Virus record (IMG/VR): IMGVR_UViG_3300050821_007696
Coordinates: 1-64,000 of that record
DNA length: 64,000 nucleotides
Direction: 5' to 3' (one strand)
DNA from: a virus
Shown here: positions 1 to 64,000 of the stretch, piece after piece
Layout: each line of letters begins with the position of its first letter
Position numbering within the stretch: the first letter of the stretch is position 1
Made by a program: the position numbers and the translations under genes
The notes under the pieces: model-generated
What the model was told of the DNA's origin: nothing
Databases searched by the model: none
What the model saw: the letters and a program-made list of their open reading frames with translations, nothing else

Positions 1-146
1 TGACGCATTTCTCTCCCTAGCCCCGAAAATCCCCAGCTAAGAGAGCTTTTTCCGCCCCCTCACCAAAAATTCGAAAACGCGTACCGGTAACAAAACGGGG
101 TTGCCTTATTTCTTCGCGCGAATGTAGCGCGTGTATAGTCGGGTAC

Positions 147-620
147 ATGCCTGATCCGTATGAGCGTCACGGTCGCGCGAGCGGCTGGGACAGGTGGGGG
201 CCGAATCCGTCCCGTCACCAGCAGCGCGCGGCTGCCGCGGCCGACAGTGCCGCCAAGCGCCCGCCGGCGAAGAAGGACCCGAGTCTGTGCAAAGCAGCGC
301 ACTGGAAGGAGCCGCACCAGCCGAAGTTGCGTATCCGGCCGTACATCTGGCGGCGAATGCCGTTGTGTCAGTGGTCGATTAGCTGGGGCAGGACCGAGCC
401 GTCATGGTCGTGCGCGCACGAGGAGATCTGCGCCGGGTGTGGGAAGACTCTGCGGACGAGTATCGGCGATGCGGAGTGCCCGGATTTTCACCCGATTACC
501 GAGACGCAGCGGCTCGCGCTTGAGCGGGAAATAGCGGAGTGGCAGGCGCGTGTTACCGCAAGGCGGGCACGACGGCCGGTGATCGACGGGCCGCAAGGTT
601 ACCGGAAGAAGAAGGTGTGA
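147..620 (+). CDS. hypothetical protein (Cys/His-containing)
   Basis: 157-aa ORF; TATAGT box 7 nt before the ATG (leaderless); stop overlaps the next start (GTGA). Confidence 0.7.
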   Translation: MPDPYERHGRASGWDRWGPNPSRHQQRAAAAADSAAKRPPAKKDPSLCKAAHWKEPHQPKLRIRPYIWRRMPLCQWSISWGRTEPSWSCAHEEICAGCGKTLRTSIGDAECPDFHPITETQRLALEREIAEWQARVTARRARRPVIDGPQGYRKKKV

Positions 621-1057
621 AGACAGAGCGGAAAAACAGCGGCATGCCGCGATGGGGCGTCAACCGGGACTACTGGGTCCGCGTCGGGGACGAGCCGTTC
701 CTCGACCGGAAGGTTCTGGTGATCTGCCCGTGGTTCGGTGTTTTCCTGACGGAAATTCACAAGCCGGATGCGGGCGACCGGCCACCGCACGATCATTCAC
801 GGAGTTTCGTGTCGCTGATCTTGTCGGGCGGTTATTCCGAGCTGGTGTACAGCGACGACGTACACGGGGCGCGGGCGCGGTTCCACGAGCGGCGGTCGGT
901 GCACCTTATGCCGCGGCGCAAGGCGCATGTGATTACGGAAGTCCGCGGGAAGCTCCGCACGCTGGTCTTTGCGGGCCGCAGTTACGGGTCCTGGTCGTTC
1001 TGGACGCCGGAGGGCAAGGTCGACTGGAAAGCGTATGACACGGGGGTAATTACATAG
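617..1057 (+). CDS. cupin-like hypothetical protein
   Basis: PHDHSRSFVSLILSGGYSE...AHVI cupin-type metal motif; start moved to the coupled GTG at 617. Confidence 0.65.
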   Translation: MKTERKNSGMPRWGVNRDYWVRVGDEPFLDRKVLVICPWFGVFLTEIHKPDAGDRPPHDHSRSFVSLILSGGYSELVYSDDVHGARARFHERRSVHLMPRRKAHVITEVRGKLRTLVFAGRSYGSWSFWTPEGKVDWKAYDTGVIT

Positions 1058-1159
1058 CGGCGCTTTACCCGGGTTCTGCTGACTTCAGGAGAGTTCGCCG
1101 AAGTTCCTGCGGGCCTGCGGCGGTTCCGGTAGCTTTCACCGGTCACCCGGCGGTGGCAG

Positions 1160-1200
1160 GGGAAAGCCGCCGTTCCCAGTCGGGGGAGCGGCGGCTTCCC
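1160..1200. terminator. hairpin between convergent genes
   Basis: GGGAAAGCCGCCG...GCGGCGGCTTCCC inverted repeat. Confidence 0.6.
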
Positions 1201-1229
1201 TGTTCCCCGTAGCTACCGGGCTTGCGAGT

Positions 1230-2159
1230 CTAGAGCAGGCTCTTCAGCCAGGCAATGACCTTCTCGAAGCCCTGGACGAGTTCGGTGACCAGGGTCTCGG
1301 GGGCGACGGGCGCGGGAACTGGCACTGGGGGCACGGGTTTCGGCGGGGTTACCGCGACCGGGAACGTCTTGCCGGTAATCGCGGTGTAATCCTGGGCGAG
1401 CTGCGCGATGTCGATCCCGGCGAGGAATTCCTTGCTGCCGAGGTGCTCGGGCCAGATGACGACCCAGGCTTCCTCGACGCAGTTCGCCCAGAAGCGGTCG
1501 GTGAAGCTGGTCTCGGCCGCCCAGGTGATGAACCGCTCGTCGCCGCCGAGCGGACCCGGGCCGGGGATGCCGTAGCCGCCGGTAACGATGCTGTGCCCGC
1601 CGTCGACCGGGCTGTTCGGCGCGTAGTCCCACGGCTGGCCGGCACTGAACTCCTGCTGGTTCGCCTCCAGCACGTTGATGCCGGTCCATACGTAGCCGAA
1701 CAGGGCGATCGCGGCCTTCACCTCAGCCGGGTCCTTGTAGTTGACGGACGCGTACCCGGCTGCCCTGACCCCGTCGGGGCCGCCGTTCTCCATCAGGTCT
1801 TCGATAGCGGTCTGGATGTCCATGCCGCCGTCGTACTGCGAGCCCGGCCCGGTCTGCTGGCCGCCGCCTGGGTTGAACTGCGGGTTCTGCGTCTGGTAGA
1901 ACTGCCAGACCTGCGCCTGCGCCGGGTAGTCCGGCACTGACAGCAGCGTGGTGACCAGTCGGCGGACGTTCGCCCAGGTAACCGCGACGCAGTCGCCCGC
2001 CTGGTCGTTGCCGAGCATCTGCCAGCCGCCGCTCAGCTCGGCGAGGTAGTCTTCGGCTGACGGGACCGCTGGTACGGCGCCGGTCAGGTAGTCGCCCAGC
2101 CGCGGGGCCGCTGCCCGCTTCGGGGAACGCCGTCCGTACTTGCCGCCGGTGCGTGCCAT
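1230..2159 (-). CDS. papain-like cysteine peptidase (candidate endolysin or other late protein)
   Basis: GNDQAGDCV (Cys) and GGHSI (His) motifs, Pro-rich linker and C-terminal amphipathic helix; SD GAAAGGA before ATG 2159; late-type leader motif upstream. Confidence 0.7.
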   Translation of the reverse strand: MARTGGKYGRRSPKRAAAPRLGDYLTGAVPAVPSAEDYLAELSGGWQMLGNDQAGDCVAVTWANVRRLVTTLLSVPDYPAQAQVWQFYQTQNPQFNPGGGQQTGPGSQYDGGMDIQTAIEDLMENGGPDGVRAAGYASVNYKDPAEVKAAIALFGYVWTGINVLEANQQEFSAGQPWDYAPNSPVDGGHSIVTGGYGIPGPGPLGGDERFITWAAETSFTDRFWANCVEEAWVVIWPEHLGSKEFLAGIDIAQLAQDYTAITGKTFPVAVTPPKPVPPVPVPAPVAPETLVTELVQGFEKVIAWLKSLL

Positions 2160-2189
2160 GTGAGTCCTTTCATCGGATGGCAGTGCACC

Positions 2190-2227
2190 GGCTCCCAGCT
2201 CTTGGGCCGCGGCTAAAGGCCAGCCTA
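2190..2227 (-). promoter_or_regulatory. -10 box plus late-gene leader motif (peptidase)
   Basis: minus strand TAGGCT...GCC-GC-GGCC-CA-AGAGC-TG-GGAGCC. Confidence 0.75.
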
Positions 2228-2389
2228 CGATGGTCGTGTGAAAGTGACCCTGCTGAACCCGCTTCCGCGGCGTGTTCGTTTCCGGCTGTGGCTCAGCAGG
2301 CAGCGCGACCGCCTGGGAATTGCCCTGTGCGACCACGGGCACGACCGTGCAGCCGAGCGTCTCTGGCAGCTGACCGAAGGCCGGTTCTG

Positions 2390-2563
2390 ATGCCGGAGGT
2401 ATGCGGCAAGGTTCCGTACCGGAGCAAGCTGGACGCGAAGCTGGCTCTCGCTCGCATAGGGCATAAGCAGCACGAGCGACGGCCTAAAAGCGAGCAGCGT
2501 GCGTACTGGTGCCTGCAGTGCCGGCGCTGGCACCTGACAAGCCGGAGGGAGTGGAGTACGTGA
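2390..2563 (+). CDS. small zinc-finger protein
   Basis: CGKVPY...RAYWCLQCRRWHLTS; coupled to the next gene. Confidence 0.7.
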   Translation: MPEVCGKVPYRSKLDAKLALARIGHKQHERRPKSEQRAYWCLQCRRWHLTSRREWST

Positions 2564-2988
2564 GCGCGGGCAGGTGGATCGAGGCACGGCGGGACGGCAA
2601 GTGCGCGCACTGCCCGGCGCTGTTCGCCGCGGGCGACGAGATCTGGGTGAAGAGCGCCGGGGTCTACTACTGCCAGGGCTGCGGGCTGCTCGACGAGAAC
2701 GTGACGGACCACGCTGTCGGGGCGTGGGAGGCGTCGGTGATGAAGGACCTCGCGAAGCTCCCGCTGGAGGCAGGCGAGAGCCTGCTCGCGCAGAACATGC
2801 TCGGCCTGGCCCAGGACCTGGACTCCGGTGACGTCCCGCCGCGCGAGCGCCCGCAGTACACCAAGGAAATCAGGATCAACCTGCTGACGCTGCAGGACGC
2901 CTACCCGCCGGACGAGGACGAGGACGAGACCGCGACGGCCCGGCAGAAGCGCGAGCGCCGCGCCCGCGAGTCCGGCAGCGGGTACTGA
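2560..2988 (+). CDS. probable terminase small subunit with N-terminal zinc finger
   Basis: CxxC...CxxC, then helical LAQDLDSG and basic C-terminal tail typical of actinophage TerS; upstream of TerL. Confidence 0.55.
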   Translation: MSAGRWIEARRDGKCAHCPALFAAGDEIWVKSAGVYYCQGCGLLDENVTDHAVGAWEASVMKDLAKLPLEAGESLLAQNMLGLAQDLDSGDVPPRERPQYTKEIRINLLTLQDAYPPDEDEDETATARQKRERRARESGSGY

Positions 2989-3011
2989 CACCTGCCCGGA
3001 ATAGTCACGGC

Positions 3012-3182
3012 ATGACAGGCGTTACACCCGCCATGGATACCAAGAGCATGGCGAACGGCAGCGGGTCGGCGCTGAACGGCGGCCCCGACACTCCCCAGGG
3101 CAGTCCGGTTCCCCCGCTGCTGCGTGACTGGGAGGTCCTTACCGCCCGCGCGACGACCACCAGTTTCTGGGAGCTGGTGTAA
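3012..3182 (+). CDS. hypothetical protein, 56 aa
   Basis: ORF below track cutoff that fills the gap between genes. Confidence 0.45.
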   Translation: MTGVTPAMDTKSMANGSGSALNGGPDTPQGSPVPPLLRDWEVLTARATTTSFWELV

Positions 3183-3212
3183 GCCATCGGCTGAGGAAGA
3201 AAGGAGGAGAGC

Positions 3213-3440
3213 ATGACGATTCAGAAGCTGCCCCGGCGGCGGCACTGCGACGTATGCGGCGACGACGGGTTCCTGCCCGCGGATTGCGTGTTCGACCGCG
3301 ACACGGTGTGCACCTGCGGCGCCGGGCCGGTCGACGCGTGGACCCTGCACGTTCCCGAGTGCGACACGGTCCCGTGCCCGTTCTGCCAGCTGCTGGGCGA
3401 AGCCGCGCTCGTGACCGGGCCGGAGAAGAGCAACGCGTGA
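3213..3440 (+). CDS. Cys-rich small protein
   Basis: strong SD AAGGAGG; 8 Cys. Confidence 0.7.
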   Translation: MTIQKLPRRRHCDVCGDDGFLPADCVFDRDTVCTCGAGPVDAWTLHVPECDTVPCPFCQLLGEAALVTGPEKSNA

Positions 3441-3447
3441 CGGAGCG

Positions 3448-3624
3448 GTGACTCACCAGCGGATTAGCCTCTTCGACGGTCCTGACGATCTGCGTGTCGC
3501 CGAGATCGGGCTGCGGGCCGCCATCTACGAGAACGTCGAGAACAGCCCCTGGGCGTACCGCATGTGGTGGATGACAAGCCGCTGGTGGTGGAACGAGGAC
3601 ACCGGGGCGTTTGAGGAGGACTAG
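3448..3624 (+). CDS. Trp-rich hypothetical protein, 58 aa
   Basis: MTHQRISLFDGPDDLRVAEIG...WWWNEDTGAFEED; typical GC3 codon usage. Confidence 0.6.
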   Translation: MTHQRISLFDGPDDLRVAEIGLRAAIYENVENSPWAYRMWWMTSRWWWNEDTGAFEED

Positions 3625-3711
3625 CGCGGGACATTGTCGGTACGGTCCCCATGGGAACTGCGCCCGCGCGGGACATTGTCGATACGGAAACCAGGCGAAC
3701 TACGCCCGCGC
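3624..3711 (+). repeat. imperfect 42-bp tandem repeat, two copies
   Basis: GCGCGGGACATTGTCGRTACGG at 3624 and 3666; GAACTRCGCCCGCGC also repeated at a 42-nt period. Confidence 0.8.
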
Positions 3712-3720
3712 AAAGGGCAT

Positions 3721-3801
3721 CCCCGGCGGAACCGGCCCGTTACCCGGAAAAGGCGTCATAGCCGATCTGGAGTAGAGCAGGTTCGACCCCTGCACCGGGG
3801 A
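3721..3801 (+). ncRNA. degenerate tRNA-like element
   Basis: CCCCGG/CCGGGG acceptor-like pairing and perfect T-arm GCAGG-TTCGACC-CCTGC; D and anticodon arms non-canonical. Confidence 0.4.
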
Positions 3802-3802
3802 T

Positions 3803-3872
3803 GCACGGCAAGAGCACCCGGCTACTCATCAGGCGAGCGCCAATGCTCCAGCGCCGGGTGCTCTTGCCGTGC
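3803..3872. repeat. 20-bp perfect inverted repeat upstream of terL
   Basis: GCACGGCAAGAGCACCCGGC / GCCGGGTGCTCTTGCCGTGC. Confidence 0.85.
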
Positions 3873-3888
3873 TCCGTAGTATCAGCAT

Positions 3889-5541
3889 GTGGAAAGTGCT
3901 ACTTCCAGTGCCGTCTTCGGCGCGCAGCGGCCCCGGTTCTTCACCTGCCCGCCGCGGCACACCGAGCGCGTCCAGCACTGCCGCGCGTGCGGTTCCGGCG
4001 GTGACGACTACCCGCCGGAGACCGGCTGCGGCGACCAGCAGGCTCTCGACGTGCTCGGCTGGGCGCAGGACGCCGCCGGGTACGAGCCTGACCCGTGGCA
4101 GTCGTGGTTCCTGACCAACGCGCTTGGCGTGCTGCCCGATGCCACCTGGGCGGCGACCGACGTCGGGCTGATCGTGTCCCGGCAGAACGGCAAGGGCACG
4201 ATCCTCGAAATCCGCGAACTCGGCGGGCTGTTTGTGCTGGGCGAGGAACTGCTGATCCACACCGCCCACGAGTTCAAGACCGCGGCCGAGCACTTCCGCC
4301 GGGTCAAGGCCGTCTTCGACGACCACCCCGCGCTGCGCAAGCGGGTCAAGCGGATCAGCGGGTCGCACGGCGAGGAAGCAATCGAGCTGTTCCCGCAGCC
4401 CACCCTGATCTTCGGTCCCGGGCGCCGGCAGGTCACCAGGCGGGTCGCCGGGCGGCTGCGGTTCCTCGCCCGGTCCAAGGGGTCCGGCCTCGGTTTCTCC
4501 TGTGACTGCCTGGTCTACGACGAGGCGATGATCCTGACCGAAGACCAGGTCGCCGCGTCGCTGCCGACCATGTCCGCCCGGCCTAACCCGCAGATCTGGT
4601 TCACCGGCTCCGCCGGGCGCGAGGACAGCTTCCAGTTCGCCTCCATCCGCAGCCGCATCGTGAAGAACACCTGTGACCTGTGCGGCGCCGAGTGGAGCAT
4701 CGACCCGCATAACGACGGCTGCACCCGCGACGAGCTGCTCGGCCGCGAGTCCAACATGTTCGTCACGTGCGACAGGCACGACGACCGGGACGACCCGCGC
4801 AGCTGGGCGAAGGCCAACCCCGGCTACGGGTACCGGATCAGCGAGAAGTTCACCCGCGACACCGAGCTGCGGAACATGACCGCGCACGTCTTCGACCGCG
4901 AGCGGCTCGGCGTCGGCGACTGGCCGCAGCCTGAGGCCCCCTGGTCGGTCATCAGCGAGATCGCCTGGGAGAAGCTGGCCGTCACCCAGGAGCACGCCGG
5001 GTTCCCCGTCCAGCCGATCGTGTTCGCGTTCGACATCGACGAGGACGGACGTTCCGCTACCATCAGCGCCGCCTGGGACCACCCTGAGGGCCGCATCGTG
5101 CTGGAGATCCCCAAGGGCTGCTCCCGCCAGGGCACCGGCTGGCTGCTGGAGAAGGCCGACCAGCTGTACAAGAAGCGCCAGCCGCTTGCCATGGTCGTGC
5201 CGAAGAGCGGCCCGGCTGCCGCGCTGATCCCCGACGGGAAGAAGCTGTGGCGCGAGCGGCTTGTCGAGATCGGGACCGCGGAGGAGGCAGCCGCCTTCGC
5301 GTGGCTCCTGCAGCAGGCCCGCGGCGAGACCCTGTGGCACTTCGGCCGGGACGGTGCGCCTACCCTGTGGCACGCCGTGGCGACCGCGGCGACCCGGGTT
5401 GTCGGGGACGGCGGCAAGGCATGGTCACGGCGGGACAGCGAAAGTGACATAACCCCGGTGACCAGCGCCACGCTTGCCGCGTTCATCCTCAACCGGGACC
5501 GCCGCAGCTACGACCTGCTTGCGTCTATCGGCGCGCGTTAG
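3889..5541 (+). CDS. terL: terminase large subunit
   Basis: Walker A-like SRQNGKG, Walker B LVYDEA, FTGSAG coupling motif, WAKANPG, nuclease Asp (FAFDID). Confidence 0.95.
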   Translation: MESATSSAVFGAQRPRFFTCPPRHTERVQHCRACGSGGDDYPPETGCGDQQALDVLGWAQDAAGYEPDPWQSWFLTNALGVLPDATWAATDVGLIVSRQNGKGTILEIRELGGLFVLGEELLIHTAHEFKTAAEHFRRVKAVFDDHPALRKRVKRISGSHGEEAIELFPQPTLIFGPGRRQVTRRVAGRLRFLARSKGSGLGFSCDCLVYDEAMILTEDQVAASLPTMSARPNPQIWFTGSAGREDSFQFASIRSRIVKNTCDLCGAEWSIDPHNDGCTRDELLGRESNMFVTCDRHDDRDDPRSWAKANPGYGYRISEKFTRDTELRNMTAHVFDRERLGVGDWPQPEAPWSVISEIAWEKLAVTQEHAGFPVQPIVFAFDIDEDGRSATISAAWDHPEGRIVLEIPKGCSRQGTGWLLEKADQLYKKRQPLAMVVPKSGPAAALIPDGKKLWRERLVEIGTAEEAAAFAWLLQQARGETLWHFGRDGAPTLWHAVATAATRVVGDGGKAWSRRDSESDITPVTSATLAAFILNRDRRSYDLLASIGAR

Positions 5542-5556
5542 TGCCAGCTGGCACTG
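5539..5556 (+). repeat. 18-bp element TAGTGCCAGCTGGCACTG, copy 1
   Basis: exact copy; its TAG is the terL stop codon. Confidence 0.95.
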
Positions 5557-5557
5557 A

Positions 5558-5637
5558 AAAGCAGCGCTCCGCCTCCGAGGGGTACTTACGGAACTAGAAC
5601 CTGGCCGTACTTTCCAGGACTGGCGGAGCGCTGCTTT
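5558..5637. terminator. 16-bp inverted repeat between convergent operons
   Basis: AAAGCAGCGCTCCGCC / GGCGGAGCGCTGCTTT. Confidence 0.65.
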
Positions 5638-5644
5638 CCGGAAG

Positions 5645-5776
5645 TTAACTGCACCCGTTGTGGCATCCCATGGAGTGCCGGGCGCAGTGGTCGATGTGCG
5701 ACATCCCACCGCGGCAGATACCGCATGAGCACGAGCACGTTCCCGCGTCGGGGCATTTTCCGCTTTGCTCATTCAT
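5645..5776 (-). CDS. Cys/His-rich microprotein, 43 aa (metallothionein-like composition)
   Basis: MNEQSGKCPDAGTCSCSCGICRGGMSHIDHCARHSMGCHNGCS; TGATG-coupled to the NlpC/P60 gene. Confidence 0.65.
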   Translation of the reverse strand: MNEQSGKCPDAGTCSCSCGICRGGMSHIDHCARHSMGCHNGCS

Positions 5777-6210
5777 CAGCGCACCTCAAAATACATCGTC
5801 GGGTGCCAGTACCCGTTCCAGGGGTGCATTCCGACGCGGGTGCCCGTGTTCAGCGCGCCGAACGTGACGTCGTGACCGCGGGCGACCAGCTCGACGTGCC
5901 CGGTGCCGTAGAACGCGAGGTCCCCGGCAGCCGGGTGCCAGGTCGGCACCAGGAGCCCGCTGGCGAGCATCGCGTAGGTCGAGTGCGGCAGGCTGATCCC
6001 TTCTTGCCTTTCCGCCCACATCACCAGGCCCGAGCAGTCGAACGCGGACGGGCCTGCGGCGCCGTATACGTACCAGTCGCCGGCGCGGGTCTCCGCGACC
6101 GCTAGGACGCTCGCCGCGCGGCTTGCGGTCGCGGCGCTGGCGGGCACCGCGGCCAGGGTGAGCCCGAGTAGCGAGGCCAGTAGTGCCAGCGCCGCGACCG
6201 CCCGGTTCAC
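5776..6210 (-). CDS. secreted NlpC/P60 peptidoglycan endopeptidase
   Basis: signal peptide; YVYGAAGPSAFDCSGL, GDLAFY, GHV motifs. Confidence 0.92.
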   Translation of the reverse strand: MNRAVAALALLASLLGLTLAAVPASAATASRAASVLAVAETRAGDWYVYGAAGPSAFDCSGLVMWAERQEGISLPHSTYAMLASGLLVPTWHPAAGDLAFYGTGHVELVARGHDVTFGALNTGTRVGMHPWNGYWHPTMYFEVR

Positions 6211-6623
6211 GTCTCGTCCAGCCGGGCGAGGAACGCGGTGTTCTCCGCGCGCATCCGCTCCAGGAACTCGTCGGGGTCGTCGGTCAGCGGCATGACGTGG
6301 TACTCACCGGAGACCTGGCTGTCCGGTACCGGCCCGTCCGGGACGGCAGCGAACTCGGCCGTGTCCGCGACGCCGGGGCCGGCGTACAGGTGCGTGTCGT
6401 CCAGGTACGCGAGCGACTCCGGTGTCCACTCGAAGGTGTCGCCGTTCCAGTCCGGTAGCTTGACGTCGGCCATGTCCTGCTCGAATGCGCGCCGGTTACG
6501 CCGTTCCTCCGCGGCGATCCGGCGGCCGTCGACGAAGTAGTAGGCGGTCGCCGCGATCACGGCGATGCTCAGCAGGATCAGCCCGAAGGCGACGTCGGCC
6601 CAGTTCATTTCGATACGAGGCAT
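6207..6623 (-). CDS. membrane protein with N-terminal TM helix and acidic tail
   Basis: hydrophobic N-terminal segment; sits within the leftward operon. Confidence 0.75.
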   Translation of the reverse strand: MPRIEMNWADVAFGLILLSIAVIAATAYYFVDGRRIAAEERRNRRAFEQDMADVKLPDWNGDTFEWTPESLAYLDDTHLYAGPGVADTAEFAAVPDGPVPDSQVSGEYHVMPLTDDPDEFLERMRAENTAFLARLDET

Positions 6624-6625
6624 GC

Positions 6626-7324
6626 TCAGCACCCGTCGTAAGGGGTCCAGTCGCTGTAGCCGCGGGCTGCCACGGCGTTAGCGAAGACCTGGTTCTGCTC
6701 GGCGACTGACGCGTGGCCGAAGTCGGCGCCGTTCCCGCCTGACCCGGTCCAGGTTGAGTAGCTGAACTGGTAGAGGCCGTAGTGCCCGCTGGCGTTCATC
6801 ACCTGGCTGTCGCCGCCGGACTCGGCGCGGATGATGCACGACTGCATGCCGCCGCCTCCGGAGTAGCTGGCCGCAGACGGCTGCCGGGTGTACGTGACCT
6901 GCTGCACGGGTGCCTGCACTTGCGGCTGCACGGGCGCGGGAGGCGGGGCGGGGGGCGTGTAGCCGGGGTCGGCGCAGTTAATCTGCAGCTGCTGGCCGGC
7001 TTCGATCAGGTCCGGGCTTGACAGGACGTGCCGGTTGGCAGCGTAGAAGCCGGTCCAGTCGGCCGCGGTCCCGCACATGCCGGCCGCGATCCCGGACAGG
7101 GTCTCGCCCGCCTGCACCGTCACCTTGTTGCTGACGACGGCGGCCCGGGGCTCCTCGCGCAGCGGGGCGTTTACCGCGGCCCGGACAGGATAGGAGGCTA
7201 GTACTGCCGGAGCGGCCGGCGCGAGGGAGAACGCCCCCGCGAAGCAGGTCACGGCGAGTGCTGACGTCCCGGTCAGGAACGCCCGCAGGAAGAGGGGTGA
7301 ACGCACGCTGAAGCAGCGCAGCAT
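6626..7324 (-). CDS. LysM + resuscitation-promoting-factor (Rpf) transglycosylase
   Basis: signal peptide; LysM TVQAGETLSGIA...PDLIEAGQQL; Rpf CIIRAESGG, GLYQFSYSTW, ASVAEQ. Confidence 0.9.
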   Translation of the reverse strand: MLRCFSVRSPLFLRAFLTGTSALAVTCFAGAFSLAPAAPAVLASYPVRAAVNAPLREEPRAAVVSNKVTVQAGETLSGIAAGMCGTAADWTGFYAANRHVLSSPDLIEAGQQLQINCADPGYTPPAPPPAPVQPQVQAPVQQVTYTRQPSAASYSGGGGMQSCIIRAESGGDSQVMNASGHYGLYQFSYSTWTGSGGNGADFGHASVAEQNQVFANAVAARGYSDWTPYDGC

Positions 7325-7448
7325 GTATATCCTTACCTCGTATTGGCACCGTGCGCGGGGAAGGACTTGCCGGTGCTTAGCCCCGCTTCGCGGTCGTTTA
7401 ACAGCCGACGATAACAGCCAGGTCTCGCACATGGCGATAAAAATCGGC

Positions 7449-7486
7449 AAAAAGAGCCTTCCCGGACCGCGGCCGGGGAGGCTCTT
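7449..7486 (-). terminator. intrinsic terminator-like hairpin
   Basis: AAGAGCCTTCCCGG/CCGGGGAGGCTCTT with T5 tract on the minus strand. Confidence 0.6.
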
Positions 7487-7504
7487 CGCTTGTACGCTGG
7501 GCTT

Positions 7505-7543
7505 ATGACCTCGCGCCGATCACCGTCTAGTACCCGCTCGTAA
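7505..7543 (+). CDS. putative leaderless Ser-rich leader peptide MTSRRSPSSTRS
   Basis: TACGCT-N6-ATG; 5 of 12 codons are Ser; stop codon lies in the loop of CGCTC-GTAA-GAGCG followed by TTTTCT. Confidence 0.5.
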   Translation: MTSRRSPSSTRS

Positions 7544-7554
7544 GAGCGTTTTCT

Positions 7555-7638
7555 GGAGGGTTGGCCGAGAGGCAAGGCGACGGGCTGCTATCCCGTAGTC
7601 ACGGTAAACGTGCGCAGGTTCGACCCCTGCACCCTCCG
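7555..7638 (+). tRNA. tRNA-Ser(GCT)
   Basis: acceptor GGAGGGT/ACCCTCC, anticodon arm ACGGG-CTGCTAT-CCCGT, long variable arm, G discriminator; no encoded CCA. Confidence 0.92.
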
Positions 7639-7639
7639 C

Positions 7640-7723
7640 GGAAGGTACCGCACACGGGTGCAAACGGCTCTCGAAAAGCCGGGCGGGCAATGCGTCCCGA
7701 GGGTTCGATTCCTTTACCTTCCG
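7640..7723 (+). tRNA. tRNA-Ser(CGA), possible 8/4 allo-tRNA fold
   Basis: anticodon arm CGGCT-CTCGAAA-AGCCG, long variable arm, GGAAGGTA/TACCTTCC acceptor, tetraloop D-arm. Confidence 0.85.
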
Positions 7724-7738
7724 CTGTACGCTGGGCTT

Positions 7739-7999
7739 ATGACGATGACCATGGACGCGACCCGCGTCGACCTGCTCAGTGACGAGGCAGGCCGCATCGC
7801 TGCAGCTAATCCGCCGTCGCGTGTCTTTGCGACCGTCGTGCTAGGTGTCTTCTTCGGCGTCTTCTGGGTCATCGGCCGCACCTGGTTCTATGCGTCCAAG
7901 GGCGTCATCTTCTGCGCCCTCGCCGCCCGCATGGGCTACCGCCGCGGTGCGAAGGTCCCGGTCGAGGCGAAGCCCGCGCAGTCCTCGTACCCGCAGTAA
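7739..7999 (+). CDS. small membrane protein
   Basis: hydrophobic core; leaderless TACGCT-N6-ATG. Confidence 0.75.
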   Translation: MTMTMDATRVDLLSDEAGRIAAANPPSRVFATVVLGVFFGVFWVIGRTWFYASKGVIFCALAARMGYRRGAKVPVEAKPAQSSYPQ

Positions 8000-8123
8000 G
8001 ATTCAGCCGGGGCTGGCTGCGGTTCCCGTTTTTCAGCGGGTGCTCAGGTGTAGAGGGCCAGCAGTACCGGGGGCGGCAATCCGGTGCACCGCACTACAGC
8101 TGTTCTTGCTGCTTGCGTCCCGG

Positions 8124-8211
8124 TACGCTTGCCTGGTAGTGGCATGCCTACGGCCAGCTCTGTCGCAGAGTTAGGAGCTAGGAGACCCTTCGCGAAAGGG
8201 CGTCTCCGGCT
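8124..8211 (+). promoter_or_regulatory. -10 box plus late-gene leader motif (portal)
   Basis: TACGCT...GCC-TAC-GGCC-AGCTCTG-TCG-CAGAGTT-A-GGAGCT, then hairpin GGAGAC...GTCTCC just before GTG. Confidence 0.75.
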
Positions 8212-9984
8212 GTGGGACTGATCGAGAGCGTCCGTGCCTCTGCCGCAGAGCAGCGGGTCATCGGCGGCGTTCCGTGGCGTCCCTGGACTAACCCGTTCTG
8301 GCGGTTCGACGTCGGCGGCCCGGTCCACCCGTCGCGGCAGTTCTTCGGCGCCGAAGAGGCGATGGGCCTGCCCGCGCTGTACGCCGGCGTCAAGCTCCTG
8401 TCGGACAACGCGGCCTCGCTGCCGCTGCGCGTCTACCAGTCCCTGGACGGCGGGGGCGGGTACGGGGCCGGCAAGCACCGGCTGTACGGCGGTCCCACCA
8501 TCTTCGACAAGCCGTCGGTCATCGGCACGTTCTTCGACTGGATGTCGCAGGCGATGGTGTCGGTGCTGCTGCAGGGCAACTGCTGGGGCTTCATCACCGG
8601 CAAGGACGGCTACGGCTTCCCGACGGGCATCGAGTGGATTCCGCCCGAGGACGTCTACGTCATGGAAGCCAAGGACGTCAACAGTGCCAACCCGCTGCGG
8701 TCGCGCGTGTTCGTCTTCGGCCGTGAGGTCCAGTGGTACGGCCCCGACTCCGAGGTGTTCCACGTCCGTGGCATTACCCTGCCCGGCCGGGTCGAGGCGA
8801 TCAGCCCGATGCGCGCCTTCGCGCTGACGATCAGCGCCGGCAAGGAAGCCCAGCGGTACGGCACCAGCTGGTACGAGGGCGGCGGCTTCCCCCCGGGAAC
8901 TTTCCAGAACGCTGAGATGGAAGTTAACGCAGCCCAGGCGGCCGAGATCCGCGCCGAGCTGGTTAAGTCGCTGCGCCGCCGCGAGCCGCTGGTCTACGGC
9001 CGCGACTGGGACTACAAGCCGGTGACCGTACCGCCGAGCGAGGCCCAGTTCATCGAGGCGATGCAGCTGAACGCGACGCAGGTCGCCGCGATCCTCAACC
9101 TGCCCCCGAACAAGCTCGGCGGCCTCGCCGGGGACAACCTGCACTACAGCTCGCAGGAGCAGGACACCCTGGCGATCATCGAGGCGCTGCGCCCGTGGCT
9201 GGTCCGGTTCGAGCAGAGCTTCTTCGACCTGCTGCCCCGCAACCGGTTCACCCGCTTCTACACCGACGCGCTGCTCAAGACCGACCTCGAAGCCCGCATG
9301 AACATGTACCAGGTCATGCGGAACATCGGCATGCGTACCGCCGACGAGATCCGCGAGCTGGAAGACCTGCCCCCGCTAGGGTCCGGGATCGGGGCCGAGG
9401 AAATGCCGCTGACCACGATGAACGCGATGGGTACCAGGGCCGGCGCCATCCCCAAGAGCTTCCTCAAGTCCGTCGTGCTGGAAATCGACGTCGCCGCCGA
9501 CCGGCTGATCAAGCTGGAGAAGACACTGATCTCCCAGGGCAAGCTCCCGCAGGCGGTCGCACCGCAGCCGGGCCAGGGCGGTGCCGGGCAGTCCGGCGGA
9601 GGTGCAGGCGGCGGTGCAACGGGTCCTGGCGCCACTCCCGGCGGACTCGGCGGCGCCCCTGCCGCGCCTGCGGTCACCGGGCCGGTCCCTCCTGCGGGGA
9701 AGGTGCCGATCGGCAAGCCGAACGCGCCGCTCCCCCTGGCCCAGGACCCGGCGTCGTTCCTCGCCTCGCTGATCAGCGTCCAGCGGGACATGGGCGTCGA
9801 TTTCGAGCTGCGCGAGCTGGCCCGGCACATGTACGCGCGCATCGCCGAGCGGGCGCACCAGATTGAGGTTCACGAGGCGGCACTGGGCGAGGAGATTCCG
9901 TCGGAGCACCTGTACGCCCCGTGGGTGCCCGGTCGCGATGACCTCCGCGACGTCGTCCTTTCCGCGAACGGACACCGCAAGTGA
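8212..9984 (+). CDS. HK97-family portal protein with Gly/Pro-rich C-terminal extension
   Basis: ASLPL, LLQGN, EVFHVRG, EAQFIE, TADEIRELEDLPP portal motifs. Confidence 0.95.
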   Translation: MGLIESVRASAAEQRVIGGVPWRPWTNPFWRFDVGGPVHPSRQFFGAEEAMGLPALYAGVKLLSDNAASLPLRVYQSLDGGGGYGAGKHRLYGGPTIFDKPSVIGTFFDWMSQAMVSVLLQGNCWGFITGKDGYGFPTGIEWIPPEDVYVMEAKDVNSANPLRSRVFVFGREVQWYGPDSEVFHVRGITLPGRVEAISPMRAFALTISAGKEAQRYGTSWYEGGGFPPGTFQNAEMEVNAAQAAEIRAELVKSLRRREPLVYGRDWDYKPVTVPPSEAQFIEAMQLNATQVAAILNLPPNKLGGLAGDNLHYSSQEQDTLAIIEALRPWLVRFEQSFFDLLPRNRFTRFYTDALLKTDLEARMNMYQVMRNIGMRTADEIRELEDLPPLGSGIGAEEMPLTTMNAMGTRAGAIPKSFLKSVVLEIDVAADRLIKLEKTLISQGKLPQAVAPQPGQGGAGQSGGGAGGGATGPGATPGGLGGAPAAPAVTGPVPPAGKVPIGKPNAPLPLAQDPASFLASLISVQRDMGVDFELRELARHMYARIAERAHQIEVHEAALGEEIPSEHLYAPWVPGRDDLRDVVLSANGHRK

Positions 9985-10066
9985 CACGTTGCACGTCAGG
10001 TAGCAGGTACCTACCCTGTTTTATAAGCCAGGCACACCCTGCGCTGTCTGAGAAGGAGACCACCAG

Positions 10067-11464
10067 ATGGCTGTTCTGAGCAGCAGCGCGCGGGACAACC
10101 TTCCCGACAGCGCCTTTGCCTACATCGAGCCCGGCGGCAAGAAGGTCAACGGCAAGACCGTTCCCGGCAGCCTCCGGCACTATCCCGTCCACGACGCCGC
10201 CCACGTCCGGAACGCCCTTGCCCGCGCAGGCCAGGGCTCCCGCTTCGCGAAGGAAGCCATGCCAAAGATCCTCGCCGCGGCCAAGCGGCACGGCGTCGAG
10301 CACGACAGCGCCGGCACCGGGCGGTCCCTCGACTCGCTGCTCCCCGAAGTCCGGTTCCTCGCCGACATCCCGGAGATCCGCAGCATCGGCGACGGCCAGC
10401 CCCCGCACATCACCGGGTACGCCGCCGCGTTCGGCAAGCTGTCCCGGCGCCTGGGCGGTTTCGTCGAGCGGGTCATGCCGACCGCTTTCAACGAGTCCCG
10501 CGACGCCGGCTGGCCTGACGTGGTCTGCCGGTACAACCACGACCCCAACATGGTGCTGGGTACCACCGGTTCCGGCACCCTGTCGCTGGCGATCGACGAG
10601 CGCGGTCTGCACTACGACGTGCTCCCCCCGGAGTGCCGCTCCGATGTCGTTGAGTACGTGCAGCGCGGCGACGTCCGCTACAGCTCCTTCGCGTTCCGCT
10701 GCATGGTTCCCGGCGAGGACGACGAGTGGGGCGTCTCCGACTTCGGCTTCCCGATGCGGTCCCTGCACAAGGTGCAGACGGTCGACACCGCGCCTGTCCT
10801 CGACCCCGCCTACCGTGACACCAGCGCCGTCGCCCGCAATATGACCGGCGCCGTGGAGTCCCTGGCCATGTGGGTCGACGCCGAGCCGGCCGAGGTCCGC
10901 AGCATGCTGGAGGCCGGGCAGGCGATCCGGCTGTTCAAGCGCAGCGACCGGCCCGTGCCGAAGCCCGCCCCTGTTCCGGAGACCCGCGAGTCCGGCATGC
11001 TCGACGACCCGCAGGTTGCGCTCCGGCACTGGACTTACGTGGCGGAGGAAGAGGCCGCGGGTGAAGAGCGCGCGGAGCAGGAGGACGAGGAGCAGCGCGA
11101 GCACACCGCCGAGGAAATCCTTGAGCACGCCGAGGAAAGCCGGGCGATGCACAACGCCGACACCATGTGCCGCAAGTACGTGGACGGCGAGCCCTGCGTG
11201 ATGGGTTCCGGGCACGACGGCGACTGCACCGGCCGCTGCTACTCCCGGCCTAACGGCCTGCCCTGCGCGATGGCAGCCGGCCACCACGGCGCGCATACCC
11301 CGATGGAAGTCGACGACGGCGCCGGCCGCGGTCCCGGACGTCCCCGCAACCGCGACGCGGGCGAGACCGAGGCTGCCGCAGAGGCGGAGAAGCGGACCCT
11401 GACCGGCCCGGAAGCCCTGGCGGCTGTGTTCGCGATGCGCGAGCAGCTCACCGTGATTGACTAA
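10067..11464 (+). CDS. HK97-type prohead protease with N- and C-terminal extensions
   Basis: ITGYAAAF, YNHD, SSFAF, PAYRDT motifs; SD AAGGAG. Confidence 0.92.
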   Translation: MAVLSSSARDNLPDSAFAYIEPGGKKVNGKTVPGSLRHYPVHDAAHVRNALARAGQGSRFAKEAMPKILAAAKRHGVEHDSAGTGRSLDSLLPEVRFLADIPEIRSIGDGQPPHITGYAAAFGKLSRRLGGFVERVMPTAFNESRDAGWPDVVCRYNHDPNMVLGTTGSGTLSLAIDERGLHYDVLPPECRSDVVEYVQRGDVRYSSFAFRCMVPGEDDEWGVSDFGFPMRSLHKVQTVDTAPVLDPAYRDTSAVARNMTGAVESLAMWVDAEPAEVRSMLEAGQAIRLFKRSDRPVPKPAPVPETRESGMLDDPQVALRHWTYVAEEEAAGEERAEQEDEEQREHTAEEILEHAEESRAMHNADTMCRKYVDGEPCVMGSGHDGDCTGRCYSRPNGLPCAMAAGHHGAHTPMEVDDGAGRGPGRPRNRDAGETEAAAEAEKRTLTGPEALAAVFAMREQLTVID

Positions 11465-11792
11465 GCCCGTGCAGCGCGGGGAGATCGAGCGCATGCTCCA
11501 GGCGATGGAGCAGCGGCTGACTACGAAACTGGAGAACATCATGGCAGCTCAGGACGACATCAACACGGCGGTAGCGGATCTCACTGCGCTGCTGACCGAC
11601 ATGCAGGCGGACATCACCACTATCGGCACCGGCGTGACCGCGATCCAGGCGGCCCTCGCGGCGCTCCCGGCGTCGGTCGACACCACGGCGCTGAATGCCG
11701 CGGTCGCGCAGATCGCGCAGGCGCAGGTGAACCTGGATGCGTCAGCGGCCTCGGTCGCGAACGTGGTTCCCCCGGCGCCGCCCGCGGGTTAA
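11457..11792 (+). CDS. coiled-coil hypothetical protein (start may be ATG 11541)
   Basis: heptad-like Ala/Thr-rich helix; between protease and capsid genes. Confidence 0.7.
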   Translation: MTKPVQRGEIERMLQAMEQRLTTKLENIMAAQDDINTAVADLTALLTDMQADITTIGTGVTAIQAALAALPASVDTTALNAAVAQIAQAQVNLDASAASVANVVPPAPPAG

Positions 11793-11823
11793 GCTGAAGC
11801 CCTCGTCTGGTAGCGAGGTCTAA

Positions 11824-11857
11824 TAGGCGTCCTGCGGATTCGTCCCCAGGGCGCCTA
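11824..11857 (+). terminator. hairpin terminator
   Basis: TAGGCGTCCTG...CAGGGCGCCTA. Confidence 0.55.
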
Positions 11858-11879
11858 TGCGTTTACCGGGGTTTTCCCC

Positions 11880-11959
11880 TAGTCTTGAATTTGAGTTATA
11901 GCCACGGCCGCGCGTTCTGCGCTGGAGCTGGTCCCGTCCTGGAACAGGAAGGACCGGCA
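11880..11959 (+). promoter_or_regulatory. -10 box plus late-gene leader motif (major capsid)
   Basis: TAGTCT...GCC-AC-GGCC-GCGC-GTTCT-GCGC-T-GGAGCT; SD AGGAAGGA buried in GCTGGTCC/GGACCGGC hairpin. Confidence 0.8.
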
Positions 11960-13327
11960 GTGGCATCGGACCTTGCCAACAGCCTTCACGAGCAGGAGCT
12001 GGGGGTCTGGGCGAAGATCCAGTCCCTGGCGATGACTGCCTCGACTGAGAAGCGCAATTTCACCGAAGACGAGCAGCGCTCTTTCAACGCGATGCACGAG
12101 GAGCTGGACGGCGTCGACCAGCGCCTGAAGCAGATCCTCGAAGACGAGAAGCGCACCGCGGCGACCGACGAGATGTACGCCGGCCTTGAGCAGCGCGCTT
12201 CCAACCCGGGCATGAACCGGAAGCTGAACGACTTCGAGGTCGAGATGCGGGCCTTCGCCCGCGGCGAGAAGCGCACCCTCGACATCGTCAGCTCCGAGTC
12301 CCGGATCATGCAGCGGCTCGGCACCGGCCGTCCCATCAGCCCGGCTGAAGTCCGCGTGCTGACCGACGCCTACGTTGCGCCCGGCTCGTTCACCAACCAG
12401 ACCAACGCCGGCATTGTCCCGATTGACTTCTACGACCAGCTGCTCGCCTACCTCATTGAGGTCTCGGGCGTCATGCAGACCGGCCCGACCGTTCTGAACA
12501 CCGCCGGCGGCGAGCCGATCCAGGTTCCCATCGTGCAGCAGCACACCGGCCTGACCTCTGCGGGCGTCCAGGTAGGCGTCTCGGCCGCGCAGTCCGCGAC
12601 CCTGGCGACCGCCGACCCGGTCTTCGCGCAGAAGACCCTGACCGCCAACAAGTTCGGCATCCTGATCCAGGTAGCCCGTGAACTGATCGACGACAGCGGC
12701 GTCAACCTGCTCGGCTACCTCGCCATGTCGGCGGGCCGCGCGATCGGCAACGCGCTCGGCTCCTCGCTGATCAACGGCGGCAACGGCATCTCCGGCAACA
12801 TCATGTCAGCGCCCGTCGCGGTCACCGGCACCAGCTCCACGGCCGCGGGCGCCTCCGCCACCGGCCAGGTTCCCGGCGGCCCGTCGTACTCCAACCTGAT
12901 CGACATGGAGTACTCGGTTATCGCCCCCTACCGTCAGTCGCGCAGCTGCTACTGGCTCGGCGCGGACCGCACCCTCGCGGCCCTGCGGAAGCTGACCGAC
13001 TCCGTCGGCCGCCCCCTGTGGGAGCCCTCGACGGTCCTCGGCTCGCCCGACCTGCTGCTCGGCAAGCCGCTGGTCGCCGATCCGTTCATGAACGCCCTCA
13101 ATACCACGTCCAGCCCGTCGATCGTCTTCGGCGACTTCAGCCAGTACTTCGTCCGGATGGTCGGCGGAGTCCGGTTCGAGCGGTCGGACGACTTCGCCTT
13201 CGGGTCGGACCTGGTGTCCTTCAGGGCCATCATCCGGGCTGACGGCCAGCTGATGAACCCGCCCACCTCGGTTACCCCGCTGCTGAAGGGCCAGCCGCTG
13301 GTCCTGTTCCAGGGCGGCACCAGCTGA
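11960..13327 (+). CDS. HK97-fold major capsid protein
   Basis: N-terminal coiled-coil delta domain; ELIDDS, LLGKP, VFGDFSQY motifs; GTG start at 11960. Confidence 0.95.
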   Translation: MASDLANSLHEQELGVWAKIQSLAMTASTEKRNFTEDEQRSFNAMHEELDGVDQRLKQILEDEKRTAATDEMYAGLEQRASNPGMNRKLNDFEVEMRAFARGEKRTLDIVSSESRIMQRLGTGRPISPAEVRVLTDAYVAPGSFTNQTNAGIVPIDFYDQLLAYLIEVSGVMQTGPTVLNTAGGEPIQVPIVQQHTGLTSAGVQVGVSAAQSATLATADPVFAQKTLTANKFGILIQVARELIDDSGVNLLGYLAMSAGRAIGNALGSSLINGGNGISGNIMSAPVAVTGTSSTAAGASATGQVPGGPSYSNLIDMEYSVIAPYRQSRSCYWLGADRTLAALRKLTDSVGRPLWEPSTVLGSPDLLLGKPLVADPFMNALNTTSSPSIVFGDFSQYFVRMVGGVRFERSDDFAFGSDLVSFRAIIRADGQLMNPPTSVTPLLKGQPLVLFQGGTS

Positions 13328-13363
13328 GTTAAGCTGGCGGCACCCTGCGATAGGTGTGCTCTA

Positions 13364-13405
13364 CGGGAAGCCCGTCTTCGGTTTACGCTGAAGGCGGGTT
13401 TTCCG
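13364..13405 (+). terminator. terminator after capsid gene
   Basis: CGGGAAGCCCGTCTTC...GAAGGCGGGTTTTCCG. Confidence 0.65.
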
Positions 13406-13422
13406 CTGCTTAGGAGGCGTAC

Positions 13423-13923
13423 GTGAAAGCTGTCCGTCTGACCCGGGCCAACGGCCTGAACGAGCGCGTCCAGGGTGACGCCACCGCGATCCGGTACCTG
13501 GAGGACGCGGAAGCGGACCTCATGGTGAACGAGTTGAAGCTCGCCGTGTACGCGCCCGAGCACGACCCGCACCCGTCGTTCACGGCAAGCGGCGTGCAGG
13601 AGATCCCGGTCGTCAAGCGGGAGAACGCGCCGAGCGGCGAGCAGGTTGTCAGCATGATGGAACGCGGGCTCACCCCGGAAGAGGCTGCCCGGGAGCTGGT
13701 GCAGCTGACCGAGGAGTACGGCCTGTACGACGACGACCCGGTGATACTGCCCGGCCGTGCTGCTGACGGGGACGGGCTGACGCAGCCGTGGACGACGCAC
13801 TCGAAGGCGAAGTGGATTGAGTGGGCGCTGCACGGCAGCCACGGCCAGCCCCGTCCCGATCTCGCTGAGGTTGCCGGCCTTACCAAGAACGAGCTGATGT
13901 CCCGCTATGGCGAGCGGCTGTAG
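13423..13923 (+). CDS. hypothetical protein with C-terminal HeH/LEM-like segment
   Basis: SD AGGAGG; SKAKWIEWA...LTKNELMSRYG. Confidence 0.75.
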   Translation: MKAVRLTRANGLNERVQGDATAIRYLEDAEADLMVNELKLAVYAPEHDPHPSFTASGVQEIPVVKRENAPSGEQVVSMMERGLTPEEAARELVQLTEEYGLYDDDPVILPGRAADGDGLTQPWTTHSKAKWIEWALHGSHGQPRPDLAEVAGLTKNELMSRYGERL

Positions 13924-13928
13924 CACCC

Positions 13929-13984
13929 TACACTGGGGGTATAAGACACGAAGCATCTGCGGCCTGCTGGTAGCAGCAGGAGCC
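13929..13984 (+). promoter_or_regulatory. -10 box plus late-gene leader motif (gene at 14016)
   Basis: TACACT...TCT-GC-GGCC-TGCTG-GTAG-CAGCA-GGAGCC. Confidence 0.7.
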
Positions 13985-14015
13985 GGACAGCCTCGCCACC
14001 CGTGAAGGAGACACG

Positions 14016-14543
14016 ATGGCAGCTGTCAGCGACGGCACCAACCCGGGCCGCAGCCCGCGTCCTCAGCGCCAGATGCCGGCCCGGGGGCGCAACGGCGCCG
14101 GCGAGCCCGGTCTCGACCCGACTAACCAGCGGGGCCAGCTCCCCAGCGAGATCTTCGGCTTCGCCCAGCACTATTCCACCGGCGCCCCCGGCAGCGCAGG
14201 CTCCCGCACCAGCGCGTCGACGGACGTCACCGAGTACGACGGCCAGCTCGAAGAGGGCATCACCGGCCTGAGCGGTGCGCCCATTACCTCGACGGGCGCC
14301 CCCGGCAGCAGCGGCGCGTCTAACAGCGGCGGCGGCGAGACAGTCACCTACACCGACTTCTTCGGCTTCATGGGCCAGGAGCACCGCGAGTCTTCGACGA
14401 CCGGGACTATCAGCGGCAACGGCGACTGGACCCAGTTCAACAGCGACGGCTACGCAGGCGGCCCCACGCTGCCGATCCTCCAGAACGCCCGGCCCACCTC
14501 TACCGGTGCCGGCGAAGGCCGCGTCCGGGGGATGCACCCGTAA
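14016..14543 (+). CDS. Gly/Ser/Thr-rich putative virion protein
   Basis: SD AAGGAG; repeated STGAPGS; low complexity. Confidence 0.75.
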   Translation: MAAVSDGTNPGRSPRPQRQMPARGRNGAGEPGLDPTNQRGQLPSEIFGFAQHYSTGAPGSAGSRTSASTDVTEYDGQLEEGITGLSGAPITSTGAPGSSGASNSGGGETVTYTDFFGFMGQEHRESSTTGTISGNGDWTQFNSDGYAGGPTLPILQNARPTSTGAGEGRVRGMHP

Positions 14544-14698
14544 TGAAGGACTTCTCCGGGGTCAAGTGGACGGCATGGCCGCTGGCGGGCGCGGTCGGTG
14601 CCGGCCGGCAGGACGAGCTTGCCCCGCCCCCGGAGGGGTTCGGCCTCACGCCGTCCGCGTTCGTCCAGGAGGAGGCGCCTGATGCAGGACCTGAGTGA
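14543..14698 (+). CDS. hypothetical protein, 51 aa
   Basis: TAATG-coupled ORF below track cutoff. Confidence 0.5.
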   Translation: MKDFSGVKWTAWPLAGAVGAGRQDELAPPPEGFGLTPSAFVQEEAPDAGPE

Positions 14699-14927
14699 CA
14701 TCGCCCGGGGGACCCTCGTCGGCGACTCGTCGATGCACGCGGGCAACACCGTCAGCGTCGTCCCGCCGTTCAGCCCGGCCGGCAGTGAGTCCGAGGCGAC
14801 CCAGGGCATCCCGTCGCACAGCCGTCCTGAGCCTGACCTCGGTCCTAACAACGACCGCCAGCTCAAAACGCTGATTGGCAGCAGCTCGTTCCACCCGACC
14901 GCCGTGACCTGGAAGAAGGTGCCGTAA
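14682..14927 (+). CDS. hypothetical protein
   Basis: SD GGAGG before ATG 14682. Confidence 0.7.
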   Translation: MQDLSDIARGTLVGDSSMHAGNTVSVVPPFSPAGSESEATQGIPSHSRPEPDLGPNNDRQLKTLIGSSSFHPTAVTWKKVP

Positions 14928-15208
14928 TGGCAGTAGGCAGCTGGGGGCCGGTCGAGCACCCCACAGGGCGCGGCGGCGAGCCGACCGGCGCCAAGGGCGG
15001 TGAGCCGACCCTGTCGACGCCGTCTTCGCACGAGGGCTCGCCGCGGCACGCGGTCAACTACAACGCCACCGACGGGCGGCACAACCGGGAATCCGGCCTC
15101 GCGCCGTGGGGCTCGATTGACCACTTTTCCGGTCCCACTTCCGACACCGACTTCGGCAGCACGACCGGCTCGTTCGAGGACGGCCCCGGCGTGTGGCGCC
15201 AGACCTAG
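14927..15208 (+). CDS. Gly/Ser/Thr-rich hypothetical protein
   Basis: TAATG-coupled; low complexity. Confidence 0.7.
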   Translation: MAVGSWGPVEHPTGRGGEPTGAKGGEPTLSTPSSHEGSPRHAVNYNATDGRHNRESGLAPWGSIDHFSGPTSDTDFGSTTGSFEDGPGVWRQT

Positions 15209-15209
15209 C

Positions 15210-15596
15210 GTGAACAAGACCGCCCGGACGGCCGCCGTGTTCCTTACGGTGGCCGTCGCCGTTTCCGTGCTAGTCGCCTACTGGCCCAAGGTCATGCACT
15301 TCCTCGGGTGGGACGGGCAGACCAGCGACTATTACGCAGCCTGGTCGTCCAGTGTCCCGGCGCTGTTCACCCTGGTGGGCCTGTCGACGCTGATCACCGG
15401 CATGTGGGCGCATGTCAACTGCCATGAGGCGGGCTGCTGGCGGATCGGCAAGCACAAGGTCAGCGGCACGCCCTGGTGCGGTGTCCACCACGACCACGCC
15501 CGGCCCGAGCGGACGGAACGCGAGCTACTAGAGTCGATCGAGGCGAGTCTCGGGCAGCTGGTCGTGCTGCTGAAGACGCGCTCGGGCGACCTGTGA
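15210..15596 (+). CDS. membrane protein, two TM helices plus Cys/His cluster
   Basis: two hydrophobic segments; NCHEAGC...WCGVHH. Confidence 0.75.
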   Translation: MNKTARTAAVFLTVAVAVSVLVAYWPKVMHFLGWDGQTSDYYAAWSSSVPALFTLVGLSTLITGMWAHVNCHEAGCWRIGKHKVSGTPWCGVHHDHARPERTERELLESIEASLGQLVVLLKTRSGDL

Positions 15597-15961
15597 CCTG
15601 GCGGCGGGTTCATGACTTCCTGTGGCAGACGGCCTTGAACCTGCATCACCAGAAGGCTGTGCGGCTGCTCGGTATCGTTGTCGTCCTCGACGTAGCGGGC
15701 GGTGCGGTTTTCGGTGCGGTCGACCACTGCGGGCTGTGGAACGGCCTGTACTTCGGCGTCGTCACCGTGACCACCGTCGGGTACGGGGACGTCACCCCGC
15801 ACGGCTGGGCTGCCCATATAGTCGCCCTGGCCATCATGGTCCTGATCATTCCCACTTGGACGGCAGTGTTCTCGTTTTTCACCACCGGGCTGATGGCCGA
15901 GCACGTCGACGCCAAGACCGACAGGCAGACAGCCGAGCTGAAGGAGCAGATGCCGCTATGA
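15593..15961 (+). CDS. two-TM potassium channel pore protein (KcsA/Kcv-like)
   Basis: TM1, pore helix LYFGVVTV, filter TTVGYGD, TM2; GTGA-coupled. Confidence 0.9.
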   Translation: MTWRRVHDFLWQTALNLHHQKAVRLLGIVVVLDVAGGAVFGAVDHCGLWNGLYFGVVTVTTVGYGDVTPHGWAAHIVALAIMVLIIPTWTAVFSFFTTGLMAEHVDAKTDRQTAELKEQMPL

Positions 15962-16245
15962 CGCTGTCAGTTACCCGTGACCGCGCCCGGAAGACTGTCG
16001 TCATCCGCGCTGTTGCCGGGCCGGCCGTCTTCGAGATCGAGGAGCAGCCGGGTCACGCGCTCGCTTTCTGGCACGAGCTGAGCAAGGTAGTCGCCGCTCC
16101 GGATACTGAGGCGCGGGCTGAGGCCGGTTACAGCAGGTATGTGGCGCACTGCGGCGGGGTCTCCGTGCACGGCGAGCCGCTGCCCGCCTGGGGGCTGATG
16201 AACGAGGCCGTCCGCCAGCACTGGATTGCCGCCTTCACGGAGTAG
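15958..16245 (+). CDS. hypothetical protein
   Basis: ATGA-coupled ORF. Confidence 0.7.
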   Translation: MTLSVTRDRARKTVVIRAVAGPAVFEIEEQPGHALAFWHELSKVVAAPDTEARAEAGYSRYVAHCGGVSVHGEPLPAWGLMNEAVRQHWIAAFTE

Positions 16246-16247
16246 CT

Positions 16248-16457
16248 GTGAACACACGGAAGATGGCCCGCAAGCTCGCCGTGCACGGCAAGACCTGCGC
16301 CGCGGCACGCCGGGCTAACGGGAAGCTCGTCCCCTGCCCGTGCGGCACGTCACTCGGCTGGCTGTGCGGCTGCGGGCAGACCGTCATCCTGCGCGGCGGC
16401 GCGTGCGGCGAACTCCAGGCGAACGACGGGGCGCGCAACGGCCTCGTGACGTACTAA
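16248..16457 (+). CDS. small Cys-rich protein
   Basis: CPCG...CGCG motifs. Confidence 0.6.
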   Translation: MNTRKMARKLAVHGKTCAAARRANGKLVPCPCGTSLGWLCGCGQTVILRGGACGELQANDGARNGLVTY

Positions 16458-16460
16458 CCT

Positions 16461-16568
16461 GGCGGGCAGGTTTGCAAGCACCCGGTCGCGCCGTTCGAGT
16501 CGGCAGGCTGCCCAGGAAGCCAGTGGCCCCTTCCGGGTGCGGCGGTTCGATTCCGCCGGCGCCGCCCC
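16461..16568 (+). ncRNA. structured intergenic RNA with two T-loop hairpins
   Basis: GCCG-TTCGAGT-CGGC and CGGCGG-TTCGATT-CCGCCG; no complete cloverleaf. Confidence 0.45.
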
Positions 16569-16611
16569 TCGACCTGGTGACGGGGACGGCGAGCTGGCTA
16601 TGCTGCCCTGC

Positions 16612-16758
16612 ATGGCAGATCAGTACTACGCACAGGTTTACCTCCGCGGCTGCGGCGAGATGATCGGTGTCAGGACCGAAGTTGACCTCGAAACCGATCC
16701 GGTGCTCGGCAAGATGACAATCTGGTTCATCAAGCCGGAAGACGAAGAGGCTGAGTGA
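16612..16758 (+). CDS. hypothetical protein, 48 aa
   Basis: leaderless TATGCT-N7-ATG; coupled to the GT gene. Confidence 0.6.
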   Translation: MADQYYAQVYLRGCGEMIGVRTEVDLETDPVLGKMTIWFIKPEDEEAE

Positions 16759-17825
16759 AGATCCTTGCATCGCACGACGGCGGCTCCGGTTGCGCCTGGT
16801 ACAGGATTTATGTTCCGCTGACCGCGGTGAACGCCCTGACCCCGGATGTCAGCGTCGCGTTTCGGTCCGGCGGCGCCAAGCTCATGCGGGACGCGCCGCC
16901 CGCGGTGAAGCTGACCGACGCGGACGACGTTGACGTGGTGGTCTCCCAGCGGGCCAGCGCGTACGAGGGCCTCGGCCTGTGGCGCCGGTGGGGCAGTACC
17001 CCGTGGCGGCGCACCGTGTACGAGAACGACGACGACGTCTTCTCCATCACCCGGGAGAACTCAGCCGCCTACGCTTCCTACAAGGAGGGGACTGACGTCC
17101 GCGAGGCGACGCTGCGCTACATCGCTACCGCCAACCTGGTGACCACCACCAGCCCGCACCTCGGTGACCGCTTCCGCGAGATGCTCGGCAACCGGGTCAC
17201 CGTGGAGGTGCTGCCCAACTACGTCCCCGGCTGGGTGCTAGATTTGCCCCGCGACCCGTTCGACCGGCGGCTCCGCATCGGCTGGGCCGGCGGTGCCTCC
17301 CATGCGCGCGACATTCACATGGCGGTACCGTCGGTCCGCCGACTCTTGAAACGGTTCCCGCAGTGGGACCTGTACCTCAACGGCGTCGACTACCGGGACA
17401 AGTTCAAGTGCCCGCCCGAGCGGTCATTCCACATCCCGTGGATACACGTCACCGACGACCCCGAGGTCTACTACCGCGCTATCGACTTCGACATCGGCAT
17501 CTGCCCGCTGCTGTCCACCCAGTTCAGCCGCTCCAAGAGCCATGTCAAGGCACTTGAGTACTTCAGCCGCGGCATCCCCGTCGTCGCGTCCGACGTCGAG
17601 CCGTACCGCCGGTTCATCGACCACGGCGTCAACGGGTTCCTCGCGAAGACGGACCACGAGTGGCTGCGGTACCTGTCCGAGCTGGCGGGCAGCACCGACC
17701 TGCGGCTGAAGATGGGGGCAGCTGCCAAGGAGAAAGCACGTGAGAACACTATCGAGGGCCACTATGGTGAGTGGGTTAACGCGTACCGTATGTTGTTCCC
17801 GGTGGGATGGGAGTACAAAGGCTGA
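16755..17825 (+). CDS. GT-B (GT4-like) glycosyltransferase
   Basis: RIGWAG, DIGICPL, KSHVKALEY...GIPVVASD, HGVNGFL. Confidence 0.9.
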   Translation: MKILASHDGGSGCAWYRIYVPLTAVNALTPDVSVAFRSGGAKLMRDAPPAVKLTDADDVDVVVSQRASAYEGLGLWRRWGSTPWRRTVYENDDDVFSITRENSAAYASYKEGTDVREATLRYIATANLVTTTSPHLGDRFREMLGNRVTVEVLPNYVPGWVLDLPRDPFDRRLRIGWAGGASHARDIHMAVPSVRRLLKRFPQWDLYLNGVDYRDKFKCPPERSFHIPWIHVTDDPEVYYRAIDFDIGICPLLSTQFSRSKSHVKALEYFSRGIPVVASDVEPYRRFIDHGVNGFLAKTDHEWLRYLSELAGSTDLRLKMGAAAKEKARENTIEGHYGEWVNAYRMLFPVGWEYKG

Positions 17826-17989
17826 TGGCGTCCTGGACTCAGGTTACCCCCGGGTCGGCGTACGTGCAGAACGCGCTGCCGTCATGCCGTAACCAGGGGT
17901 GCCAGGCTCCCGAGCTAGCGGCGCTTGCACGGCACATATCCGATGAAGCGCACAAGACCCTAGAGATGCTGAGCAGGAAAGAGGGGCAG

Positions 17990-18235
17990 ATGGAGCCGAC
18001 GAAGGCGCTGTGGTGCGAGCAGGGCGGGCACTCCTTCAGCGAGAAGGACCCTGACCTCCAGGTGCTCACGATCCAGGGGAAGGACAAGGAGGGCAAGCCG
18101 ATGTCTGAGTCGCGCACTATCTGTGGCCCCTGCGCGGCAAAGACCAAGGTGAACCTCGGCAGCGCCCGGAATGCCCCGGTTACCGAGCTTCCCCCTGGGG
18201 AGGATGTAAAGTCTCGCTTATGCGATACCTGGTGA
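17990..18235 (+). CDS. small zinc-binding hypothetical protein (start uncertain)
   Basis: WCEQGGH...ICGPC; SD GAGGGG. Confidence 0.6.
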   Translation: MEPTKALWCEQGGHSFSEKDPDLQVLTIQGKDKEGKPMSESRTICGPCAAKTKVNLGSARNAPVTELPPGEDVKSRLCDTW

Positions 18236-19191
18236 CCGGCGGCGCCGGCTTCCTCGGCAGTAACCTCGTTCGCCGCCTCGTTGCCAGCGGCCATGAGGTC
18301 TGCGTTCTCGACGACCTGTCCCGCGGCAGGCGGTCACGCCTCGACGGGGTGAACTGCGAGCTTGTCTACGGTGACGTCCGCAGCCCCGAAGCGGTCGCCG
18401 TCGCGATGCAGGGCTGCAACGCCGTCGTGCACATGGCCTACCTCCAGGGCACCCAGACGTTCTACGCCGAGCCCCGCCAGGTCCTCGACGTCGCCGTGCG
18501 CGGCATGCTGACCGTGCTCGACGCGTGCCAGGCAACCGGCTGCGCGGACATGCTGCTGGTCTCCTCGTCTGAGGCGTACCAGGTCGCGTCCGTCGTGCCC
18601 ACCCCGGAGACCATCCCGCTGACCGTCCCCGACGTGCTCAACCCCCGCTACTCCTACGGCGGCGGCAAGATCGCCTGCGAGCTGATGGCCCTGGCCTGGC
18701 AGCGGACTGGCGTCCTCGACCGCCTCGTCATCGCCCGGCCGCACAACATCTACGGCCCCGATATGGGCTGGGAGCACGTCATCCCCGAGTTCTGCGAGCG
18801 GATGACCAAGCTCGACCGCGAGCACCCCGAGGGGCTTATCCCGTTCCCCATCCAGGGCACCGGGCTGGAAACCCGGTCGTTCTGCTTCATCGACGACTGC
18901 ATCGACCAGCTTGAGGTCCTTACCCGGCCGGGTACCGAGGGCGGTGTCTATCACGTCGGCACCATGGACGAGTGGCGCATCGAGGACGTCGCCGGGCTGA
19001 CCGCCTGGAACTACGGCCGGGAGATCAAGCTCATGCCCGGCAAGCTCCCCCAGGGGTCGCCGCCCCGCCGCCTGCCCGACACGGCGAAGATTAACCGGGA
19101 ACTGTTCCGCACCCGGCCGCATGTTGAGCAGGTGCCGTTCCGCGAGGGCCTCGCCAAGACGGTTGAGTGGTACCGCGCCAATGAGCGGTGA
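18220..19191 (+). CDS. NAD-dependent epimerase/dehydratase (UDP-glucuronate decarboxylase-like SDR)
   Basis: VTGGAGFLG, SSSEAY, YGGGK (YxxxK), NIYGP, TRSFCFIDD. Confidence 0.9.
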   Translation: MRYLVTGGAGFLGSNLVRRLVASGHEVCVLDDLSRGRRSRLDGVNCELVYGDVRSPEAVAVAMQGCNAVVHMAYLQGTQTFYAEPRQVLDVAVRGMLTVLDACQATGCADMLLVSSSEAYQVASVVPTPETIPLTVPDVLNPRYSYGGGKIACELMALAWQRTGVLDRLVIARPHNIYGPDMGWEHVIPEFCERMTKLDREHPEGLIPFPIQGTGLETRSFCFIDDCIDQLEVLTRPGTEGGVYHVGTMDEWRIEDVAGLTAWNYGREIKLMPGKLPQGSPPRRLPDTAKINRELFRTRPHVEQVPFREGLAKTVEWYRANER

Positions 19192-20335
19192 CGTCAAGGA
19201 GTGCGGCGGCTGCGGTTCTGTCTTCCTGGCCTTGCTGTTCGACATGGGCACACAGCCGCTCGCCGAAGGCGGTTCCGCTTCCAGTTACCCGCTCAAGCTA
19301 CTCCGCTGTGATAACTGCGGCCTCGTCCAGCTGTCCTATGTCGTTGACCCGGAGACCGTGTTCCGGCCCGCGCACCCGTACACGACCGGGAACTCGCGGG
19401 TGCTGCGGGAGCACTACAGGTGCCTTGCCCGTCATCTTCAGTACAACCTGCTGGTCGAGGACCTGGTTGTCGATATCGGTGCTAACGACGGCACCCTGCT
19501 CAATTTCTTCGGGCCGGCGCTCCGGCGCGTTGCGGTCGAACCGACGGACCAGGGCAGGAAGATTCCCGAGGGCATCAGCTGGGAGAAGGGTTTCTTCACC
19601 CCGGGCCTTGCCCGCGGCATGCGCGATGGATACGGCCAGGCCAAGGTCATCACCGCCTGCAACGTCCTCGCGCACGCGCCTGATATCCATGGCTTCCTCG
19701 ACGGCGTGCACACTCTGCTCGACGATGACGGGGTGTTCGTCACCGAGAACCATGATCTCGCCAGCATCACCGAGGGCCTTCAGATCGACACGGTTTACCA
19801 CGAGCACCTGCGCTACTACACCCCCGGTACGCTGTGCCGCCTGCTGGAACAGCACGGCCTGCGGGTCACCGGCACCGAGCAGACCCCGGTGCACGGCGGG
19901 TCGTTCCGGGTGACCGCGCGCAGGGCACGGGACGGCTTCCCCGGCCGGGCCAGGGCCGCGGCGACCGCGCTGCGCGCCATGCTGTGGCAGCTGAAAGACA
20001 AGCACCAGGCCGTCTACGGTATCGGCGCCACTACCCGGGCGACCCCGCTGATCCACTACGCCGGCATCAAGGACTTCATCGACTGCGTCTGCGAACGGGC
20101 AGGCAGCGACAAGATCGGCACGCACATCCCCGGCACCGCGATCGAAGTGGTCGACGAGGAACGGCTCATTGCCGACCAGCCCCCCTACGCGCTCGTCCTG
20201 TCCTGGCACATCGCCGGCGACATCCTGCCGAAGCTCCGCGAGCGCGGGTACAAGGGCCAGTTCATCGTCCCGCTGCCCGAGCCGAGGGTAGTCAGCGCCG
20301 CCGACGCGTTCAGGGAAAGGCCCTACCGTGACTGA
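19181..20335 (+). CDS. NDP-sugar C-methyltransferase
   Basis: N-terminal CxxC...CxxC Zn site, DIGANDG, NVLAH, DTVYHEH, VHGGS, VLSWH: TylC3/NovU-type architecture. Confidence 0.9.
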   Translation: MSGDVKECGGCGSVFLALLFDMGTQPLAEGGSASSYPLKLLRCDNCGLVQLSYVVDPETVFRPAHPYTTGNSRVLREHYRCLARHLQYNLLVEDLVVDIGANDGTLLNFFGPALRRVAVEPTDQGRKIPEGISWEKGFFTPGLARGMRDGYGQAKVITACNVLAHAPDIHGFLDGVHTLLDDDGVFVTENHDLASITEGLQIDTVYHEHLRYYTPGTLCRLLEQHGLRVTGTEQTPVHGGSFRVTARRARDGFPGRARAAATALRAMLWQLKDKHQAVYGIGATTRATPLIHYAGIKDFIDCVCERAGSDKIGTHIPGTAIEVVDEERLIADQPPYALVLSWHIAGDILPKLRERGYKGQFIVPLPEPRVVSAADAFRERPYRD

Positions 20336-20693
20336 CCGCTTCGAGGACGACCGCGGCGTCATCCAGGACCTGCTGAACGACAGCGTCGACAGCATCACCT
20401 ACATCTTCACCCGGCGCGGTGCCGTCCGCGGCAACCACACGCACAACGAGACCACCCAGTGGACCTACGTCATCCAGGGCAGGCTGCTGATGGCGTCCCG
20501 CGTCCCGGGCGGCGTGGTGCTCACCCGGGAACACGGACCCGGCGAGCTGGTCACCGACAGACCCGGCGTCGCGCACGCCTGGGAGGCGCTGGAGGACACC
20601 GAGGTCCTGGTGTTCACCCAAGGGCCGCGGTCGGGAGCGAATTACGAGGACGACGTGCAGCGGCTGCCGCCCGGGGAAAGGCTGATCGGATGA
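20328..20693 (+). CDS. cupin (NDP-sugar isomerase/epimerase-like)
   Basis: FEDDRG, RGNHTH, PGVAHA motifs. Confidence 0.8.
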   Translation: MTDRFEDDRGVIQDLLNDSVDSITYIFTRRGAVRGNHTHNETTQWTYVIQGRLLMASRVPGGVVLTREHGPGELVTDRPGVAHAWEALEDTEVLVFTQGPRSGANYEDDVQRLPPGERLIG

Positions 20694-21325
20694 TGTCCAC
20701 TTGGCAGGTCCTGATCACCTCGATCCCGCACCGGCACGAGAAGCTGCTGCGGCTCCTTGCCGAGTTCGACCGGCAGCTGCCCCGGACCGGGGTCGGCGTG
20801 CTGCTGTACCGTGACGACCTCGAACTCTGCTACGGCGGCAAGACCCAGGCGCTGATTGAAGCGTCAACCGCTGATTACGTCTGCTGCGCCGACGATGACG
20901 ACATGATCGCCCCGGACTACGTCGAGAAGATCGCTACCGCCCTGGAAGACTTGCCGCAGTACGTCGGCTTCCGGGTCAGGTGGACGCAGAACACCGTTCC
21001 GCAGAAGCCCGTCATCCACTCCCTCGCCTGCGGCGGCTGGCAGGACACCTCCGGCCGTCTGGAACGGGACATTGCCCAGTTCAACCCGATCCGCCGTGAC
21101 ATCGCCCTGCTCGGCACCTGGGAAGGCGGCTGGGAAGCCGAGCGCCGCTGGGGGAACCAGGTCCGGGCTACCGGGGTGCTGCGGTACGAGACCTTCATCG
21201 ACGAGGAGCTGTACTACTACCAGGAATCCACCGGCGACTCCTTCAAGAGCGACCGCCGTCCCCTCGGGCACATGCCGGAACTGCCGGACTACCCGTGGCT
21301 CAGGCAGATAGGACCCTACGCGTGA
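20690..21325 (+). CDS. GT-A (GT2-like) glycosyltransferase
   Basis: VLITSIPHR, DYVCCADDDD. Confidence 0.8.
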   Translation: MMSTWQVLITSIPHRHEKLLRLLAEFDRQLPRTGVGVLLYRDDLELCYGGKTQALIEASTADYVCCADDDDMIAPDYVEKIATALEDLPQYVGFRVRWTQNTVPQKPVIHSLACGGWQDTSGRLERDIAQFNPIRRDIALLGTWEGGWEAERRWGNQVRATGVLRYETFIDEELYYYQESTGDSFKSDRRPLGHMPELPDYPWLRQIGPYA

Positions 21326-21945
21326 TCATCCCCGGCGAACCGGGCCTAGCTGCTGCCTACACCGATGAGCAGCCTGTCCGCGATGCCTACTGGCATCCGG
21401 CACCCGGAGACACCGTCATCGACATCGGCGCGGCGGTCGGCAGCTACACGGTCCCTGCGCTGCTAGCCGGCGCTCGCGTGATCGCCGTCGACCCGGACCG
21501 GGGCGCTACGGCCAAGCTAGAGCGCGTGGCTGCTGCGAATGGCCTGACAGACTTCACGGTCCTCAATGCTGCTGTGTTCGACAGCCCGGGTTACCCGGCG
21601 GACATGCGCGCGGCTCTAGAGGCGTCAGAGTACCCGTACCTGATCCCGCGGCCGGATGTCCTGTGGGCCACACTAGACGAGATCGCTGAGGGCCTGGACA
21701 AGGTAGACCTGATCAAGATCGACGTAGAGGGTGCTGAACTAGGGGTCTTGCGCAGCGGCCCGCGGGTCCTGAACGCATTGCGCCCCCGGCTGTTGATCGA
21801 AGACCATACCGAGGTCTACCCGTACGTAGCCCAGATAGACAGCCGTCGCCTGTGCACCGAGCTGCTCGTGGAAGCGGGCTACACCGTGACGGAAGTGCCC
21901 TGGGGACCGCCCCCGCGCACCTACCTGGTGTGTAGGCCGAACTGA
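21322..21945 (+). CDS. FkbM-family methyltransferase
   Basis: VIDIGAAVG, LIKIDVEGAE. Confidence 0.9.
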   Translation: MIIPGEPGLAAAYTDEQPVRDAYWHPAPGDTVIDIGAAVGSYTVPALLAGARVIAVDPDRGATAKLERVAAANGLTDFTVLNAAVFDSPGYPADMRAALEASEYPYLIPRPDVLWATLDEIAEGLDKVDLIKIDVEGAELGVLRSGPRVLNALRPRLLIEDHTEVYPYVAQIDSRRLCTELLVEAGYTVTEVPWGPPPRTYLVCRPN

Positions 21946-21954
21946 AGGAGAAGA

Positions 21955-22704
21955 GTGAGAGACCTGATGCTTGCCGTGCCCAGCCGCGGCCGTCCGCAGA
22001 ACATCGCCCGGCTGATGTCCACGATGAAGGCGACGTGCGAGATGAAGACAGACCTAGCCGTCGGGCTAGACGAGGACGATCCGGCGCTGCCGGATTACCG
22101 CAGCGTAATGGAAACGAGCCAGCGCCCTGACATCGTCTCCTGGGAAATCCGGAACGACCTGCGTAAAGTCACCGCCTGGACGAACCACCTGGTTAGCTGG
22201 AAAACCTACGACTACCGGGCTTTCGGGCAGGTCGGCGACGACAACGTGTTCAGTACCCCCGGCTGGGATACGCAGATCATGGACGCGCTGGAGAAGACGC
22301 CGTTCGCGTTCGGCAACGACCAGTACCCCTCGCGGGCGCCCGGCACTCTGTCCTGCCACGTCTTCATGCGCGCCGAGGTCGTCAAGGCGCTCGGGTACTT
22401 CGGGCCGCCGTCGATCGCGCACATGTACGTGGACGTCGCCTGGTACGCCTGGGGCACCGCCTGCGGCATCACCTACCTGCACGACGTGCTGATCCCGCAC
22501 CTGCACTACACCTCCGGCGGCGCCCCGCACGACGCCACCTACCAGAGTTCCTATTCCGGCACCGGCGAGGACCTGCGCGCCTGGCACGCCTACTGCCGCG
22601 ACGGCAGCCTCAACGCCGATATCCGCAAGCTCGGCGGCACCGAGTTCAGCCCGCTCGCGCTCGCGCAGTTCAACAGCGACCTGTTCGTCCCGGAGGTCTG
22701 GTGA
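21955..22704 (+). CDS. GT-A glycosyltransferase
   Basis: VPSRGRP, VGDD, HMYVD, PHLH. Confidence 0.75.
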   Translation: MRDLMLAVPSRGRPQNIARLMSTMKATCEMKTDLAVGLDEDDPALPDYRSVMETSQRPDIVSWEIRNDLRKVTAWTNHLVSWKTYDYRAFGQVGDDNVFSTPGWDTQIMDALEKTPFAFGNDQYPSRAPGTLSCHVFMRAEVVKALGYFGPPSIAHMYVDVAWYAWGTACGITYLHDVLIPHLHYTSGGAPHDATYQSSYSGTGEDLRAWHAYCRDGSLNADIRKLGGTEFSPLALAQFNSDLFVPEVW

Positions 22705-22979
22705 GCGGTCACGACCTGGTCCGCGAGATTATCGCCAAGCACGGCGCGGACCGTTATCCCACGGTAGAGCTTGCTGCGATGAAGGTCGCGGAAGAGCTAG
22801 GGGAACTGATGGCGGAGCTGCTGCGCGGGCTGTACGTGCCGATGCCCAGCGACGGGACGCGCAAGGAGTACGCCGACGTCGGGCTTGCCCTGTACGGGCT
22901 GGGTAACATCCTCGGCCTTGACCTGGAGGCTGAGATGCGCCGGGTCGTAGCGAACGAGACACGGAGGTTCGACCGGTGA
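22701..22979 (+). CDS. MazG-like nucleotide pyrophosphohydrolase
   Basis: KVAEELGEL...EYADV. Confidence 0.75.
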   Translation: MSGHDLVREIIAKHGADRYPTVELAAMKVAEELGELMAELLRGLYVPMPSDGTRKEYADVGLALYGLGNILGLDLEAEMRRVVANETRRFDR

Positions 22980-23611
22980 GCAAGCCCCTGGTTTCGGTGA
23001 TCACCCCGACCTGGGGCCAGCGGCACGAGAAGCTGGTCAACCGGTGCATCCCGTCGGTTCAGGCACAGGCGTACCCGAAGGTCGAGCACGTCATCGTGTC
23101 TGACGGCCCGGACTACAAGCTGTCGAGCCTGATGCTTGAGCTGATGTCCGGAAGCGCCTTCACTCACCGGACCGAGTTCTCCTCGCTGAAGGAGCACGAC
23201 CCGGAGCCTCACTGGGGGCATCACGCCCGGCTGCGGGGCATCGAGATGTCCGCGGGCGAGTACATCGCCTACTGCGACGACGACGACGCGCTGCGCCCCG
23301 ACCACGTGCGGCTGCTCGCCGGGGTGCTGAGCGACGACCCGTCCGTCGGCTGGGCGTACTCGGTGATGGCCAGCCACAGCCGGTCCGGGGAGTGGTTCCA
23401 CGTGGGGGCCGGGGCCGGCGCTCCCATGGGCGGGCAGATCGGCACCCCGATGATCATGCACCGGCGCAGCGTCCTGGAGCACGGCACCTGGGGGCCGGCG
23501 TCGGCGACGGAAGACTGGGAGCTGGTGCAGCGGTGGCTCGCCGCGGGCGTCACTTACGGGCGCGTGCACGAGGTGACAGTTGACGTCTGGCCTTCTTCGT
23601 ACTGGAGTTAA
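22976..23611 (+). CDS. GT2 glycosyltransferase
   Basis: LVSVITPT, IVSDG, YIAYCDDDD, EDWEL. Confidence 0.9.
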   Translation: MSKPLVSVITPTWGQRHEKLVNRCIPSVQAQAYPKVEHVIVSDGPDYKLSSLMLELMSGSAFTHRTEFSSLKEHDPEPHWGHHARLRGIEMSAGEYIAYCDDDDALRPDHVRLLAGVLSDDPSVGWAYSVMASHSRSGEWFHVGAGAGAPMGGQIGTPMIMHRRSVLEHGTWGPASATEDWELVQRWLAAGVTYGRVHEVTVDVWPSSYWS

Positions 23612-23630
23612 CGCGTGGTAGCGTGACGCC

Positions 23631-23795
23631 ATGACTACTCCAGAGCCCCTTGACGAGCAGCCGGGCGGCGGCGTGGAGATCCGCGGCGGCAACAGCCCGG
23701 CCGACTGGAACCAGCCGCTGCCGTTCGTCGAGGAAGACCTGCGGCGCGAACAGGCACGCTGCGGCCCGGACTGCGACTGCGAAGAGGACGAGTGA
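23631..23795 (+). CDS. acidic microprotein with CGPDCDC tail
   Basis: leaderless TAGCGT-N6-ATG; coupled to the next gene. Confidence 0.6.
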   Translation: MTTPEPLDEQPGGGVEIRGGNSPADWNQPLPFVEEDLRREQARCGPDCDCEEDE

Positions 23796-24379
23796 CCGGA
23801 GTCCAGGCGCTCACTATCACCCCCGACCCTGACCTGCCGTTCCTGTCAGCTGCCGCGGTGATCCGCGACGTCCAGAAGACCGAGCACCAGTGGTTCAGCC
23901 AGGGTGACCCGGCGTCCCCGACCCTGCCCTGGATGCCGTTCCAGCCGGCTGACTTCCTGTCGATCCTCTTCGAGTGCATCCCCGAGCTGACGGGCCGGGG
24001 CTTCCTTGACGTCGGGTGCGGCCCCGGCACCAAGATGCTCCTGGCCCGTCACTTTTACGGGCTGAACGCCTGCGGCATCGAGATCGTGCCGGCGATGGCG
24101 AAGGCGGCTGGGCAGTACGGCGACGTCTGGAACGACGACGCTCTCCAGATGCCTCCCGGCGCCTACGCCTCGTGGGACCTGGTCTGGCTGTACCGGCCGT
24201 TCCGCGACCGGCTGCTGGAAGAGCAGCTCGAAGCTCGCATCATGGACGAGATGCAGCCCGGCGCGATCCTGGCCGGCGGAGGCTGGGAGCTGTGCCCGGC
24301 GGCGGTCGGCTGGCCGCCCGTGATGGATGACTGGGAACTGCGGCGCGGTGCCTGGATGAAGCCTACGATGCAGTCATGA
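23792..24379 (+). CDS. class I SAM-dependent methyltransferase
   Basis: FLDVGCGPG, GIE, LYRPF. Confidence 0.85.
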   Translation: MTGVQALTITPDPDLPFLSAAAVIRDVQKTEHQWFSQGDPASPTLPWMPFQPADFLSILFECIPELTGRGFLDVGCGPGTKMLLARHFYGLNACGIEIVPAMAKAAGQYGDVWNDDALQMPPGAYASWDLVWLYRPFRDRLLEEQLEARIMDEMQPGAILAGGGWELCPAAVGWPPVMDDWELRRGAWMKPTMQS

Positions 24380-24627
24380 CTCCCCGTCGTTACGTTTCAG
24401 TGCCGCACGAGCTGTCCGTGCTGACCTGGCCGGAAGACTCCCCGGCTGACTTCGAGGCCATGATCGGCGCCGAGAACGTGAACGCCTTCCCCGGTGGTAT
24501 CCAGGTCCGCAACGACGAAGGCGAGTGGTTCACCCTGCGGGACGGGTGGGCCGTCAGCCTCGACAGCAACGGTATCCGGTCGGTGGAAAGCCGCGCGGTT
24601 ATAGGCCAGAAGTACCGTCCTGCCTGA
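24376..24627 (+). CDS. hypothetical protein
   Basis: ATGA-coupled ORF. Confidence 0.65.
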   Translation: MTPRRYVSVPHELSVLTWPEDSPADFEAMIGAENVNAFPGGIQVRNDEGEWFTLRDGWAVSLDSNGIRSVESRAVIGQKYRPA

Positions 24628-24647
24628 CCCAGGCTTATCCTGCCGGT

Positions 24648-24926
24648 ATGAGCCTGCTGGAGTTCGTCAAGCACTTCCGGGTCACCGGGGCCGGCTGGTA
24701 CTGGATCGTCTGGTTCTTCGGCGGTTTCGGCGTCTACGAAGGCTGGGGTCTAGCCTTCAATACCCAGGACACCCTGTCGTGGCAGTTCTGGGGCCTGGAG
24801 CAGATCAACTTCGCCGACCCTATGGACTTCGCCGAGTGGACCCCTGTTCACTGGGTTATAGCAACGATGATCTTCGGCCTGCTCTTCTGGCTGGCGTTTC
24901 ACCTCGTCTTCGGCATCTGGCGGTAG
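24648..24926 (+). CDS. Trp/Phe-rich membrane protein
   Basis: two hydrophobic segments; leaderless TATCCT-N6-ATG. Confidence 0.7.
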   Translation: MSLLEFVKHFRVTGAGWYWIVWFFGGFGVYEGWGLAFNTQDTLSWQFWGLEQINFADPMDFAEWTPVHWVIATMIFGLLFWLAFHLVFGIWR

Positions 24927-24934
24927 GAGCGTTC

Positions 24935-25237
24935 ATGGCGATGTTCGGGCAGCTGAGTCCCGGCGCGACCGTCCAGCTGATCACGCAGAAGCTCGCTGCG
25001 CTGCGGTCCGCGTTCGAGGACTGCGAGGACGTCTACCAGTGGCTGTCGGCCTATTCCCTGTCTGATATGGAAGCTGCGCCGCTGAGCCTGTCCGCCGGCG
25101 ACGGGCAGGATATCCTCAACGCCCTCGGCGACGCCCACGACCTGTGGATGACCGCCCAGGGCGAGGCCGGGTTCCCCACCGCATCCCTGCCCTACAACTT
25201 TTTCGCGTCCATGAGGATGATCACCGGCGCGCGCTAG
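24935..25237 (+). CDS. hypothetical protein
   Basis: SD AGGAG; ends in the 18-bp element. Confidence 0.7.
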   Translation: MAMFGQLSPGATVQLITQKLAALRSAFEDCEDVYQWLSAYSLSDMEAAPLSLSAGDGQDILNALGDAHDLWMTAQGEAGFPTASLPYNFFASMRMITGAR

Positions 25238-25252
25238 TGCCAGCTGGCACTG
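25235..25252 (+). repeat. 18-bp element, copy 2
   Basis: exact TAGTGCCAGCTGGCACTG; TAG is a stop codon. Confidence 0.95.
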
Positions 25253-25268
25253 GGAAGCGCTGGCCAGC

Positions 25269-25331
25269 TAGTCTGTAGCTGACGCCTGAGGCCGCACGCG
25301 GAGCCGGGCACGCCTACGAAAGGTGTGCCTG
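25269..25331 (+). promoter_or_regulatory. -10 box plus late-gene leader motif (fibre operon)
   Basis: TAGTCT...GCC-TGA-GGCC-GCACGC-GGAGCC; hairpin GGGCACGCCT/AGGTGTGCCT covers SD and GTG. Confidence 0.8.
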
Positions 25332-25648
25332 TGTTCGACCCCCCGCTGTTCAGTCGGCCTGACGAGTGGTACTGCCCCAACTGCGCAGTCACCGACGTCA
25401 CCGCGCCCCTCCCTCCCGGCACGTCCCGGTACCACCCGTGCGCCGGGCTGCACGGCCTCAACGCCCCATTGGTCCGGGTCGGCACCCGCGCCAAGGTCGA
25501 GGCTCATACCCGTGAGGACTACCTCAACGGCGACCAGCAGCAGCTCGGGGACGATGGCAAGGTCTACATGAACGTCGAAGTCACCCGCGACGAGGGCACC
25601 GACGTCACCGTGTTCGCGGGCCTCGCCCACGCAGAGATGAGGAGCTGA
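25325..25648 (+). CDS. hypothetical protein with CxxC...HxC
   Basis: first gene of a putative structural operon. Confidence 0.75.
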   Translation: MPVFDPPLFSRPDEWYCPNCAVTDVTAPLPPGTSRYHPCAGLHGLNAPLVRVGTRAKVEAHTREDYLNGDQQQLGDDGKVYMNVEVTRDEGTDVTVFAGLAHAEMRS

Positions 25649-25651
25649 TTA

Positions 25652-25981
25652 ATGGGAACCATGGGGACTGCTGCTGTCTTCTGGACGGCGCATGTTACGT
25701 CGGGGAACGAGGACCAAGTAAGCCTTTACGACAACACGCGAGAAGTTCAGATAACAGCGCTAGTAGGCGATTGCTATGTTTCGCCGAATGCCCTTACGCA
25801 CCCGCCGGCGCTAGATGCGATGTCAACCAGCGACCACTGGGATGGAGCGATTGTTCTTGAGGGACAGACACGGGTTCTCAAGCTCCGGGACTGTGATGTT
25901 CCTGACAACGTCCTTTACGTAGGGCCTGTTACCCCGTCTTCGGGCGCATGCACCTTGAGCGTTATTGCGACGGTGAACTGA
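25652..25981 (+). CDS. hypothetical beta-rich protein (atypical codon usage)
   Basis: SD GAGGAG; visibly lower GC. Confidence 0.65.
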   Translation: MGTMGTAAVFWTAHVTSGNEDQVSLYDNTREVQITALVGDCYVSPNALTHPPALDAMSTSDHWDGAIVLEGQTRVLKLRDCDVPDNVLYVGPVTPSSGACTLSVIATVN

Positions 25982-25982
25982 C

Positions 25983-26492
25983 ATGGGTTGGTCCGCGAGT
26001 GCGATTTTTCAGCAGGCGATGCTGAACCCGATGCTCGGCCGCCTCTGGACGACTGCTGCCCCGACCTCGTTCTCCAGCCTGTCGGCCGACACGATTAACT
26101 GCGCGCTCTACAACACTACGCCGACGCCGAATAAGGCTGACACTCTCGCCAATACGCTTTACCTTGCTGGCCAGTGGGTGACAGGCAACGAAATCACGGG
26201 TACGGGCTACACCGCTGGCGGCGCAACTCTAGGCACCAAGACGTTCGCCATCGACACCGGTTCTAGCTCAATTTGCTTCACCACGGCTAACCCATCCTGG
26301 ACAGGCGCGACCTTGTCTGGCGTGTTCGGCGACCTGGTCTACGACGCTACGACTACGAGCACTTATCTCAAGCAGGGGCTTTGTTACAACTACTTCGGCG
26401 GTTCCCAGTCGGTCACAGCCGGCACCTTCACCGTCCAGTGGGCCACGCCGGCCGGCGCCGCCGTCACCGCAGTCTTCAACGTCTCGGTGTAA
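25983..26492 (+). CDS. putative virion (head/neck fibre-associated) protein
   Basis: Thr-rich; NEITGTGYTAGG...GTFTVQW. Confidence 0.7.
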   Translation: MGWSASAIFQQAMLNPMLGRLWTTAAPTSFSSLSADTINCALYNTTPTPNKADTLANTLYLAGQWVTGNEITGTGYTAGGATLGTKTFAIDTGSSSICFTTANPSWTGATLSGVFGDLVYDATTTSTYLKQGLCYNYFGGSQSVTAGTFTVQWATPAGAAVTAVFNVSV

Positions 26493-26501
26493 GGGGAAGC
26501 C

Positions 26502-27083
26502 GTGTCCGGTTACACGCTGACCCAGGGGGAGCTGTTCTACTGCCTCCCGGCGGCCGTTACCAAGAACACCTACACCTCGCAGGCGCCGATCTCGGCGATC
26601 GCGTCCACTTCGGTGCCCCGGTGCATGATCCCGGCGCTGTACTTCAGCCTCATCGGCAAGTCCGCCCGCTTCACGGCCTGGGGAACCATTGCCAATACCT
26701 CAGCGGCTACGTTCATCTTCGCCGCAGGACTGGACGCGGCAGCCGGGACGATCGGCGGGACAGGCGGCGGCACGCTGTTCACGTCAGCGTCCCTGACGCC
26801 GACCGCGTCGGTGACCGCCCAGTGGATGATGCAGGGCGACGTCACCTGCCAGGCAGTCGGCAACCTGGGCACTACCCTCCAGGTCAACGCTGAGATCAGG
26901 GTCAGCAACGTCGCCTCGGCCGGCGCCTGGAGCACGAGCTTCCAGGACGAGATGCTGGCCACCACCCTGACCGGCCTGAACAACGAGATCCCGCTGTTCC
27001 TGGAGCTGTTCGGCACGTGGTCGGCCAGCGCGGCGGGCAACACCACCACGCTCCAGCAGTTCAAGGTCTACCTGGACAACTAA
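26502..27083 (+). CDS. putative virion protein
   Basis: Thr/Ala/Gly-rich beta protein in structural operon. Confidence 0.7.
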   Translation: MSGYTLTQGELFYCLPAAVTKNTYTSQAPISAIASTSVPRCMIPALYFSLIGKSARFTAWGTIANTSAATFIFAAGLDAAAGTIGGTGGGTLFTSASLTPTASVTAQWMMQGDVTCQAVGNLGTTLQVNAEIRVSNVASAGAWSTSFQDEMLATTLTGLNNEIPLFLELFGTWSASAAGNTTTLQQFKVYLDN

Positions 27084-27127
27084 GCGGGGGGGCGCATCCC
27101 GGAGGCCGACGGCGGAGGCGGTGAGCA

Positions 27128-29710
27128 GTGAGCTGGTCATTCGTCGGCTCCGTCACCACCGGGAACGTAGTCAGTGGCACAACCGGCACCATCTCGCTGC
27201 CGGCCGGGACCAACGGCGGCGACCTGATCGTCGTCGCCTGCTGCTTCTACAACACCACGTTCACCCAGGCGTCGTTCACCACCCAGCAGAACAGCTCCGG
27301 CTCGCAAGGCGCCAAAGACGCGTTCTGGCTCGGCACGCGAATCGCCGGGGGCACAGCCGGCAGCGGCACGACAGACTCCACGTTCACCATCACCTTCGGT
27401 GCCACCACCTGGGGCGAGTGGGTCGTCAGCGTGTACCGCGCCACCAACGGCGTCGGCTCGGTTGTCGGGTCGGCGGAGTACCACACCTCGTCCGGGTACG
27501 TCACCGCCTGCCCTGACGCGACCTACACCCCGACCGCGGGGAACCTGAACGTCTGGGGCTATGCCGGCCAGAACTCCACCGTCGGCACCACTGCCACCAC
27601 GTTCAGCGGCACCGCGCCGACGGCCCTGACGAACTTCGTCCAGCAGGGCACCACCGGCAACGGCGGCGGCGTCGGATTCGGCTGGAAGACCACCAGCGGC
27701 TCACCCGGCGGCGCCACCGCCAACCAGGCCGTCGACCCGACTGACTTCGCCCTGGAAGCCCAGGAAGCAGCAGGCGGCAGCGTTACGGGCAGTCCCCAGC
27801 CGCAGCCGGGCAGCCCGCTCTTCCGGAGGCGGTTCCGCCCGGTCCAGCAGTATCCCCTGGTCCCGGTTATCCCGGTAACCGTCGCGAACGCGGGGCTCGC
27901 CTCGGGTACCGGCAGCGTCCCGGCCCTCACCGTCGCGAGCGCCGGACTCGCTACGGGCACCGGCACCGCGACCACGACCAACCCGGCGTTCACCAACGTC
28001 ACGGCGTTCTTCGACCCGGTCGTCACGTCCAAGCAGTTCACGCTGGCGCCGACTGCCGTCGGGGACTTCATCCTGGCGGCAATTCTCTGCCCGACAACCA
28101 ACGCCGACTGGGCGACGGCCCTGTCCAGCGCGGGCGGGAACGTGCTGTGGTCGTCGATCGGGTCGCCCGCGCACCTGGCTTCCAGCGTCAACACTGCGAC
28201 GGCGGCGTTGTTCATCGGCCAGGTGATCACCGCCGCCTCTCATACGGTGACGATCACCACGAATACCGGCTCGCCGACGCTGCGGATGCTCGGGTCGGAA
28301 TTCAACTGCGCGAACGGGTTCAGCGCGGTCACGGTCGACGCCTCCGGTACCGAGGACGTCTCCTCTAGCGGACACTTCCCCGCTGTCACGCCGACGCGCA
28401 CCGGGGACCTCTACTGGTCAGCCTGTTACGACTTCGGCAGCGGCTCCACCGGCACGACCGCGGGCTACACCTACGAGGTCGATGCCAACGGGAACGTGCT
28501 GTGCTTCAACATCAGCTGCCCGAACAGCACGCAGACCCCGAACATCGGCAACACCGACGGCATCACCGGCATCGGCATCATGCTGTACAGCGCCGGGACC
28601 TTCGCCAGTGCCGGCCTTGCCACGGGCACCGGAACCGCCCAGCCCCCCGGACTGGCGCAGGCAGCTCTCGCCGCAGGTACCGGCACTGCGCAGCCGCCGT
28701 CCGCCCCCGGCCCGTTCCTCGCCGGGCTCGCCTCCGGCACGGGTACCGCTCCCCCGTTCGGTCTCGCCCAGGCGGCCCTCGCCCACGGCACCGGCACGGT
28801 CACGCAGGCTGCCCTCGCGCAGGCTGCCCTCGCCGCGGGCACGGGTGCCGCCTCTTCCCTTACTGTTGCCCCGGCGGGCCTCGCCACGGGCACGGGTACT
28901 GCCCAGCCGGGACAGTTCTTCGCGGCGGCCCAGCTGGCGCATGCTACGGGCACCGCCTCCCAGTCCCCGTCTAAGGCCGGGCTGGCGACCGCGGCGGGCA
29001 CGGCCCAGGCTCCGTCTGCCCCCGGCCCGGTCGCGGCCGGGCTCGCACACGGTACCGGCACGGCACTGTCGACGTCGTCACCCAACGCCGGGCTCGCGCA
29101 CGGCACCGGCACGGCAGGACCGCCGCCTTTCCCCGCTCCCCTGAACCACTTCGCCGTCGCCTTCACCGAGCCGGGCCCGTCTGCGGTCCTGAGCGGGAAC
29201 AGCTTCGGCGGGACACTTGCCGTGCCGAACTTCGGTGCTGCCCTGACCCCGGCCGTGAACCTCGGCGCGGCTCTCACCCTGGCAAACCTCAGCGCTGCCT
29301 TGGCCGCCCCCGGCCTGGGCGCTACCCTTGTGCTACCGGCCTTTGGCGCCGCCGTCACCGGAGGGACCATGCAGCAGGCCAGCCTGACCCTCAGTGAGTT
29401 TAACGACATGACGGTCAACATCGCGGTCACGAACAACGGCGTCGCGTTCAACCTCACCGGGTACAACCTCAACCTGCTGCTGAAGTCCGCGGCGGGCGTT
29501 CCCGACTCCAGCGCGCTGACCTTCTCCTCCACCGGTGGTTCCCCGGCGATCACCATTACCAGCCCGTCGGGCGGCCTTGCTGTTGCGCAGCTGCCTAACG
29601 CCGACCTGGATGCGGAAACTTACAGCTTCTACCGCCTGGACGTCGTCCAGACCTCCACCAGTTACCAGCAGACGACCGTCTACGGGCCGATCACCTGGAT
29701 CACGCTGTGA
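27128..29710 (+). CDS. large fibre-like virion protein with AGLAxGTGTA repeats and C-terminal Ig/BppU-like domain
   Basis: about 12 repeats; C-terminal FNLTGY...YRLDV segment. Confidence 0.75.
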   Translation: MSWSFVGSVTTGNVVSGTTGTISLPAGTNGGDLIVVACCFYNTTFTQASFTTQQNSSGSQGAKDAFWLGTRIAGGTAGSGTTDSTFTITFGATTWGEWVVSVYRATNGVGSVVGSAEYHTSSGYVTACPDATYTPTAGNLNVWGYAGQNSTVGTTATTFSGTAPTALTNFVQQGTTGNGGGVGFGWKTTSGSPGGATANQAVDPTDFALEAQEAAGGSVTGSPQPQPGSPLFRRRFRPVQQYPLVPVIPVTVANAGLASGTGSVPALTVASAGLATGTGTATTTNPAFTNVTAFFDPVVTSKQFTLAPTAVGDFILAAILCPTTNADWATALSSAGGNVLWSSIGSPAHLASSVNTATAALFIGQVITAASHTVTITTNTGSPTLRMLGSEFNCANGFSAVTVDASGTEDVSSSGHFPAVTPTRTGDLYWSACYDFGSGSTGTTAGYTYEVDANGNVLCFNISCPNSTQTPNIGNTDGITGIGIMLYSAGTFASAGLATGTGTAQPPGLAQAALAAGTGTAQPPSAPGPFLAGLASGTGTAPPFGLAQAALAHGTGTVTQAALAQAALAAGTGAASSLTVAPAGLATGTGTAQPGQFFAAAQLAHATGTASQSPSKAGLATAAGTAQAPSAPGPVAAGLAHGTGTALSTSSPNAGLAHGTGTAGPPPFPAPLNHFAVAFTEPGPSAVLSGNSFGGTLAVPNFGAALTPAVNLGAALTLANLSAALAAPGLGATLVLPAFGAAVTGGTMQQASLTLSEFNDMTVNIAVTNNGVAFNLTGYNLNLLLKSAAGVPDSSALTFSSTGGSPAITITSPSGGLAVAQLPNADLDAETYSFYRLDVVQTSTSYQQTTVYGPITWITL

Positions 29711-29772
29711 CCCCGTCTGGCGTTGACCCCATGGGGCTCCGTTATGTCTATGGCCAGCGGGGTGTGTGACAG

Positions 29773-30801
29773 ATGTCAGCTCAAGTGTATTACGACAACC
29801 CAGCGGAAGCATCCGCGGTCGTTCCGGTCACGTTCACGACCGCGACGGGCGCTGTCGCCGATCCCACGTCGATCAGCTGCGTAGTCATCGACCCTACGGG
29901 CGTGCAGACCACCTACACGTACGGCATCACGCCGCCGAACAACACGATCGTCCGGGCGTCCCTCGGCAACTACACGCTGAGCCTCACCGGCATCACCCTC
30001 GCGGGCCTGTACACGACCATCTGGATCGGCACCGGCAACAGCGTCCAGCAGACGTCGCCGTATACCGTGCGGATCGTGCCGCTGTCGGCGGTCGGTACCG
30101 GGATGCAGTACTGGTACACCGGCCGGGAAGAGCTTAAGTCACGGCTGAACATCGTGGACAACAACAGCGACTACGAGATCCAGCTGGCAATCCAGGCCGT
30201 CACCAACTGGATTAACGCTTACTGCGGCCGAACTTTTTACCAGCTAACGGAGACCCGGACGTTCTGCCCGGACAACATCTGGGAGCTGCCGATTGACGAC
30301 CTGGTGTCTACGCCCGCGGTCGCCGCGAACACCCAGGTGAACCTCGACTACGACGGCGACGGGATCTTCGAGACCGCCTGGGGCAACCCGGCTTCGCCGG
30401 TCGGCACCGGCCTGAACTACGTGCTGAAGCTCGGCACGCCCGGCGGCTACGAGGACAACTACAACGTCAACGCGGCCGGCGTGCCCCGCCCCTACACCCA
30501 GCTCCAGGCACTCATGGCCGGGCAGGGGCAGAACCCCGCAGGCGGCGGCTGGCTCCCGTTCATCTGGCCCTACACCCACCTCAACCGGGTGCAGGTCACC
30601 GGCACCTGGGGCTGGAACACCGTCCCGCCGTCCGTCCAGCAGGCGTCCCTGCTGCTGTGCACCGACGTTTTCAAAAGCAAAGACGCGCCGTGGGGTGTCG
30701 CGGGTACCGCCGAGACCGGGCTGATGCGCGTTTCCTCCAACCCGTGGGCGGTCGAGTTTTTGCATGACTTCATCAATACGAGGCGCAAGGTCGGCGTGTA
30801 G
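29773..30801 (+). CDS. head-to-tail adaptor with N-terminal Ig-like domain
   Basis: YTGREELKSRL, INAYCGRTF, VQVTGTWGW..VPPSVQQA. Confidence 0.8.
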   Translation: MSAQVYYDNPAEASAVVPVTFTTATGAVADPTSISCVVIDPTGVQTTYTYGITPPNNTIVRASLGNYTLSLTGITLAGLYTTIWIGTGNSVQQTSPYTVRIVPLSAVGTGMQYWYTGREELKSRLNIVDNNSDYEIQLAIQAVTNWINAYCGRTFYQLTETRTFCPDNIWELPIDDLVSTPAVAANTQVNLDYDGDGIFETAWGNPASPVGTGLNYVLKLGTPGGYEDNYNVNAAGVPRPYTQLQALMAGQGQNPAGGGWLPFIWPYTHLNRVQVTGTWGWNTVPPSVQQASLLLCTDVFKSKDAPWGVAGTAETGLMRVSSNPWAVEFLHDFINTRRKVGV

Positions 30802-30810
30802 GTTCCTGTT

Positions 30811-32028
30811 ATGGCACCTAAGCCGAAGGCCCCGGTCAAGGCTCCCCAGCCGACGAAGCACACGGCGGCGCCGACGGGCCTGCAGCTGTCCGCAGCGCAG
30901 TGGAAGGCGTACAACGCGGCCTACAACGCCTACGCCACCGCCGCCTACCGGACCCTGGCGCTCGCCCAGCGCCGCGCCGCGCTGAGCGCCGCCGTGCTGA
31001 ACCTGCGCAAGAGCCGGCTGAGCGCCGCCTACTCGATGGCGAAGATAACCGCTGCCTCGCACGCCGTCGCCCGGACCGCCGCCATCGCCGCGTTCGCTAC
31101 CCGCATGTCCTACCGGCAGTCGGTCCTCGCCCACCAGAACGCCGCGCTCCGCAACCGGGTCTACGCGAACTTCGAGCACCACATGGCCCTGGCAGGCCGC
31201 GCGCAGTTCGTCTACAAGGGCGAGCGGGTCTACGCGCACACCGCCGTCATGCGCACCCTGACCACCCGCCAGGCGACGACGATCGAGCAGGCGCTGTTCG
31301 CGAAGGCCGTCAAGACCGCCAAGCGCGCGACAGCCTCGACTACCACGGCTCCGTCCGCCGCGACCAAGCTGATCCAGGCGGGCGCCCGCGCGGCGGGACT
31401 CGCTGCTGCCGAGGCACTGCCGGGACCGCAGCTGACCGCCCGCCAGAAGGCGCACAACACCGCTAGCAAGCACGCTAAGGCGACGGCGAGTGCTACCGCT
31501 AAGGCGACCGCTGCACGCAACCGCGCGGCGAAGAAGAAGGGGGTAAAGACCGTCGCGTCCGCACCTCGCACCGCCCCGCGTCCGGACGGCACCGCCGCAG
31601 CCGAGAGCTGGCAGGAGTCCCCGTGGTGCGGGGCCTGGCGCGGTGACCCGGACGGGTACGACTGCGTTGCCGCGGCGGTCGCCAACCAGCTGCTGTTCTC
31701 GCAGCGCCTCTACCACTCCGACGTCCAGTACACGGTCCTGAAAGAGGAACTCGGGTACGCGCCGTCCATCGCGCGGGCACTGGGATACGTCGAGGACCAC
31801 TGGCAGTTCGTCGGCTGGCCCCGGCTCGACGGGCACGAGCCTGTCCTGTTCGACGCGGTGCCGCAGGCAGGCGAGATCATCGGCTTCACTACCAGGAAAG
31901 GGCCGCATGCCGCGCTGTACCTGGGGAACGGGCTGATCGCCAGCTGGGGCGAAGTCCTGCTCCTAGACGACGTCATGACCGGGGAAGTCGAGGAAGCCTG
32001 GACACTGACCTGGGGAGCTGTAGTCTGA
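30811..32028 (+). CDS. Ala/Lys/Arg-rich protein with C-terminal putative papain-like domain
   Basis: basic N-terminal two thirds; DCVAAAVAN...HAALY..SWG. Confidence 0.65.
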   Translation: MAPKPKAPVKAPQPTKHTAAPTGLQLSAAQWKAYNAAYNAYATAAYRTLALAQRRAALSAAVLNLRKSRLSAAYSMAKITAASHAVARTAAIAAFATRMSYRQSVLAHQNAALRNRVYANFEHHMALAGRAQFVYKGERVYAHTAVMRTLTTRQATTIEQALFAKAVKTAKRATASTTTAPSAATKLIQAGARAAGLAAAEALPGPQLTARQKAHNTASKHAKATASATAKATAARNRAAKKKGVKTVASAPRTAPRPDGTAAAESWQESPWCGAWRGDPDGYDCVAAAVANQLLFSQRLYHSDVQYTVLKEELGYAPSIARALGYVEDHWQFVGWPRLDGHEPVLFDAVPQAGEIIGFTTRKGPHAALYLGNGLIASWGEVLLLDDVMTGEVEEAWTLTWGAVV

Positions 32029-32032
32029 CCCC

Positions 32033-32509
32033 GTGACGACCAACATGACGCTGGTGCGGACGGCGCTCGCCGCCCAGATCGGCAGGCTCGCCGTGCCCGC
32101 GCTGCGGTCACTGCCCCAGCCCGAGGACCAGATCAACCCGCCGGTCGGGATCGTCATGCCAGGACGTCCGTACCTGACCTACGGCACCACGCTCCAGGGC
32201 GAGACCGGGTTCCTCGGCGAGCCGTCTGCAGCCGGCAGCCAGCTGGCGTCAGTCGACTTCAACCTGGACTACCTGATCATCGTGTCGCACGCCTCAACGC
32301 TTGAGCGCATCGAGGTCAACCTGGACGCGTGGCTCGGCTTCGAGGACGACGCGTCCATCGTGTCGGTGCCGGCTGCCGTCGCTGCCGACCCGACCCTCGG
32401 CGGAGTCGTCGACTGGTGCATCCCGATCACCGCCGACCCGCCCGGCCCCCTTTCCTGGAGCGGTCCCGAGGCGTTCGGCACCCGCATCCACTTCAACTTC
32501 TCCGCCTGA
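32033..32509 (+). CDS. probable tail terminator
   Basis: size, position and ADPTLGGVV motif. Confidence 0.7.
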   Translation: MTTNMTLVRTALAAQIGRLAVPALRSLPQPEDQINPPVGIVMPGRPYLTYGTTLQGETGFLGEPSAAGSQLASVDFNLDYLIIVSHASTLERIEVNLDAWLGFEDDASIVSVPAAVAADPTLGGVVDWCIPITADPPGPLSWSGPEAFGTRIHFNFSA

Positions 32510-32607
32510 TGGGCGACACTGGCGACTGCGGCCCGCACTGCCCGCCCGCCGGGTCCCCGAAGCCGCACTGCTCCTGCAAGCACTGCCACGGAAAGCCGGT
32601 GAAGTAA
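32509..32607 (+). CDS. Cys/His microprotein, 32 aa
   Basis: MGDTGDCGPHC...HCSCKHCH; coupled on both sides. Confidence 0.55.
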   Translation: MGDTGDCGPHCPPAGSPKPHCSCKHCHGKPVK

Positions 32608-32765
32608 TGAGCCTTAACGACCGGGAAGAGAAGCTACGGCAGGCGCGAGAGTGGCTAGACGCACCGGATGCGTCGCTGGAACAGGCACAGGCCGCCGCGG
32701 AGTACCTGCTCTACCGGATGCGGGAACAGCGGGAGGAGCTGCCGTGGCGGCGCGCTCTCTCGTAA
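32607..32765 (+). CDS. hypothetical protein
   Basis: TAATG-coupled. Confidence 0.6.
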   Translation: MSLNDREEKLRQAREWLDAPDASLEQAQAAAEYLLYRMREQREELPWRRALS

Positions 32766-32935
32766 CTGTCCCGTGGCGAACCGGGCGCAGCCTCGGCCGT
32801 ACCCTGTACGCGCGCACCGGCGGAGACGACTGGAAAGCGGACACGTTCATCGGGATCATGGAAACCCCGGAGCTGGCGCTCGCCGTCGCCGAGTGGCACA
32901 ACCAGAAGCTGGGTGACCTGTGGCGCGCATCCTGA
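32744..32935 (+). CDS. hypothetical protein
   Basis: WRTGRSLGRTLY...IGIMETPELA; SD GAGGAG. Confidence 0.6.
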   Translation: MAARSLVTVPWRTGRSLGRTLYARTGGDDWKADTFIGIMETPELALAVAEWHNQKLGDLWRAS

Positions 32936-34035
32936 TCGTTCACCCCGGGCCCGATTTTTCGGTTGCCGACGTGTACCGCGGCTGGCAGAAGGCGCTGTCG
33001 AAGCTCGGCCACACGGTGATGACGTACAACACCAACGACCGGCTCACCTTCTACGGGCACCTGCGGATGGCCGAGCACGGCAAGCCCGCGTGCGAGGCGT
33101 GCGGGGAGGTGCCGACGCGCAAGGCGCTGGACAACGACGGCATCCTCCAGCTGGGCATGGACGGCCTGTACGCCGACCTGAACAAGTTCTGGCCCGACGT
33201 GGTGCTGTTCGTCTCGGCGTTCTACATGTCCCCGGCGCTGCTCCAGTTCATCCGGACCCGGCGGCACAAGATCGTGATGCTGCACACCGAGAGCCCGTAC
33301 GAGGACACCGCGCAGATGGAGCGCGGCCAGTTCGCCGACCTGAACCTGCTCAACGACCCGGTGAACCTGGAGGCGTGGCGCGACCTGGAAGTGCCCGCCG
33401 CCTACATGCCGCACGCTTACGACCCGGACGTGCACTACCCCGACTGGCGTCCCGGCCGTTACGAGTCCGACTTCGCGTTCGTCGGGACGATCTTCAAGTC
33501 GCGGGCCGAGTTCTTCTCCAAGATGGACTTCACCGGCATCGACGCTGCGCTCGGCGGGGCCGGCTGGGACCTGGCGATGAAGCAGTACCCCGAGCTGGTC
33601 ACGGCGGTGGTGGACGCGCAGCGGCGGACCCGGCTGGTGGACTACGTCGGGCACCCGCTGGGCGCCTGCGTCGGCAACGACGAGACCGCCCGCGTCTACC
33701 GCGGCGCCAGGTGCGGGATCAACTTCTACCGCCGCGAGGCCGAGGACGCGCACACGGGCGAGGGCTGGGCGATGGGGCCGCGCGAGGTGGAGATGGCCGC
33801 GTGCGGGCTGTTCTTCCTGCGCGACCCGCGGCCGGAGAGCGACGAGGTGTTCGGGCACATCCTGCCGTCGTTCAGCTCGCCGGAGGAGGCTTCGCAGCTG
33901 CTGCACAACTGGCTCGGCTACGGGACGCGGCGGGAGTACGCAGCCGAGCGCGCCTACCAGGCGATCGCGGCGCGCACATTCGACAATAACGCCCGTGCGG
34001 CACTGAACCTGATGGAAGAGGCAGGGATTCTGTGA
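32920..34035 (+). CDS. GT-B glycosyltransferase (CgeB-like)
   Basis: PHAYDPDVH, DFAFVGT, GPREVEMAACG. Confidence 0.85.
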   Translation: MARILIVHPGPDFSVADVYRGWQKALSKLGHTVMTYNTNDRLTFYGHLRMAEHGKPACEACGEVPTRKALDNDGILQLGMDGLYADLNKFWPDVVLFVSAFYMSPALLQFIRTRRHKIVMLHTESPYEDTAQMERGQFADLNLLNDPVNLEAWRDLEVPAAYMPHAYDPDVHYPDWRPGRYESDFAFVGTIFKSRAEFFSKMDFTGIDAALGGAGWDLAMKQYPELVTAVVDAQRRTRLVDYVGHPLGACVGNDETARVYRGARCGINFYRREAEDAHTGEGWAMGPREVEMAACGLFFLRDPRPESDEVFGHILPSFSSPEEASQLLHNWLGYGTRREYAAERAYQAIAARTFDNNARAALNLMEEAGIL

Positions 34036-34193
34036 TCTGCAAAACGTGCCGTGCGGCTGCTTACGTCGCTGCGGGCAAGGATGCGAACGCGAACGTCACC
34101 GGGCCGCCCTTGCTGCGTCAGGCGGACCTGCTGCACATGCAGTGCCCGGGAGACACCTGGTGCGACTGCCAGCACTATCCGGTGCGTTCTTAG
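34032..34193 (+). CDS. Cys/His microprotein, 53 aa
   Basis: MICKTC...HMQCPGDTWCDCQH; GTGA-coupled; TAG stop lies in the 18-bp element. Confidence 0.65.
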   Translation: MICKTCRAAAYVAAGKDANANVTGPPLLRQADLLHMQCPGDTWCDCQHYPVRS

Positions 34194-34208
34194 TGCCAGC
34201 TGGCACTG
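34191..34208 (+). repeat. 18-bp element, copy 3
   Basis: exact copy. Confidence 0.95.
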
Positions 34209-34240
34209 GGCTGCCCTATCCAGGCAGGCAGCGGGCACCC

Positions 34241-34322
34241 TACACTTAGGTAGAGTAGCCGAGGCCACGTGTAAGCCACGTCGGAGCCGGACCCGTTCCT
34301 TTTTTTGGAAAAGGGGTCTGAC
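34241..34322 (+). promoter_or_regulatory. -10 box plus late-gene leader motif (major tail)
   Basis: TACACT...GCC-GA-GGCC-ACGTG-TAAGC-CACGT-C-GGAGCC; SD inside CGGACCC/GGGTCTG hairpin. Confidence 0.8.
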
Positions 34323-34775
34323 GTGGGGCGTATCCACGGCCGCAACGGCATGGTCTACATGGCGATCCTGTCTGGCGGTACCGCTCAGCCGCTCGCCTAT
34401 GTTTCCGACTGGACGATGAACTTCAACGTCGCCAAGGTCGATGTCACGGCGCTCGGCGACACCAACCTCGTCTGGGTTGCGGGCCTGCCTGACGCCTCCG
34501 GTGACTTCACCGGCTTCATGGACACGGCGACCAGCCAGACCTACCAGTCCGCGGTCGACGGCCAGCCGCGCAACTTCTACCTGTACCCGACGCTGATCGC
34601 CGTCAACGGCGGTCCAGGCAACGCGCAGGTCTCGGTCGGCCAGTACTTCTTCGGAGCCATCCTTCCTGACTTCAGCGCGGCGGGCGGCGTCGCAGCCGCG
34701 GTCACCATGAAGAGCACCTGGAATGCTGCGTCGCAGGTACAGCGGTACCCGGCCCTGGGTGTTCCTGGCACGTAA
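34323..34775 (+). CDS. major tail protein
   Basis: RIHGRNG...DVTALGD...GLPDASG; position before the chaperones; followed by a terminator. Confidence 0.85.
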   Translation: MGRIHGRNGMVYMAILSGGTAQPLAYVSDWTMNFNVAKVDVTALGDTNLVWVAGLPDASGDFTGFMDTATSQTYQSAVDGQPRNFYLYPTLIAVNGGPGNAQVSVGQYFFGAILPDFSAAGGVAAAVTMKSTWNAASQVQRYPALGVPGT

Positions 34776-34787
34776 CCCTGACACGGC

Positions 34788-34822
34788 GACGGCCGCTTTC
34801 CAGTGCGCGGAAAGCGGCCGTC
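34788..34822 (+). terminator. terminator after major tail gene
   Basis: GACGGCCGCTTTCC/GGAAAGCGGCCGTC. Confidence 0.7.
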
Positions 34823-34906
34823 TGCCAGGGCCGTACATGGAAATGGGGTTCCGAGACTTCATTGGGCACTGACATCCCCGACCTTATATCGAAACCGGAG
34901 ATTTCA

Positions 34907-35398
34907 ATGCCCCCAGCTGCAACGCGGCGTGCCCGTACTGCCCGTCCCGTCGAAGACGCGCGCCCGGTCGACGAACTCGGCGCTGCCTTCGGCATCGAGG
35001 AGCCGCCCCGGGTGAAGGCCCGGCGCCAGGCCCGCCGCATCCAGTCGGCGACGGCCGACCCGAAGGTACGGCTGCCCGAGAACGAGCGCGCCGTCGAGGT
35101 TGCCGACGGGGAACTGTCCGCGCCGCTCGCCGGGCACTACTTCCGGCTTCAGGAGTCCATCGGCCTGATGCCGCTGATGGAGTGGGCCGCGGCGACCGCC
35201 GAAGTAGACCCCGACAACCAGGTGCAGCTCGCCGGGCTGTTCAACCTGCTCAAGGACCTGGTTGACCCGGAGGACTGGGCGGAGTTCCGGAAGGTCTCCC
35301 GCGAGGCCAAGTGCAACGACGAGGACTTCGTCAAGTTCGTCAACGCCGCGATGGAGGCAATCGCGGCCCGCCCTACCGCGGCGCCCGCAACCTCCTGA
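34907..35398 (+). CDS. tail assembly chaperone (G-like)
   Basis: position; ends ...ARPT with CGCCCTAC candidate slippery site. Confidence 0.75.
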   Translation: MPPAATRRARTARPVEDARPVDELGAAFGIEEPPRVKARRQARRIQSATADPKVRLPENERAVEVADGELSAPLAGHYFRLQESIGLMPLMEWAAATAEVDPDNQVQLAGLFNLLKDLVDPEDWAEFRKVSREAKCNDEDFVKFVNAAMEAIAARPTAAPATS

Positions 35399-35859
35399 CC
35401 TGGGTACTCGCGCACTTCGCGAAGGTTAACGGCGACTTCCTGCGCACTCACGGGCACGGCATCGAGCAGCTGAGCCCGCGGGAGCTGTGCGACGTCGCCT
35501 ACTCCTCGATCGTCGCTGACATGGAACGCCACTACTATGCCCTGGTCGCGGCCGGGGCAAAGTGGGAGGACGTCAGCGACCCGCTCGGCGACGACATCCA
35601 GCGGTTCGAGGAGCGTATCGGGCTGCGCGACGACCCCGAGGCCATCGCCCTCGCGATGCACCGGCAGTTCCTGAAGGACCAGGGCAAGGAGTGGGACGAC
35701 ACGCCGGTCGGCGCGGGCACCGGGCAGTGGTGGGAGCAGGACACCGAGTTCACCAGCATGTCCGACCTGGACCAGGCGTCGAAGCGCAGGCAGGCTGTAG
35801 AAAAGAACCGCGGGCTGTTCGCGAAGAACAAGGCGCCAGCGGACAAGGAGGTGCTGTAA
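35371..35859 (+). CDS. tail assembly chaperone extension (T-like, -1 frame)
   Basis: overlapping -1 frame ORF with no credible start of its own. Confidence 0.7.
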   Translation, partial: PYRGARNLLTWVLAHFAKVNGDFLRTHGHGIEQLSPRELCDVAYSSIVADMERHYYALVAAGAKWEDVSDPLGDDIQRFEERIGLRDDPEAIALAMHRQFLKDQGKEWDDTPVGAGTGQWWEQDTEFTSMSDLDQASKRRQAVEKNRGLFAKNKAPADKEVL

Positions 35860-36245
35860 TGGCTGTCTCCGTCGAGGTCAACCTTGACCCGGTGGCGATC
35901 GACTGGCTGCTGAACAACCCCGACGGGCCGGTCGGCGCGGTCATCGAGGAGCTGTCGGTCAAGGCAGCGGCAATCGCCAAAGCCGCCGCGCCCGTTATCA
36001 CCCCCGGCCACTTCTCGCACTGGGGCCGCCAGTTCGACCCGAGGTACCAGTACGGCAGCCGCCCCGGGTCGACCAGGGCCAGTGTCCGCCCGTCCGGGTT
36101 CCGGTTCAACGCGCTCGGCCAGATGTACTCCGGCGTCAACGTCAACTACGGGTCGACCCTGTTCCTTGAGCAGGGCGGCGGACGGTACGGGCGCGCGGAA
36201 CTGCACCCGTTCATGTCTGTCGCGCTTGACACCGTGGAGCTGTAG
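35859..36245 (+). CDS. probable neck/tail-completion protein (HK97 gp10-like)
   Basis: LLNNPDGPV...FLEQG...HPFM. Confidence 0.65.
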   Translation: MAVSVEVNLDPVAIDWLLNNPDGPVGAVIEELSVKAAAIAKAAAPVITPGHFSHWGRQFDPRYQYGSRPGSTRASVRPSGFRFNALGQMYSGVNVNYGSTLFLEQGGGRYGRAELHPFMSVALDTVEL

Positions 36246-36325
36246 CAGCGCTGCCGGGCGTTCGCCAATTGGCATTCGTGCTTACATTGGCCCGGCGGCG
36301 CTGTCTCATGCAGCACCAGTCCCCG

Positions 36326-36399
36326 TAGTGTTTGTTCCGAACGCCGCGGCCTGACCTCAGGAGCCGGTCCGATCCAGCTTTTGAGGAGATGGCGGCGGC
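36326..36399 (+). promoter_or_regulatory. -10 box plus late-gene leader motif (tape measure)
   Basis: TAGTGT...GCC-GC-GGCC-TGACCTCA-GGAGCC; GCCG...CGGC closes a hairpin over the SD. Confidence 0.75.
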
Positions 36400-39300
36400 G
36401 TGGCGAGGCTAATCGGGGACGCGTACATCGTCATCTATCCCCAGGGCGACCAGTTCGGTCCCCAAGCTGAGGCGATCGTCAAGAAGGGCCTCGCCGCGAT
36501 CCGGCCGACGGTGCCGGTCAGGCCGCAGCTGGACAAGGCCGCCGCCGCCGCGGTCGAGGCGCAGCTGAAGGCCCTGACCGACGACGTTCCCATTTCCGCG
36601 CACCTTGACCCGGCTGCCGCCGCCAAGATCGAGGCGCAGCTGAAGAGCTTCGCCGGCAACGCGCTGAACCTCGACGTCAACCTCAGCAACCTGGCGGCAC
36701 TGCGGGCGGCCACGGAGACGTACTTCCGCGGCATCCCGCTAGGTTTCGGCATCGACCCGGCGCAGCTCGCCGCCATCAAGACGAGCATCGACGCCTTCAT
36801 GAAGAGCGGCATCGGGACCGCCAACGTCCCGGTAGCGATCAGCCCCGCGCAGCTCGCGGCGATGAAAGCCACGCTCAACGCCTACATGAAGAGCGGCATC
36901 GGGACCGTCAGCGTTCCGGTGAGCTTCAACGCGGTGCAGATCGCCGCGATGGCACAGGCACTGAAGACGTACCTGGCGGCCCCGGTCCCGGTGAACGTGA
37001 GCACGGCCGGGGCGATGGCGAAGGTCACCGCCCTGGCGGCGTACACCAAGGCGGCGCTGGGCAGCGGCCTGTCCGTCGGCCTTAACTTCGGCGCCGCCAT
37101 CGGGCAGGCGCTGACGCTCCAGGCGGTGCTGTCCAGTCTCCAGGCGACGTGGGGCAAGCTGGGCAACACCACGGCGGCGACGGCGGCCCTCGCGACGGCG
37201 GCCATGCTGAAGACCAGTGCCTCGTTCATCAACATGAGCACGGCCGGCGGCGGCGCGTTCGGGTTCCTCAGCGCCCAGATCACCCTGTTCGCCGGGGTGT
37301 TCAACAAGATCCTGCCCAAGGTGCTGTCCAGCGTGTCCGTGTGGCACCTGGCCGCCGACTGGGTCGTCGAGTTCGGGGCCGTCTTCATCCCGGCGACCCT
37401 CGCCATAACCGCATTCGGCATTGCGGTTGCCCCGGTCCTGCTAGACGCCAAGAACCGGCTCCAGGCCATGTCCCAGGCCGCGTCTGCGCTCGGTGTCTCC
37501 ATCGGCATCTTCAACTACAACGCCAAGGGCGCCGTCGGCCCGATGCAGCAGCTGCAGAACGCGCTCCAGCCGGCCGTCTGGGAGGTGACCGGCGACGCCA
37601 TCAAGGTGATGACGGCGAACACCGGAGGCTTCCAGGCGATCGTCAGGTCGGTCACTACCGTGGTGGAGAACCTGGCCGCCCGGATGACTGCTGCGTTCAG
37701 CTCCCCCGGTGCCAGCCAGGTCATGAAGAACGGCGCCCTTGACTTCCAGCGGTTCGGCACCATCATCGGCAACCTCGGCGGCGCACTGGGGAACTTCATC
37801 AAGGACGTCCCCGGCTACGCGGAGATCATCCAGGAACTGTTCGTCAAGATCTCCGCCGGGATCGAGGCGTTCACCGCGGTGGCCGGGCCGGTCATCAAGG
37901 CCGGGCTCGCCCTGCACGGGTTCTTCCTTTACACCGGCCTCGCCGTGACCGCCGGCGTCGCGCTGATCGGCATGCTGGCCCGCGGCGCGACCGCGCTGTT
38001 CACCTTCGCCGCCGGAGCGGTCGACTTCGAGACCGTCGCCATGAGCCTCGGGGCCTCGATTGAGGCGCTGCGCCTGTCGATGATCAGCTTCGGCAAGTCG
38101 ATGGGCGCGCTGCTGATCAACCCGTACGTGCTGGCGATCGCCGCTCTCGGTCTCGCCATCTACGACACCGTCAGCTACTGGAACGCGGCGTCGGCGTCGG
38201 TCAGCAAGTTCACCACCAACCTGGTGACGTCGATCGACGCGATGAAGGGCGGCGACGCCCTCCAGGCGATCCCCGACGCGATCGGGCAGATTACCGACCA
38301 GCTGAAGATCGCCGCCTCGTCGCAGGCGTTCTCGGATATCCAGAAGAACTTCTTCAATCTGGGTAACACCGGCAACGCGTTCGCAAAGGAAACCCAGGTC
38401 CAGCTCCAGCAGGTCGGCGAGGCGTTCAAGTCGCTGGGCAGCGGCCCGATCGGCGGCGAGTTGCAAGGGTTCTTCAGCCACATGGGCGCGGCGATCAAGG
38501 ACATCTTCTCGCCTGCCGCCGCCGAGGAGCAGCAGCAGGTCTCCAACACCAAGAACCTCCAGTCGGCGTTCCAGCAGCTGACCAGCCAGCAGCAGAACCT
38601 GCTGACCGTCACCGGCGACCTGATGACCGGGCAGAAGCTCGGCAATACGGCAACGTTCACCTGGGCGCAGTCGCTCGGCATCCTCGACGCGGCCGGGGTC
38701 CAGGCGAGCGACAGCCTCCAGCTGATGGAGACGAAGGTCGAGGGCTTCCTGGCCGGCTGGTCGCAGTTCGGGCTGAACGCCTCCCAGATCGGCAACGCGG
38801 TCAACGCGCTGTCACTCCAGACGGAGATGGGCCAGACGTCGGTTTCCAAGCTGACCAGCGCCTACTCGAATTTCATCTCCACGGTGACCGGCGGTGAGTC
38901 TGCGTTCACCACCTTCGGCGAGGGCCTGAGCACTCTTAACCAGGCGTTCAGCTCGGCGGGCGCGAGCGGCGTGACGTTCAGCGACTCTCTCGGCAAGTTC
39001 AGCGTCAAGGGCACGGCTGCGGGCGCGTCGATGAACGGCCTGACGCAGGCGTCGCTGAATGCCCGCGGCGCGTTCGCGACCGAGGTGACCAATGCGACCG
39101 GGCTGTACAACTCGCTGCTGACCCTGTCGTCGGTGTCCGCGGCCGGCGCCCAGGGGCAGAACCTGCTCGCGCAGGCAGGCAAGGACATGGTCGCGGTGCT
39201 GCTCCCGCTGGCCAAGGGCAGCCAGACGGCGATGGCCGAGGTGTCCGCGCTGGCGCAGCTGGCGGGCGGCCCTGCGACTACCTCGTTCCAGGCGCTGAGC

Positions 39301-41415
39301 AAGTGGGTCGGCAATACCAAGAACCCGATGCAGGACCTCAACAAGATCGAGCAGCAGCTGACCGTCGCGTCTTCCAACCTGCTGAAGGACACGCAGAACC
39401 TGGCCGGGGCGATGGGGCAGACGCTGACCACCGCGATTGCCGGGGCGGTCTTCGCCGCGGAGAAGGGACCGCAGGCACTGCAGACGCTTGCTAACGCGAT
39501 GGCCGCGCTCGCTAACGGCAAGGGCTCGGTGACCGGCGTCGAGCAGGCGCTCCAGGCGACCATCCCGGCGCTGGTGCTGATGACGGGCAGCAGCAAGAAC
39601 GCCGAGGCCGAGTTCCTGGCGATGGCCGGGTCGATGCACATCAGCCAGAAGGAGGCGACGGCGCTGTGGAACGCCGTCATGCCCGGGGCGAACTCGCTGG
39701 CGCAGATCACCAAGGCGTCGCAGGCGCTGACCAATGCGACCAATGCGAACTTCACCGCGTTCTCGCACCTTCCCGGCGCCCTGTCCATCAGCACCGCCGG
39801 GTACGCCCAGGTGTGGGCGGCGATCCTCAAGACGGACGCCGGCCTGGTCAACAACCAGGGGTACACGAACGGCGCTAAGAACGCGTTCATCAGCTTCGCG
39901 GTGAACGGCCTGAAGTTCACCGCGGGCGAGGCGACCCGGCTGTGGCAGACGAACCAGGCGCAGAACCTCGTTTCGCTGGCCGGCAAGGCGGGGACCACGG
40001 AAAGCGCTTTCGTCGCCCTGGCCAAGAGCGGCCTCGGGCTGACCACGACGGGCGCGCAGCAGCTGTGGGCGACGCTGCGGCTGCAGTACCTTGACACCCT
40101 GGTCGCCAAGGGCAAGGGCGCGGAAAGCCAGTTCATCGCACTGGCCAAGTCCGGCCTGGACCTGACTACCAGCGCTGCGCAGTCGCTGTGGAACACGATG
40201 CGCAACCAGTACCTGGACACCCTGGGCAGCAAGGCGAACATCACCACCGGCCAGTTCGTCGCGCTGGCCAAGCAGCTCGGCGTGTCGCAGACCGCAGCCA
40301 TCAACCTGTGGCTGTCGCTCCAGAAGCTGCCGCCGGTGGTGAAGGTCGCCGTGGACGAGACGATCGCCGGCGGCGGCAAGATCGTCGTGCAGGGCAACAT
40401 CGTCGCCAACCAGTCGACGGGCATCGCGACCTCGACGATCACCGGCGAGCAGACGTTCAACGGTTACGCCTACGCGGCGGGCGGCGTCGTCCCGGCCGGC
40501 GGCGGCCCGGCGGGCAGGGACAGCAGGCTGGCGATGGTCGCGCCCGGCGAGCTGATCATCCCGACGGCGCACGCGCCCAAGTTCAGCGACATGGCCAGGC
40601 GGTCGGGCATCCCCGGTTTCGCGGCGGGCGGCGTAGTCGGGCAGAGCGACGCTGTGGCGGCGATGAACGCGGCGATCCTGCCCAGCGCCAGCAAGACCAG
40701 CGCCACGATCGTCGGGATGGCGGGCGAGGCGCTGGTCTCGGCGATGGCGGCGCAGCTCAAGACCATCGCTGCGGCGACGGCCGCGATTTCGCTGGCCGGG
40801 GTGTCCAACGCCTCCTCGATGGCGGCGCTTCAGTCGGCCGCGGCGAAGGCCGGGTGGACGGGTGCGCAGTGGACGGCGCTGTTCAATGTCGAGATGCGCG
40901 AGGCCGGGTTCTCGACGACCGCGCAGAACCCGAGCAGCGGCGCCTACGGCATGGCCCAGTTCATTAACGGCCCGAGCGAGTACGCCCTGTACGGGGGCAA
41001 CAGCACCACCGCTGCCGGGCAGGCCGTGGCGATGGTCAACTACATCAAGTCAAGGTACGGGACGCCGTCCGCTGCATGGGCGCACGAGCAGGCGTTCGGC
41101 TGGTACAACCAGGGCGGCGTCGTCCCGCATTCAGCCGGCGGCATGGTCAGCGAGCCGGTGTTCGGCTACGGCAAGTTCTCCGGCATGCCCTACTCGTTCG
41201 CCGAGCGCGGTCCCGAGCAGGTCATTCCCGGCGGCGCGGCCAGCGTGCAGAACCAGCAGCTGCCCGGCATGACTACGTACCAGGCGAACACGCTGATCAG
41301 CCTGATGCAGCAGCAGAACAAGCTCCTGGCCCAGATGCCGTACTCGCAGGCACAGGCCATCAACCAGGCGAACGCCGCCGGAGTCAGGCGCGGGTACTTC
41401 GCGACGAGCGGATGA
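36400..41415 (+). CDS. tape measure protein with C-terminal lytic transglycosylase domain
   Basis: 1671 aa, helical and Ala-rich; IGDAYIVI start; MREAGF..TAQNPSSGAYGMAQF...YIKSRYG. Confidence 0.93.
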   Translation: MARLIGDAYIVIYPQGDQFGPQAEAIVKKGLAAIRPTVPVRPQLDKAAAAAVEAQLKALTDDVPISAHLDPAAAAKIEAQLKSFAGNALNLDVNLSNLAALRAATETYFRGIPLGFGIDPAQLAAIKTSIDAFMKSGIGTANVPVAISPAQLAAMKATLNAYMKSGIGTVSVPVSFNAVQIAAMAQALKTYLAAPVPVNVSTAGAMAKVTALAAYTKAALGSGLSVGLNFGAAIGQALTLQAVLSSLQATWGKLGNTTAATAALATAAMLKTSASFINMSTAGGGAFGFLSAQITLFAGVFNKILPKVLSSVSVWHLAADWVVEFGAVFIPATLAITAFGIAVAPVLLDAKNRLQAMSQAASALGVSIGIFNYNAKGAVGPMQQLQNALQPAVWEVTGDAIKVMTANTGGFQAIVRSVTTVVENLAARMTAAFSSPGASQVMKNGALDFQRFGTIIGNLGGALGNFIKDVPGYAEIIQELFVKISAGIEAFTAVAGPVIKAGLALHGFFLYTGLAVTAGVALIGMLARGATALFTFAAGAVDFETVAMSLGASIEALRLSMISFGKSMGALLINPYVLAIAALGLAIYDTVSYWNAASASVSKFTTNLVTSIDAMKGGDALQAIPDAIGQITDQLKIAASSQAFSDIQKNFFNLGNTGNAFAKETQVQLQQVGEAFKSLGSGPIGGELQGFFSHMGAAIKDIFSPAAAEEQQQVSNTKNLQSAFQQLTSQQQNLLTVTGDLMTGQKLGNTATFTWAQSLGILDAAGVQASDSLQLMETKVEGFLAGWSQFGLNASQIGNAVNALSLQTEMGQTSVSKLTSAYSNFISTVTGGESAFTTFGEGLSTLNQAFSSAGASGVTFSDSLGKFSVKGTAAGASMNGLTQASLNARGAFATEVTNATGLYNSLLTLSSVSAAGAQGQNLLAQAGKDMVAVLLPLAKGSQTAMAEVSALAQLAGGPATTSFQALSKWVGNTKNPMQDLNKIEQQLTVASSNLLKDTQNLAGAMGQTLTTAIAGAVFAAEKGPQALQTLANAMAALANGKGSVTGVEQALQATIPALVLMTGSSKNAEAEFLAMAGSMHISQKEATALWNAVMPGANSLAQITKASQALTNATNANFTAFSHLPGALSISTAGYAQVWAAILKTDAGLVNNQGYTNGAKNAFISFAVNGLKFTAGEATRLWQTNQAQNLVSLAGKAGTTESAFVALAKSGLGLTTTGAQQLWATLRLQYLDTLVAKGKGAESQFIALAKSGLDLTTSAAQSLWNTMRNQYLDTLGSKANITTGQFVALAKQLGVSQTAAINLWLSLQKLPPVVKVAVDETIAGGGKIVVQGNIVANQSTGIATSTITGEQTFNGYAYAAGGVVPAGGGPAGRDSRLAMVAPGELIIPTAHAPKFSDMARRSGIPGFAAGGVVGQSDAVAAMNAAILPSASKTSATIVGMAGEALVSAMAAQLKTIAAATAAISLAGVSNASSMAALQSAAAKAGWTGAQWTALFNVEMREAGFSTTAQNPSSGAYGMAQFINGPSEYALYGGNSTTAAGQAVAMVNYIKSRYGTPSAAWAHEQAFGWYNQGGVVPHSAGGMVSEPVFGYGKFSGMPYSFAERGPEQVIPGGAASVQNQQLPGMTTYQANTLISLMQQQNKLLAQMPYSQAQAINQANAAGVRRGYFATSG

Positions 41416-41493
41416 CCGCTGCGGGCGTATCCGTTGTAGGTTGCGTGAGTATTGTGGCCCGCGTGACAGCCAGCGTGACTGTAGTATATGTGT

Positions 41494-41565
41494 GCGCCCG
41501 TAGCTCAGCGGATAGAGCACCTGCCTACGGAGCAGATGGCGAGGGTTCGAGTCCCTCCGGGCGCA
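41494..41565 (+). tRNA. tRNA-Arg(ACG)
   Basis: full cloverleaf GCGCCCG/CGGGCGC; anticodon loop CTACGGA. Confidence 0.93.
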
Positions 41566-41566
41566 C

Positions 41567-41639
41567 GTGCCTGTAGCTCAGGCGGGAGAGCGGTCCCCTG
41601 AAAAGGGACAGGGCGGCGGTCCGATTCCGTCCGGGCACA
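41567..41639 (+). tRNA. tRNA-Phe(GAA)
   Basis: cloverleaf GTGCCTG/CGGGCAC; loop CTGAAAA; variant T-loop TCCGATT. Confidence 0.88.
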
Positions 41640-41643
41640 CGGC

Positions 41644-41661
41644 CAGTGCCAGCTGGCACTA
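41644..41661 (-). repeat. 18-bp element, copy 4
   Basis: exact copy on the minus strand. Confidence 0.95.
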
Positions 41662-41856
41662 CGGTTCCGGGCGGCACCCGCAGCCGGGCACCTGGTAGCC
41701 GTCATCCGGCGCCGACGGCTCGGCCGATACGTACATGACGCTGACGGTGCCGCGCGGGCAGCGGTGCTGCACCAGGGGGGATGCCGTCGCGTTCTCCTGC
41801 ACTCGTGAACTGCAGGCGGCGGCAGAGTGGGTTCCGTCTCCAAAGATGGCCCGCAC
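41659..41856 (-). CDS. possible small protein (start uncertain)
   Basis: ORF whose TAG stop lies in the 18-bp element; HRC...CGC. Confidence 0.3.
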   Translation of the reverse strand: MRAIFGDGTHSAAACSSRVQENATASPLVQHRCPRGTVSVMYVSAEPSAPDDGYQVPGCGCRPEP

Positions 41857-41969
41857 AGCGGTAACCCGTGTAACTCCTGAGTAGCGGCGCGTATTCCGCC
41901 GGGATAGAGTCCTGACAAGGAGCGCCCAGTACTCGCTGAGCTGGCCTGAAGTACCGACACGGAGGACGT

Positions 41970-44900
41970 GTGCCGGCCTACTCAGGCTCTGCTTTCCCGT
42001 ACTGGATGACGATCGCCGGCAACGGCTCTGTCGCCAACCCCGGGGCGGTGTCCGAGAATATCCCGGTCACGGTCGGTACCAGCTACACGCTCACCGCGGA
42101 CGCGTCGTTCTCCGGGTTCTTCGCCGGCGGCATGAAGCTGACGCTGACCTGGTTCCAGTCGAACGGCACGCAGATCAGCCAGGTCACCGCGACCAGCGGC
42201 GCGATGTCACCGAACCAGATCGTCTCCCTGTCGACCACCCCGACGGCGGCCCCTGCTACCGCGGCCTACGCGGTCGCCACGGTCGCTGCCGCCGGGCTGC
42301 CCGGGGCTTCGAACGTGCTGTCGGTGTACGCGGCCTCGGTTGCCCCGCAGGGCAGTGTCAGCATCAACGTCAACTACGCCTTCACCTGGACTTTCTGGCC
42401 GTGGACGGCGGTCAATAGCGCGTCGCTTGGCTGGCAGGCGAGCCAGTTCCTGCCGCAGAACTCCGACTCCCTGGTCCTGGCGCAGACGATCGAGCTGATG
42501 GGCGGCGCGGGCGGCGTGCCCTGCCAGGCGGTCCCGTCCCTGCTCGACTCCAACGGCACGGGACCGCGGTTCCGGGTGCTGGCGCCGCCGTCGATGAACA
42601 GCGCGGCCTACGGGTACGAGGGCAGCTACGACTTGAACGCGCCGCAGCCGACCCAGGACGTCGTGGCGTCGATGCTGCTCGACGGCGAGCGGCCTTTCGG
42701 GACAAGAGCGGCAAACCGGACGATGACTATCCCGGTCATTATCTTCGGCACGCTCGCCGGCGGCATGCGCCAGGTGCTGGCCGCCCGCGAGTACCTCATG
42801 AGCCTGATCGACCGGCAGACCTGGCAGATCACCTGGACGCCGGCCGATACCGGCAAGCCGCTGATCTACGACTGCTTCCGCGCGCTGCCGTCCGTCCCGG
42901 TGTACGGCTTCAACTACAGCGCAGGCGGCAGCGCGTCGGGCTCCGCGGTTGGACGGCCTAACTACCCGGTCGCCCTGATCACCTTGTCGATCCAGGCGCT
43001 GCCCTACGGCCGGTCCGACATCGACGGCATCCAGTCACTGCCGTTCTCCAACAGCCTGCTCAGCTCCCCCGTGCCTCCCGGCTCGGTCAGCATCGACACC
43101 TTTTCCTCGGTGACCGGCGGCCAGGGCTGGGTGCAGGACAGCACCAAGTTCGTCCAGGGCGGCACCGCGTCCATCCGCTACGACGCGCCCGTGCCTGTTG
43201 CCAGTCCCTACCCGGCGGCCGTCTACTCCCGCACCCTGGGCGCGGCGGCGAGCATCATCGGGCTGCCCGCCCTGTCGGTGTGGCTCGGGCAGGCGTACGA
43301 CACGCAGTGGCCCGCGTCCCCGTCGTTCGCCTCCAACGTCACCCTCGCCTGGACGCTGACCGACGGGCTCGGCCGCACCCTGTCGTTCTCTAAGACGCAG
43401 AACGCCGCCGCCTGGGGCGCCACCCCGTCCACGCCCAAGTGGACCCTGGTCACCGCCGCGATCCCGCAGGGCACGGCGAACTTCTCCTACGGCGACGTCA
43501 CCGCCTACAGCGTGCGCGTCACCAACTGGGCCGGCTCGGGCACCACCGGCCTGGTGCGGATGCACGCCTGGCTCAACGACCTGGTCGCCAACCCGCAGAC
43601 CGTCGCCAACCAGGCGTCCCCGCGCGGCACGCTGTACAACCTGTTCTCACTGCCCGGCAGCGCCCGCGCCCCGGTCAACGTGCAGGCGCAGCTGCCCGCC
43701 ACCGCCCCGGTCACCCAGGAGATCACCACCCCGTCCTCGGGTACCTGGATCGTCCCGCCCGCCGTCTACCAGCTGCAGGGCGAGTGCTGGGGCGCAGGCG
43801 GCGCGGGCGCAACCGTCAACCAGTCCCGGCCGACCGCGGGCGGCGGCGGGGGCGGCGGCGAGTACGCAGCCGAGCCTGTCCTGAACGTGCTGCCCGGCAT
43901 GCAGGTGCCCTACAGCCTCGGCGCCGGCGGCACCCCGTCGCAGATCCAGCAGACGGTCATCGACCAGACGGTACCCGGCCTGCACAGCTGGCTCTGCCCG
44001 GCGAACGTCACCAGCGCCCTGGTGGAGTGTTGGGGCGGCGGCGCAGCGGGAGCCGCGGGAGCAGGCGGTGGCGGGGCCGGCGGTTACGCCTCGGCGAACA
44101 TCAGCGTAATCCCCGGCACGTCCTACCTGCTGTCCGTCGGGGCCGGCGGCCAGGCCAACACCGGCACCACCTCAGCGGACAACGCGGCCCGCAACGGCGG
44201 CTCTACCTGGTTCGGCGGTCCCGGCACGACGGGTACCGGCAACGCGCTGATCGTCGCGACCGGCGGCATCTCGCCGCAGACCGGCACCGCAGGCGGCGGC
44301 ACCGGCGGCACCGGCGCGGTATCCGGCCTCGGCATCGCCGACGGCACCTTCGAGAGCGGCGTCAGCCAGTGGACCCCGGTGAATGCCGCCGTCGTGCGGT
44401 CCTCGGCGCAGGCGCACAGCGGCACCTACAGCGCGCAGGTCACCGTGTCGGGTTCCCCGGCGTCGGCGTCCCTGCAAGACGGCATTTCCTACATGGTCTC
44501 GGTCAGCCCCGGCGTGCAGTACACCACCACCCTGTGGGTGTACACCGCGACGGCCGGGCAGACGATGCACGCGTCGGTCTTCTGGTACGACAAGAACTTC
44601 AACCCCCTGTCCACCTCCGCGGCCAGCGGCACCGGGATCAGCGCGAGCACCTGGACCCTGCTGAGCGAGACCGCCACGGCGCCGGCCGGGGCCGTGTACG
44701 CCGCGTACGGCCCGGTGGTCACGTCGCCTGCTGCGAACCTGGTGTTCTACACCGACGACGTGTTCCTGAACTACGCCGTCACCACGACCTACCCCGGCGG
44801 CAACGGCGGCCACGCTCCCGGCGGGGGCGGCGGCGGAGGCGGCGGCTGCGGCGACCATACAGGCCGCGGCCATCACGGGCACCCCCCGGCGTCCAACGGG

Positions 44901-47660
44901 AACGGCGCGGCCTGGTGCGGCTCCGGGCAGGGCGGCAGCGCGCAGGGCCAGGGCGGCGGCGGCGGCAGCGGCGCGTCGGCTCCCGGTACGCCGTCAGGCG
45001 GAAGTTCCCCCGGCGGCGGCGGAGGCGGCGGTTTCTGCGGTGCCTACTTCCAGTACGCCGCGCAGGCCGCCCAGGCGACGCCGGGCCAGGCGCAAGTCAA
45101 CTACATGGGCGCTAACGGCGCCAACGGCCTGGTGCAGCTCACCTACGCCATCGGCAACGGCAGCCCGGTCAACGGCGGCAGCACCACCTTCGGGTCGTCG
45201 AGTACTACCGGGACCGTGGTGACCGCGAACGGCGGCCAGTCGGTCGCGCTGAATTCCGCGACGGGAGCAGTCGGCGGCAGCGGTTCCTCGAACACCCTGC
45301 ACACCCCCGGCGGCGCAGGCGGCCTCGACACCGGCACGTCGATGGGCTCGTGGATGCTCGGCCCGTCAGTCAGCTCGCTGTTCCAGACGCTGTCCTCGTT
45401 CAGCTACAGCGCGGCCAGCCACACCTCCGGCGCCGCGGCCAGCTCGTGCGCGCAGGGCGGCGCCGTCGTGCTCGTGCAGTCGGCGGCCCCTGTATTCGAC
45501 CTGACCGTCACCGACTCCGCGGGCAACACCTACCTGAACCAGGGGCAGCAGGGCGGCGGCGCCGGCGGATCGACTGGCTGCATCTACGTGTTCACCTCGC
45601 CGCTGGTCTTCCCGGTCACGACGAGCACCACCCTGACCGTAAGCTCGGCGACCAGCCAGCAGTACGGCGCCATCTGGTACGCCAGCCCGTGGATCACCGA
45701 CTCCACCGGGAGCAACACCGGGCAGGGTAACGGCACCGGCACTGCGGTCAGCGGCCAGTTCGGGGTCACCGACAATGTCTCGGCGCAGTACGAGCTGGTG
45801 CTGGCGTTCAACGCCACCAACCAGAGCTTCGGCACCCCGACGTTCGGCGGCAAGCTCTGGTACGCGCCCGGCTCGACGGCTTCCCTGCTGTCCGGCAGCC
45901 TGTCGATGCAGGCGTACGTCGGCCTGAACGAGGGCGGCGGCACCGGCACGGCGAACGGCGACCAGTTCGCGCTGACCCTCGGCGGCAGCTCGTCGTGGGC
46001 GGTGCTGTGCATCCCGCTGATGGCCGCCAGCCAGCAGGCGTACACGCCCAAGCTCGACTGGCGGGCCGGCACCACGCCGGGAGCATCGACCACGTGGGGC
46101 ATCGACGCCTCCGTCTCCGCCGAGGGCATGATCGCCGTCGTCGGCATGGCAGGCAGTGGCTCGTCAATCACCGCCGGGCCGAGCGCGTTCAGCGACCAGG
46201 GAGGCAACGCCTACACCGTCCGGAGCACAGTCGTCCTGCCGTCTAACGGCGGCGTGGTGTTCCTGGCGACCGCCCCGGTCACCGCGGCGATGGTGCAGGG
46301 CGCGTCGGGCACGGTCAGCTGGGGCCACGCCTCGGCCGCGCCGAACTACTGGACCGCCGCGTACTGGATTCCTAACGCCACCGGCTTCGACGGCGTGTCG
46401 GCGGTAACCGGCAGCAGCTCGGCTCCGGCCGCGGTGTACGCCCCGTCGGCCAGCAACACCATGGCTTTCGCTGTGTTCGGTAACGCCGTGACAGGCACTG
46501 CTGCGGTGAGCGGGGCTGCCGCGCCGTGGAACTACATCGACACCAATACCCAGTCGTACCTGGACGCTCAGACATGGGCTTGCCAGGTGACCGACGTCAA
46601 CCCGGTAACCGCGTCGGGTTCGCTCGGTATCTCCGCCCCGTGGGCCGTGCTCGTATTCGGGCTCCAGATGAGCGTGCGGGCAGCGGGCGGCGGCGCGGCG
46701 GGCGGTCCCGGCAATGCGGGCTACCCGTCTACTTTCTACGGGGGCGGTCCAGGCTACTCCGGCGGCGGCAAGGGCGGTCTCGGTGCGCAGTCCCTGAATA
46801 CCAACGGCGGGGGCGCCAGCCTGCCTGGCGGAGGCGGGGGCGGCTCGTTCGGCTCGACGACGACCTCGATTCCCGGCGGCCAGGGCGGGCAGGGCGCGGT
46901 ACGGGTAACTTACAGCCCGCCGCTGACTCCGTTCAACACGCTGATCGTGCACCGGCCGGGGCAGGGGGCTAACCAGAATCTCAGCCCGCTGCTGTCCATT
47001 CCGTTCTCTGACGTGCCCAATAACACTGAGTACACCGTCGTGAACGCTTCCCAGCCGTCGGTGAACGCGGTGTTCAACAGCACCTACACGGTCATCCTGG
47101 TCAACCACGCCTGGGACTCGGCGAACCTCGGCAGCGCCCGGACGATCACCGTGACCGTCTCGCAGTACGAGTACCCCGGCGGCCCGGCCAGCTCCGTCCA
47201 GGTCAGCCGGTCGGTGACGCCGTCGACGGACGTGGTGAACGGCATCCTCAACATGGGCGAGGTCACCCTGCCCATCAAGGACTACGCCAAGTTCAACGAC
47301 CAGTCGCACTTCACCGTGTCGGTCAACGATACCGACCAGAACGACCGGTTCATGGACGTGCTGTTCCTCGACACGACCGGGCAGACCGTGATGATCAACA
47401 TCGACCCCAGCCAGCCGGGCTACAACACCTACGTCAACTACTACATCGACGAGCCGACCGCCGACCGCGACCTGGGCTTCGTCGGTGGCACCTGCCAGGA
47501 CCGGCAGCACAACGTGAGCCTGATGGAGTACACGTTCATCTCCGGCGGCCCGCTGTACATCGGCGCGGGTGACAACCTGCTGCTGACCTACTCCCCGTCA
47601 GGTGCGCCGAGCCTCGGGCTGTCCTATAGCCCTCGCTGGTACCTAGATAGAATTGTGTGA
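41970..47660 (+). CDS. large minor tail protein (Dit-like region, CBM-like and Gly-rich domains)
   Basis: follows tape measure; NRTMTIPV Dit-like segment; DGTFESGVSQW CBM-like; CWGAGGAG Gly-rich modules. Confidence 0.85.
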   Translation: MPAYSGSAFPYWMTIAGNGSVANPGAVSENIPVTVGTSYTLTADASFSGFFAGGMKLTLTWFQSNGTQISQVTATSGAMSPNQIVSLSTTPTAAPATAAYAVATVAAAGLPGASNVLSVYAASVAPQGSVSINVNYAFTWTFWPWTAVNSASLGWQASQFLPQNSDSLVLAQTIELMGGAGGVPCQAVPSLLDSNGTGPRFRVLAPPSMNSAAYGYEGSYDLNAPQPTQDVVASMLLDGERPFGTRAANRTMTIPVIIFGTLAGGMRQVLAAREYLMSLIDRQTWQITWTPADTGKPLIYDCFRALPSVPVYGFNYSAGGSASGSAVGRPNYPVALITLSIQALPYGRSDIDGIQSLPFSNSLLSSPVPPGSVSIDTFSSVTGGQGWVQDSTKFVQGGTASIRYDAPVPVASPYPAAVYSRTLGAAASIIGLPALSVWLGQAYDTQWPASPSFASNVTLAWTLTDGLGRTLSFSKTQNAAAWGATPSTPKWTLVTAAIPQGTANFSYGDVTAYSVRVTNWAGSGTTGLVRMHAWLNDLVANPQTVANQASPRGTLYNLFSLPGSARAPVNVQAQLPATAPVTQEITTPSSGTWIVPPAVYQLQGECWGAGGAGATVNQSRPTAGGGGGGGEYAAEPVLNVLPGMQVPYSLGAGGTPSQIQQTVIDQTVPGLHSWLCPANVTSALVECWGGGAAGAAGAGGGGAGGYASANISVIPGTSYLLSVGAGGQANTGTTSADNAARNGGSTWFGGPGTTGTGNALIVATGGISPQTGTAGGGTGGTGAVSGLGIADGTFESGVSQWTPVNAAVVRSSAQAHSGTYSAQVTVSGSPASASLQDGISYMVSVSPGVQYTTTLWVYTATAGQTMHASVFWYDKNFNPLSTSAASGTGISASTWTLLSETATAPAGAVYAAYGPVVTSPAANLVFYTDDVFLNYAVTTTYPGGNGGHAPGGGGGGGGGCGDHTGRGHHGHPPASNGNGAAWCGSGQGGSAQGQGGGGGSGASAPGTPSGGSSPGGGGGGGFCGAYFQYAAQAAQATPGQAQVNYMGANGANGLVQLTYAIGNGSPVNGGSTTFGSSSTTGTVVTANGGQSVALNSATGAVGGSGSSNTLHTPGGAGGLDTGTSMGSWMLGPSVSSLFQTLSSFSYSAASHTSGAAASSCAQGGAVVLVQSAAPVFDLTVTDSAGNTYLNQGQQGGGAGGSTGCIYVFTSPLVFPVTTSTTLTVSSATSQQYGAIWYASPWITDSTGSNTGQGNGTGTAVSGQFGVTDNVSAQYELVLAFNATNQSFGTPTFGGKLWYAPGSTASLLSGSLSMQAYVGLNEGGGTGTANGDQFALTLGGSSSWAVLCIPLMAASQQAYTPKLDWRAGTTPGASTTWGIDASVSAEGMIAVVGMAGSGSSITAGPSAFSDQGGNAYTVRSTVVLPSNGGVVFLATAPVTAAMVQGASGTVSWGHASAAPNYWTAAYWIPNATGFDGVSAVTGSSSAPAAVYAPSASNTMAFAVFGNAVTGTAAVSGAAAPWNYIDTNTQSYLDAQTWACQVTDVNPVTASGSLGISAPWAVLVFGLQMSVRAAGGGAAGGPGNAGYPSTFYGGGPGYSGGGKGGLGAQSLNTNGGGASLPGGGGGGSFGSTTTSIPGGQGGQGAVRVTYSPPLTPFNTLIVHRPGQGANQNLSPLLSIPFSDVPNNTEYTVVNASQPSVNAVFNSTYTVILVNHAWDSANLGSARTITVTVSQYEYPGGPASSVQVSRSVTPSTDVVNGILNMGEVTLPIKDYAKFNDQSHFTVSVNDTDQNDRFMDVLFLDTTGQTVMINIDPSQPGYNTYVNYYIDEPTADRDLGFVGGTCQDRQHNVSLMEYTFISGGPLYIGAGDNLLLTYSPSGAPSLGLSYSPRWYLDRIV

Positions 47661-47674
47661 CGGGTGGTGACTGA

Positions 47675-50600
47675 GTGACCGCGACCCCCCCGAAGCCGTC
47701 CCTGGTCAAGTCTTCCGCGCTGTCGATGACGCAGGCGGTGACCAACCGGCTCAACAACCTGCTGCCGACGGTGCTGTCCCCCGAGTCCCCTGTTACCGTC
47801 TACCAGGCGGGCACGATCGGCGTCGGCGGGCAGCTGAACGCTCCCACGTCGGTGTTCCCGGCGGGCGCCGGCTACTACGGCGTGTGGACCGCGCCCGACC
47901 TGAACAACGGCAAGGACTACACGGTCCAGGTTGAGTGCTTCGGCGGCGGCGGCGGCGGCGGAGGCGGCTCGGCGACCACAGGCGGGGGCGGCGGGGGCGG
48001 CGGCGAGTACGCCGCGGAGACCTATTACCCGGTCAAGCCGGGCACCGACTACGTCTGGGTGGTCGGCGTCCCCGGCAGCGCCGGCACCGCCAACAGCAAC
48101 AACAACCAGGGCGCGACCGCGGGCGGCACCGGCGGCCTAACCGTATTCGACATCGCCGGGACCGGCGTCGCAGGCGGTGTTTCCGCGCACGGCGGGCAGG
48201 GCGGCGACACCGGGAATACCGGCATCGGCGGCACTGGCGGCACCGGCAGCTTCAATACCACCGAGTACTCCGGTGGCGCGGGCGGTACCGACCTGCCGGG
48301 CGGCGGGGGCGGGTCAGGCGGCCAGGGCGGTACCGACAATCCCATCGCCCTGTACATCGCCGGGCTGCTGAGCGCGCCGGTGCAGGCGTGGTACGTCCTC
48401 AACGACGCGTCGTCAACCGGCCTGGTCAACGACAACTCGGGGAACGATAACCCGGCTTCCCTGGCGGGGGTCAACGGCAACAACCTCGCGTTCGGGCTGC
48501 CGGGGGCGCCGTCCCAGGTTCCCGCTTACCAGCTGGCGGCTAATCCGCCGAGTTCGCCGAACCCGGCAGACGCCGGAGCGCAGGTGCAGTTCCCGCTGAG
48601 TTCGCTCAACCAGGCGGCCGGATGCCTCCTCACGCCGGGAATCTTCTTCCAGGGGCACCACGCCACTATTTCCGGGTGGATCACTCCCGACCCGAGCGGC
48701 ACCTGGGGCAATACGGCGACCAGCTCGTACGCGGTTGTCGCCGCGAACACGACCGGTTACCGCCAGTTCTACCCGAACTACGCCGGCGCCGCCGTGTTCC
48801 TGCTGAACACCGGCACGCCTTCGCGCCCCGCCTGGACGCTCAACTTCTACTGTGGCAACGGCACTCTGTTCCAGCAGGTCAGCACACCGCTCGCACCCGT
48901 GGCGGGCACTGCGGTCTACGTTGCCGCCACGTTCAGCAGCGGCACCATGACCCTGTACGTCAACGGCACCAGTGCAGGCACTGCCACCGCCGCGTTTTCG
49001 TCGCTGCCCGGCGGCGCGTACAGCATGACCATCGGCATGAGCCCGGTGACGAACGGCGACTGGTTTTTCGGGAACATGTCGAATCTCTGGTTCGCTGACG
49101 GTGTTCTCAGTTCTCCGGGTGTCACCCAGGCGTACTCTGGCTCCGGCGGGGGCTCCACTGAGGGCGGGGCAGGGGGCGGGGCCTCCGGGGGACCTGCTGC
49201 CGTTGGCGGGGCTGGCGCGGCAGGCAGCGGGTCCTCCGGGGGGGCGGGCGGCGTTCCGGCGACCCAGCCGGCCGCGGACATCGGGCTGAACACCCCCGCG
49301 TCGGCGGGCATCGCGGGCGCGGCCGGCAACGCGGGCAACAGCGGCATCACCGGCGCGGCGGGCGCGGGCGGCGGCGGGGCGGGCAGCTCCACGTCCCCGC
49401 CGAACATCATCACCATCCAGGTGCCGTTCACCACTGCCGCGTCCTACTGCGGGACCGACGCGACGGGCGGCGCCGCGGGCGCGGTCTACAACCCGGTCAT
49501 CCAGGGCACCACCGGTCGGCTGTTCACCGGCGGCCAGTCGCAGGACAGTGCCAGCGGCTCAAAGAACTCGCTGCTGATCCTGCCGCCGAATCTCGCCGCC
49601 GGGCTGCAGAGCGGCAGTTACACGGTCCTGCGGGTGACCCTCACCGTCACCAACGCCAACCCGCAGGCCGCCCAGAACGCCCTGATGCAGGTCAGCTGGA
49701 GCACGGACACGTTCCTGCCAATCACCTACGCCGCAGGCGACCTGGCCGGCTCGGCCGGCGTGGTAGAGATCCCCGTCGGGGCCTACCAGGTCACCGCCGA
49801 CCTGACCGAGTCCCAGCTAGGCAGCTACCTGCAGAGCGGCGGCGCGACTGCCCTGGTCCTCGGCCCCGGGCCTGCGCCCACCTTCGCCGCCTACAGCGCA
49901 GCTACCGCGGCGGACTTCTACACCGCCGTCTACGGGCCGGGCGCTGCCGACAACGCGGGCAACAGCCTCGCGCCGTACCTGACGATTACCTACGCGCAGT
50001 CCACCACCGTGCAGCAGGGCTCCCCCGGCGGGGCCGGCGCGGTCCTGCTCACCTACCTCAACCAGGCGCAGACCCTGGTCGGGAACTGGACCTCTACCGC
50101 GGGCCTCAACGCCCAGGGCGGCCAGCTCACCGAGACGTCGGTAGTGCTCGGCTCGGCCAACGTCACCGACGGGCTCCCGTTCCGCCTGTCCCCGGACCTG
50201 ACCGACGCCCAGCGGGACGCTATCAGTACTGCGATCCGGGAACAGTTCACGGCTGCCCTTGGCGCGGAGTTCGGCAGGCGGCTGGGCGGCGGCATCGCCG
50301 GGGCGCCGGGCATCATCGCCGGCTACACCGCGGGCACTACCACGACCACGCAGTCAACGCCGGGCACCTACACCTTCACCGTGCCCGCCGGGGTCACCTC
50401 CCTCAACGTCCAGTGCTGGGGCGCAGGCGCCGGCGGCACCGGCGGTAACAGCAGCAACGGCCAGGGGGCCGGCGGCGGCGGTGCGTACGCGGGCGAGCCG
50501 AATTACGCGGTCACCCCGGGCCAGGTCATCAGCTACACCGTCGGCGCGGGCGGGACCGGCGACGCGGTCGGGTCCAGCAGCGGCCCGTCCGGCGGCCCCA

Positions 50601-51577
50601 CTACGTTCGACACCACGCACGTCGCGGGCAGCGGCGTCAACGCCAACGGCGGGCAGTACTACCAGAGCAGCTTCAACTACGGTCCCGGCGGCTCGACGTC
50701 CGGCAACACGGTCGCCTTCTCCGGCGGCAACGGCGGCCCTCTCAACCACGGCCAGCCGAACGGGTCGGGCGGCGGCGGATCGGCCGGGTCGGCGGGCAAC
50801 GGCGGCGGCGGTTCCCAGGGCGGTACGGCGGGCGCGGCGGGCAACGGGGGCGGCGCGGCCGGCGGCCAGGGCTCCAACACGAGTTCGGGAAGCAACGGCG
50901 TGGCTCCCGGCGGAGGCGGCGGCGGCGCAGTGCACGGGTCGTCGGGCAACCACGGCGGCAACGGCGGCAACGGCAAGATCAACATCGTCTACGCCTCGTC
51001 CACGGCCCTGGCCACCTCGGTAGCCACCGCTCCCGGCACCGACGGCGCGGGCAACCCCTACCCGACCGGCGTGATGACCCCGGCGCTCCAGGTCAACGGC
51101 ACCACCACCACCACGACGGCCACCGTGTCCGGTACGACCACGACAGGCGTGCTGAGCGTATCGGGTACCGGCACAGTCGGCGGGGCACTGACCGCCAACA
51201 CCCAGGTGCTGATCAACGCCACCGGCTCCGCTGCCCTGGAAGTCGGCGGCAACGCGCACGTGACCAGCAGTCTCCAGGCGGACGGCGGCTTCACCACCGC
51301 GGCTTCCCTGAATGCCGGCTCCCAGGTGCTGGTCAACGCTACCGGCGCCGCGGCCCTTGAGGTCGGCGGCAACGGCCACATCACCGGCGGCCTGCAAGTC
51401 GACGGCAGCATCGTCACCTCGTCCGGCGGTTCCATTCCGCAGGCGGTGCCGAGTACCGCGGGCTCGCCGGCCGCGCAGGGCACCTGGAGCAGCGGGCAGC
51501 AAGCCTGGGCGGCCTCGGTCACCACGATCGTCAACGACATCCGTGCCCAGCTGCTCCTGGCCGGCGTACTTCAGTAG
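47675..51577 (+). CDS. Gly-rich tail fibre with LamG/concanavalin-like domain
   Basis: YVAATFSSGTMTLYVNG; Gly-rich modules; C-terminal beta repeats. Confidence 0.85.
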   Translation: MTATPPKPSLVKSSALSMTQAVTNRLNNLLPTVLSPESPVTVYQAGTIGVGGQLNAPTSVFPAGAGYYGVWTAPDLNNGKDYTVQVECFGGGGGGGGGSATTGGGGGGGGEYAAETYYPVKPGTDYVWVVGVPGSAGTANSNNNQGATAGGTGGLTVFDIAGTGVAGGVSAHGGQGGDTGNTGIGGTGGTGSFNTTEYSGGAGGTDLPGGGGGSGGQGGTDNPIALYIAGLLSAPVQAWYVLNDASSTGLVNDNSGNDNPASLAGVNGNNLAFGLPGAPSQVPAYQLAANPPSSPNPADAGAQVQFPLSSLNQAAGCLLTPGIFFQGHHATISGWITPDPSGTWGNTATSSYAVVAANTTGYRQFYPNYAGAAVFLLNTGTPSRPAWTLNFYCGNGTLFQQVSTPLAPVAGTAVYVAATFSSGTMTLYVNGTSAGTATAAFSSLPGGAYSMTIGMSPVTNGDWFFGNMSNLWFADGVLSSPGVTQAYSGSGGGSTEGGAGGGASGGPAAVGGAGAAGSGSSGGAGGVPATQPAADIGLNTPASAGIAGAAGNAGNSGITGAAGAGGGGAGSSTSPPNIITIQVPFTTAASYCGTDATGGAAGAVYNPVIQGTTGRLFTGGQSQDSASGSKNSLLILPPNLAAGLQSGSYTVLRVTLTVTNANPQAAQNALMQVSWSTDTFLPITYAAGDLAGSAGVVEIPVGAYQVTADLTESQLGSYLQSGGATALVLGPGPAPTFAAYSAATAADFYTAVYGPGAADNAGNSLAPYLTITYAQSTTVQQGSPGGAGAVLLTYLNQAQTLVGNWTSTAGLNAQGGQLTETSVVLGSANVTDGLPFRLSPDLTDAQRDAISTAIREQFTAALGAEFGRRLGGGIAGAPGIIAGYTAGTTTTTQSTPGTYTFTVPAGVTSLNVQCWGAGAGGTGGNSSNGQGAGGGGAYAGEPNYAVTPGQVISYTVGAGGTGDAVGSSSGPSGGPTTFDTTHVAGSGVNANGGQYYQSSFNYGPGGSTSGNTVAFSGGNGGPLNHGQPNGSGGGGSAGSAGNGGGGSQGGTAGAAGNGGGAAGGQGSNTSSGSNGVAPGGGGGGAVHGSSGNHGGNGGNGKINIVYASSTALATSVATAPGTDGAGNPYPTGVMTPALQVNGTTTTTTATVSGTTTTGVLSVSGTGTVGGALTANTQVLINATGSAALEVGGNAHVTSSLQADGGFTTAASLNAGSQVLVNATGAAALEVGGNGHITGGLQVDGSIVTSSGGSIPQAVPSTAGSPAAQGTWSSGQQAWAASVTTIVNDIRAQLLLAGVLQ

Positions 51578-51593
51578 GCAGAGGAGGTGAGGC

Positions 51594-53318
51594 ATGGCAC
51601 TGGAGAAGCTGGACGCCACCCAGCTGTGCACCTGGGCGCCGCCGCTGCCGGCCCGCGCGTTCCCCATCCAGGCGGCCGGAGTGACCAGCGACGGGGTGAG
51701 CCTCGGCGGCACCGCGGTCAACGGCGTGCGCTACGGGTACTTCCTGCTCAACACCAGCCAGTGGGGGGTCAGCGCCAGCCTTAACCTGCCGCCGGTCAAC
51801 GCGGGCGAGCGGTTCCAGCTGTGGACGGCGGCGAGCGGCAGCACTTTCCTCATGCCGAGCGCTTTCGCCACCGCGCAGGCACTGCCGCCTTCGCTGTCCC
51901 CGGTGGGCAGCACGAACGGCGCGTCGGCGCCGGACCTGTTCAACGTCTTCATGATGTCGCCCACCGAGTGGACACTGAAGGACGCTACCTTGTGCTCGGT
52001 GGTGTCGACCCGGCAGAGCAGCGCGAACTCCTGGTACGTTTACTACTCGCCGTACAACCCGGCTGTTACCGTCACGCCGGGCAGGGACGGCCTGCGCACA
52101 GTCCCGGAACTGTCGGACCCGCGGTGGCTCGGCCAGGTCGGGCACGTAGCCGGCGTCGACTACACCTATTCGATTCCCGGCGGCCCCGACCAGCTGACCT
52201 GCGTGCTGCAGACCGAGCCGGACTACCGGACCAGCGCGATCAACCCCGGCCGGGTCGTCACCGCGCACCGCGGCGGGTCGTGCATCTGGGAGGGCACGCT
52301 GACGGAGCCGGTTCCGGCGCCGACCGGCTGGACGCTGACGGCCAACGGGTGCGGTACCTACGGGACCAACTTCGGCGCCTGGTGGCAGCCGGACGCTCCC
52401 GGCACCTGGAACGTCGACGCGCCGCTCGACTTCGCGATCGGCCGCGGGCTGCGCTGGACGAACCTCGGGCTGAACGCGCCCGGCGGTGCCTACCTGGGAC
52501 CGGTGCAGAACCCGGGTTCCCTGACTATCACGGATTTCATGAACCTGCTGTGCACCGGCGGCGCCCTGTCCTGGCAGCTGGTGCAGCCGCCGTCGGCCAG
52601 CTCGTTCCCGCCCGGCCCGTGGGTGCTCGACCTGTTCCCGCTGCCGACCGACACCTCCGGCAACCCGATCGAGTCAGCGCCCAGCAACGTCCTGTCGTCC
52701 CAGCTGTTCACCTTCAACCGGTGGTCCCGGTCAGACTTGTCGTCCACCTTGTCCAGACGGCCGCCGGACCTGTACATCGTCAACACCAACCCGGTAGGCC
52801 GGACTATCACCGCCGACATCAACACGATCATCATCTACTACCAGGTCACCGCCGACACGGTGGCGACGGCGACGGTCCCGGCGGTCGCGGCGACCTACAG
52901 CACCACGTTCGCCGACATCCCGGCCTCGGTCGCGCTGCACGGGCGGCTGGAGTACTACCTGGACGTGTCGAGTGCGGGAGTGATGACTCAGCCGCAGGCG
53001 GCGGCGATCGCAGCGAACGTACTGGCCAAGTACGTTCGTGCCAACTTCAGCGGCACCTTCACCGTGCAGCCGGGCCAGCTGCTCAACGTCGGCGGCCACC
53101 CTGTCGACCTGGGCTGCAACTGGGGCGGGTACATGGCGTCGGTGCAGGTGGAGAACTTCGCGGCCGGCGGCGAGGTGGGCTTCGGCCCGATCACGTTCCA
53201 GATCGGCGAGTACGAGTTCAGCGACGACACGCAGACCGCGACGATCACGCCGTACCAGAATGCCCGCACCGATCTGGCGTCGGTGATCGCCCAGCTGTAT
53301 CCGGGGAAGTTTTCATGA
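51594..53318 (+). CDS. minor tail protein (baseplate hub-like)
   Basis: YSIPGGPDQL...IWEGTL; position. Confidence 0.75.
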   Translation: MALEKLDATQLCTWAPPLPARAFPIQAAGVTSDGVSLGGTAVNGVRYGYFLLNTSQWGVSASLNLPPVNAGERFQLWTAASGSTFLMPSAFATAQALPPSLSPVGSTNGASAPDLFNVFMMSPTEWTLKDATLCSVVSTRQSSANSWYVYYSPYNPAVTVTPGRDGLRTVPELSDPRWLGQVGHVAGVDYTYSIPGGPDQLTCVLQTEPDYRTSAINPGRVVTAHRGGSCIWEGTLTEPVPAPTGWTLTANGCGTYGTNFGAWWQPDAPGTWNVDAPLDFAIGRGLRWTNLGLNAPGGAYLGPVQNPGSLTITDFMNLLCTGGALSWQLVQPPSASSFPPGPWVLDLFPLPTDTSGNPIESAPSNVLSSQLFTFNRWSRSDLSSTLSRRPPDLYIVNTNPVGRTITADINTIIIYYQVTADTVATATVPAVAATYSTTFADIPASVALHGRLEYYLDVSSAGVMTQPQAAAIAANVLAKYVRANFSGTFTVQPGQLLNVGGHPVDLGCNWGGYMASVQVENFAAGGEVGFGPITFQIGEYEFSDDTQTATITPYQNARTDLASVIAQLYPGKFS

Positions 53319-53328
53319 TACTTCCCCG

Positions 53329-53901
53329 GTGGGAGACACAGCCTCCCGGCTGGACACCGTGGAAAGCACACCGGGGGAACCGGGAGTAGCTAGCGCAGTG
53401 CACGAGTCAGAGTCGCAGCCGGTCCCTCCGTGGTGGACCGACCCCACGGTCAACGTGCAGGCGCTGGTCGAAGCGGCGATGAAGCGGCAGGACGACCTGC
53501 GCGACGCCGAGAGGTACCACATCAGGGAGATTATGACTCTGCGCGCGCAGCACTATTCGGAGCTGCGGCAGGCCGAGGCGGACAGGATCAACGCCATCCA
53601 GACGCGCAGCGACCTGACCGTGCAGCGTGCGGCCGAAGTGCAGGCAGCCCAGGCGCAGACCCTGGCGAACCAGGTAGCCACGACGGCGGATGCCTTCCGC
53701 GCATCGCTTGCAGCAGCTCTCGCGCCCATCATGGCGTCAATTGAAGACCTGCGGCGAGCGCAGTACGAGGCACAGGGGCAGAAAACGCAGGTAGTCGAGT
53801 CGCGCGGGAGCAGCCAGTTCACTGCTACCACTGTTATCGCTGCTACCGTAGCCGTTGCCACGATCCTCACCCTGATCCTGCTGTACGTAACGAAGAAGTA
53901 G
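53329..53901 (+). CDS. coiled-coil protein with C-terminal TM helix
   Basis: hydrophobic C-terminus; lysis-module position. Confidence 0.7.
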   Translation: MGDTASRLDTVESTPGEPGVASAVHESESQPVPPWWTDPTVNVQALVEAAMKRQDDLRDAERYHIREIMTLRAQHYSELRQAEADRINAIQTRSDLTVQRAAEVQAAQAQTLANQVATTADAFRASLAAALAPIMASIEDLRRAQYEAQGQKTQVVESRGSSQFTATTVIAATVAVATILTLILLYVTKK

Positions 53902-53906
53902 CCGCA

Positions 53907-54227
53907 GTGGACAGCTCCCTTATCGACTACCTCCTCGGCAGCGGCGGGGCAGCCGGCCTCGCGCTGCTGCTGATCCTCACGGGTGTCCTGGTTCCCAAGC
54001 CGTACCATAAGAGGCTAGAGGAGGAAATCGAGCAGCTGAAGCAGGCCAACGACACGCTTGCCAAGGCGAACGAGCAGCTGCGCGAGTCCAACAACCAGCT
54101 CGCGTCCAGCGGGCAGCTCACCAACCAGGTGATGACGGCCCTGGTGAGCCTGGCTGCCGGGCAGCGAACCGCAGTCCCTCTGCCCGCTGCCCCGGATACC
54201 ACGGGGCAGCCGGGGAAGGTCCCGTGA
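53907..54227 (+). CDS. membrane protein (holin-like)
   Basis: N-terminal TM LILTGVLVPK plus coiled coil. Confidence 0.7.
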   Translation: MDSSLIDYLLGSGGAAGLALLLILTGVLVPKPYHKRLEEEIEQLKQANDTLAKANEQLRESNNQLASSGQLTNQVMTALVSLAAGQRTAVPLPAAPDTTGQPGKVP

Positions 54228-54460
54228 TGTGGGTGCCCAAGATCATCAGGGAACGCCGTAAGCGCCTCGCCGACATGGCGTCAGACACCGCTGCGCGGAC
54301 CCGCCACGCGGACAAGGCCGTCGCCCAGGCGAAAACGCAATCTGCCAGGTCAGCGGTAATCGCGCAGCGTTCAGCGGAACTTGCCGAGGCGAATAACATT
54401 GCAGCGATACTCGCAGGCTCCCTGCGTATCGAGGGCACCCCCAACGGGCGTGAAAGGTAA
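54224..54460 (+). CDS. hypothetical protein
   Basis: coupled ORF. Confidence 0.65.
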   Translation: MMWVPKIIRERRKRLADMASDTAARTRHADKAVAQAKTQSARSAVIAQRSAELAEANNIAAILAGSLRIEGTPNGRER

Positions 54461-54463
54461 ATT

Positions 54464-54874
54464 ATGCTCCGGTCCGTTACCTGGCGCCTGTACACGGGAA
54501 TCGCCCTGTTCCTGGGGGCCGACATCGGGGCCGGCTTCTGGTTTGCGAACAACGGCAACGTCGAAGAGTGGATCTACCGCGTCGGGCTGGTCATGCTGGT
54601 GTTCTCGCCGCTGGTCCTGGTCGCGGTCTACACGATGCTGCGCCAGCAGTGGTGGAAGAACGACCTGGGGACCGCCCTGGTCTGGTGCTGCGTCACTTAC
54701 ATCCCGATCGCGATCCCGCTCGCCTGGGTGTTCGTATTCGACGGCGGGATACTGACCAACACCTGGCTCGCCTGGTTCGAGGTGTCCGGCCCGGTGCTGT
54801 CGTCGCTGTCGCTACTGCGCCTGGCCTACGTGTTCGCACGGATCGGCCGGGACAAGAAGAACGGAACGCACTGA
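54464..54874 (+). CDS. four-TM membrane protein (putative holin)
   Basis: four hydrophobic segments; basic C-terminal tail. Confidence 0.7.
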   Translation: MLRSVTWRLYTGIALFLGADIGAGFWFANNGNVEEWIYRVGLVMLVFSPLVLVAVYTMLRQQWWKNDLGTALVWCCVTYIPIAIPLAWVFVFDGGILTNTWLAWFEVSGPVLSSLSLLRLAYVFARIGRDKKNGTH

Positions 54875-54959
54875 AGGCCCGCCCGTAACGTGTGGAAAGT
54901 CGCTGCGGACGGGCCTCCGCTTCCGGTCGCGATACTCCGGTGGACGCGCCGGAAGTTTT

Positions 54960-54977
54960 CAGTGCCAGCTGGCACTA
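54960..54977 (-). repeat. 18-bp element, copy 5
   Basis: exact copy on the minus strand, 5 nt after a TAA stop; followed by AAAA as in copy 1. Confidence 0.95.
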
Positions 54978-54982
54978 ACCGG

Positions 54983-55123
54983 TTACGGCTGCACGTCCCA
55001 GCTGGTCGTGATGACTGCACGGGCGTCGAGGTACGCGGCGCCCATTACCTTCATCAGTCCTGTCGGGCCGGCGCCGGGACTGCCGCTGGCGTGGCCTTCG
55101 ATGTGCACGCACCGTTCTGTCAT
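54983..55123 (-). CDS. hypothetical protein, 46 aa
   Basis: SD AGGAG; below track cutoff. Confidence 0.55.
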   Translation of the reverse strand: MTERCVHIEGHASGSPGAGPTGLMKVMGAAYLDARAVITTSWDVQP

Positions 55124-55140
55124 GGTTTTTCTCCTGACGG

Positions 55141-55308
55141 TCAGAGGCTGGCGACGAGCTTCTGGATCTCGGCCTTGATCGCGGCGAACGTGCCGGCGAA
55201 CACCTTCAGCAGGGCGGCGGCCTCTGTCTTGCCCGCGGCCTCCAGTTCGATGACCGTGTCCTTGATCTCCGTGATCAGTTCGTCGAGGGTAGTGACGATC
55301 TCGTTCAC
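55141..55308 (-). CDS. helical hypothetical protein, 55 aa
   Basis: SD AAGGAGG; MNEIVTTLDELITEIK... Confidence 0.7.
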   Translation of the reverse strand: MNEIVTTLDELITEIKDTVIELEAAGKTEAAALLKVFAGTFAAIKAEIQKLVASL

Positions 55309-55320
55309 GTGGGTTCCTCC

Positions 55321-55470
55321 TTAGTTAGACGAGCACGTGCCGCAGACGTGGGTGTGGGCCTGGCCGGGGTAGATCCACTCGCCGCAGACATGGGAGACGG
55401 TCCTTCCCCGGCGGCCGGGACTGCACTGTCCCCAGGTGTGCCCGCATATGACCTTGCCCGGTTCCGCCAC
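55321..55470 (-). CDS. Cys/His microprotein, 49 aa
   Basis: ICGHTWGQC...HVC...HTHVCGTC. Confidence 0.6.
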   Translation of the reverse strand: MAEPGKVICGHTWGQCSPGRRGRTVSHVCGEWIYPGQAHTHVCGTCSSN

Positions 55471-55704
55471 TTAGCTGCGGGCCTTCAGGTCCCGGACGAA
55501 CCTGCCCCAGGACACCCCGGAGAACCGCAGTTCGGTCCGGTCCGGCTGGCCCGCCTGCTTAGTGTCCCGGACACCGATCTCACTGCCGGCGCCGACCTCG
55601 ACGCACGCGCCGTTGTTGACGCTGTAACTCGCCTTGCGGTAATTGCCGACTTCGACGCACTCGCCGTTGGCGCCGCTGTAACTTGACGTGCGCGGGCTGT
55701 TCAT
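55471..55704 (-). CDS. DUF397 (BldB/Scr2-like) protein
   Basis: RxSSYS..NGECVEV motif present twice; VRDTK; W..FV. Confidence 0.9.
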   Translation of the reverse strand: MNSPRTSSYSGANGECVEVGNYRKASYSVNNGACVEVGAGSEIGVRDTKQAGQPDRTELRFSGVSWGRFVRDLKARS

Positions 55705-56669
55705 TACTTGCCTCCTGCCGCCGCCGGCACGGTGCCGGGGTTGCCGATGACGATCGAGCAGTGCGGGCAGTCGGCGGCCTCGTCCTGGAGCATCAGGGCG
55801 TAGTTGGCGTACGGCCCGTACAGGAGCTTAGCCTGGGTCAGCCGCGCGGCATTGGCGGCAGCGGACTGCTCGGCTGCGACCTCCTGGTTGTACGAGGTGA
55901 TGACGGCCGGGTCCTGCGGGGTGACGCCGGTGACGACCACGGTCATGCCGGGGCAGGTGAACGTCGTAGGCCCGGAGCCGCCCGCCGCCCCGGTCGCCGT
56001 CTCGCCGTCACCGCAGAAGTACGGCACGCTCGACCCGGTCTCGGTGGCCAGCGGCGCGTTCAGGTCCGCGGCGATGTCCTTGCCGAGCTGAGTCCAGTCC
56101 TGCTGGGTGCGCCACAAGTCCGGGCCAAAGTTGGCTACTGCCGTTTCCGACGCCAGGTCGACGGCCGGCCCCATGTTCTCCAGCAGCATGTTCTCCCAGC
56201 CGACTGTCGAGGAATGTGCCGTACCGGAGATGGACGCGTCGGTCTGCGCGTCGTTGGTGGCACAGCCGTACTTGAGGCAGAACGGGAGGAACTTCGCCAT
56301 CACCGTGTTGTTCTGGTTGGCGGTGAAGTACACGCGTGTCCAGACGTAGACCGGCATGCCCGGCGTCGCCCCGCTGGCCGCGGTACGCACGGCGAGGGGG
56401 TCGTTCCGGTCGCCACCTGACTTCGCGGTCACGAAGTTCCGGGCGTTGCACGGGTAGTACCAGGGGGTGTCGCCGCTGCCGTAATTCACCTGGTAACCGG
56501 GGTGCACGGTATCGGTGATGCCCTGGTTGCCGCTGCCGAAGCCGCCGTTGGTGACCATGGCGCACTCCGACAGCGCCGGGGTGCTGGTGCCGCAGCCGGC
56601 TAGCGCGGCCCCGCCCAGGACGACCGCTGCGGTCGCTGTTCCCAGGGTCCTGCTGATCTTGTGCTTCAC
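55704..56669 (-). CDS. lipoprotein, SPFH/band-7-like
   Basis: lipobox LAGC; C-terminal Ala/Gln coiled coil. Confidence 0.65.
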   Translation of the reverse strand: MKHKISRTLGTATAAVVLGGAALAGCGTSTPALSECAMVTNGGFGSGNQGITDTVHPGYQVNYGSGDTPWYYPCNARNFVTAKSGGDRNDPLAVRTAASGATPGMPVYVWTRVYFTANQNNTVMAKFLPFCLKYGCATNDAQTDASISGTAHSSTVGWENMLLENMGPAVDLASETAVANFGPDLWRTQQDWTQLGKDIAADLNAPLATETGSSVPYFCGDGETATGAAGGSGPTTFTCPGMTVVVTGVTPQDPAVITSYNQEVAAEQSAAANAARLTQAKLLYGPYANYALMLQDEAADCPHCSIVIGNPGTVPAAAGGK

Positions 56670-56944
56670 GTAGGGTTTTTCTCCTTGGTCAGTGCCCGGG
56701 TTACCGCGTCGTACGCGGTCATGACCTGGTTCCGGTTAGCGTCTCCGAGCCCCGGGTCCGAAATGGCTGCGGCGAGCCCGTCCCGGGCCTGGGACAATGC
56801 TGTCCGTGCCCCGTCGATCCTGCGCCGTTTCGCTGCGTACAGCCGCAGTTTGCCTGCTGCCCACCAGACCGCGGCAGCAGACAGGACCGCGGCGAGGCCG
56901 AGCAGCAGGAGCGGGGGCAGGACGACGTCGAGGAAGTTGTTCAC
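56666..56944 (-). CDS. membrane protein
   Basis: N-terminal TM helix; coupled. Confidence 0.7.
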   Translation of the reverse strand: MNNFLDVVLPPLLLLGLAAVLSAAAVWWAAGKLRLYAAKRRRIDGARTALSQARDGLAAAISDPGLGDANRNQVMTAYDAVTRALTKEKNPT

Positions 56945-57192
56945 GGCCCTGCGGCGTCCTCAAGCTTGCCCTGCCCGGCGAGGTACGTCTCGATGGCGCC
57001 GCCTCTTGGCAGGTCAACGGGTGCGCCCCGGTGCCGCCCGGCAGGCGGGTCGCGGAGGATCTCGGCGGCCAGCTGCCGGAGAACCCCGGCCATGTGGTCG
57101 TCGTGGCTGCGGCAGACCAGCTGCGTACTGCCGTCTTCGCTCAGTACCAGGAGGAACTCCTCCCCCTGGCACTCGGCACAGCGAATGTGCAC
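56941..57192 (-). CDS. small zinc-ribbon protein
   Basis: IRCAEC...LVCRSH; SD AAGGAG. Confidence 0.7.
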   Translation of the reverse strand: MHIRCAECQGEEFLLVLSEDGSTQLVCRSHDDHMAGVLRQLAAEILRDPPAGRHRGAPVDLPRGGAIETYLAGQGKLEDAAGP

Positions 57193-57206
57193 GCGTTCTC
57201 CTTCGC

Positions 57207-57356
57207 CTAGTTCTGCTCGTCGCCCTCGGGGAACAGGAGCTGGTGCGTGCGCGTGCCCAGGACGGACTGCTGGAACTGCCAGTCTTTCCGCCAGATAACC
57301 GGGACTGACGCCCCCTGGCTGTTGCTCGCGCCGCCGTTGGCGAAACTGTTCTTCAT
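57207..57356 (-). CDS. hypothetical protein, 49 aa
   Basis: SD GGAAGGA before ATG 57356. Confidence 0.6.
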   Translation of the reverse strand: MKNSFANGGASNSQGASVPVIWRKDWQFQQSVLGTRTHQLLFPEGDEQN

Positions 57357-57514
57357 GACGGTTCCTTCCGGTAGGTGTACGTGACCTAACTTACGCCACA
57401 TACGAAGTATTCCGCCACCGGAAGGGGATACCGCGCCCTGGCGTGCTGACTTTAGGTCCCGCTGGGACAGTTGGCCGGGCACGGAATGTCAGGCCCCCAA
57501 GTTAGGCTGCCTGC

Positions 57515-57937
57515 ATGACTACTGTTGACCGGGCGATCGCCAACGCGCTCACCGCGCAGGTCCAGGCACAGCCGTCCCCGACTGACCGTCCCGAGACCGT
57601 GATCGTCGAGGTGCCGAAGGACAGCCGGCTAGAGGCGCTGCTGTGCCTGGAGGAAACGCGCCGGGCCGAGATGGAGGCCGCCAAAGCCGCGTGGGACGAG
57701 CTGAAAGGCGGCGTCACCGCGGAACTTGAGCGCATGTACCCCGGCAATGCCGCGCCTACCAAGGGCTTCGAGATCCCGGCCGGCCCGATGTGGAAGGCGA
57801 TCTCGGTCAGCTGGCGCGACGGTAAGGAGTACCTGCCGACCGACTTGATCAAGCAGCACATCCCGCAGGTGTGGGACGCGTTCAAGAAGCGGGGCAGCGG
57901 CTACTGGGACTTCCGCCGGATGGGCAAGCGGTCGTGA
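57515..57937 (+). CDS. hypothetical protein
   Basis: leaderless TAGGCT-N6-ATG; first gene of the rightward early operon. Confidence 0.8.
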   Translation: MTTVDRAIANALTAQVQAQPSPTDRPETVIVEVPKDSRLEALLCLEETRRAEMEAAKAAWDELKGGVTAELERMYPGNAAPTKGFEIPAGPMWKAISVSWRDGKEYLPTDLIKQHIPQVWDAFKKRGSGYWDFRRMGKRS

Positions 57938-58053
57938 GCAAGGAGCAGCGACCGCCGAAGCCTGCTGTCACCTGCGGGAACGGGTGCGCGTACGACTGGG
58001 TGAACGGGATCGGCTGGGTGCTGCGCCCTGATGTGAACTGCCCGGTCCACTGA
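57934..58053 (+). CDS. Cys microprotein, 39 aa
   Basis: CGNGC...CPVH; coupled on both sides. Confidence 0.6.
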   Translation: MSKEQRPPKPAVTCGNGCAYDWVNGIGWVLRPDVNCPVH

Positions 58054-58865
58054 TGGACAAGCTGGCGGAGTTCATGCGGAACGTGCCGCACACCACCGGG
58101 GCCAGCGACCCGTGGGCGGAGCGGTACGGGATGGAGCTGCGCGGCATCGTCACCCGGTACGCGAACCAGCAGCCGCGGTCGGTGCAGAAGCACCTCGGCC
58201 CGTCGGAGCTGGGGCACGAGTGCGACCGGCAGGTGGTCGCGAAGATGTCCGGGGCGAAGATGACCAACCACGTCGCGGACCCGTGGGCGTCGATCATGGG
58301 CACGGCCGGGCACGCGTACGTGGCGGGCGCGTTCGAGTGGGACAACGTGCACAACGACTACCTGCGGTGGCTGACCGAGGCGCGGGTCACCCCGGACCCC
58401 GGACCCGACCCGCACCCCGGCACCGCTGACCTGTACGACGCGCACAGCCGCTGCGTGGTGGACCATAAGTTCCAGGGCGACTCGACCCGGGCGAAGCTGA
58501 AGTCGAAGGGGCCGCCGCGGCACTACTACGTGCAGCTGCTGCTGTACCGGCAGGGGTACCTGAACCTGGGGCTGCCCGTCGAGCGGGTGGTGATCGCGAG
58601 CTGGCCGCGGACCAAGTCGTCGCTGGACGACATGTACGTGTGGGCGCACGTGCCGACCCCGGCCGACGACCAGCTGGTCCGCGACGTCCTGGTGCAGACC
58701 TCCTACCGGCAGCTGGTCGCCGACGCGGTGCGCGCGGGCCGGTTCGACCTGATGGACGTGCCCGCCGTGCCGGAGGACAGCGAGTGCTACTTCTGCGGGC
58801 TGTACCGGCCGCAGGCCGCCTACGACAGCCTCTACGGCTGCCCCGGCACGCTGATGCGCAAGTGA
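58053..58865 (+). CDS. Cas4-like PD-(D/E)xK exonuclease
   Basis: GPSELGHECDR, GTAGH, GTADL, VDHK, QLLLY, CYFC...GC. Confidence 0.85.
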   Translation: MDKLAEFMRNVPHTTGASDPWAERYGMELRGIVTRYANQQPRSVQKHLGPSELGHECDRQVVAKMSGAKMTNHVADPWASIMGTAGHAYVAGAFEWDNVHNDYLRWLTEARVTPDPGPDPHPGTADLYDAHSRCVVDHKFQGDSTRAKLKSKGPPRHYYVQLLLYRQGYLNLGLPVERVVIASWPRTKSSLDDMYVWAHVPTPADDQLVRDVLVQTSYRQLVADAVRAGRFDLMDVPAVPEDSECYFCGLYRPQAAYDSLYGCPGTLMRK

Positions 58866-58881
58866 TGTGTATATTGCAGGC

Positions 58882-59100
58882 ATGAGACGCATCAATGTCG
58901 TATTCACCGACAGGACCGTTAAGTGCCTCGAACTGCTGATGGAAGGCGGCGACTCCCAGACCGATATCGTCAACCAGTCGGTGCAGAAGAACGCTTACCT
59001 GGAGTGGAGGGTCAGGCAGGGCAGCAGGATCTTGGTAGCGCACCCGGACGGCACGCAGCAGGAAGTGGTCTTCAGCTACCGGATACCGGAGGAAGCGTGA
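58882..59100 (+). CDS. ribbon-helix-helix-like small regulator
   Basis: RINVVF...SQTDIVNQSV; leaderless. Confidence 0.6.
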   Translation: MRRINVVFTDRTVKCLELLMEGGDSQTDIVNQSVQKNAYLEWRVRQGSRILVAHPDGTQQEVVFSYRIPEEA

Positions 59101-59246
59101 GCAAGGGGAACTCGGGGAACCGGGCTCCGAATCCCGGCCGCATGATCGAGGTGGACTGCCCGACGTGCGGGGGCAGCGGGCGGCGGGGCAATAGCGCCTG
59201 CGGGCTGTGCAAGGGAAAGGGGAAGATCAAGGTGCCGGCAACGTGA
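59097..59246 (+). CDS. DnaJ-type zinc-finger microprotein
   Basis: CPTCGGSG...CGLCKGKG. Confidence 0.7.
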   Translation: MSKGNSGNRAPNPGRMIEVDCPTCGGSGRRGNSACGLCKGKGKIKVPAT

Positions 59247-59530
59247 CCGAGGTAGCCGGGGTGCCGATCATGCCGGCGCTGCGGGCGCGCGTCCGCCTGT
59301 CCGTGCTCGGCAGCACCGCCGACGGCGACGTTTTCTACCTGGTGAGCGACACGGCTACGGTATGGACTATCCGGCCCAGCCGTTACGGGGACAAGTACAT
59401 GTTCCTCGCGATGGAAGCTGACGTCTGGCGGACGATCGAGCACGTCGGCACCGGCGAGCGCGGCCAGCGGGTGGTCATCTTGCACAACACGAGGAAATTC
59501 AGCGCGGTGCCTGCCGAGCCGGAGGACTGA
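59243..59530 (+). CDS. hypothetical protein
   Basis: GTGA-coupled. Confidence 0.6.
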   Translation: MTEVAGVPIMPALRARVRLSVLGSTADGDVFYLVSDTATVWTIRPSRYGDKYMFLAMEADVWRTIEHVGTGERGQRVVILHNTRKFSAVPAEPED

Positions 59531-59701
59531 GTGCTAAGGTTTTCAACACGGGGCACCCTGAGCCCACTTGCCGAAAAGCGCAACGTACGCATACATGCGG
59601 CATAAGAGCCAGGCAAAGCCCCCAGGCGAGGCAGCATCCCCAGTGCGATGACAGCGCACCAGGGCTCGGAAGTCCTCAGGAAGCCGTGACAAGGACAGTT
59701 A

Positions 59702-59792
59702 GGGGGCACCGGCAGCTGGCTGGTGCCCCCGCCATGACCATGACCTCTCTCATGACAATGACCATGACAAGGACCCATGACCGTGACCTCTC
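59702..59792 (+). repeat. hairpin followed by an ATGAC(A/C) hexamer array
   Basis: GGGGGCACC..GGTGCCCCC; CCATGACCRTGACCTCTC at 59732 and 59775. Confidence 0.7.
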
Positions 59793-60991
59793 CCTATCCT
59801 TCTCAGCCTTACCAGCCTCAGCAGGGATACCCCGCGCAGCAGCCGAGTTACGCATCGCAGCCGGGGTACCCTGCCCAGCCGCAGTACCAGCAGCCCGTGC
59901 AGCAAGGCGGCTTCCCGCCCGGTACCTTCCAGCAGCCCCCGCCTGCTCAGCCAGTTCAGCCCGGTCCGGCGGTCGCGCCGCCGTCGCTGCGGGAGTTCAT
60001 GAACCAGCCCGCCGGCGGCGGCAACTCCCTGTCTTTCATGCAGGTCGGCACCCGGTACTCGGGCACCGTCATCCGCACCGTGACAGGCGCGGACGTCGAC
60101 TTCGCCTACGACATGCAGGACCGCACCAAGATCTCGAAGTTCAACGACGGCCGCGAGAAGCTGATCCTGAAGGTGCCGATTCTCCTCGACCAGCCGAACG
60201 CGCAGTACCCGGACGGTACCGCCATCTGGGTGCTGAAGAGCAACGACCGCAACGAGCTGATGCGCGCGATGGAAGCGGCCGGCGCCCAGTCTGACCCGGA
60301 GCTGGGCTTCTTCCGTCCCCAGGCGGGCGACTGGCTGTCAGTCACCTACACGCACGACCAGCCGAGCCGCAACGGGATGAACCCGCGGAAGGTCAAGGCC
60401 GTCGAGTACCGCGTCGGGAACGGCGTGCCCCCGCAGATGCCGCAGGCTCAGGTACCGCAGCCGGTGCAGTACGCCCAGCCCCAGCAGCAGGTGTGGAACC
60501 CGCAGGTTCCCGGTAACACCGCCTGGCAGCAGCCTCAGTACCAGCAGAATCCAGTCGCCACGCCCCAGCCGCAGCCGCCTCAGTGGGCACACGAGCAGCT
60601 GTACCAGCAGGCAAACGGGTGGGCGCCGTCTAACGCCCCGATGGCCGCCGCGGGCCTCGCGGCACCGCAGTACCGGGTAGGAGACGGACCGCATCTTGAC
60701 GCGCCTGCGCCGCAGCCCCCGCAGTTCGACCCGGCGCAGGCGCAGCAGTTCCAGCAGCAGTACCAGCAGCCGTCGTTCCCGCAGCCGCAGGGCGGCGGCT
60801 TCCCCCCTACCCAGGGTGCGCCCGCTGCTCAGCCCGGCTCTACCCCTGGTGCGCCGCCAACGGGACCTGCATCCCCTTCTAATGTCCCGCCGCCCGACTG
60901 GCCCGCGGACGTGCCTTTCGTCCAGGGGCTGACCCCGGCGATGGCGCGTACGGCGCAGGCGCTGCGCGTTATGAACCAGCAGCCTCAGTAG
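59777..60991 (+). CDS. probable ssDNA-binding protein with Gln/Pro-rich tails
   Basis: central OB-like core flanked by QP low-complexity regions; near the exonuclease gene. Confidence 0.6.
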   Translation: MTVTSPYPSQPYQPQQGYPAQQPSYASQPGYPAQPQYQQPVQQGGFPPGTFQQPPPAQPVQPGPAVAPPSLREFMNQPAGGGNSLSFMQVGTRYSGTVIRTVTGADVDFAYDMQDRTKISKFNDGREKLILKVPILLDQPNAQYPDGTAIWVLKSNDRNELMRAMEAAGAQSDPELGFFRPQAGDWLSVTYTHDQPSRNGMNPRKVKAVEYRVGNGVPPQMPQAQVPQPVQYAQPQQQVWNPQVPGNTAWQQPQYQQNPVATPQPQPPQWAHEQLYQQANGWAPSNAPMAAAGLAAPQYRVGDGPHLDAPAPQPPQFDPAQAQQFQQQYQQPSFPQPQGGGFPPTQGAPAAQPGSTPGAPPTGPASPSNVPPPDWPADVPFVQGLTPAMARTAQALRVMNQQPQ

Positions 60992-61006
60992 GCTTAGGAC
61001 CAGTAG

Positions 61007-61065
61007 CACCGGAATACCCTGGACGCGGTTGAAGTTACACCTGTCGCGACCGGGGTATTCCGGTG
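61007..61065. terminator. 13-bp inverted repeat
   Basis: CACCGGAATACCC/GGGTATTCCGGTG. Confidence 0.6.
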
Positions 61066-61089
61066 TCTTGCGTAATAAGGAGTTAACGC

Positions 61090-62433
61090 ATGAATAATGA
61101 TGATTACTCGTGGATGGCGCGCTCCGGTCATCCCGCCGCGGGGCAGCGCCCGCCGTGGGACATCGAGACGGTGCCCCACGCCTGGGCCGACACCGACACG
61201 ATGACCGCCCCGCCCCCCGTGCCCGCCCGCTACACGCCGACCGCCGTCAGCCCGGCAGTAAAGGAAGACCGAGATGATGATCATGATTCCCGTCGGGGTG
61301 ACGATCCTGGCCTACGCCGGGCTCGGGCTCGGGCTTCTCGTCCGCGGCGCAGTCCGGTGGTCACGCCGGATGTGGCAGCCCTCACCCTGACCGCTGTCGT
61401 CCCGGTGTACAACGGGGCACTCGGCCTGGCAGAGACCCTGCACGCGCTGCGCTCCCAGACCACGGCCCCGGACCGGGTCATCGTCATCGACGACGGCAGC
61501 ACGGACAACACGTCCGAGATCGCGCGCTCGTTCGGGGTCGAGGTCTTCCGCCGCGAGCAGCGGTCGGGCAGCAAGTCCCGCGCGCTCAACCACGTGCTGA
61601 TGGAAATCGGCACCGACCTGGTCCTGAACGTCGACGACGACACCGTGCTCTGCGAGGACTACGTCAAGCGGATCAAGTGCGCGTTCGCCGACCCGCAGGT
61701 AGCAGTCGCCGCGGGCATCGTCCAGGTGTGGAACCCTAAAGGCGTCCTCCAGCGCGGGCGCCAGGTCGAGTACCTGCTCGGCCAGCACCTGTACCGGCCC
61801 ATCCAGAACTTCTGGTCCTCGCCCACCGTGTGCCCCGGTGCCGCCTGCGCCTACCGCCGCGCCCCGCTCGCCGCCGCCGGCGGTTTCCCTGACGACACCG
61901 TCGCCGAGGACATGGCCTACACCTGGCAGATGATGCTCACCGGGTACAAGGCGGTGTACGTGGCCGGCGCCGAGTGCTACGTCATCGACCCGCGCACGCC
62001 GCAGGAGCTGGGCACCCAGCTGTGGCGGTGGATGTCCGGCTACTTCCAGTGCGTGCGGCTGAACTGGCGCGAGGTAACCCGGCGCAAGAAGGTGCTGGCG
62101 CTGCTGATCCTGGCGAGCATGTGGGACATCGTGTCGCTGCCGCTGTGGCTGGTTTCCCCGCTAGTGCTGGCCGGGTCGCACGGCCGGTCGTTCCTTGAGG
62201 TGATGCTGATCGCCCTGTTCGGCACCGACCTGGCCGTCACCGTGCCCGTCGTGGCGGTCGCCGCGGTCCGGCGCGGCATCAACCCGCTGCGGGCGCTGGC
62301 GAACGTCCCGCTTATCTGGGTGATGCGGGCGTTCAACTTCTGGTACTCCGGCAAGGCAATGCTGTACGAGCTGGTCCTGGTCCCGTGCCAGTGGAAGGCC
62401 AGCCTGTCCGTCTTCAAGAAGGGGCACGCGTGA
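61090..62433 (+). CDS. processive GT2 polysaccharide synthase (IcaA/PgaC/NodC-like)
   Basis: VPVYN, DDGSTD, VDDD, AED, QLWRW (D,D,D,QxxRW) plus C-terminal TM helices. Confidence 0.9.
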   Translation: MNNDDYSWMARSGHPAAGQRPPWDIETVPHAWADTDTMTAPPPVPARYTPTAVSPAVKEDRDDDHDSRRGDDPGLRRARARASRPRRSPVVTPDVAALTLTAVVPVYNGALGLAETLHALRSQTTAPDRVIVIDDGSTDNTSEIARSFGVEVFRREQRSGSKSRALNHVLMEIGTDLVLNVDDDTVLCEDYVKRIKCAFADPQVAVAAGIVQVWNPKGVLQRGRQVEYLLGQHLYRPIQNFWSSPTVCPGAACAYRRAPLAAAGGFPDDTVAEDMAYTWQMMLTGYKAVYVAGAECYVIDPRTPQELGTQLWRWMSGYFQCVRLNWREVTRRKKVLALLILASMWDIVSLPLWLVSPLVLAGSHGRSFLEVMLIALFGTDLAVTVPVVAVAAVRRGINPLRALANVPLIWVMRAFNFWYSGKAMLYELVLVPCQWKASLSVFKKGHA

Positions 62434-63335
62434 ACGCGAAACTGTTCTTCCGGCGCCTGGCCGTCATCGCCGTCGCCGTGCTCCTGCTGGCCGGCATCGG
62501 CTCTGCTGCCGCATGGCGGGCCGGGGCGTTCAGCACAGCGGGCAGCACTGCCGCCGGGCTTGCCGTGACCGGAAGGTCGCAGGCGGTCCGGGTTACCCTG
62601 CCCCCGGCGCCGAAGGGCCTGCCCGTCCTGGCGAACAGCTGCTCGGCCGGGTACGTCACCTTTACCTTCGACGACGGGCCGGACAAGGACACCCTCGCGC
62701 TGGCCAGCGAGCTGCTCGCCGAGCACGTGCCCGCGGTGTTCTTCGAGATCGGCGACAAGGTCGCGGCGACTCCGGGCATCACGAGGCTGCTCGCGCAGCG
62801 CCACTTCGTGATCGGGGACCACACCTGGGACCACGCGTCGCTGACCGGCGCGAGCACCAAGACGAAGCCGCTGACCGACGCCCAGGTGAAGACCGAGCTG
62901 ACCCGGGCGATGGCGGCGGTCAGCGCAGCCGGGGCACCCAGGCCGAAGCTGTGGCGGGCACCGTACGACGACGTCAGCCAGCACGACGTCTCCATTGCCG
63001 CCTCACTCGGGCTGCGGCTGGTCATGAGCTACGGCCTGGCCCAGGGCGGCAACATCGACGACAGCCAGGACTGGTCCGGCAACTCGGCCGCGTCCGTCGC
63101 CGCGCACGTCGACACCGGCTACACCCTGGACGGCTCGTCGTTCCCCGGCATGCGCAACCAGACGATCCTGTCCTTCCACGACGGGATCAACGCGACCGCG
63201 CCGAACACGATCAAGGCCATTCCCGTGATCGTCGCCTTCATGAACCGGCACCACCTGTGCGCGACCAGCACGGTACGCCCGGACGCGACCGGCGGCGTGG
63301 TCAGCCAGACTTCGGTCGCGGCAGGCGGCGAGTAA
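62430..63335 (+). CDS. CE4 (NodB) polysaccharide deacetylase, exported
   Basis: N-terminal signal/TM; TFDDGP, HTWDH, RAPY, LSFHD. Confidence 0.92.
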   Translation: MNAKLFFRRLAVIAVAVLLLAGIGSAAAWRAGAFSTAGSTAAGLAVTGRSQAVRVTLPPAPKGLPVLANSCSAGYVTFTFDDGPDKDTLALASELLAEHVPAVFFEIGDKVAATPGITRLLAQRHFVIGDHTWDHASLTGASTKTKPLTDAQVKTELTRAMAAVSAAGAPRPKLWRAPYDDVSQHDVSIAASLGLRLVMSYGLAQGGNIDDSQDWSGNSAASVAAHVDTGYTLDGSSFPGMRNQTILSFHDGINATAPNTIKAIPVIVAFMNRHHLCATSTVRPDATGGVVSQTSVAAGGE

Positions 63336-63462
63336 GGCAGCAGCCCGTCAGCGGGGCCTCACCCGGCGCAGCTTCATCGTCGCCGCGGCGGCCTTGCTGG
63401 CGGGCTGCACGACAGGTAACCATGAGACCAGGCCCAGCAGCCCGCCTCCGGAAGGACAGTCC

Positions 63463-64000
63463 GTGACAGGTCACCACCACCCGCACCCGAAGCCGCCGAA
63501 GCCCCCCGTCCCCCCGTCCCCGCCCGTGACCGGCAAGTACCTGTTCGAGGACGAGTTCACCGGGCCGGCCGGCGCGTCCCCGGACGAGGGCACCTCGCCG
63601 TCGTCGAAGCTGTGGACGCTGCGCAGCGGCTTCACCAACAACGGCGCCTACGTGACCGGCAGCCCGGCGGTCGCCTACCTGGACGGCAGCGCGCAGGGCA
63701 ACCTGGTGCTGGCCGTCGGGAAGGCGGGCTCCCTCGGGGCGAAGGCGGGCTTCTTCCCGGCCCCGATCCTCGACACCGGCGGCGGCCCTGCTTCGCAGCA
63801 GTACCCGAGCGACGGCAGCCCGGTGAACTTCGCGCTCCAGCCGGGCATGTCCTGCGAGATGCGGGTCGCGGTCAACACGGTTGCCGGCACCTGGCCCGCG
63901 GCGTGGTTCGTGCCGGTTCTCGCCGGGGCGAACTACCCGGAGGGCTGGTCCGAGATCGACATGGAGGAGAGCTACGGGACCGGTTTCGCGGACTCCTCGA
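63463..64000 (+). CDS. GH16 glycoside hydrolase (runs off the window end)
   Basis: LFEDEFTG, WPAAW, catalytic EIDMEE; not in the ORF track because there is no stop in the window. Confidence 0.85.
   Translation, partial: MTGHHHPHPKPPKPPVPPSPPVTGKYLFEDEFTGPAGASPDEGTSPSSKLWTLRSGFTNNGAYVTGSPAVAYLDGSAQGNLVLAVGKAGSLGAKAGFFPAPILDTGGGPASQQYPSDGSPVNFALQPGMSCEMRVAVNTVAGTWPAAWFVPVLAGANYPEGWSEIDMEESYGTGFADSS

Follow-up and report, generated by a model that had tools for sequence, protein, structure and literature searches.

A conserved predicted leader RNA hairpin upstream of late genes in an uncultured high-GC soil phage and its relatives

Introduction

Temporal control of late genes in actinobacterial phages is poorly understood. 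In IMG/VR record IMGVR_UViG_3300050821_007696, derived from an uncultured phage, the first 64,000 nucleotides (hereafter, the window) contain a short repeated element in front of late genes. Does this element represent a conserved regulatory RNA, and if so, how might it act? An initial annotation, made from sequence alone, listed seven structured copies, each shortly after a TANNNT box, and proposed that a phage RNA-binding protein switches on translation of the morphogenesis genes by weakening an adjacent inhibitory hairpin, analogous to Mu Com but as a regulon. To examine this proposal, we analyzed the window, the complete 84-kb genome, and related metagenomic phages. No cultured relative of this lineage exists, as the best isolate capsid match is only 27% identical.

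Results

The repeated element and its copies

All seven copies were found at the positions that had been reported, and an eighth lies just beyond the window at 64809–64834 on the minus strand; thus, the original observation is confirmed. The element reads CY-NN(N)-GGYC-[5–30 nt loop or hairpin]-G-GA-GCY-RG. All eight copies are intergenic and in the sense of the downstream gene, and they end 25–35 nt before a start codon. The TANNNT box was confirmed for seven of the eight copies, 9–22 nt upstream of the CY, whereas the eighth has TAACTG.

Copy 1 (2188–2212, minus strand; CCGCGGCC-CAAGAGCTG-GGAGCCGG) lies 30 nt upstream of the ATG at 2159 of a 309-aa protein (phrog_19005, unknown function), with the −10-like TAGGCT at 2222–2227. 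Copy 2 (8148–8181, plus strand, as are the following copies; CTACGGCC-[AGCTCTG/CAGAGTT stem]-GGAGCTAG) precedes the portal gene (GTG 8212), its P1 is CU/AG, and TACGCT is at 8124–8129. Copy 3 (11902–11931) precedes the major head protein gene (GTG 11960), with TAGTCT at 11880–11885. Copy 4 (13957–13986; CTGCGGCC-[TGCTG/CAGCA]-GGAGCCGG) precedes a 175-aa ORF (ATG 14016), with TACACT at 13929–13934. Copy 5 (25286–25307) is a minimal form with a GCACGC insert upstream of a 105-aa Cys-containing ORF (GTG 25331), with TAGTCT at 25269–25274. Copy 6 (34259–34290) precedes the major tail protein gene (GTG 34323), with TACACT at 34241–34246. Finally, copy 7 (36344–36367) precedes the tape measure gene (GTG 36400), with TAGTGT at 36326–36331.

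To assess specificity, we searched with patterns and a covariance model (R1). The strict pattern GCCN2-3GGCCN4-25GGAGCYGG hits the 84-kb genome six times, all at true sites, while the reversed control gives no forward hit and one reverse hit. The shorter pattern GGCCN4-25GGAGCYGG hits the window 12 times against 2.6 ± 1.9 in shuffled sequences, and none of 100 shuffles reached 12. The model scores copies 1, 3, 4, 5, 6, and 7 at 27.5, 29.7, 28.9, 27.3, 25.8, and 29.5 bits, respectively, and seven of the eight copies at 25.8–29.7 bits. In contrast, the portal copy is the weakest at 15.1 bits, below the best background hits of 21 and 19.6 bits, both of which are inside coding sequence. The weaker variants that had been suggested at 34824 and 41907 receive no model hit at E < 10 and lack GGAGC or the GGCC partner. 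Moreover, in five actinobacterial genomes (about 50 Mb), the model finds only 11 hits of 26 bits or more; eight of the ten inspected lie inside high-GC3 ORFs, and the other two read like coding sequence. Collectively, these results indicate that the copies are not due to chance.

Predicted fold and strand

From the base upward, the predicted fold consists of P1 (CY paired with RG), a 2–3 nt 5′ bulge, P2 (GGY paired with GCY), an invariant 3′ GA bulge, a C-G pair, and an apical part that varies freely from a 5-nt loop to a 30-nt hairpin. In the alignment, 95% of cells are paired, against 18–54% when the partner column is slid, although related sequences are not independent and the alignment (A5) was fitted to the model. 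The second pair of P1 is CG in 41 sequences, UA in 13, and UG in 6, with none unpaired, and the first apical pair is GC in 36, GU in 9, UA in 5, AU in 4, and CG in 4. The proposal that GGC pairs with GCY around a GA bulge is supported, with no unpaired cell among 60 distinct sequences. In addition, the pairs covary and 7% of paired cells are G-U, which would be A-C mismatches on the other strand; therefore, the element acts on the sense strand, most likely as RNA. The apical inserts fold better than shuffles (mean z −1.3, p = 1e-7). However, the inner hairpin, which had been described as pairing in every copy, can be only a 5–8 nt loop with 0–2 extra pairs, as for GCACGC at 25284. These minimal forms are thermodynamically very weak (dG about −1 to −6 kcal/mol), and in long-context folds they often lose to alternative pairings.

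A DNA-level element, in which the two conserved blocks are half-sites of a promoter-associated DNA-binding protein or a hairpin promoter for a phage polymerase, would be compatible with the adjacent promoter-like box and with the imperfect inverted repeat formed by the blocks. However, the spacing between the blocks varies from 5 to 30 bp, the intervening sequence covaries as a hairpin, and the G-U pairs mean that only one strand can fold. Furthermore, the upstream −10/−35 elements look host-type, and the hairpin persists in clades with different upstream boxes. This reading is thus very unlikely.

A match to a described RNA family had been named as a result that would remove the novelty of the element. 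Searching Rfam 15 at the gathering scores gave only three tRNA hits in the window, and ten related loci searched at E ≤ 5 gave nothing at the motif. The element is also not a kink-turn, which has a 3-nt bulge followed by tandem G-A/A-G pairs with GA on both strands; here, only the 3′ strand carries GA, and the 5′ strand after GGC is C plus a variable insert. Its sequence also differs from, for example, a GCTGGTTnTGGGCCG leader.

Conservation and gene set

The same hairpin is found in hundreds of related phages, before capsid, tail, packaging, sugar, and lysis genes. The motif is upstream of the capsid gene in the 80 IMG/VR relatives inspected, whose capsid identity is 49–89%; this site is orthologous to copy 3. 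In the related genome G001, orthologous portal, capsid, tail, tape measure, and other sites carry quite different inserts. A further relative, G005, was not used to train the model, and it has eight sense-strand hits of 20 bits or more, seven of them in its late-gene module. The gene set in G005 includes lysin, sugar epimerase, and terminase. In the window, the set includes portal, head, tail, and tape measure genes. The claim of a conserved late-gene regulon is therefore supported, with 2–10 units per genome.

An elaborated form carries an additional GUAGC/GGAC internal loop. This form has 75 exact hits in IMG/VR against 12 for the reversed control; 57 precede a capsid homologue and 5 a major tail homologue.

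Linkage to a putative promoter

Across four genomes, 25 of 27 sites have TANNNT 9–22 nt upstream, against 4–5% of random positions. Spacing to this putative promoter, assigned from sequence only, varies less than spacing to the start codon (sd 3.8 against 8.7 nt); the latter distance is mostly 27–43 nt, and 27–64 nt in relatives. No phage sigma factor was found.

This promoter-proximal position, shared by every copy, is also consistent with a processive antitermination signal, such as lambda N/nut or HK022 put, in which the nascent hairpin, alone or with a phage factor, would modify RNA polymerase just after promoter escape to read through terminators in the long late operons. Indeed, several units are long (14016 to about 25237, 25331 to about 34193, and 36400 to about 53900), and nut and put are also small leader hairpins immediately downstream of phage promoters that act on the transcript or the polymerase that made them (PMC9378689). 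Bulges also matter in put. However, the units are re-promoted every 0.5–17 kb, each with its own copy, and the capsid and tail genes are one- or two-gene units. The tail gene is followed by a strong hairpin at 34788–34822, which antitermination would defeat. Moreover, boxB is read by N through a conserved loop, whereas here the apical part varies in sequence and length, and no conserved boxA-like block follows the motif. The put RNA is about 70 nt with two long stem-loops (PMC9378689) and a triplex, while the minimal copies are 22–25 nt and a second hairpin is absent in much of the family. In addition, nut and put occur twice per genome at early promoters, whereas here up to about 10 copies occur at late genes. 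No N or Q was found, and the NusG paralogue expected for LoaP/RfaH-type leader elements is not encoded, as PF02357 is absent from five genomes, while the control search detected it in 10 known genomes. Antitermination is thus considered unlikely.

The second hairpin and proposed translational control

We next examined the second hairpin, which had been reported in five copies as starting at the GCY and burying the SD or abutting the start codon. This was confirmed in five of the eight copies, where the hairpin starts at the GCY/RG of the motif and covers the SD or start codon, with dG from −14.7 to −21.3 kcal/mol. In the portal leader, it spans 8177–8210 (dG −17.0 kcal/mol, z −2.3), begins at the GCT of the motif, and ends 1 nt before the start codon. 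In the capsid leader, it spans 11927–11958 (dG −21.3 kcal/mol, z −4.4), pairs the SD AGGAAGGA, and uses the GCUGG that also forms P2/P1 of the motif. The hairpins at 25305–25331 and 34288–34320 have dG values of −19.6 and −15.9 kcal/mol, respectively. P1/P2 and the second hairpin compete for 2–5 nt. The nearest capsid clade keeps the capsid-leader hairpin (z −2.4 to −6.5) with compensatory changes. This layout, a small hairpin just 5′ of a structure that hides the ribosome-binding site of a late gene, resembles the Mu mom operator, where binding of Com activates translation.

In contrast, copies 1, 4, and 7 (2188, 13957, and 36344) have no significant second hairpin. Across 47 capsid leaders, the mean z is −1.06, and only 23% have an SD-region unpaired probability below 0.3; thus, in most of the family, the region between motif and start codon is no more structured than shuffles, and the SD is accessible. 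The capsid-leader hairpin is specific to the nearest clade. Furthermore, removing the shared 2–5 pairs would still leave the SD paired in the capsid leader. Unmasking of the SD therefore cannot be what conserves the motif. Mu also has one such gene rather than a regulon, and here the conserved part is the bulged base of the stem, not a defined binding loop. ORF 56941–57192, which had been put forward as a candidate regulator, has no homologue (blastp E < 1e-4) in G001, G003, or G005, three relatives that carry the motif. A search for the Com-type zinc ribbon (PF10122) returned nothing in five genomes, but the control genomes also gave nothing. Neither of the two small Zn/Arg-rich candidates examined is detectable in G005, and the annotated core proteins shared by G001, G003, and G005 are replication, recombination, lysis, or virion proteins, or unknown. 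Collectively, the interpretation in the initial annotation is only partly supported: a late-gene RNA regulon fits the data, whereas a Com-like switch is unlikely as the general mechanism.

A proposed role in late gene expression

Based on these observations, we consider it somewhat more likely than not that the element is a promoter-proximal leader RNA that acts as a class tag on late messages. In this view, each late transcription unit would start at an actinobacterial-type, −10-only promoter (TANNNT), and about 5–15 nt into the transcript the RNA would fold into the small bulged hairpin. Only the base of the stem and its bulges are conserved, over phages whose capsids are only about 50% identical; the hairpin is therefore most likely a sequence- and shape-specific docking site for one trans-acting reader, either a phage protein not yet identified or a conserved host machine. 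The effect might be positive and post-initiation, protecting the message and/or helping its translation; this sign is inferred only from which genes carry the motif, namely that it heads the genes needed in largest amount and that its elaborate form mostly heads major capsid genes and, in five cases, major tail genes. The SD-occluding hairpin would be a lineage-specific addition that could make some genes depend more strongly on the reader. The analysis establishes the motif, its fold, its strand, its conservation, and its gene set, whereas the transcription start, the existence of a reader, protein binding to the hairpin, and the sign of the effect are inferred.

A bolder possibility, which remains tentative, is that the hairpin is the RNA address of a previously unknown late-gene control system of large high-GC actinobacterial phages. 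A single reader, a new phage RNA-binding protein or an exploited host machine, would recognize the GA-bulged stem base on every late transcript and thereby set the timing and amount of virion, glycan, and lysis proteins after transcription has started, while the GUAGC/GGAC internal loop would act as a second module giving capsid and tail messages priority. As a compact, sequence-defined element of 22–50 nt, it gives a concrete handle for finding the factor that switches on virion production, a marker for annotating late transcription units in metagenomic phage genomes, and a portable expression part for Streptomyces-type hosts.

Comparison with start-associated repeats and stabilizing leaders

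The start-associated sequences (SAS/ESAS) of Cluster K mycobacteriophages (PMC3203893) and Cluster EF Microbacterium phages (PMC7302621) are likewise repeated, asymmetric, one-orientation motifs of unknown function in front of many actinobacteriophage genes, for which a trans-acting reader is suspected, and the SAS consensus GGGATAGGAGCCC even contains GGAGCC. However, the 13-bp SAS sits at the ribosome-binding site, 3–7 nt from the start codon, in the non-structural half of the genome (PMC3203893), and the authors found that ESAS repeats do not support RNA pairing and favored a DNA-binding protein. In contrast, the present motif lies 25–64 nt upstream, heads virion and lysis genes, and covaries as RNA; it thus adds a covarying case, most likely acting as RNA, to these unexplained repeats.

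A factor-independent 5′ stabilizer, in which a 5′-proximal stem-loop protects late mRNAs from 5′-end-dependent RNase E or RNase J, as with the ompA or T7 phi10 leaders, would fit the 5′-proximal position, the 3′ hairpin that the major tail gene has as well, and the observation that the most abundant proteins carry the longest versions. However, a generic stabilizer would not keep GG-C, G-GA-GC, and the bulge positions invariant across phages with capsids 50% identical while letting the stem shrink to 4–5 bp, and the predicted unpaired 5′ tail of about 2–15 nt, inferred from TANNNT spacing, is long for 5′-end protection. This explanation is therefore improbable. In T7, the 5′ stem-loop is a by-product of the conserved promoter start and acts as a generic stabilizer, whereas here specific bulges are conserved independently of promoter type. 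As in the T7 phi10 promoter/5′ stem-loop leader/gene 10/T-phi cassette, the major capsid gene here has its own putative promoter and a 5′-proximal stem-loop, and the major tail gene also has a 3′ hairpin.

Genomic context and relatives of the phage

The window is the first 64 kb of an 84,235-bp IMG/VR virus record (G000). CheckV rates it 59% complete, and it has 68% G+C and carries four tRNA genes. Two tandem tRNA-Ser genes (GCT, CGA) are located at 7555-7724, upstream of the portal unit, and a tRNA-Arg(ACG)/tRNA-Phe(GAA) pair is located at 41494-41640, between the tape measure gene and the 1896-aa tail gene. PHROGs identifies the portal gene (start 8212), the major head protein gene (start 11960), the major tail protein gene (start 34323), and the tape measure gene (start 36400). 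No isolated phage is close, as the best capsid match in 50,697 phage records is only 27% identical, to phiC31/BT1-type Streptomyces phages. In contrast, the capsid has 221 relatives in IMG/VR, and the 80 loci kept for comparison are 49-89% identical. More distant relatives (30-46%) occur mostly in Streptomyces, Amycolatopsis, Pseudonocardia, Kribbella, and Actinomadura genomes. The host is therefore most likely an actinobacterium.

A repeated leader element in front of late genes

The observation made in the initial annotation is real, as all seven copies of the motif that it described were confirmed at the positions it gave, and an eighth copy lies at 64809-64834 on the minus strand, just outside the window. 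Anchored on the conserved blocks, the element reads CY-NN(N)-GGYC-[insert]-G-GA-GCY-RG. Every copy is intergenic and in the sense of the gene that follows, and the GGAGCY ends 25-35 nt before the start codon.

To assess specificity, we compared pattern and model searches with controls. A strict pattern gave 6 hits in the whole genome, all of them true sites, whereas the reversed pattern gave 0 forward hits and 1 reverse hit. A looser pattern gave 12 hits in the window against 2.6 +/- 1.9 in shuffles. However, the loose pattern GGYCN4-34GGAGCYRG was no better than its reversed control in five related genomes, and a descriptor and a covariance model were therefore used instead. The covariance model (R1, 34 sequences, 8 pairs) scored seven copies at 25.8-29.7 bits and the portal copy at 15 bits, while the best background hits scored 21 and 19.6 bits, both inside coding sequence. 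The two "weaker variants" proposed in the initial annotation at 34824 and 41907 received no hit. Moreover, in five actinobacterial genomes (about 50 Mb) the model found 11 hits of 26 bits or more, which is a lower bound because only 150 first-pass candidates per genome were scored. Eight of the ten hits inspected lie inside high-GC3 ORFs and the other two read like coding sequence, so these host hits are regarded as background.

Predicted structure and strand

Based on an alignment of 60 distinct sites to the model (A5), 95% of cells form standard pairs, and sliding the 3' partner column by 1-3 positions drops this to 18-54%. The second pair of P1, the basal CY/RG stem, is C-G in 41 sites, U-A in 13, and U-G in 6, and is never unpaired. 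P2, the GGY/GCY stem, and the C-G pair are likewise never unpaired and differ only by G-U. For the first apical pair, GC occurs 36 times, GU 9, UA 5, AU 4, and CG 4. As alignment A5 was fitted to the model and the sequences are related, the shuffle controls overstate significance; in contrast, the positions of P1 and P2 are fixed by flanking invariant bases, which makes those counts robust. About 7% of paired cells are G-U, and these would be A-C mismatches on the other strand, so the sense strand is the one that folds.

The insert ranges from 5 to 30 nt, with a median of 14. Longer inserts fold better than shuffles (mean z -1.3, p = 1e-7), while the shortest are just a loop. Orthologous sites in the related genome G001 (capsid 82% identical) keep the conserved base but carry unrelated inserts; the portal site, for example, has AGCTCTGTCGCAGAGTTA in G000 and GCACGC in G001. 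The conserved object is therefore the bulged base of a stem, not the hairpin above it. MFE folds computed in long sequence context often prefer alternative pairings and were given no weight in either direction. Additionally, resemblances to the kink-turn, BHB, group II domain 5, ops, and SRP loop were considered and rejected on strand layout.

Conservation and gene set

Nearly all of the 80 related capsid loci have the motif upstream of the capsid gene. G005, a complete 210-kb phage with terminal repeats and a capsid 52% identical, was not used for training, and it has eight sense-strand hits of 20 bits or more, seven of them in its late-gene module. These hits lie in front of terminase, capsid, a sugar epimerase, a GH25/PG-binding lysin, and several small ORFs. 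The motif-led large terminase gene of G005 (107012-109819; locus L107:8015-10819, minus strand) encodes 935 aa and contains a LAGLIDADG/homing-endonuclease domain at residues 311-379, which suggests an intein. G001 has about ten copies, and G003, a further motif-carrying relative, has two or three.

More distant relatives carry an elaborated form, GGCC-GUAGC-[stem]-(N)GGAC-GGAGCC, with an invariant internal loop. An exact search of IMG/VR found 75 instances of this form against 12 for the reversed control, and of the 75, 57 precede a capsid homologue and 5 a major tail homologue. Collectively, these results indicate that the motif marks late messages and that its richest form marks the most abundant virion proteins.

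In contrast, most of the actinobacterial genome loci with capsids 39-46% identical (loci L113-L140) lack the GGCC..GGAGCC motif and carry a different conserved leader element about 60-90 nt upstream of the capsid start (position about 2910-2940 in most). This element consists of a covarying 4-5 bp stem (GAGG/CCTC, GGGA/TCCC, TCAGG/CCTGA) closing a conserved 14-nt loop, CAGGGCG(A/C)(A/C)ACCCA, and is sometimes present in two copies. No Rfam match was found for it.

Association with promoter-like boxes

In four genomes, 25 of 27 sites have a TANNNT hexamer 9-22 nt upstream, with a mode of 11-14 nt, whereas only 4-5% of random positions do. The eighth copy of the window genome has TTGCAC-18-TAACTG. 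Consensus scans for E. coli-type promoters and terminators over positions 1-40000 found nothing above shuffles; these promoters are -10-only. In the G003 clade, however, the box belongs to a full TTGCAC-17-TAnnCT promoter. Three near-identical 35-bp promoters in G003, at 48526, 25800, and 50115 (minus strand), read TTGYRCGACTTCACRGCYGCCCTTAnnCT, with the spacer conserved as well as the -35 and -10 boxes. Two of them are followed by the leader hairpin (capsid, major tail), while one, upstream of the gene before the capsid gene, is not, so promoter and hairpin are separable. Moreover, distant clades have other upstream boxes (CTAG...ACAGAAT) but the same hairpin.

Spacing to the -10 box varies less (sd 3.8 nt) than spacing to the start codon (sd 8.7 nt; range 27-64 nt). 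Among sequencing runs on record, the region at 8000-14600 of the window was found only in soil DNA runs and in none listed as RNA, so the transcription start is inferred from sequence rather than shown.

Possible mechanisms

The initial annotation proposed that the element weakens an inhibitory second hairpin that buries the Shine-Dalgarno (SD) sequence or abuts the start codon. A second hairpin over the SD or start codon exists in 5 of 8 copies, at -14.7 to -21.3 kcal/mol, and it starts at GCY/RG and so competes with P1/P2. It also exists in the nearest capsid clade, with z -2.4 to -6.5. Across 47 capsid leaders, however, the mean z is -1.06 and only 23% have an SD-region unpaired probability below 0.3. 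SD unmasking is therefore a lineage-specific layer and not what has conserved the element, and the interpretation in the initial annotation is supported only in part.

Antitermination is possible but fits poorly, because the units are short and re-promoted and because the tail gene is followed by a strong hairpin. This 14-bp GC hairpin (GACGGCCGCTTTCC/GGAAAGCGGCCGTC) at 34788-34822 lies 13 nt after the stop codon of the major tail gene and has no U tract; it is probably a 3' stabiliser or partial terminator ahead of the tail chaperone genes. A purely passive 5' stabiliser does not explain invariant bulges on a stem that may shrink to 4-5 bp. Finally, a DNA site is excluded by the 5-30 bp variable spacing, the hairpin covariation, and the G-U pairs.

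In our best reading, the element is a promoter-proximal RNA operator for one unknown reader, acting positively on late messages after initiation. We consider this somewhat more likely than not. While the motif, its fold, strand, conservation, and gene set rest directly on the sequence comparisons, the existence of a reader that binds the hairpin and the positive sign of its effect, like the transcription start, are inferences.

Candidate readers

Profile searches for a phage-encoded reader gave no NusG, sigma70 region 2, Nop, or Com Pfam matches (the Com search lacking a positive control), and only sub-threshold sigma70 region 4 (HTH-like) hits in two genomes. No phage sigma factor or NusG paralogue was found in five genomes. 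The annotated core proteins shared by G001, G003, and G005 are SNF2 helicase, D5 primase-helicase, DNA polymerase A, SLT, an exonuclease, a protein that we take from its sequence to be RuvC-like, and unknowns. ORF 56941-57192, which the initial annotation named as a candidate regulator, has no homologue in G001, G003, or G005. Two conserved small Zn/Arg-rich proteins are better but unproven candidates, namely the 102-aa Arg-rich zinc-ribbon ORF at 67449-67757, outside the window, and the motif-led 105-aa ORF at 25331. Neither is detectable in G005, and ESM Atlas look-ups for both gave only sub-threshold leads.

An antisense or guide RNA reader was also considered. No antisense RNA complementary to the motif exists in the 84 kb, as the only intergenic complements of GGAGCCGG are the motif's own opposite strand. 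Beyond the window, at 78380-78540, 82200-82800, and 83700-84235 of G000, periodic arrays run edge repeat (TRGCCGSCKGGCG) / 9 nt / loop repeat (TGGNTNCCG) / 9 nt and flank a 339-aa minus-strand ORF. However, the 9-mers shared between these arrays and the leaders are GC-rich chance matches, and no meaningful match was found between the 9-nt units and the late leaders.

Comparison with described systems and a further repeat

Rfam contains no match to the element. The closest described repeats in actinophages are the SAS/ESAS of Cluster K and EF phages. These repeats differ in that they sit at the ribosome-binding site, that they lie in non-structural genes, and that their authors found no RNA-like covariation in the ESAS repeats. 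Functionally, the nearest analogues are Com/mom, N/nut, put, and the T7 phi10 leader, each of which failed a defining feature tested in this study.

In addition to the leader hairpin, a perfect 14-bp palindrome, GTGCCAGCTGGCAC (16-18 bp with its flanks), occurs in eight copies in 84 kb, at 5541, 25237, 34193, 41646, and 54962 in the window and at 64589, 76877, and 80289 beyond it; one copy has a single mismatch. The palindrome mostly overlaps or follows stop codons, and two copies lie 35-50 nt upstream of leader-hairpin copies. It looks like an operator (compare the phiC31 CIR sites) or a bidirectional terminator.
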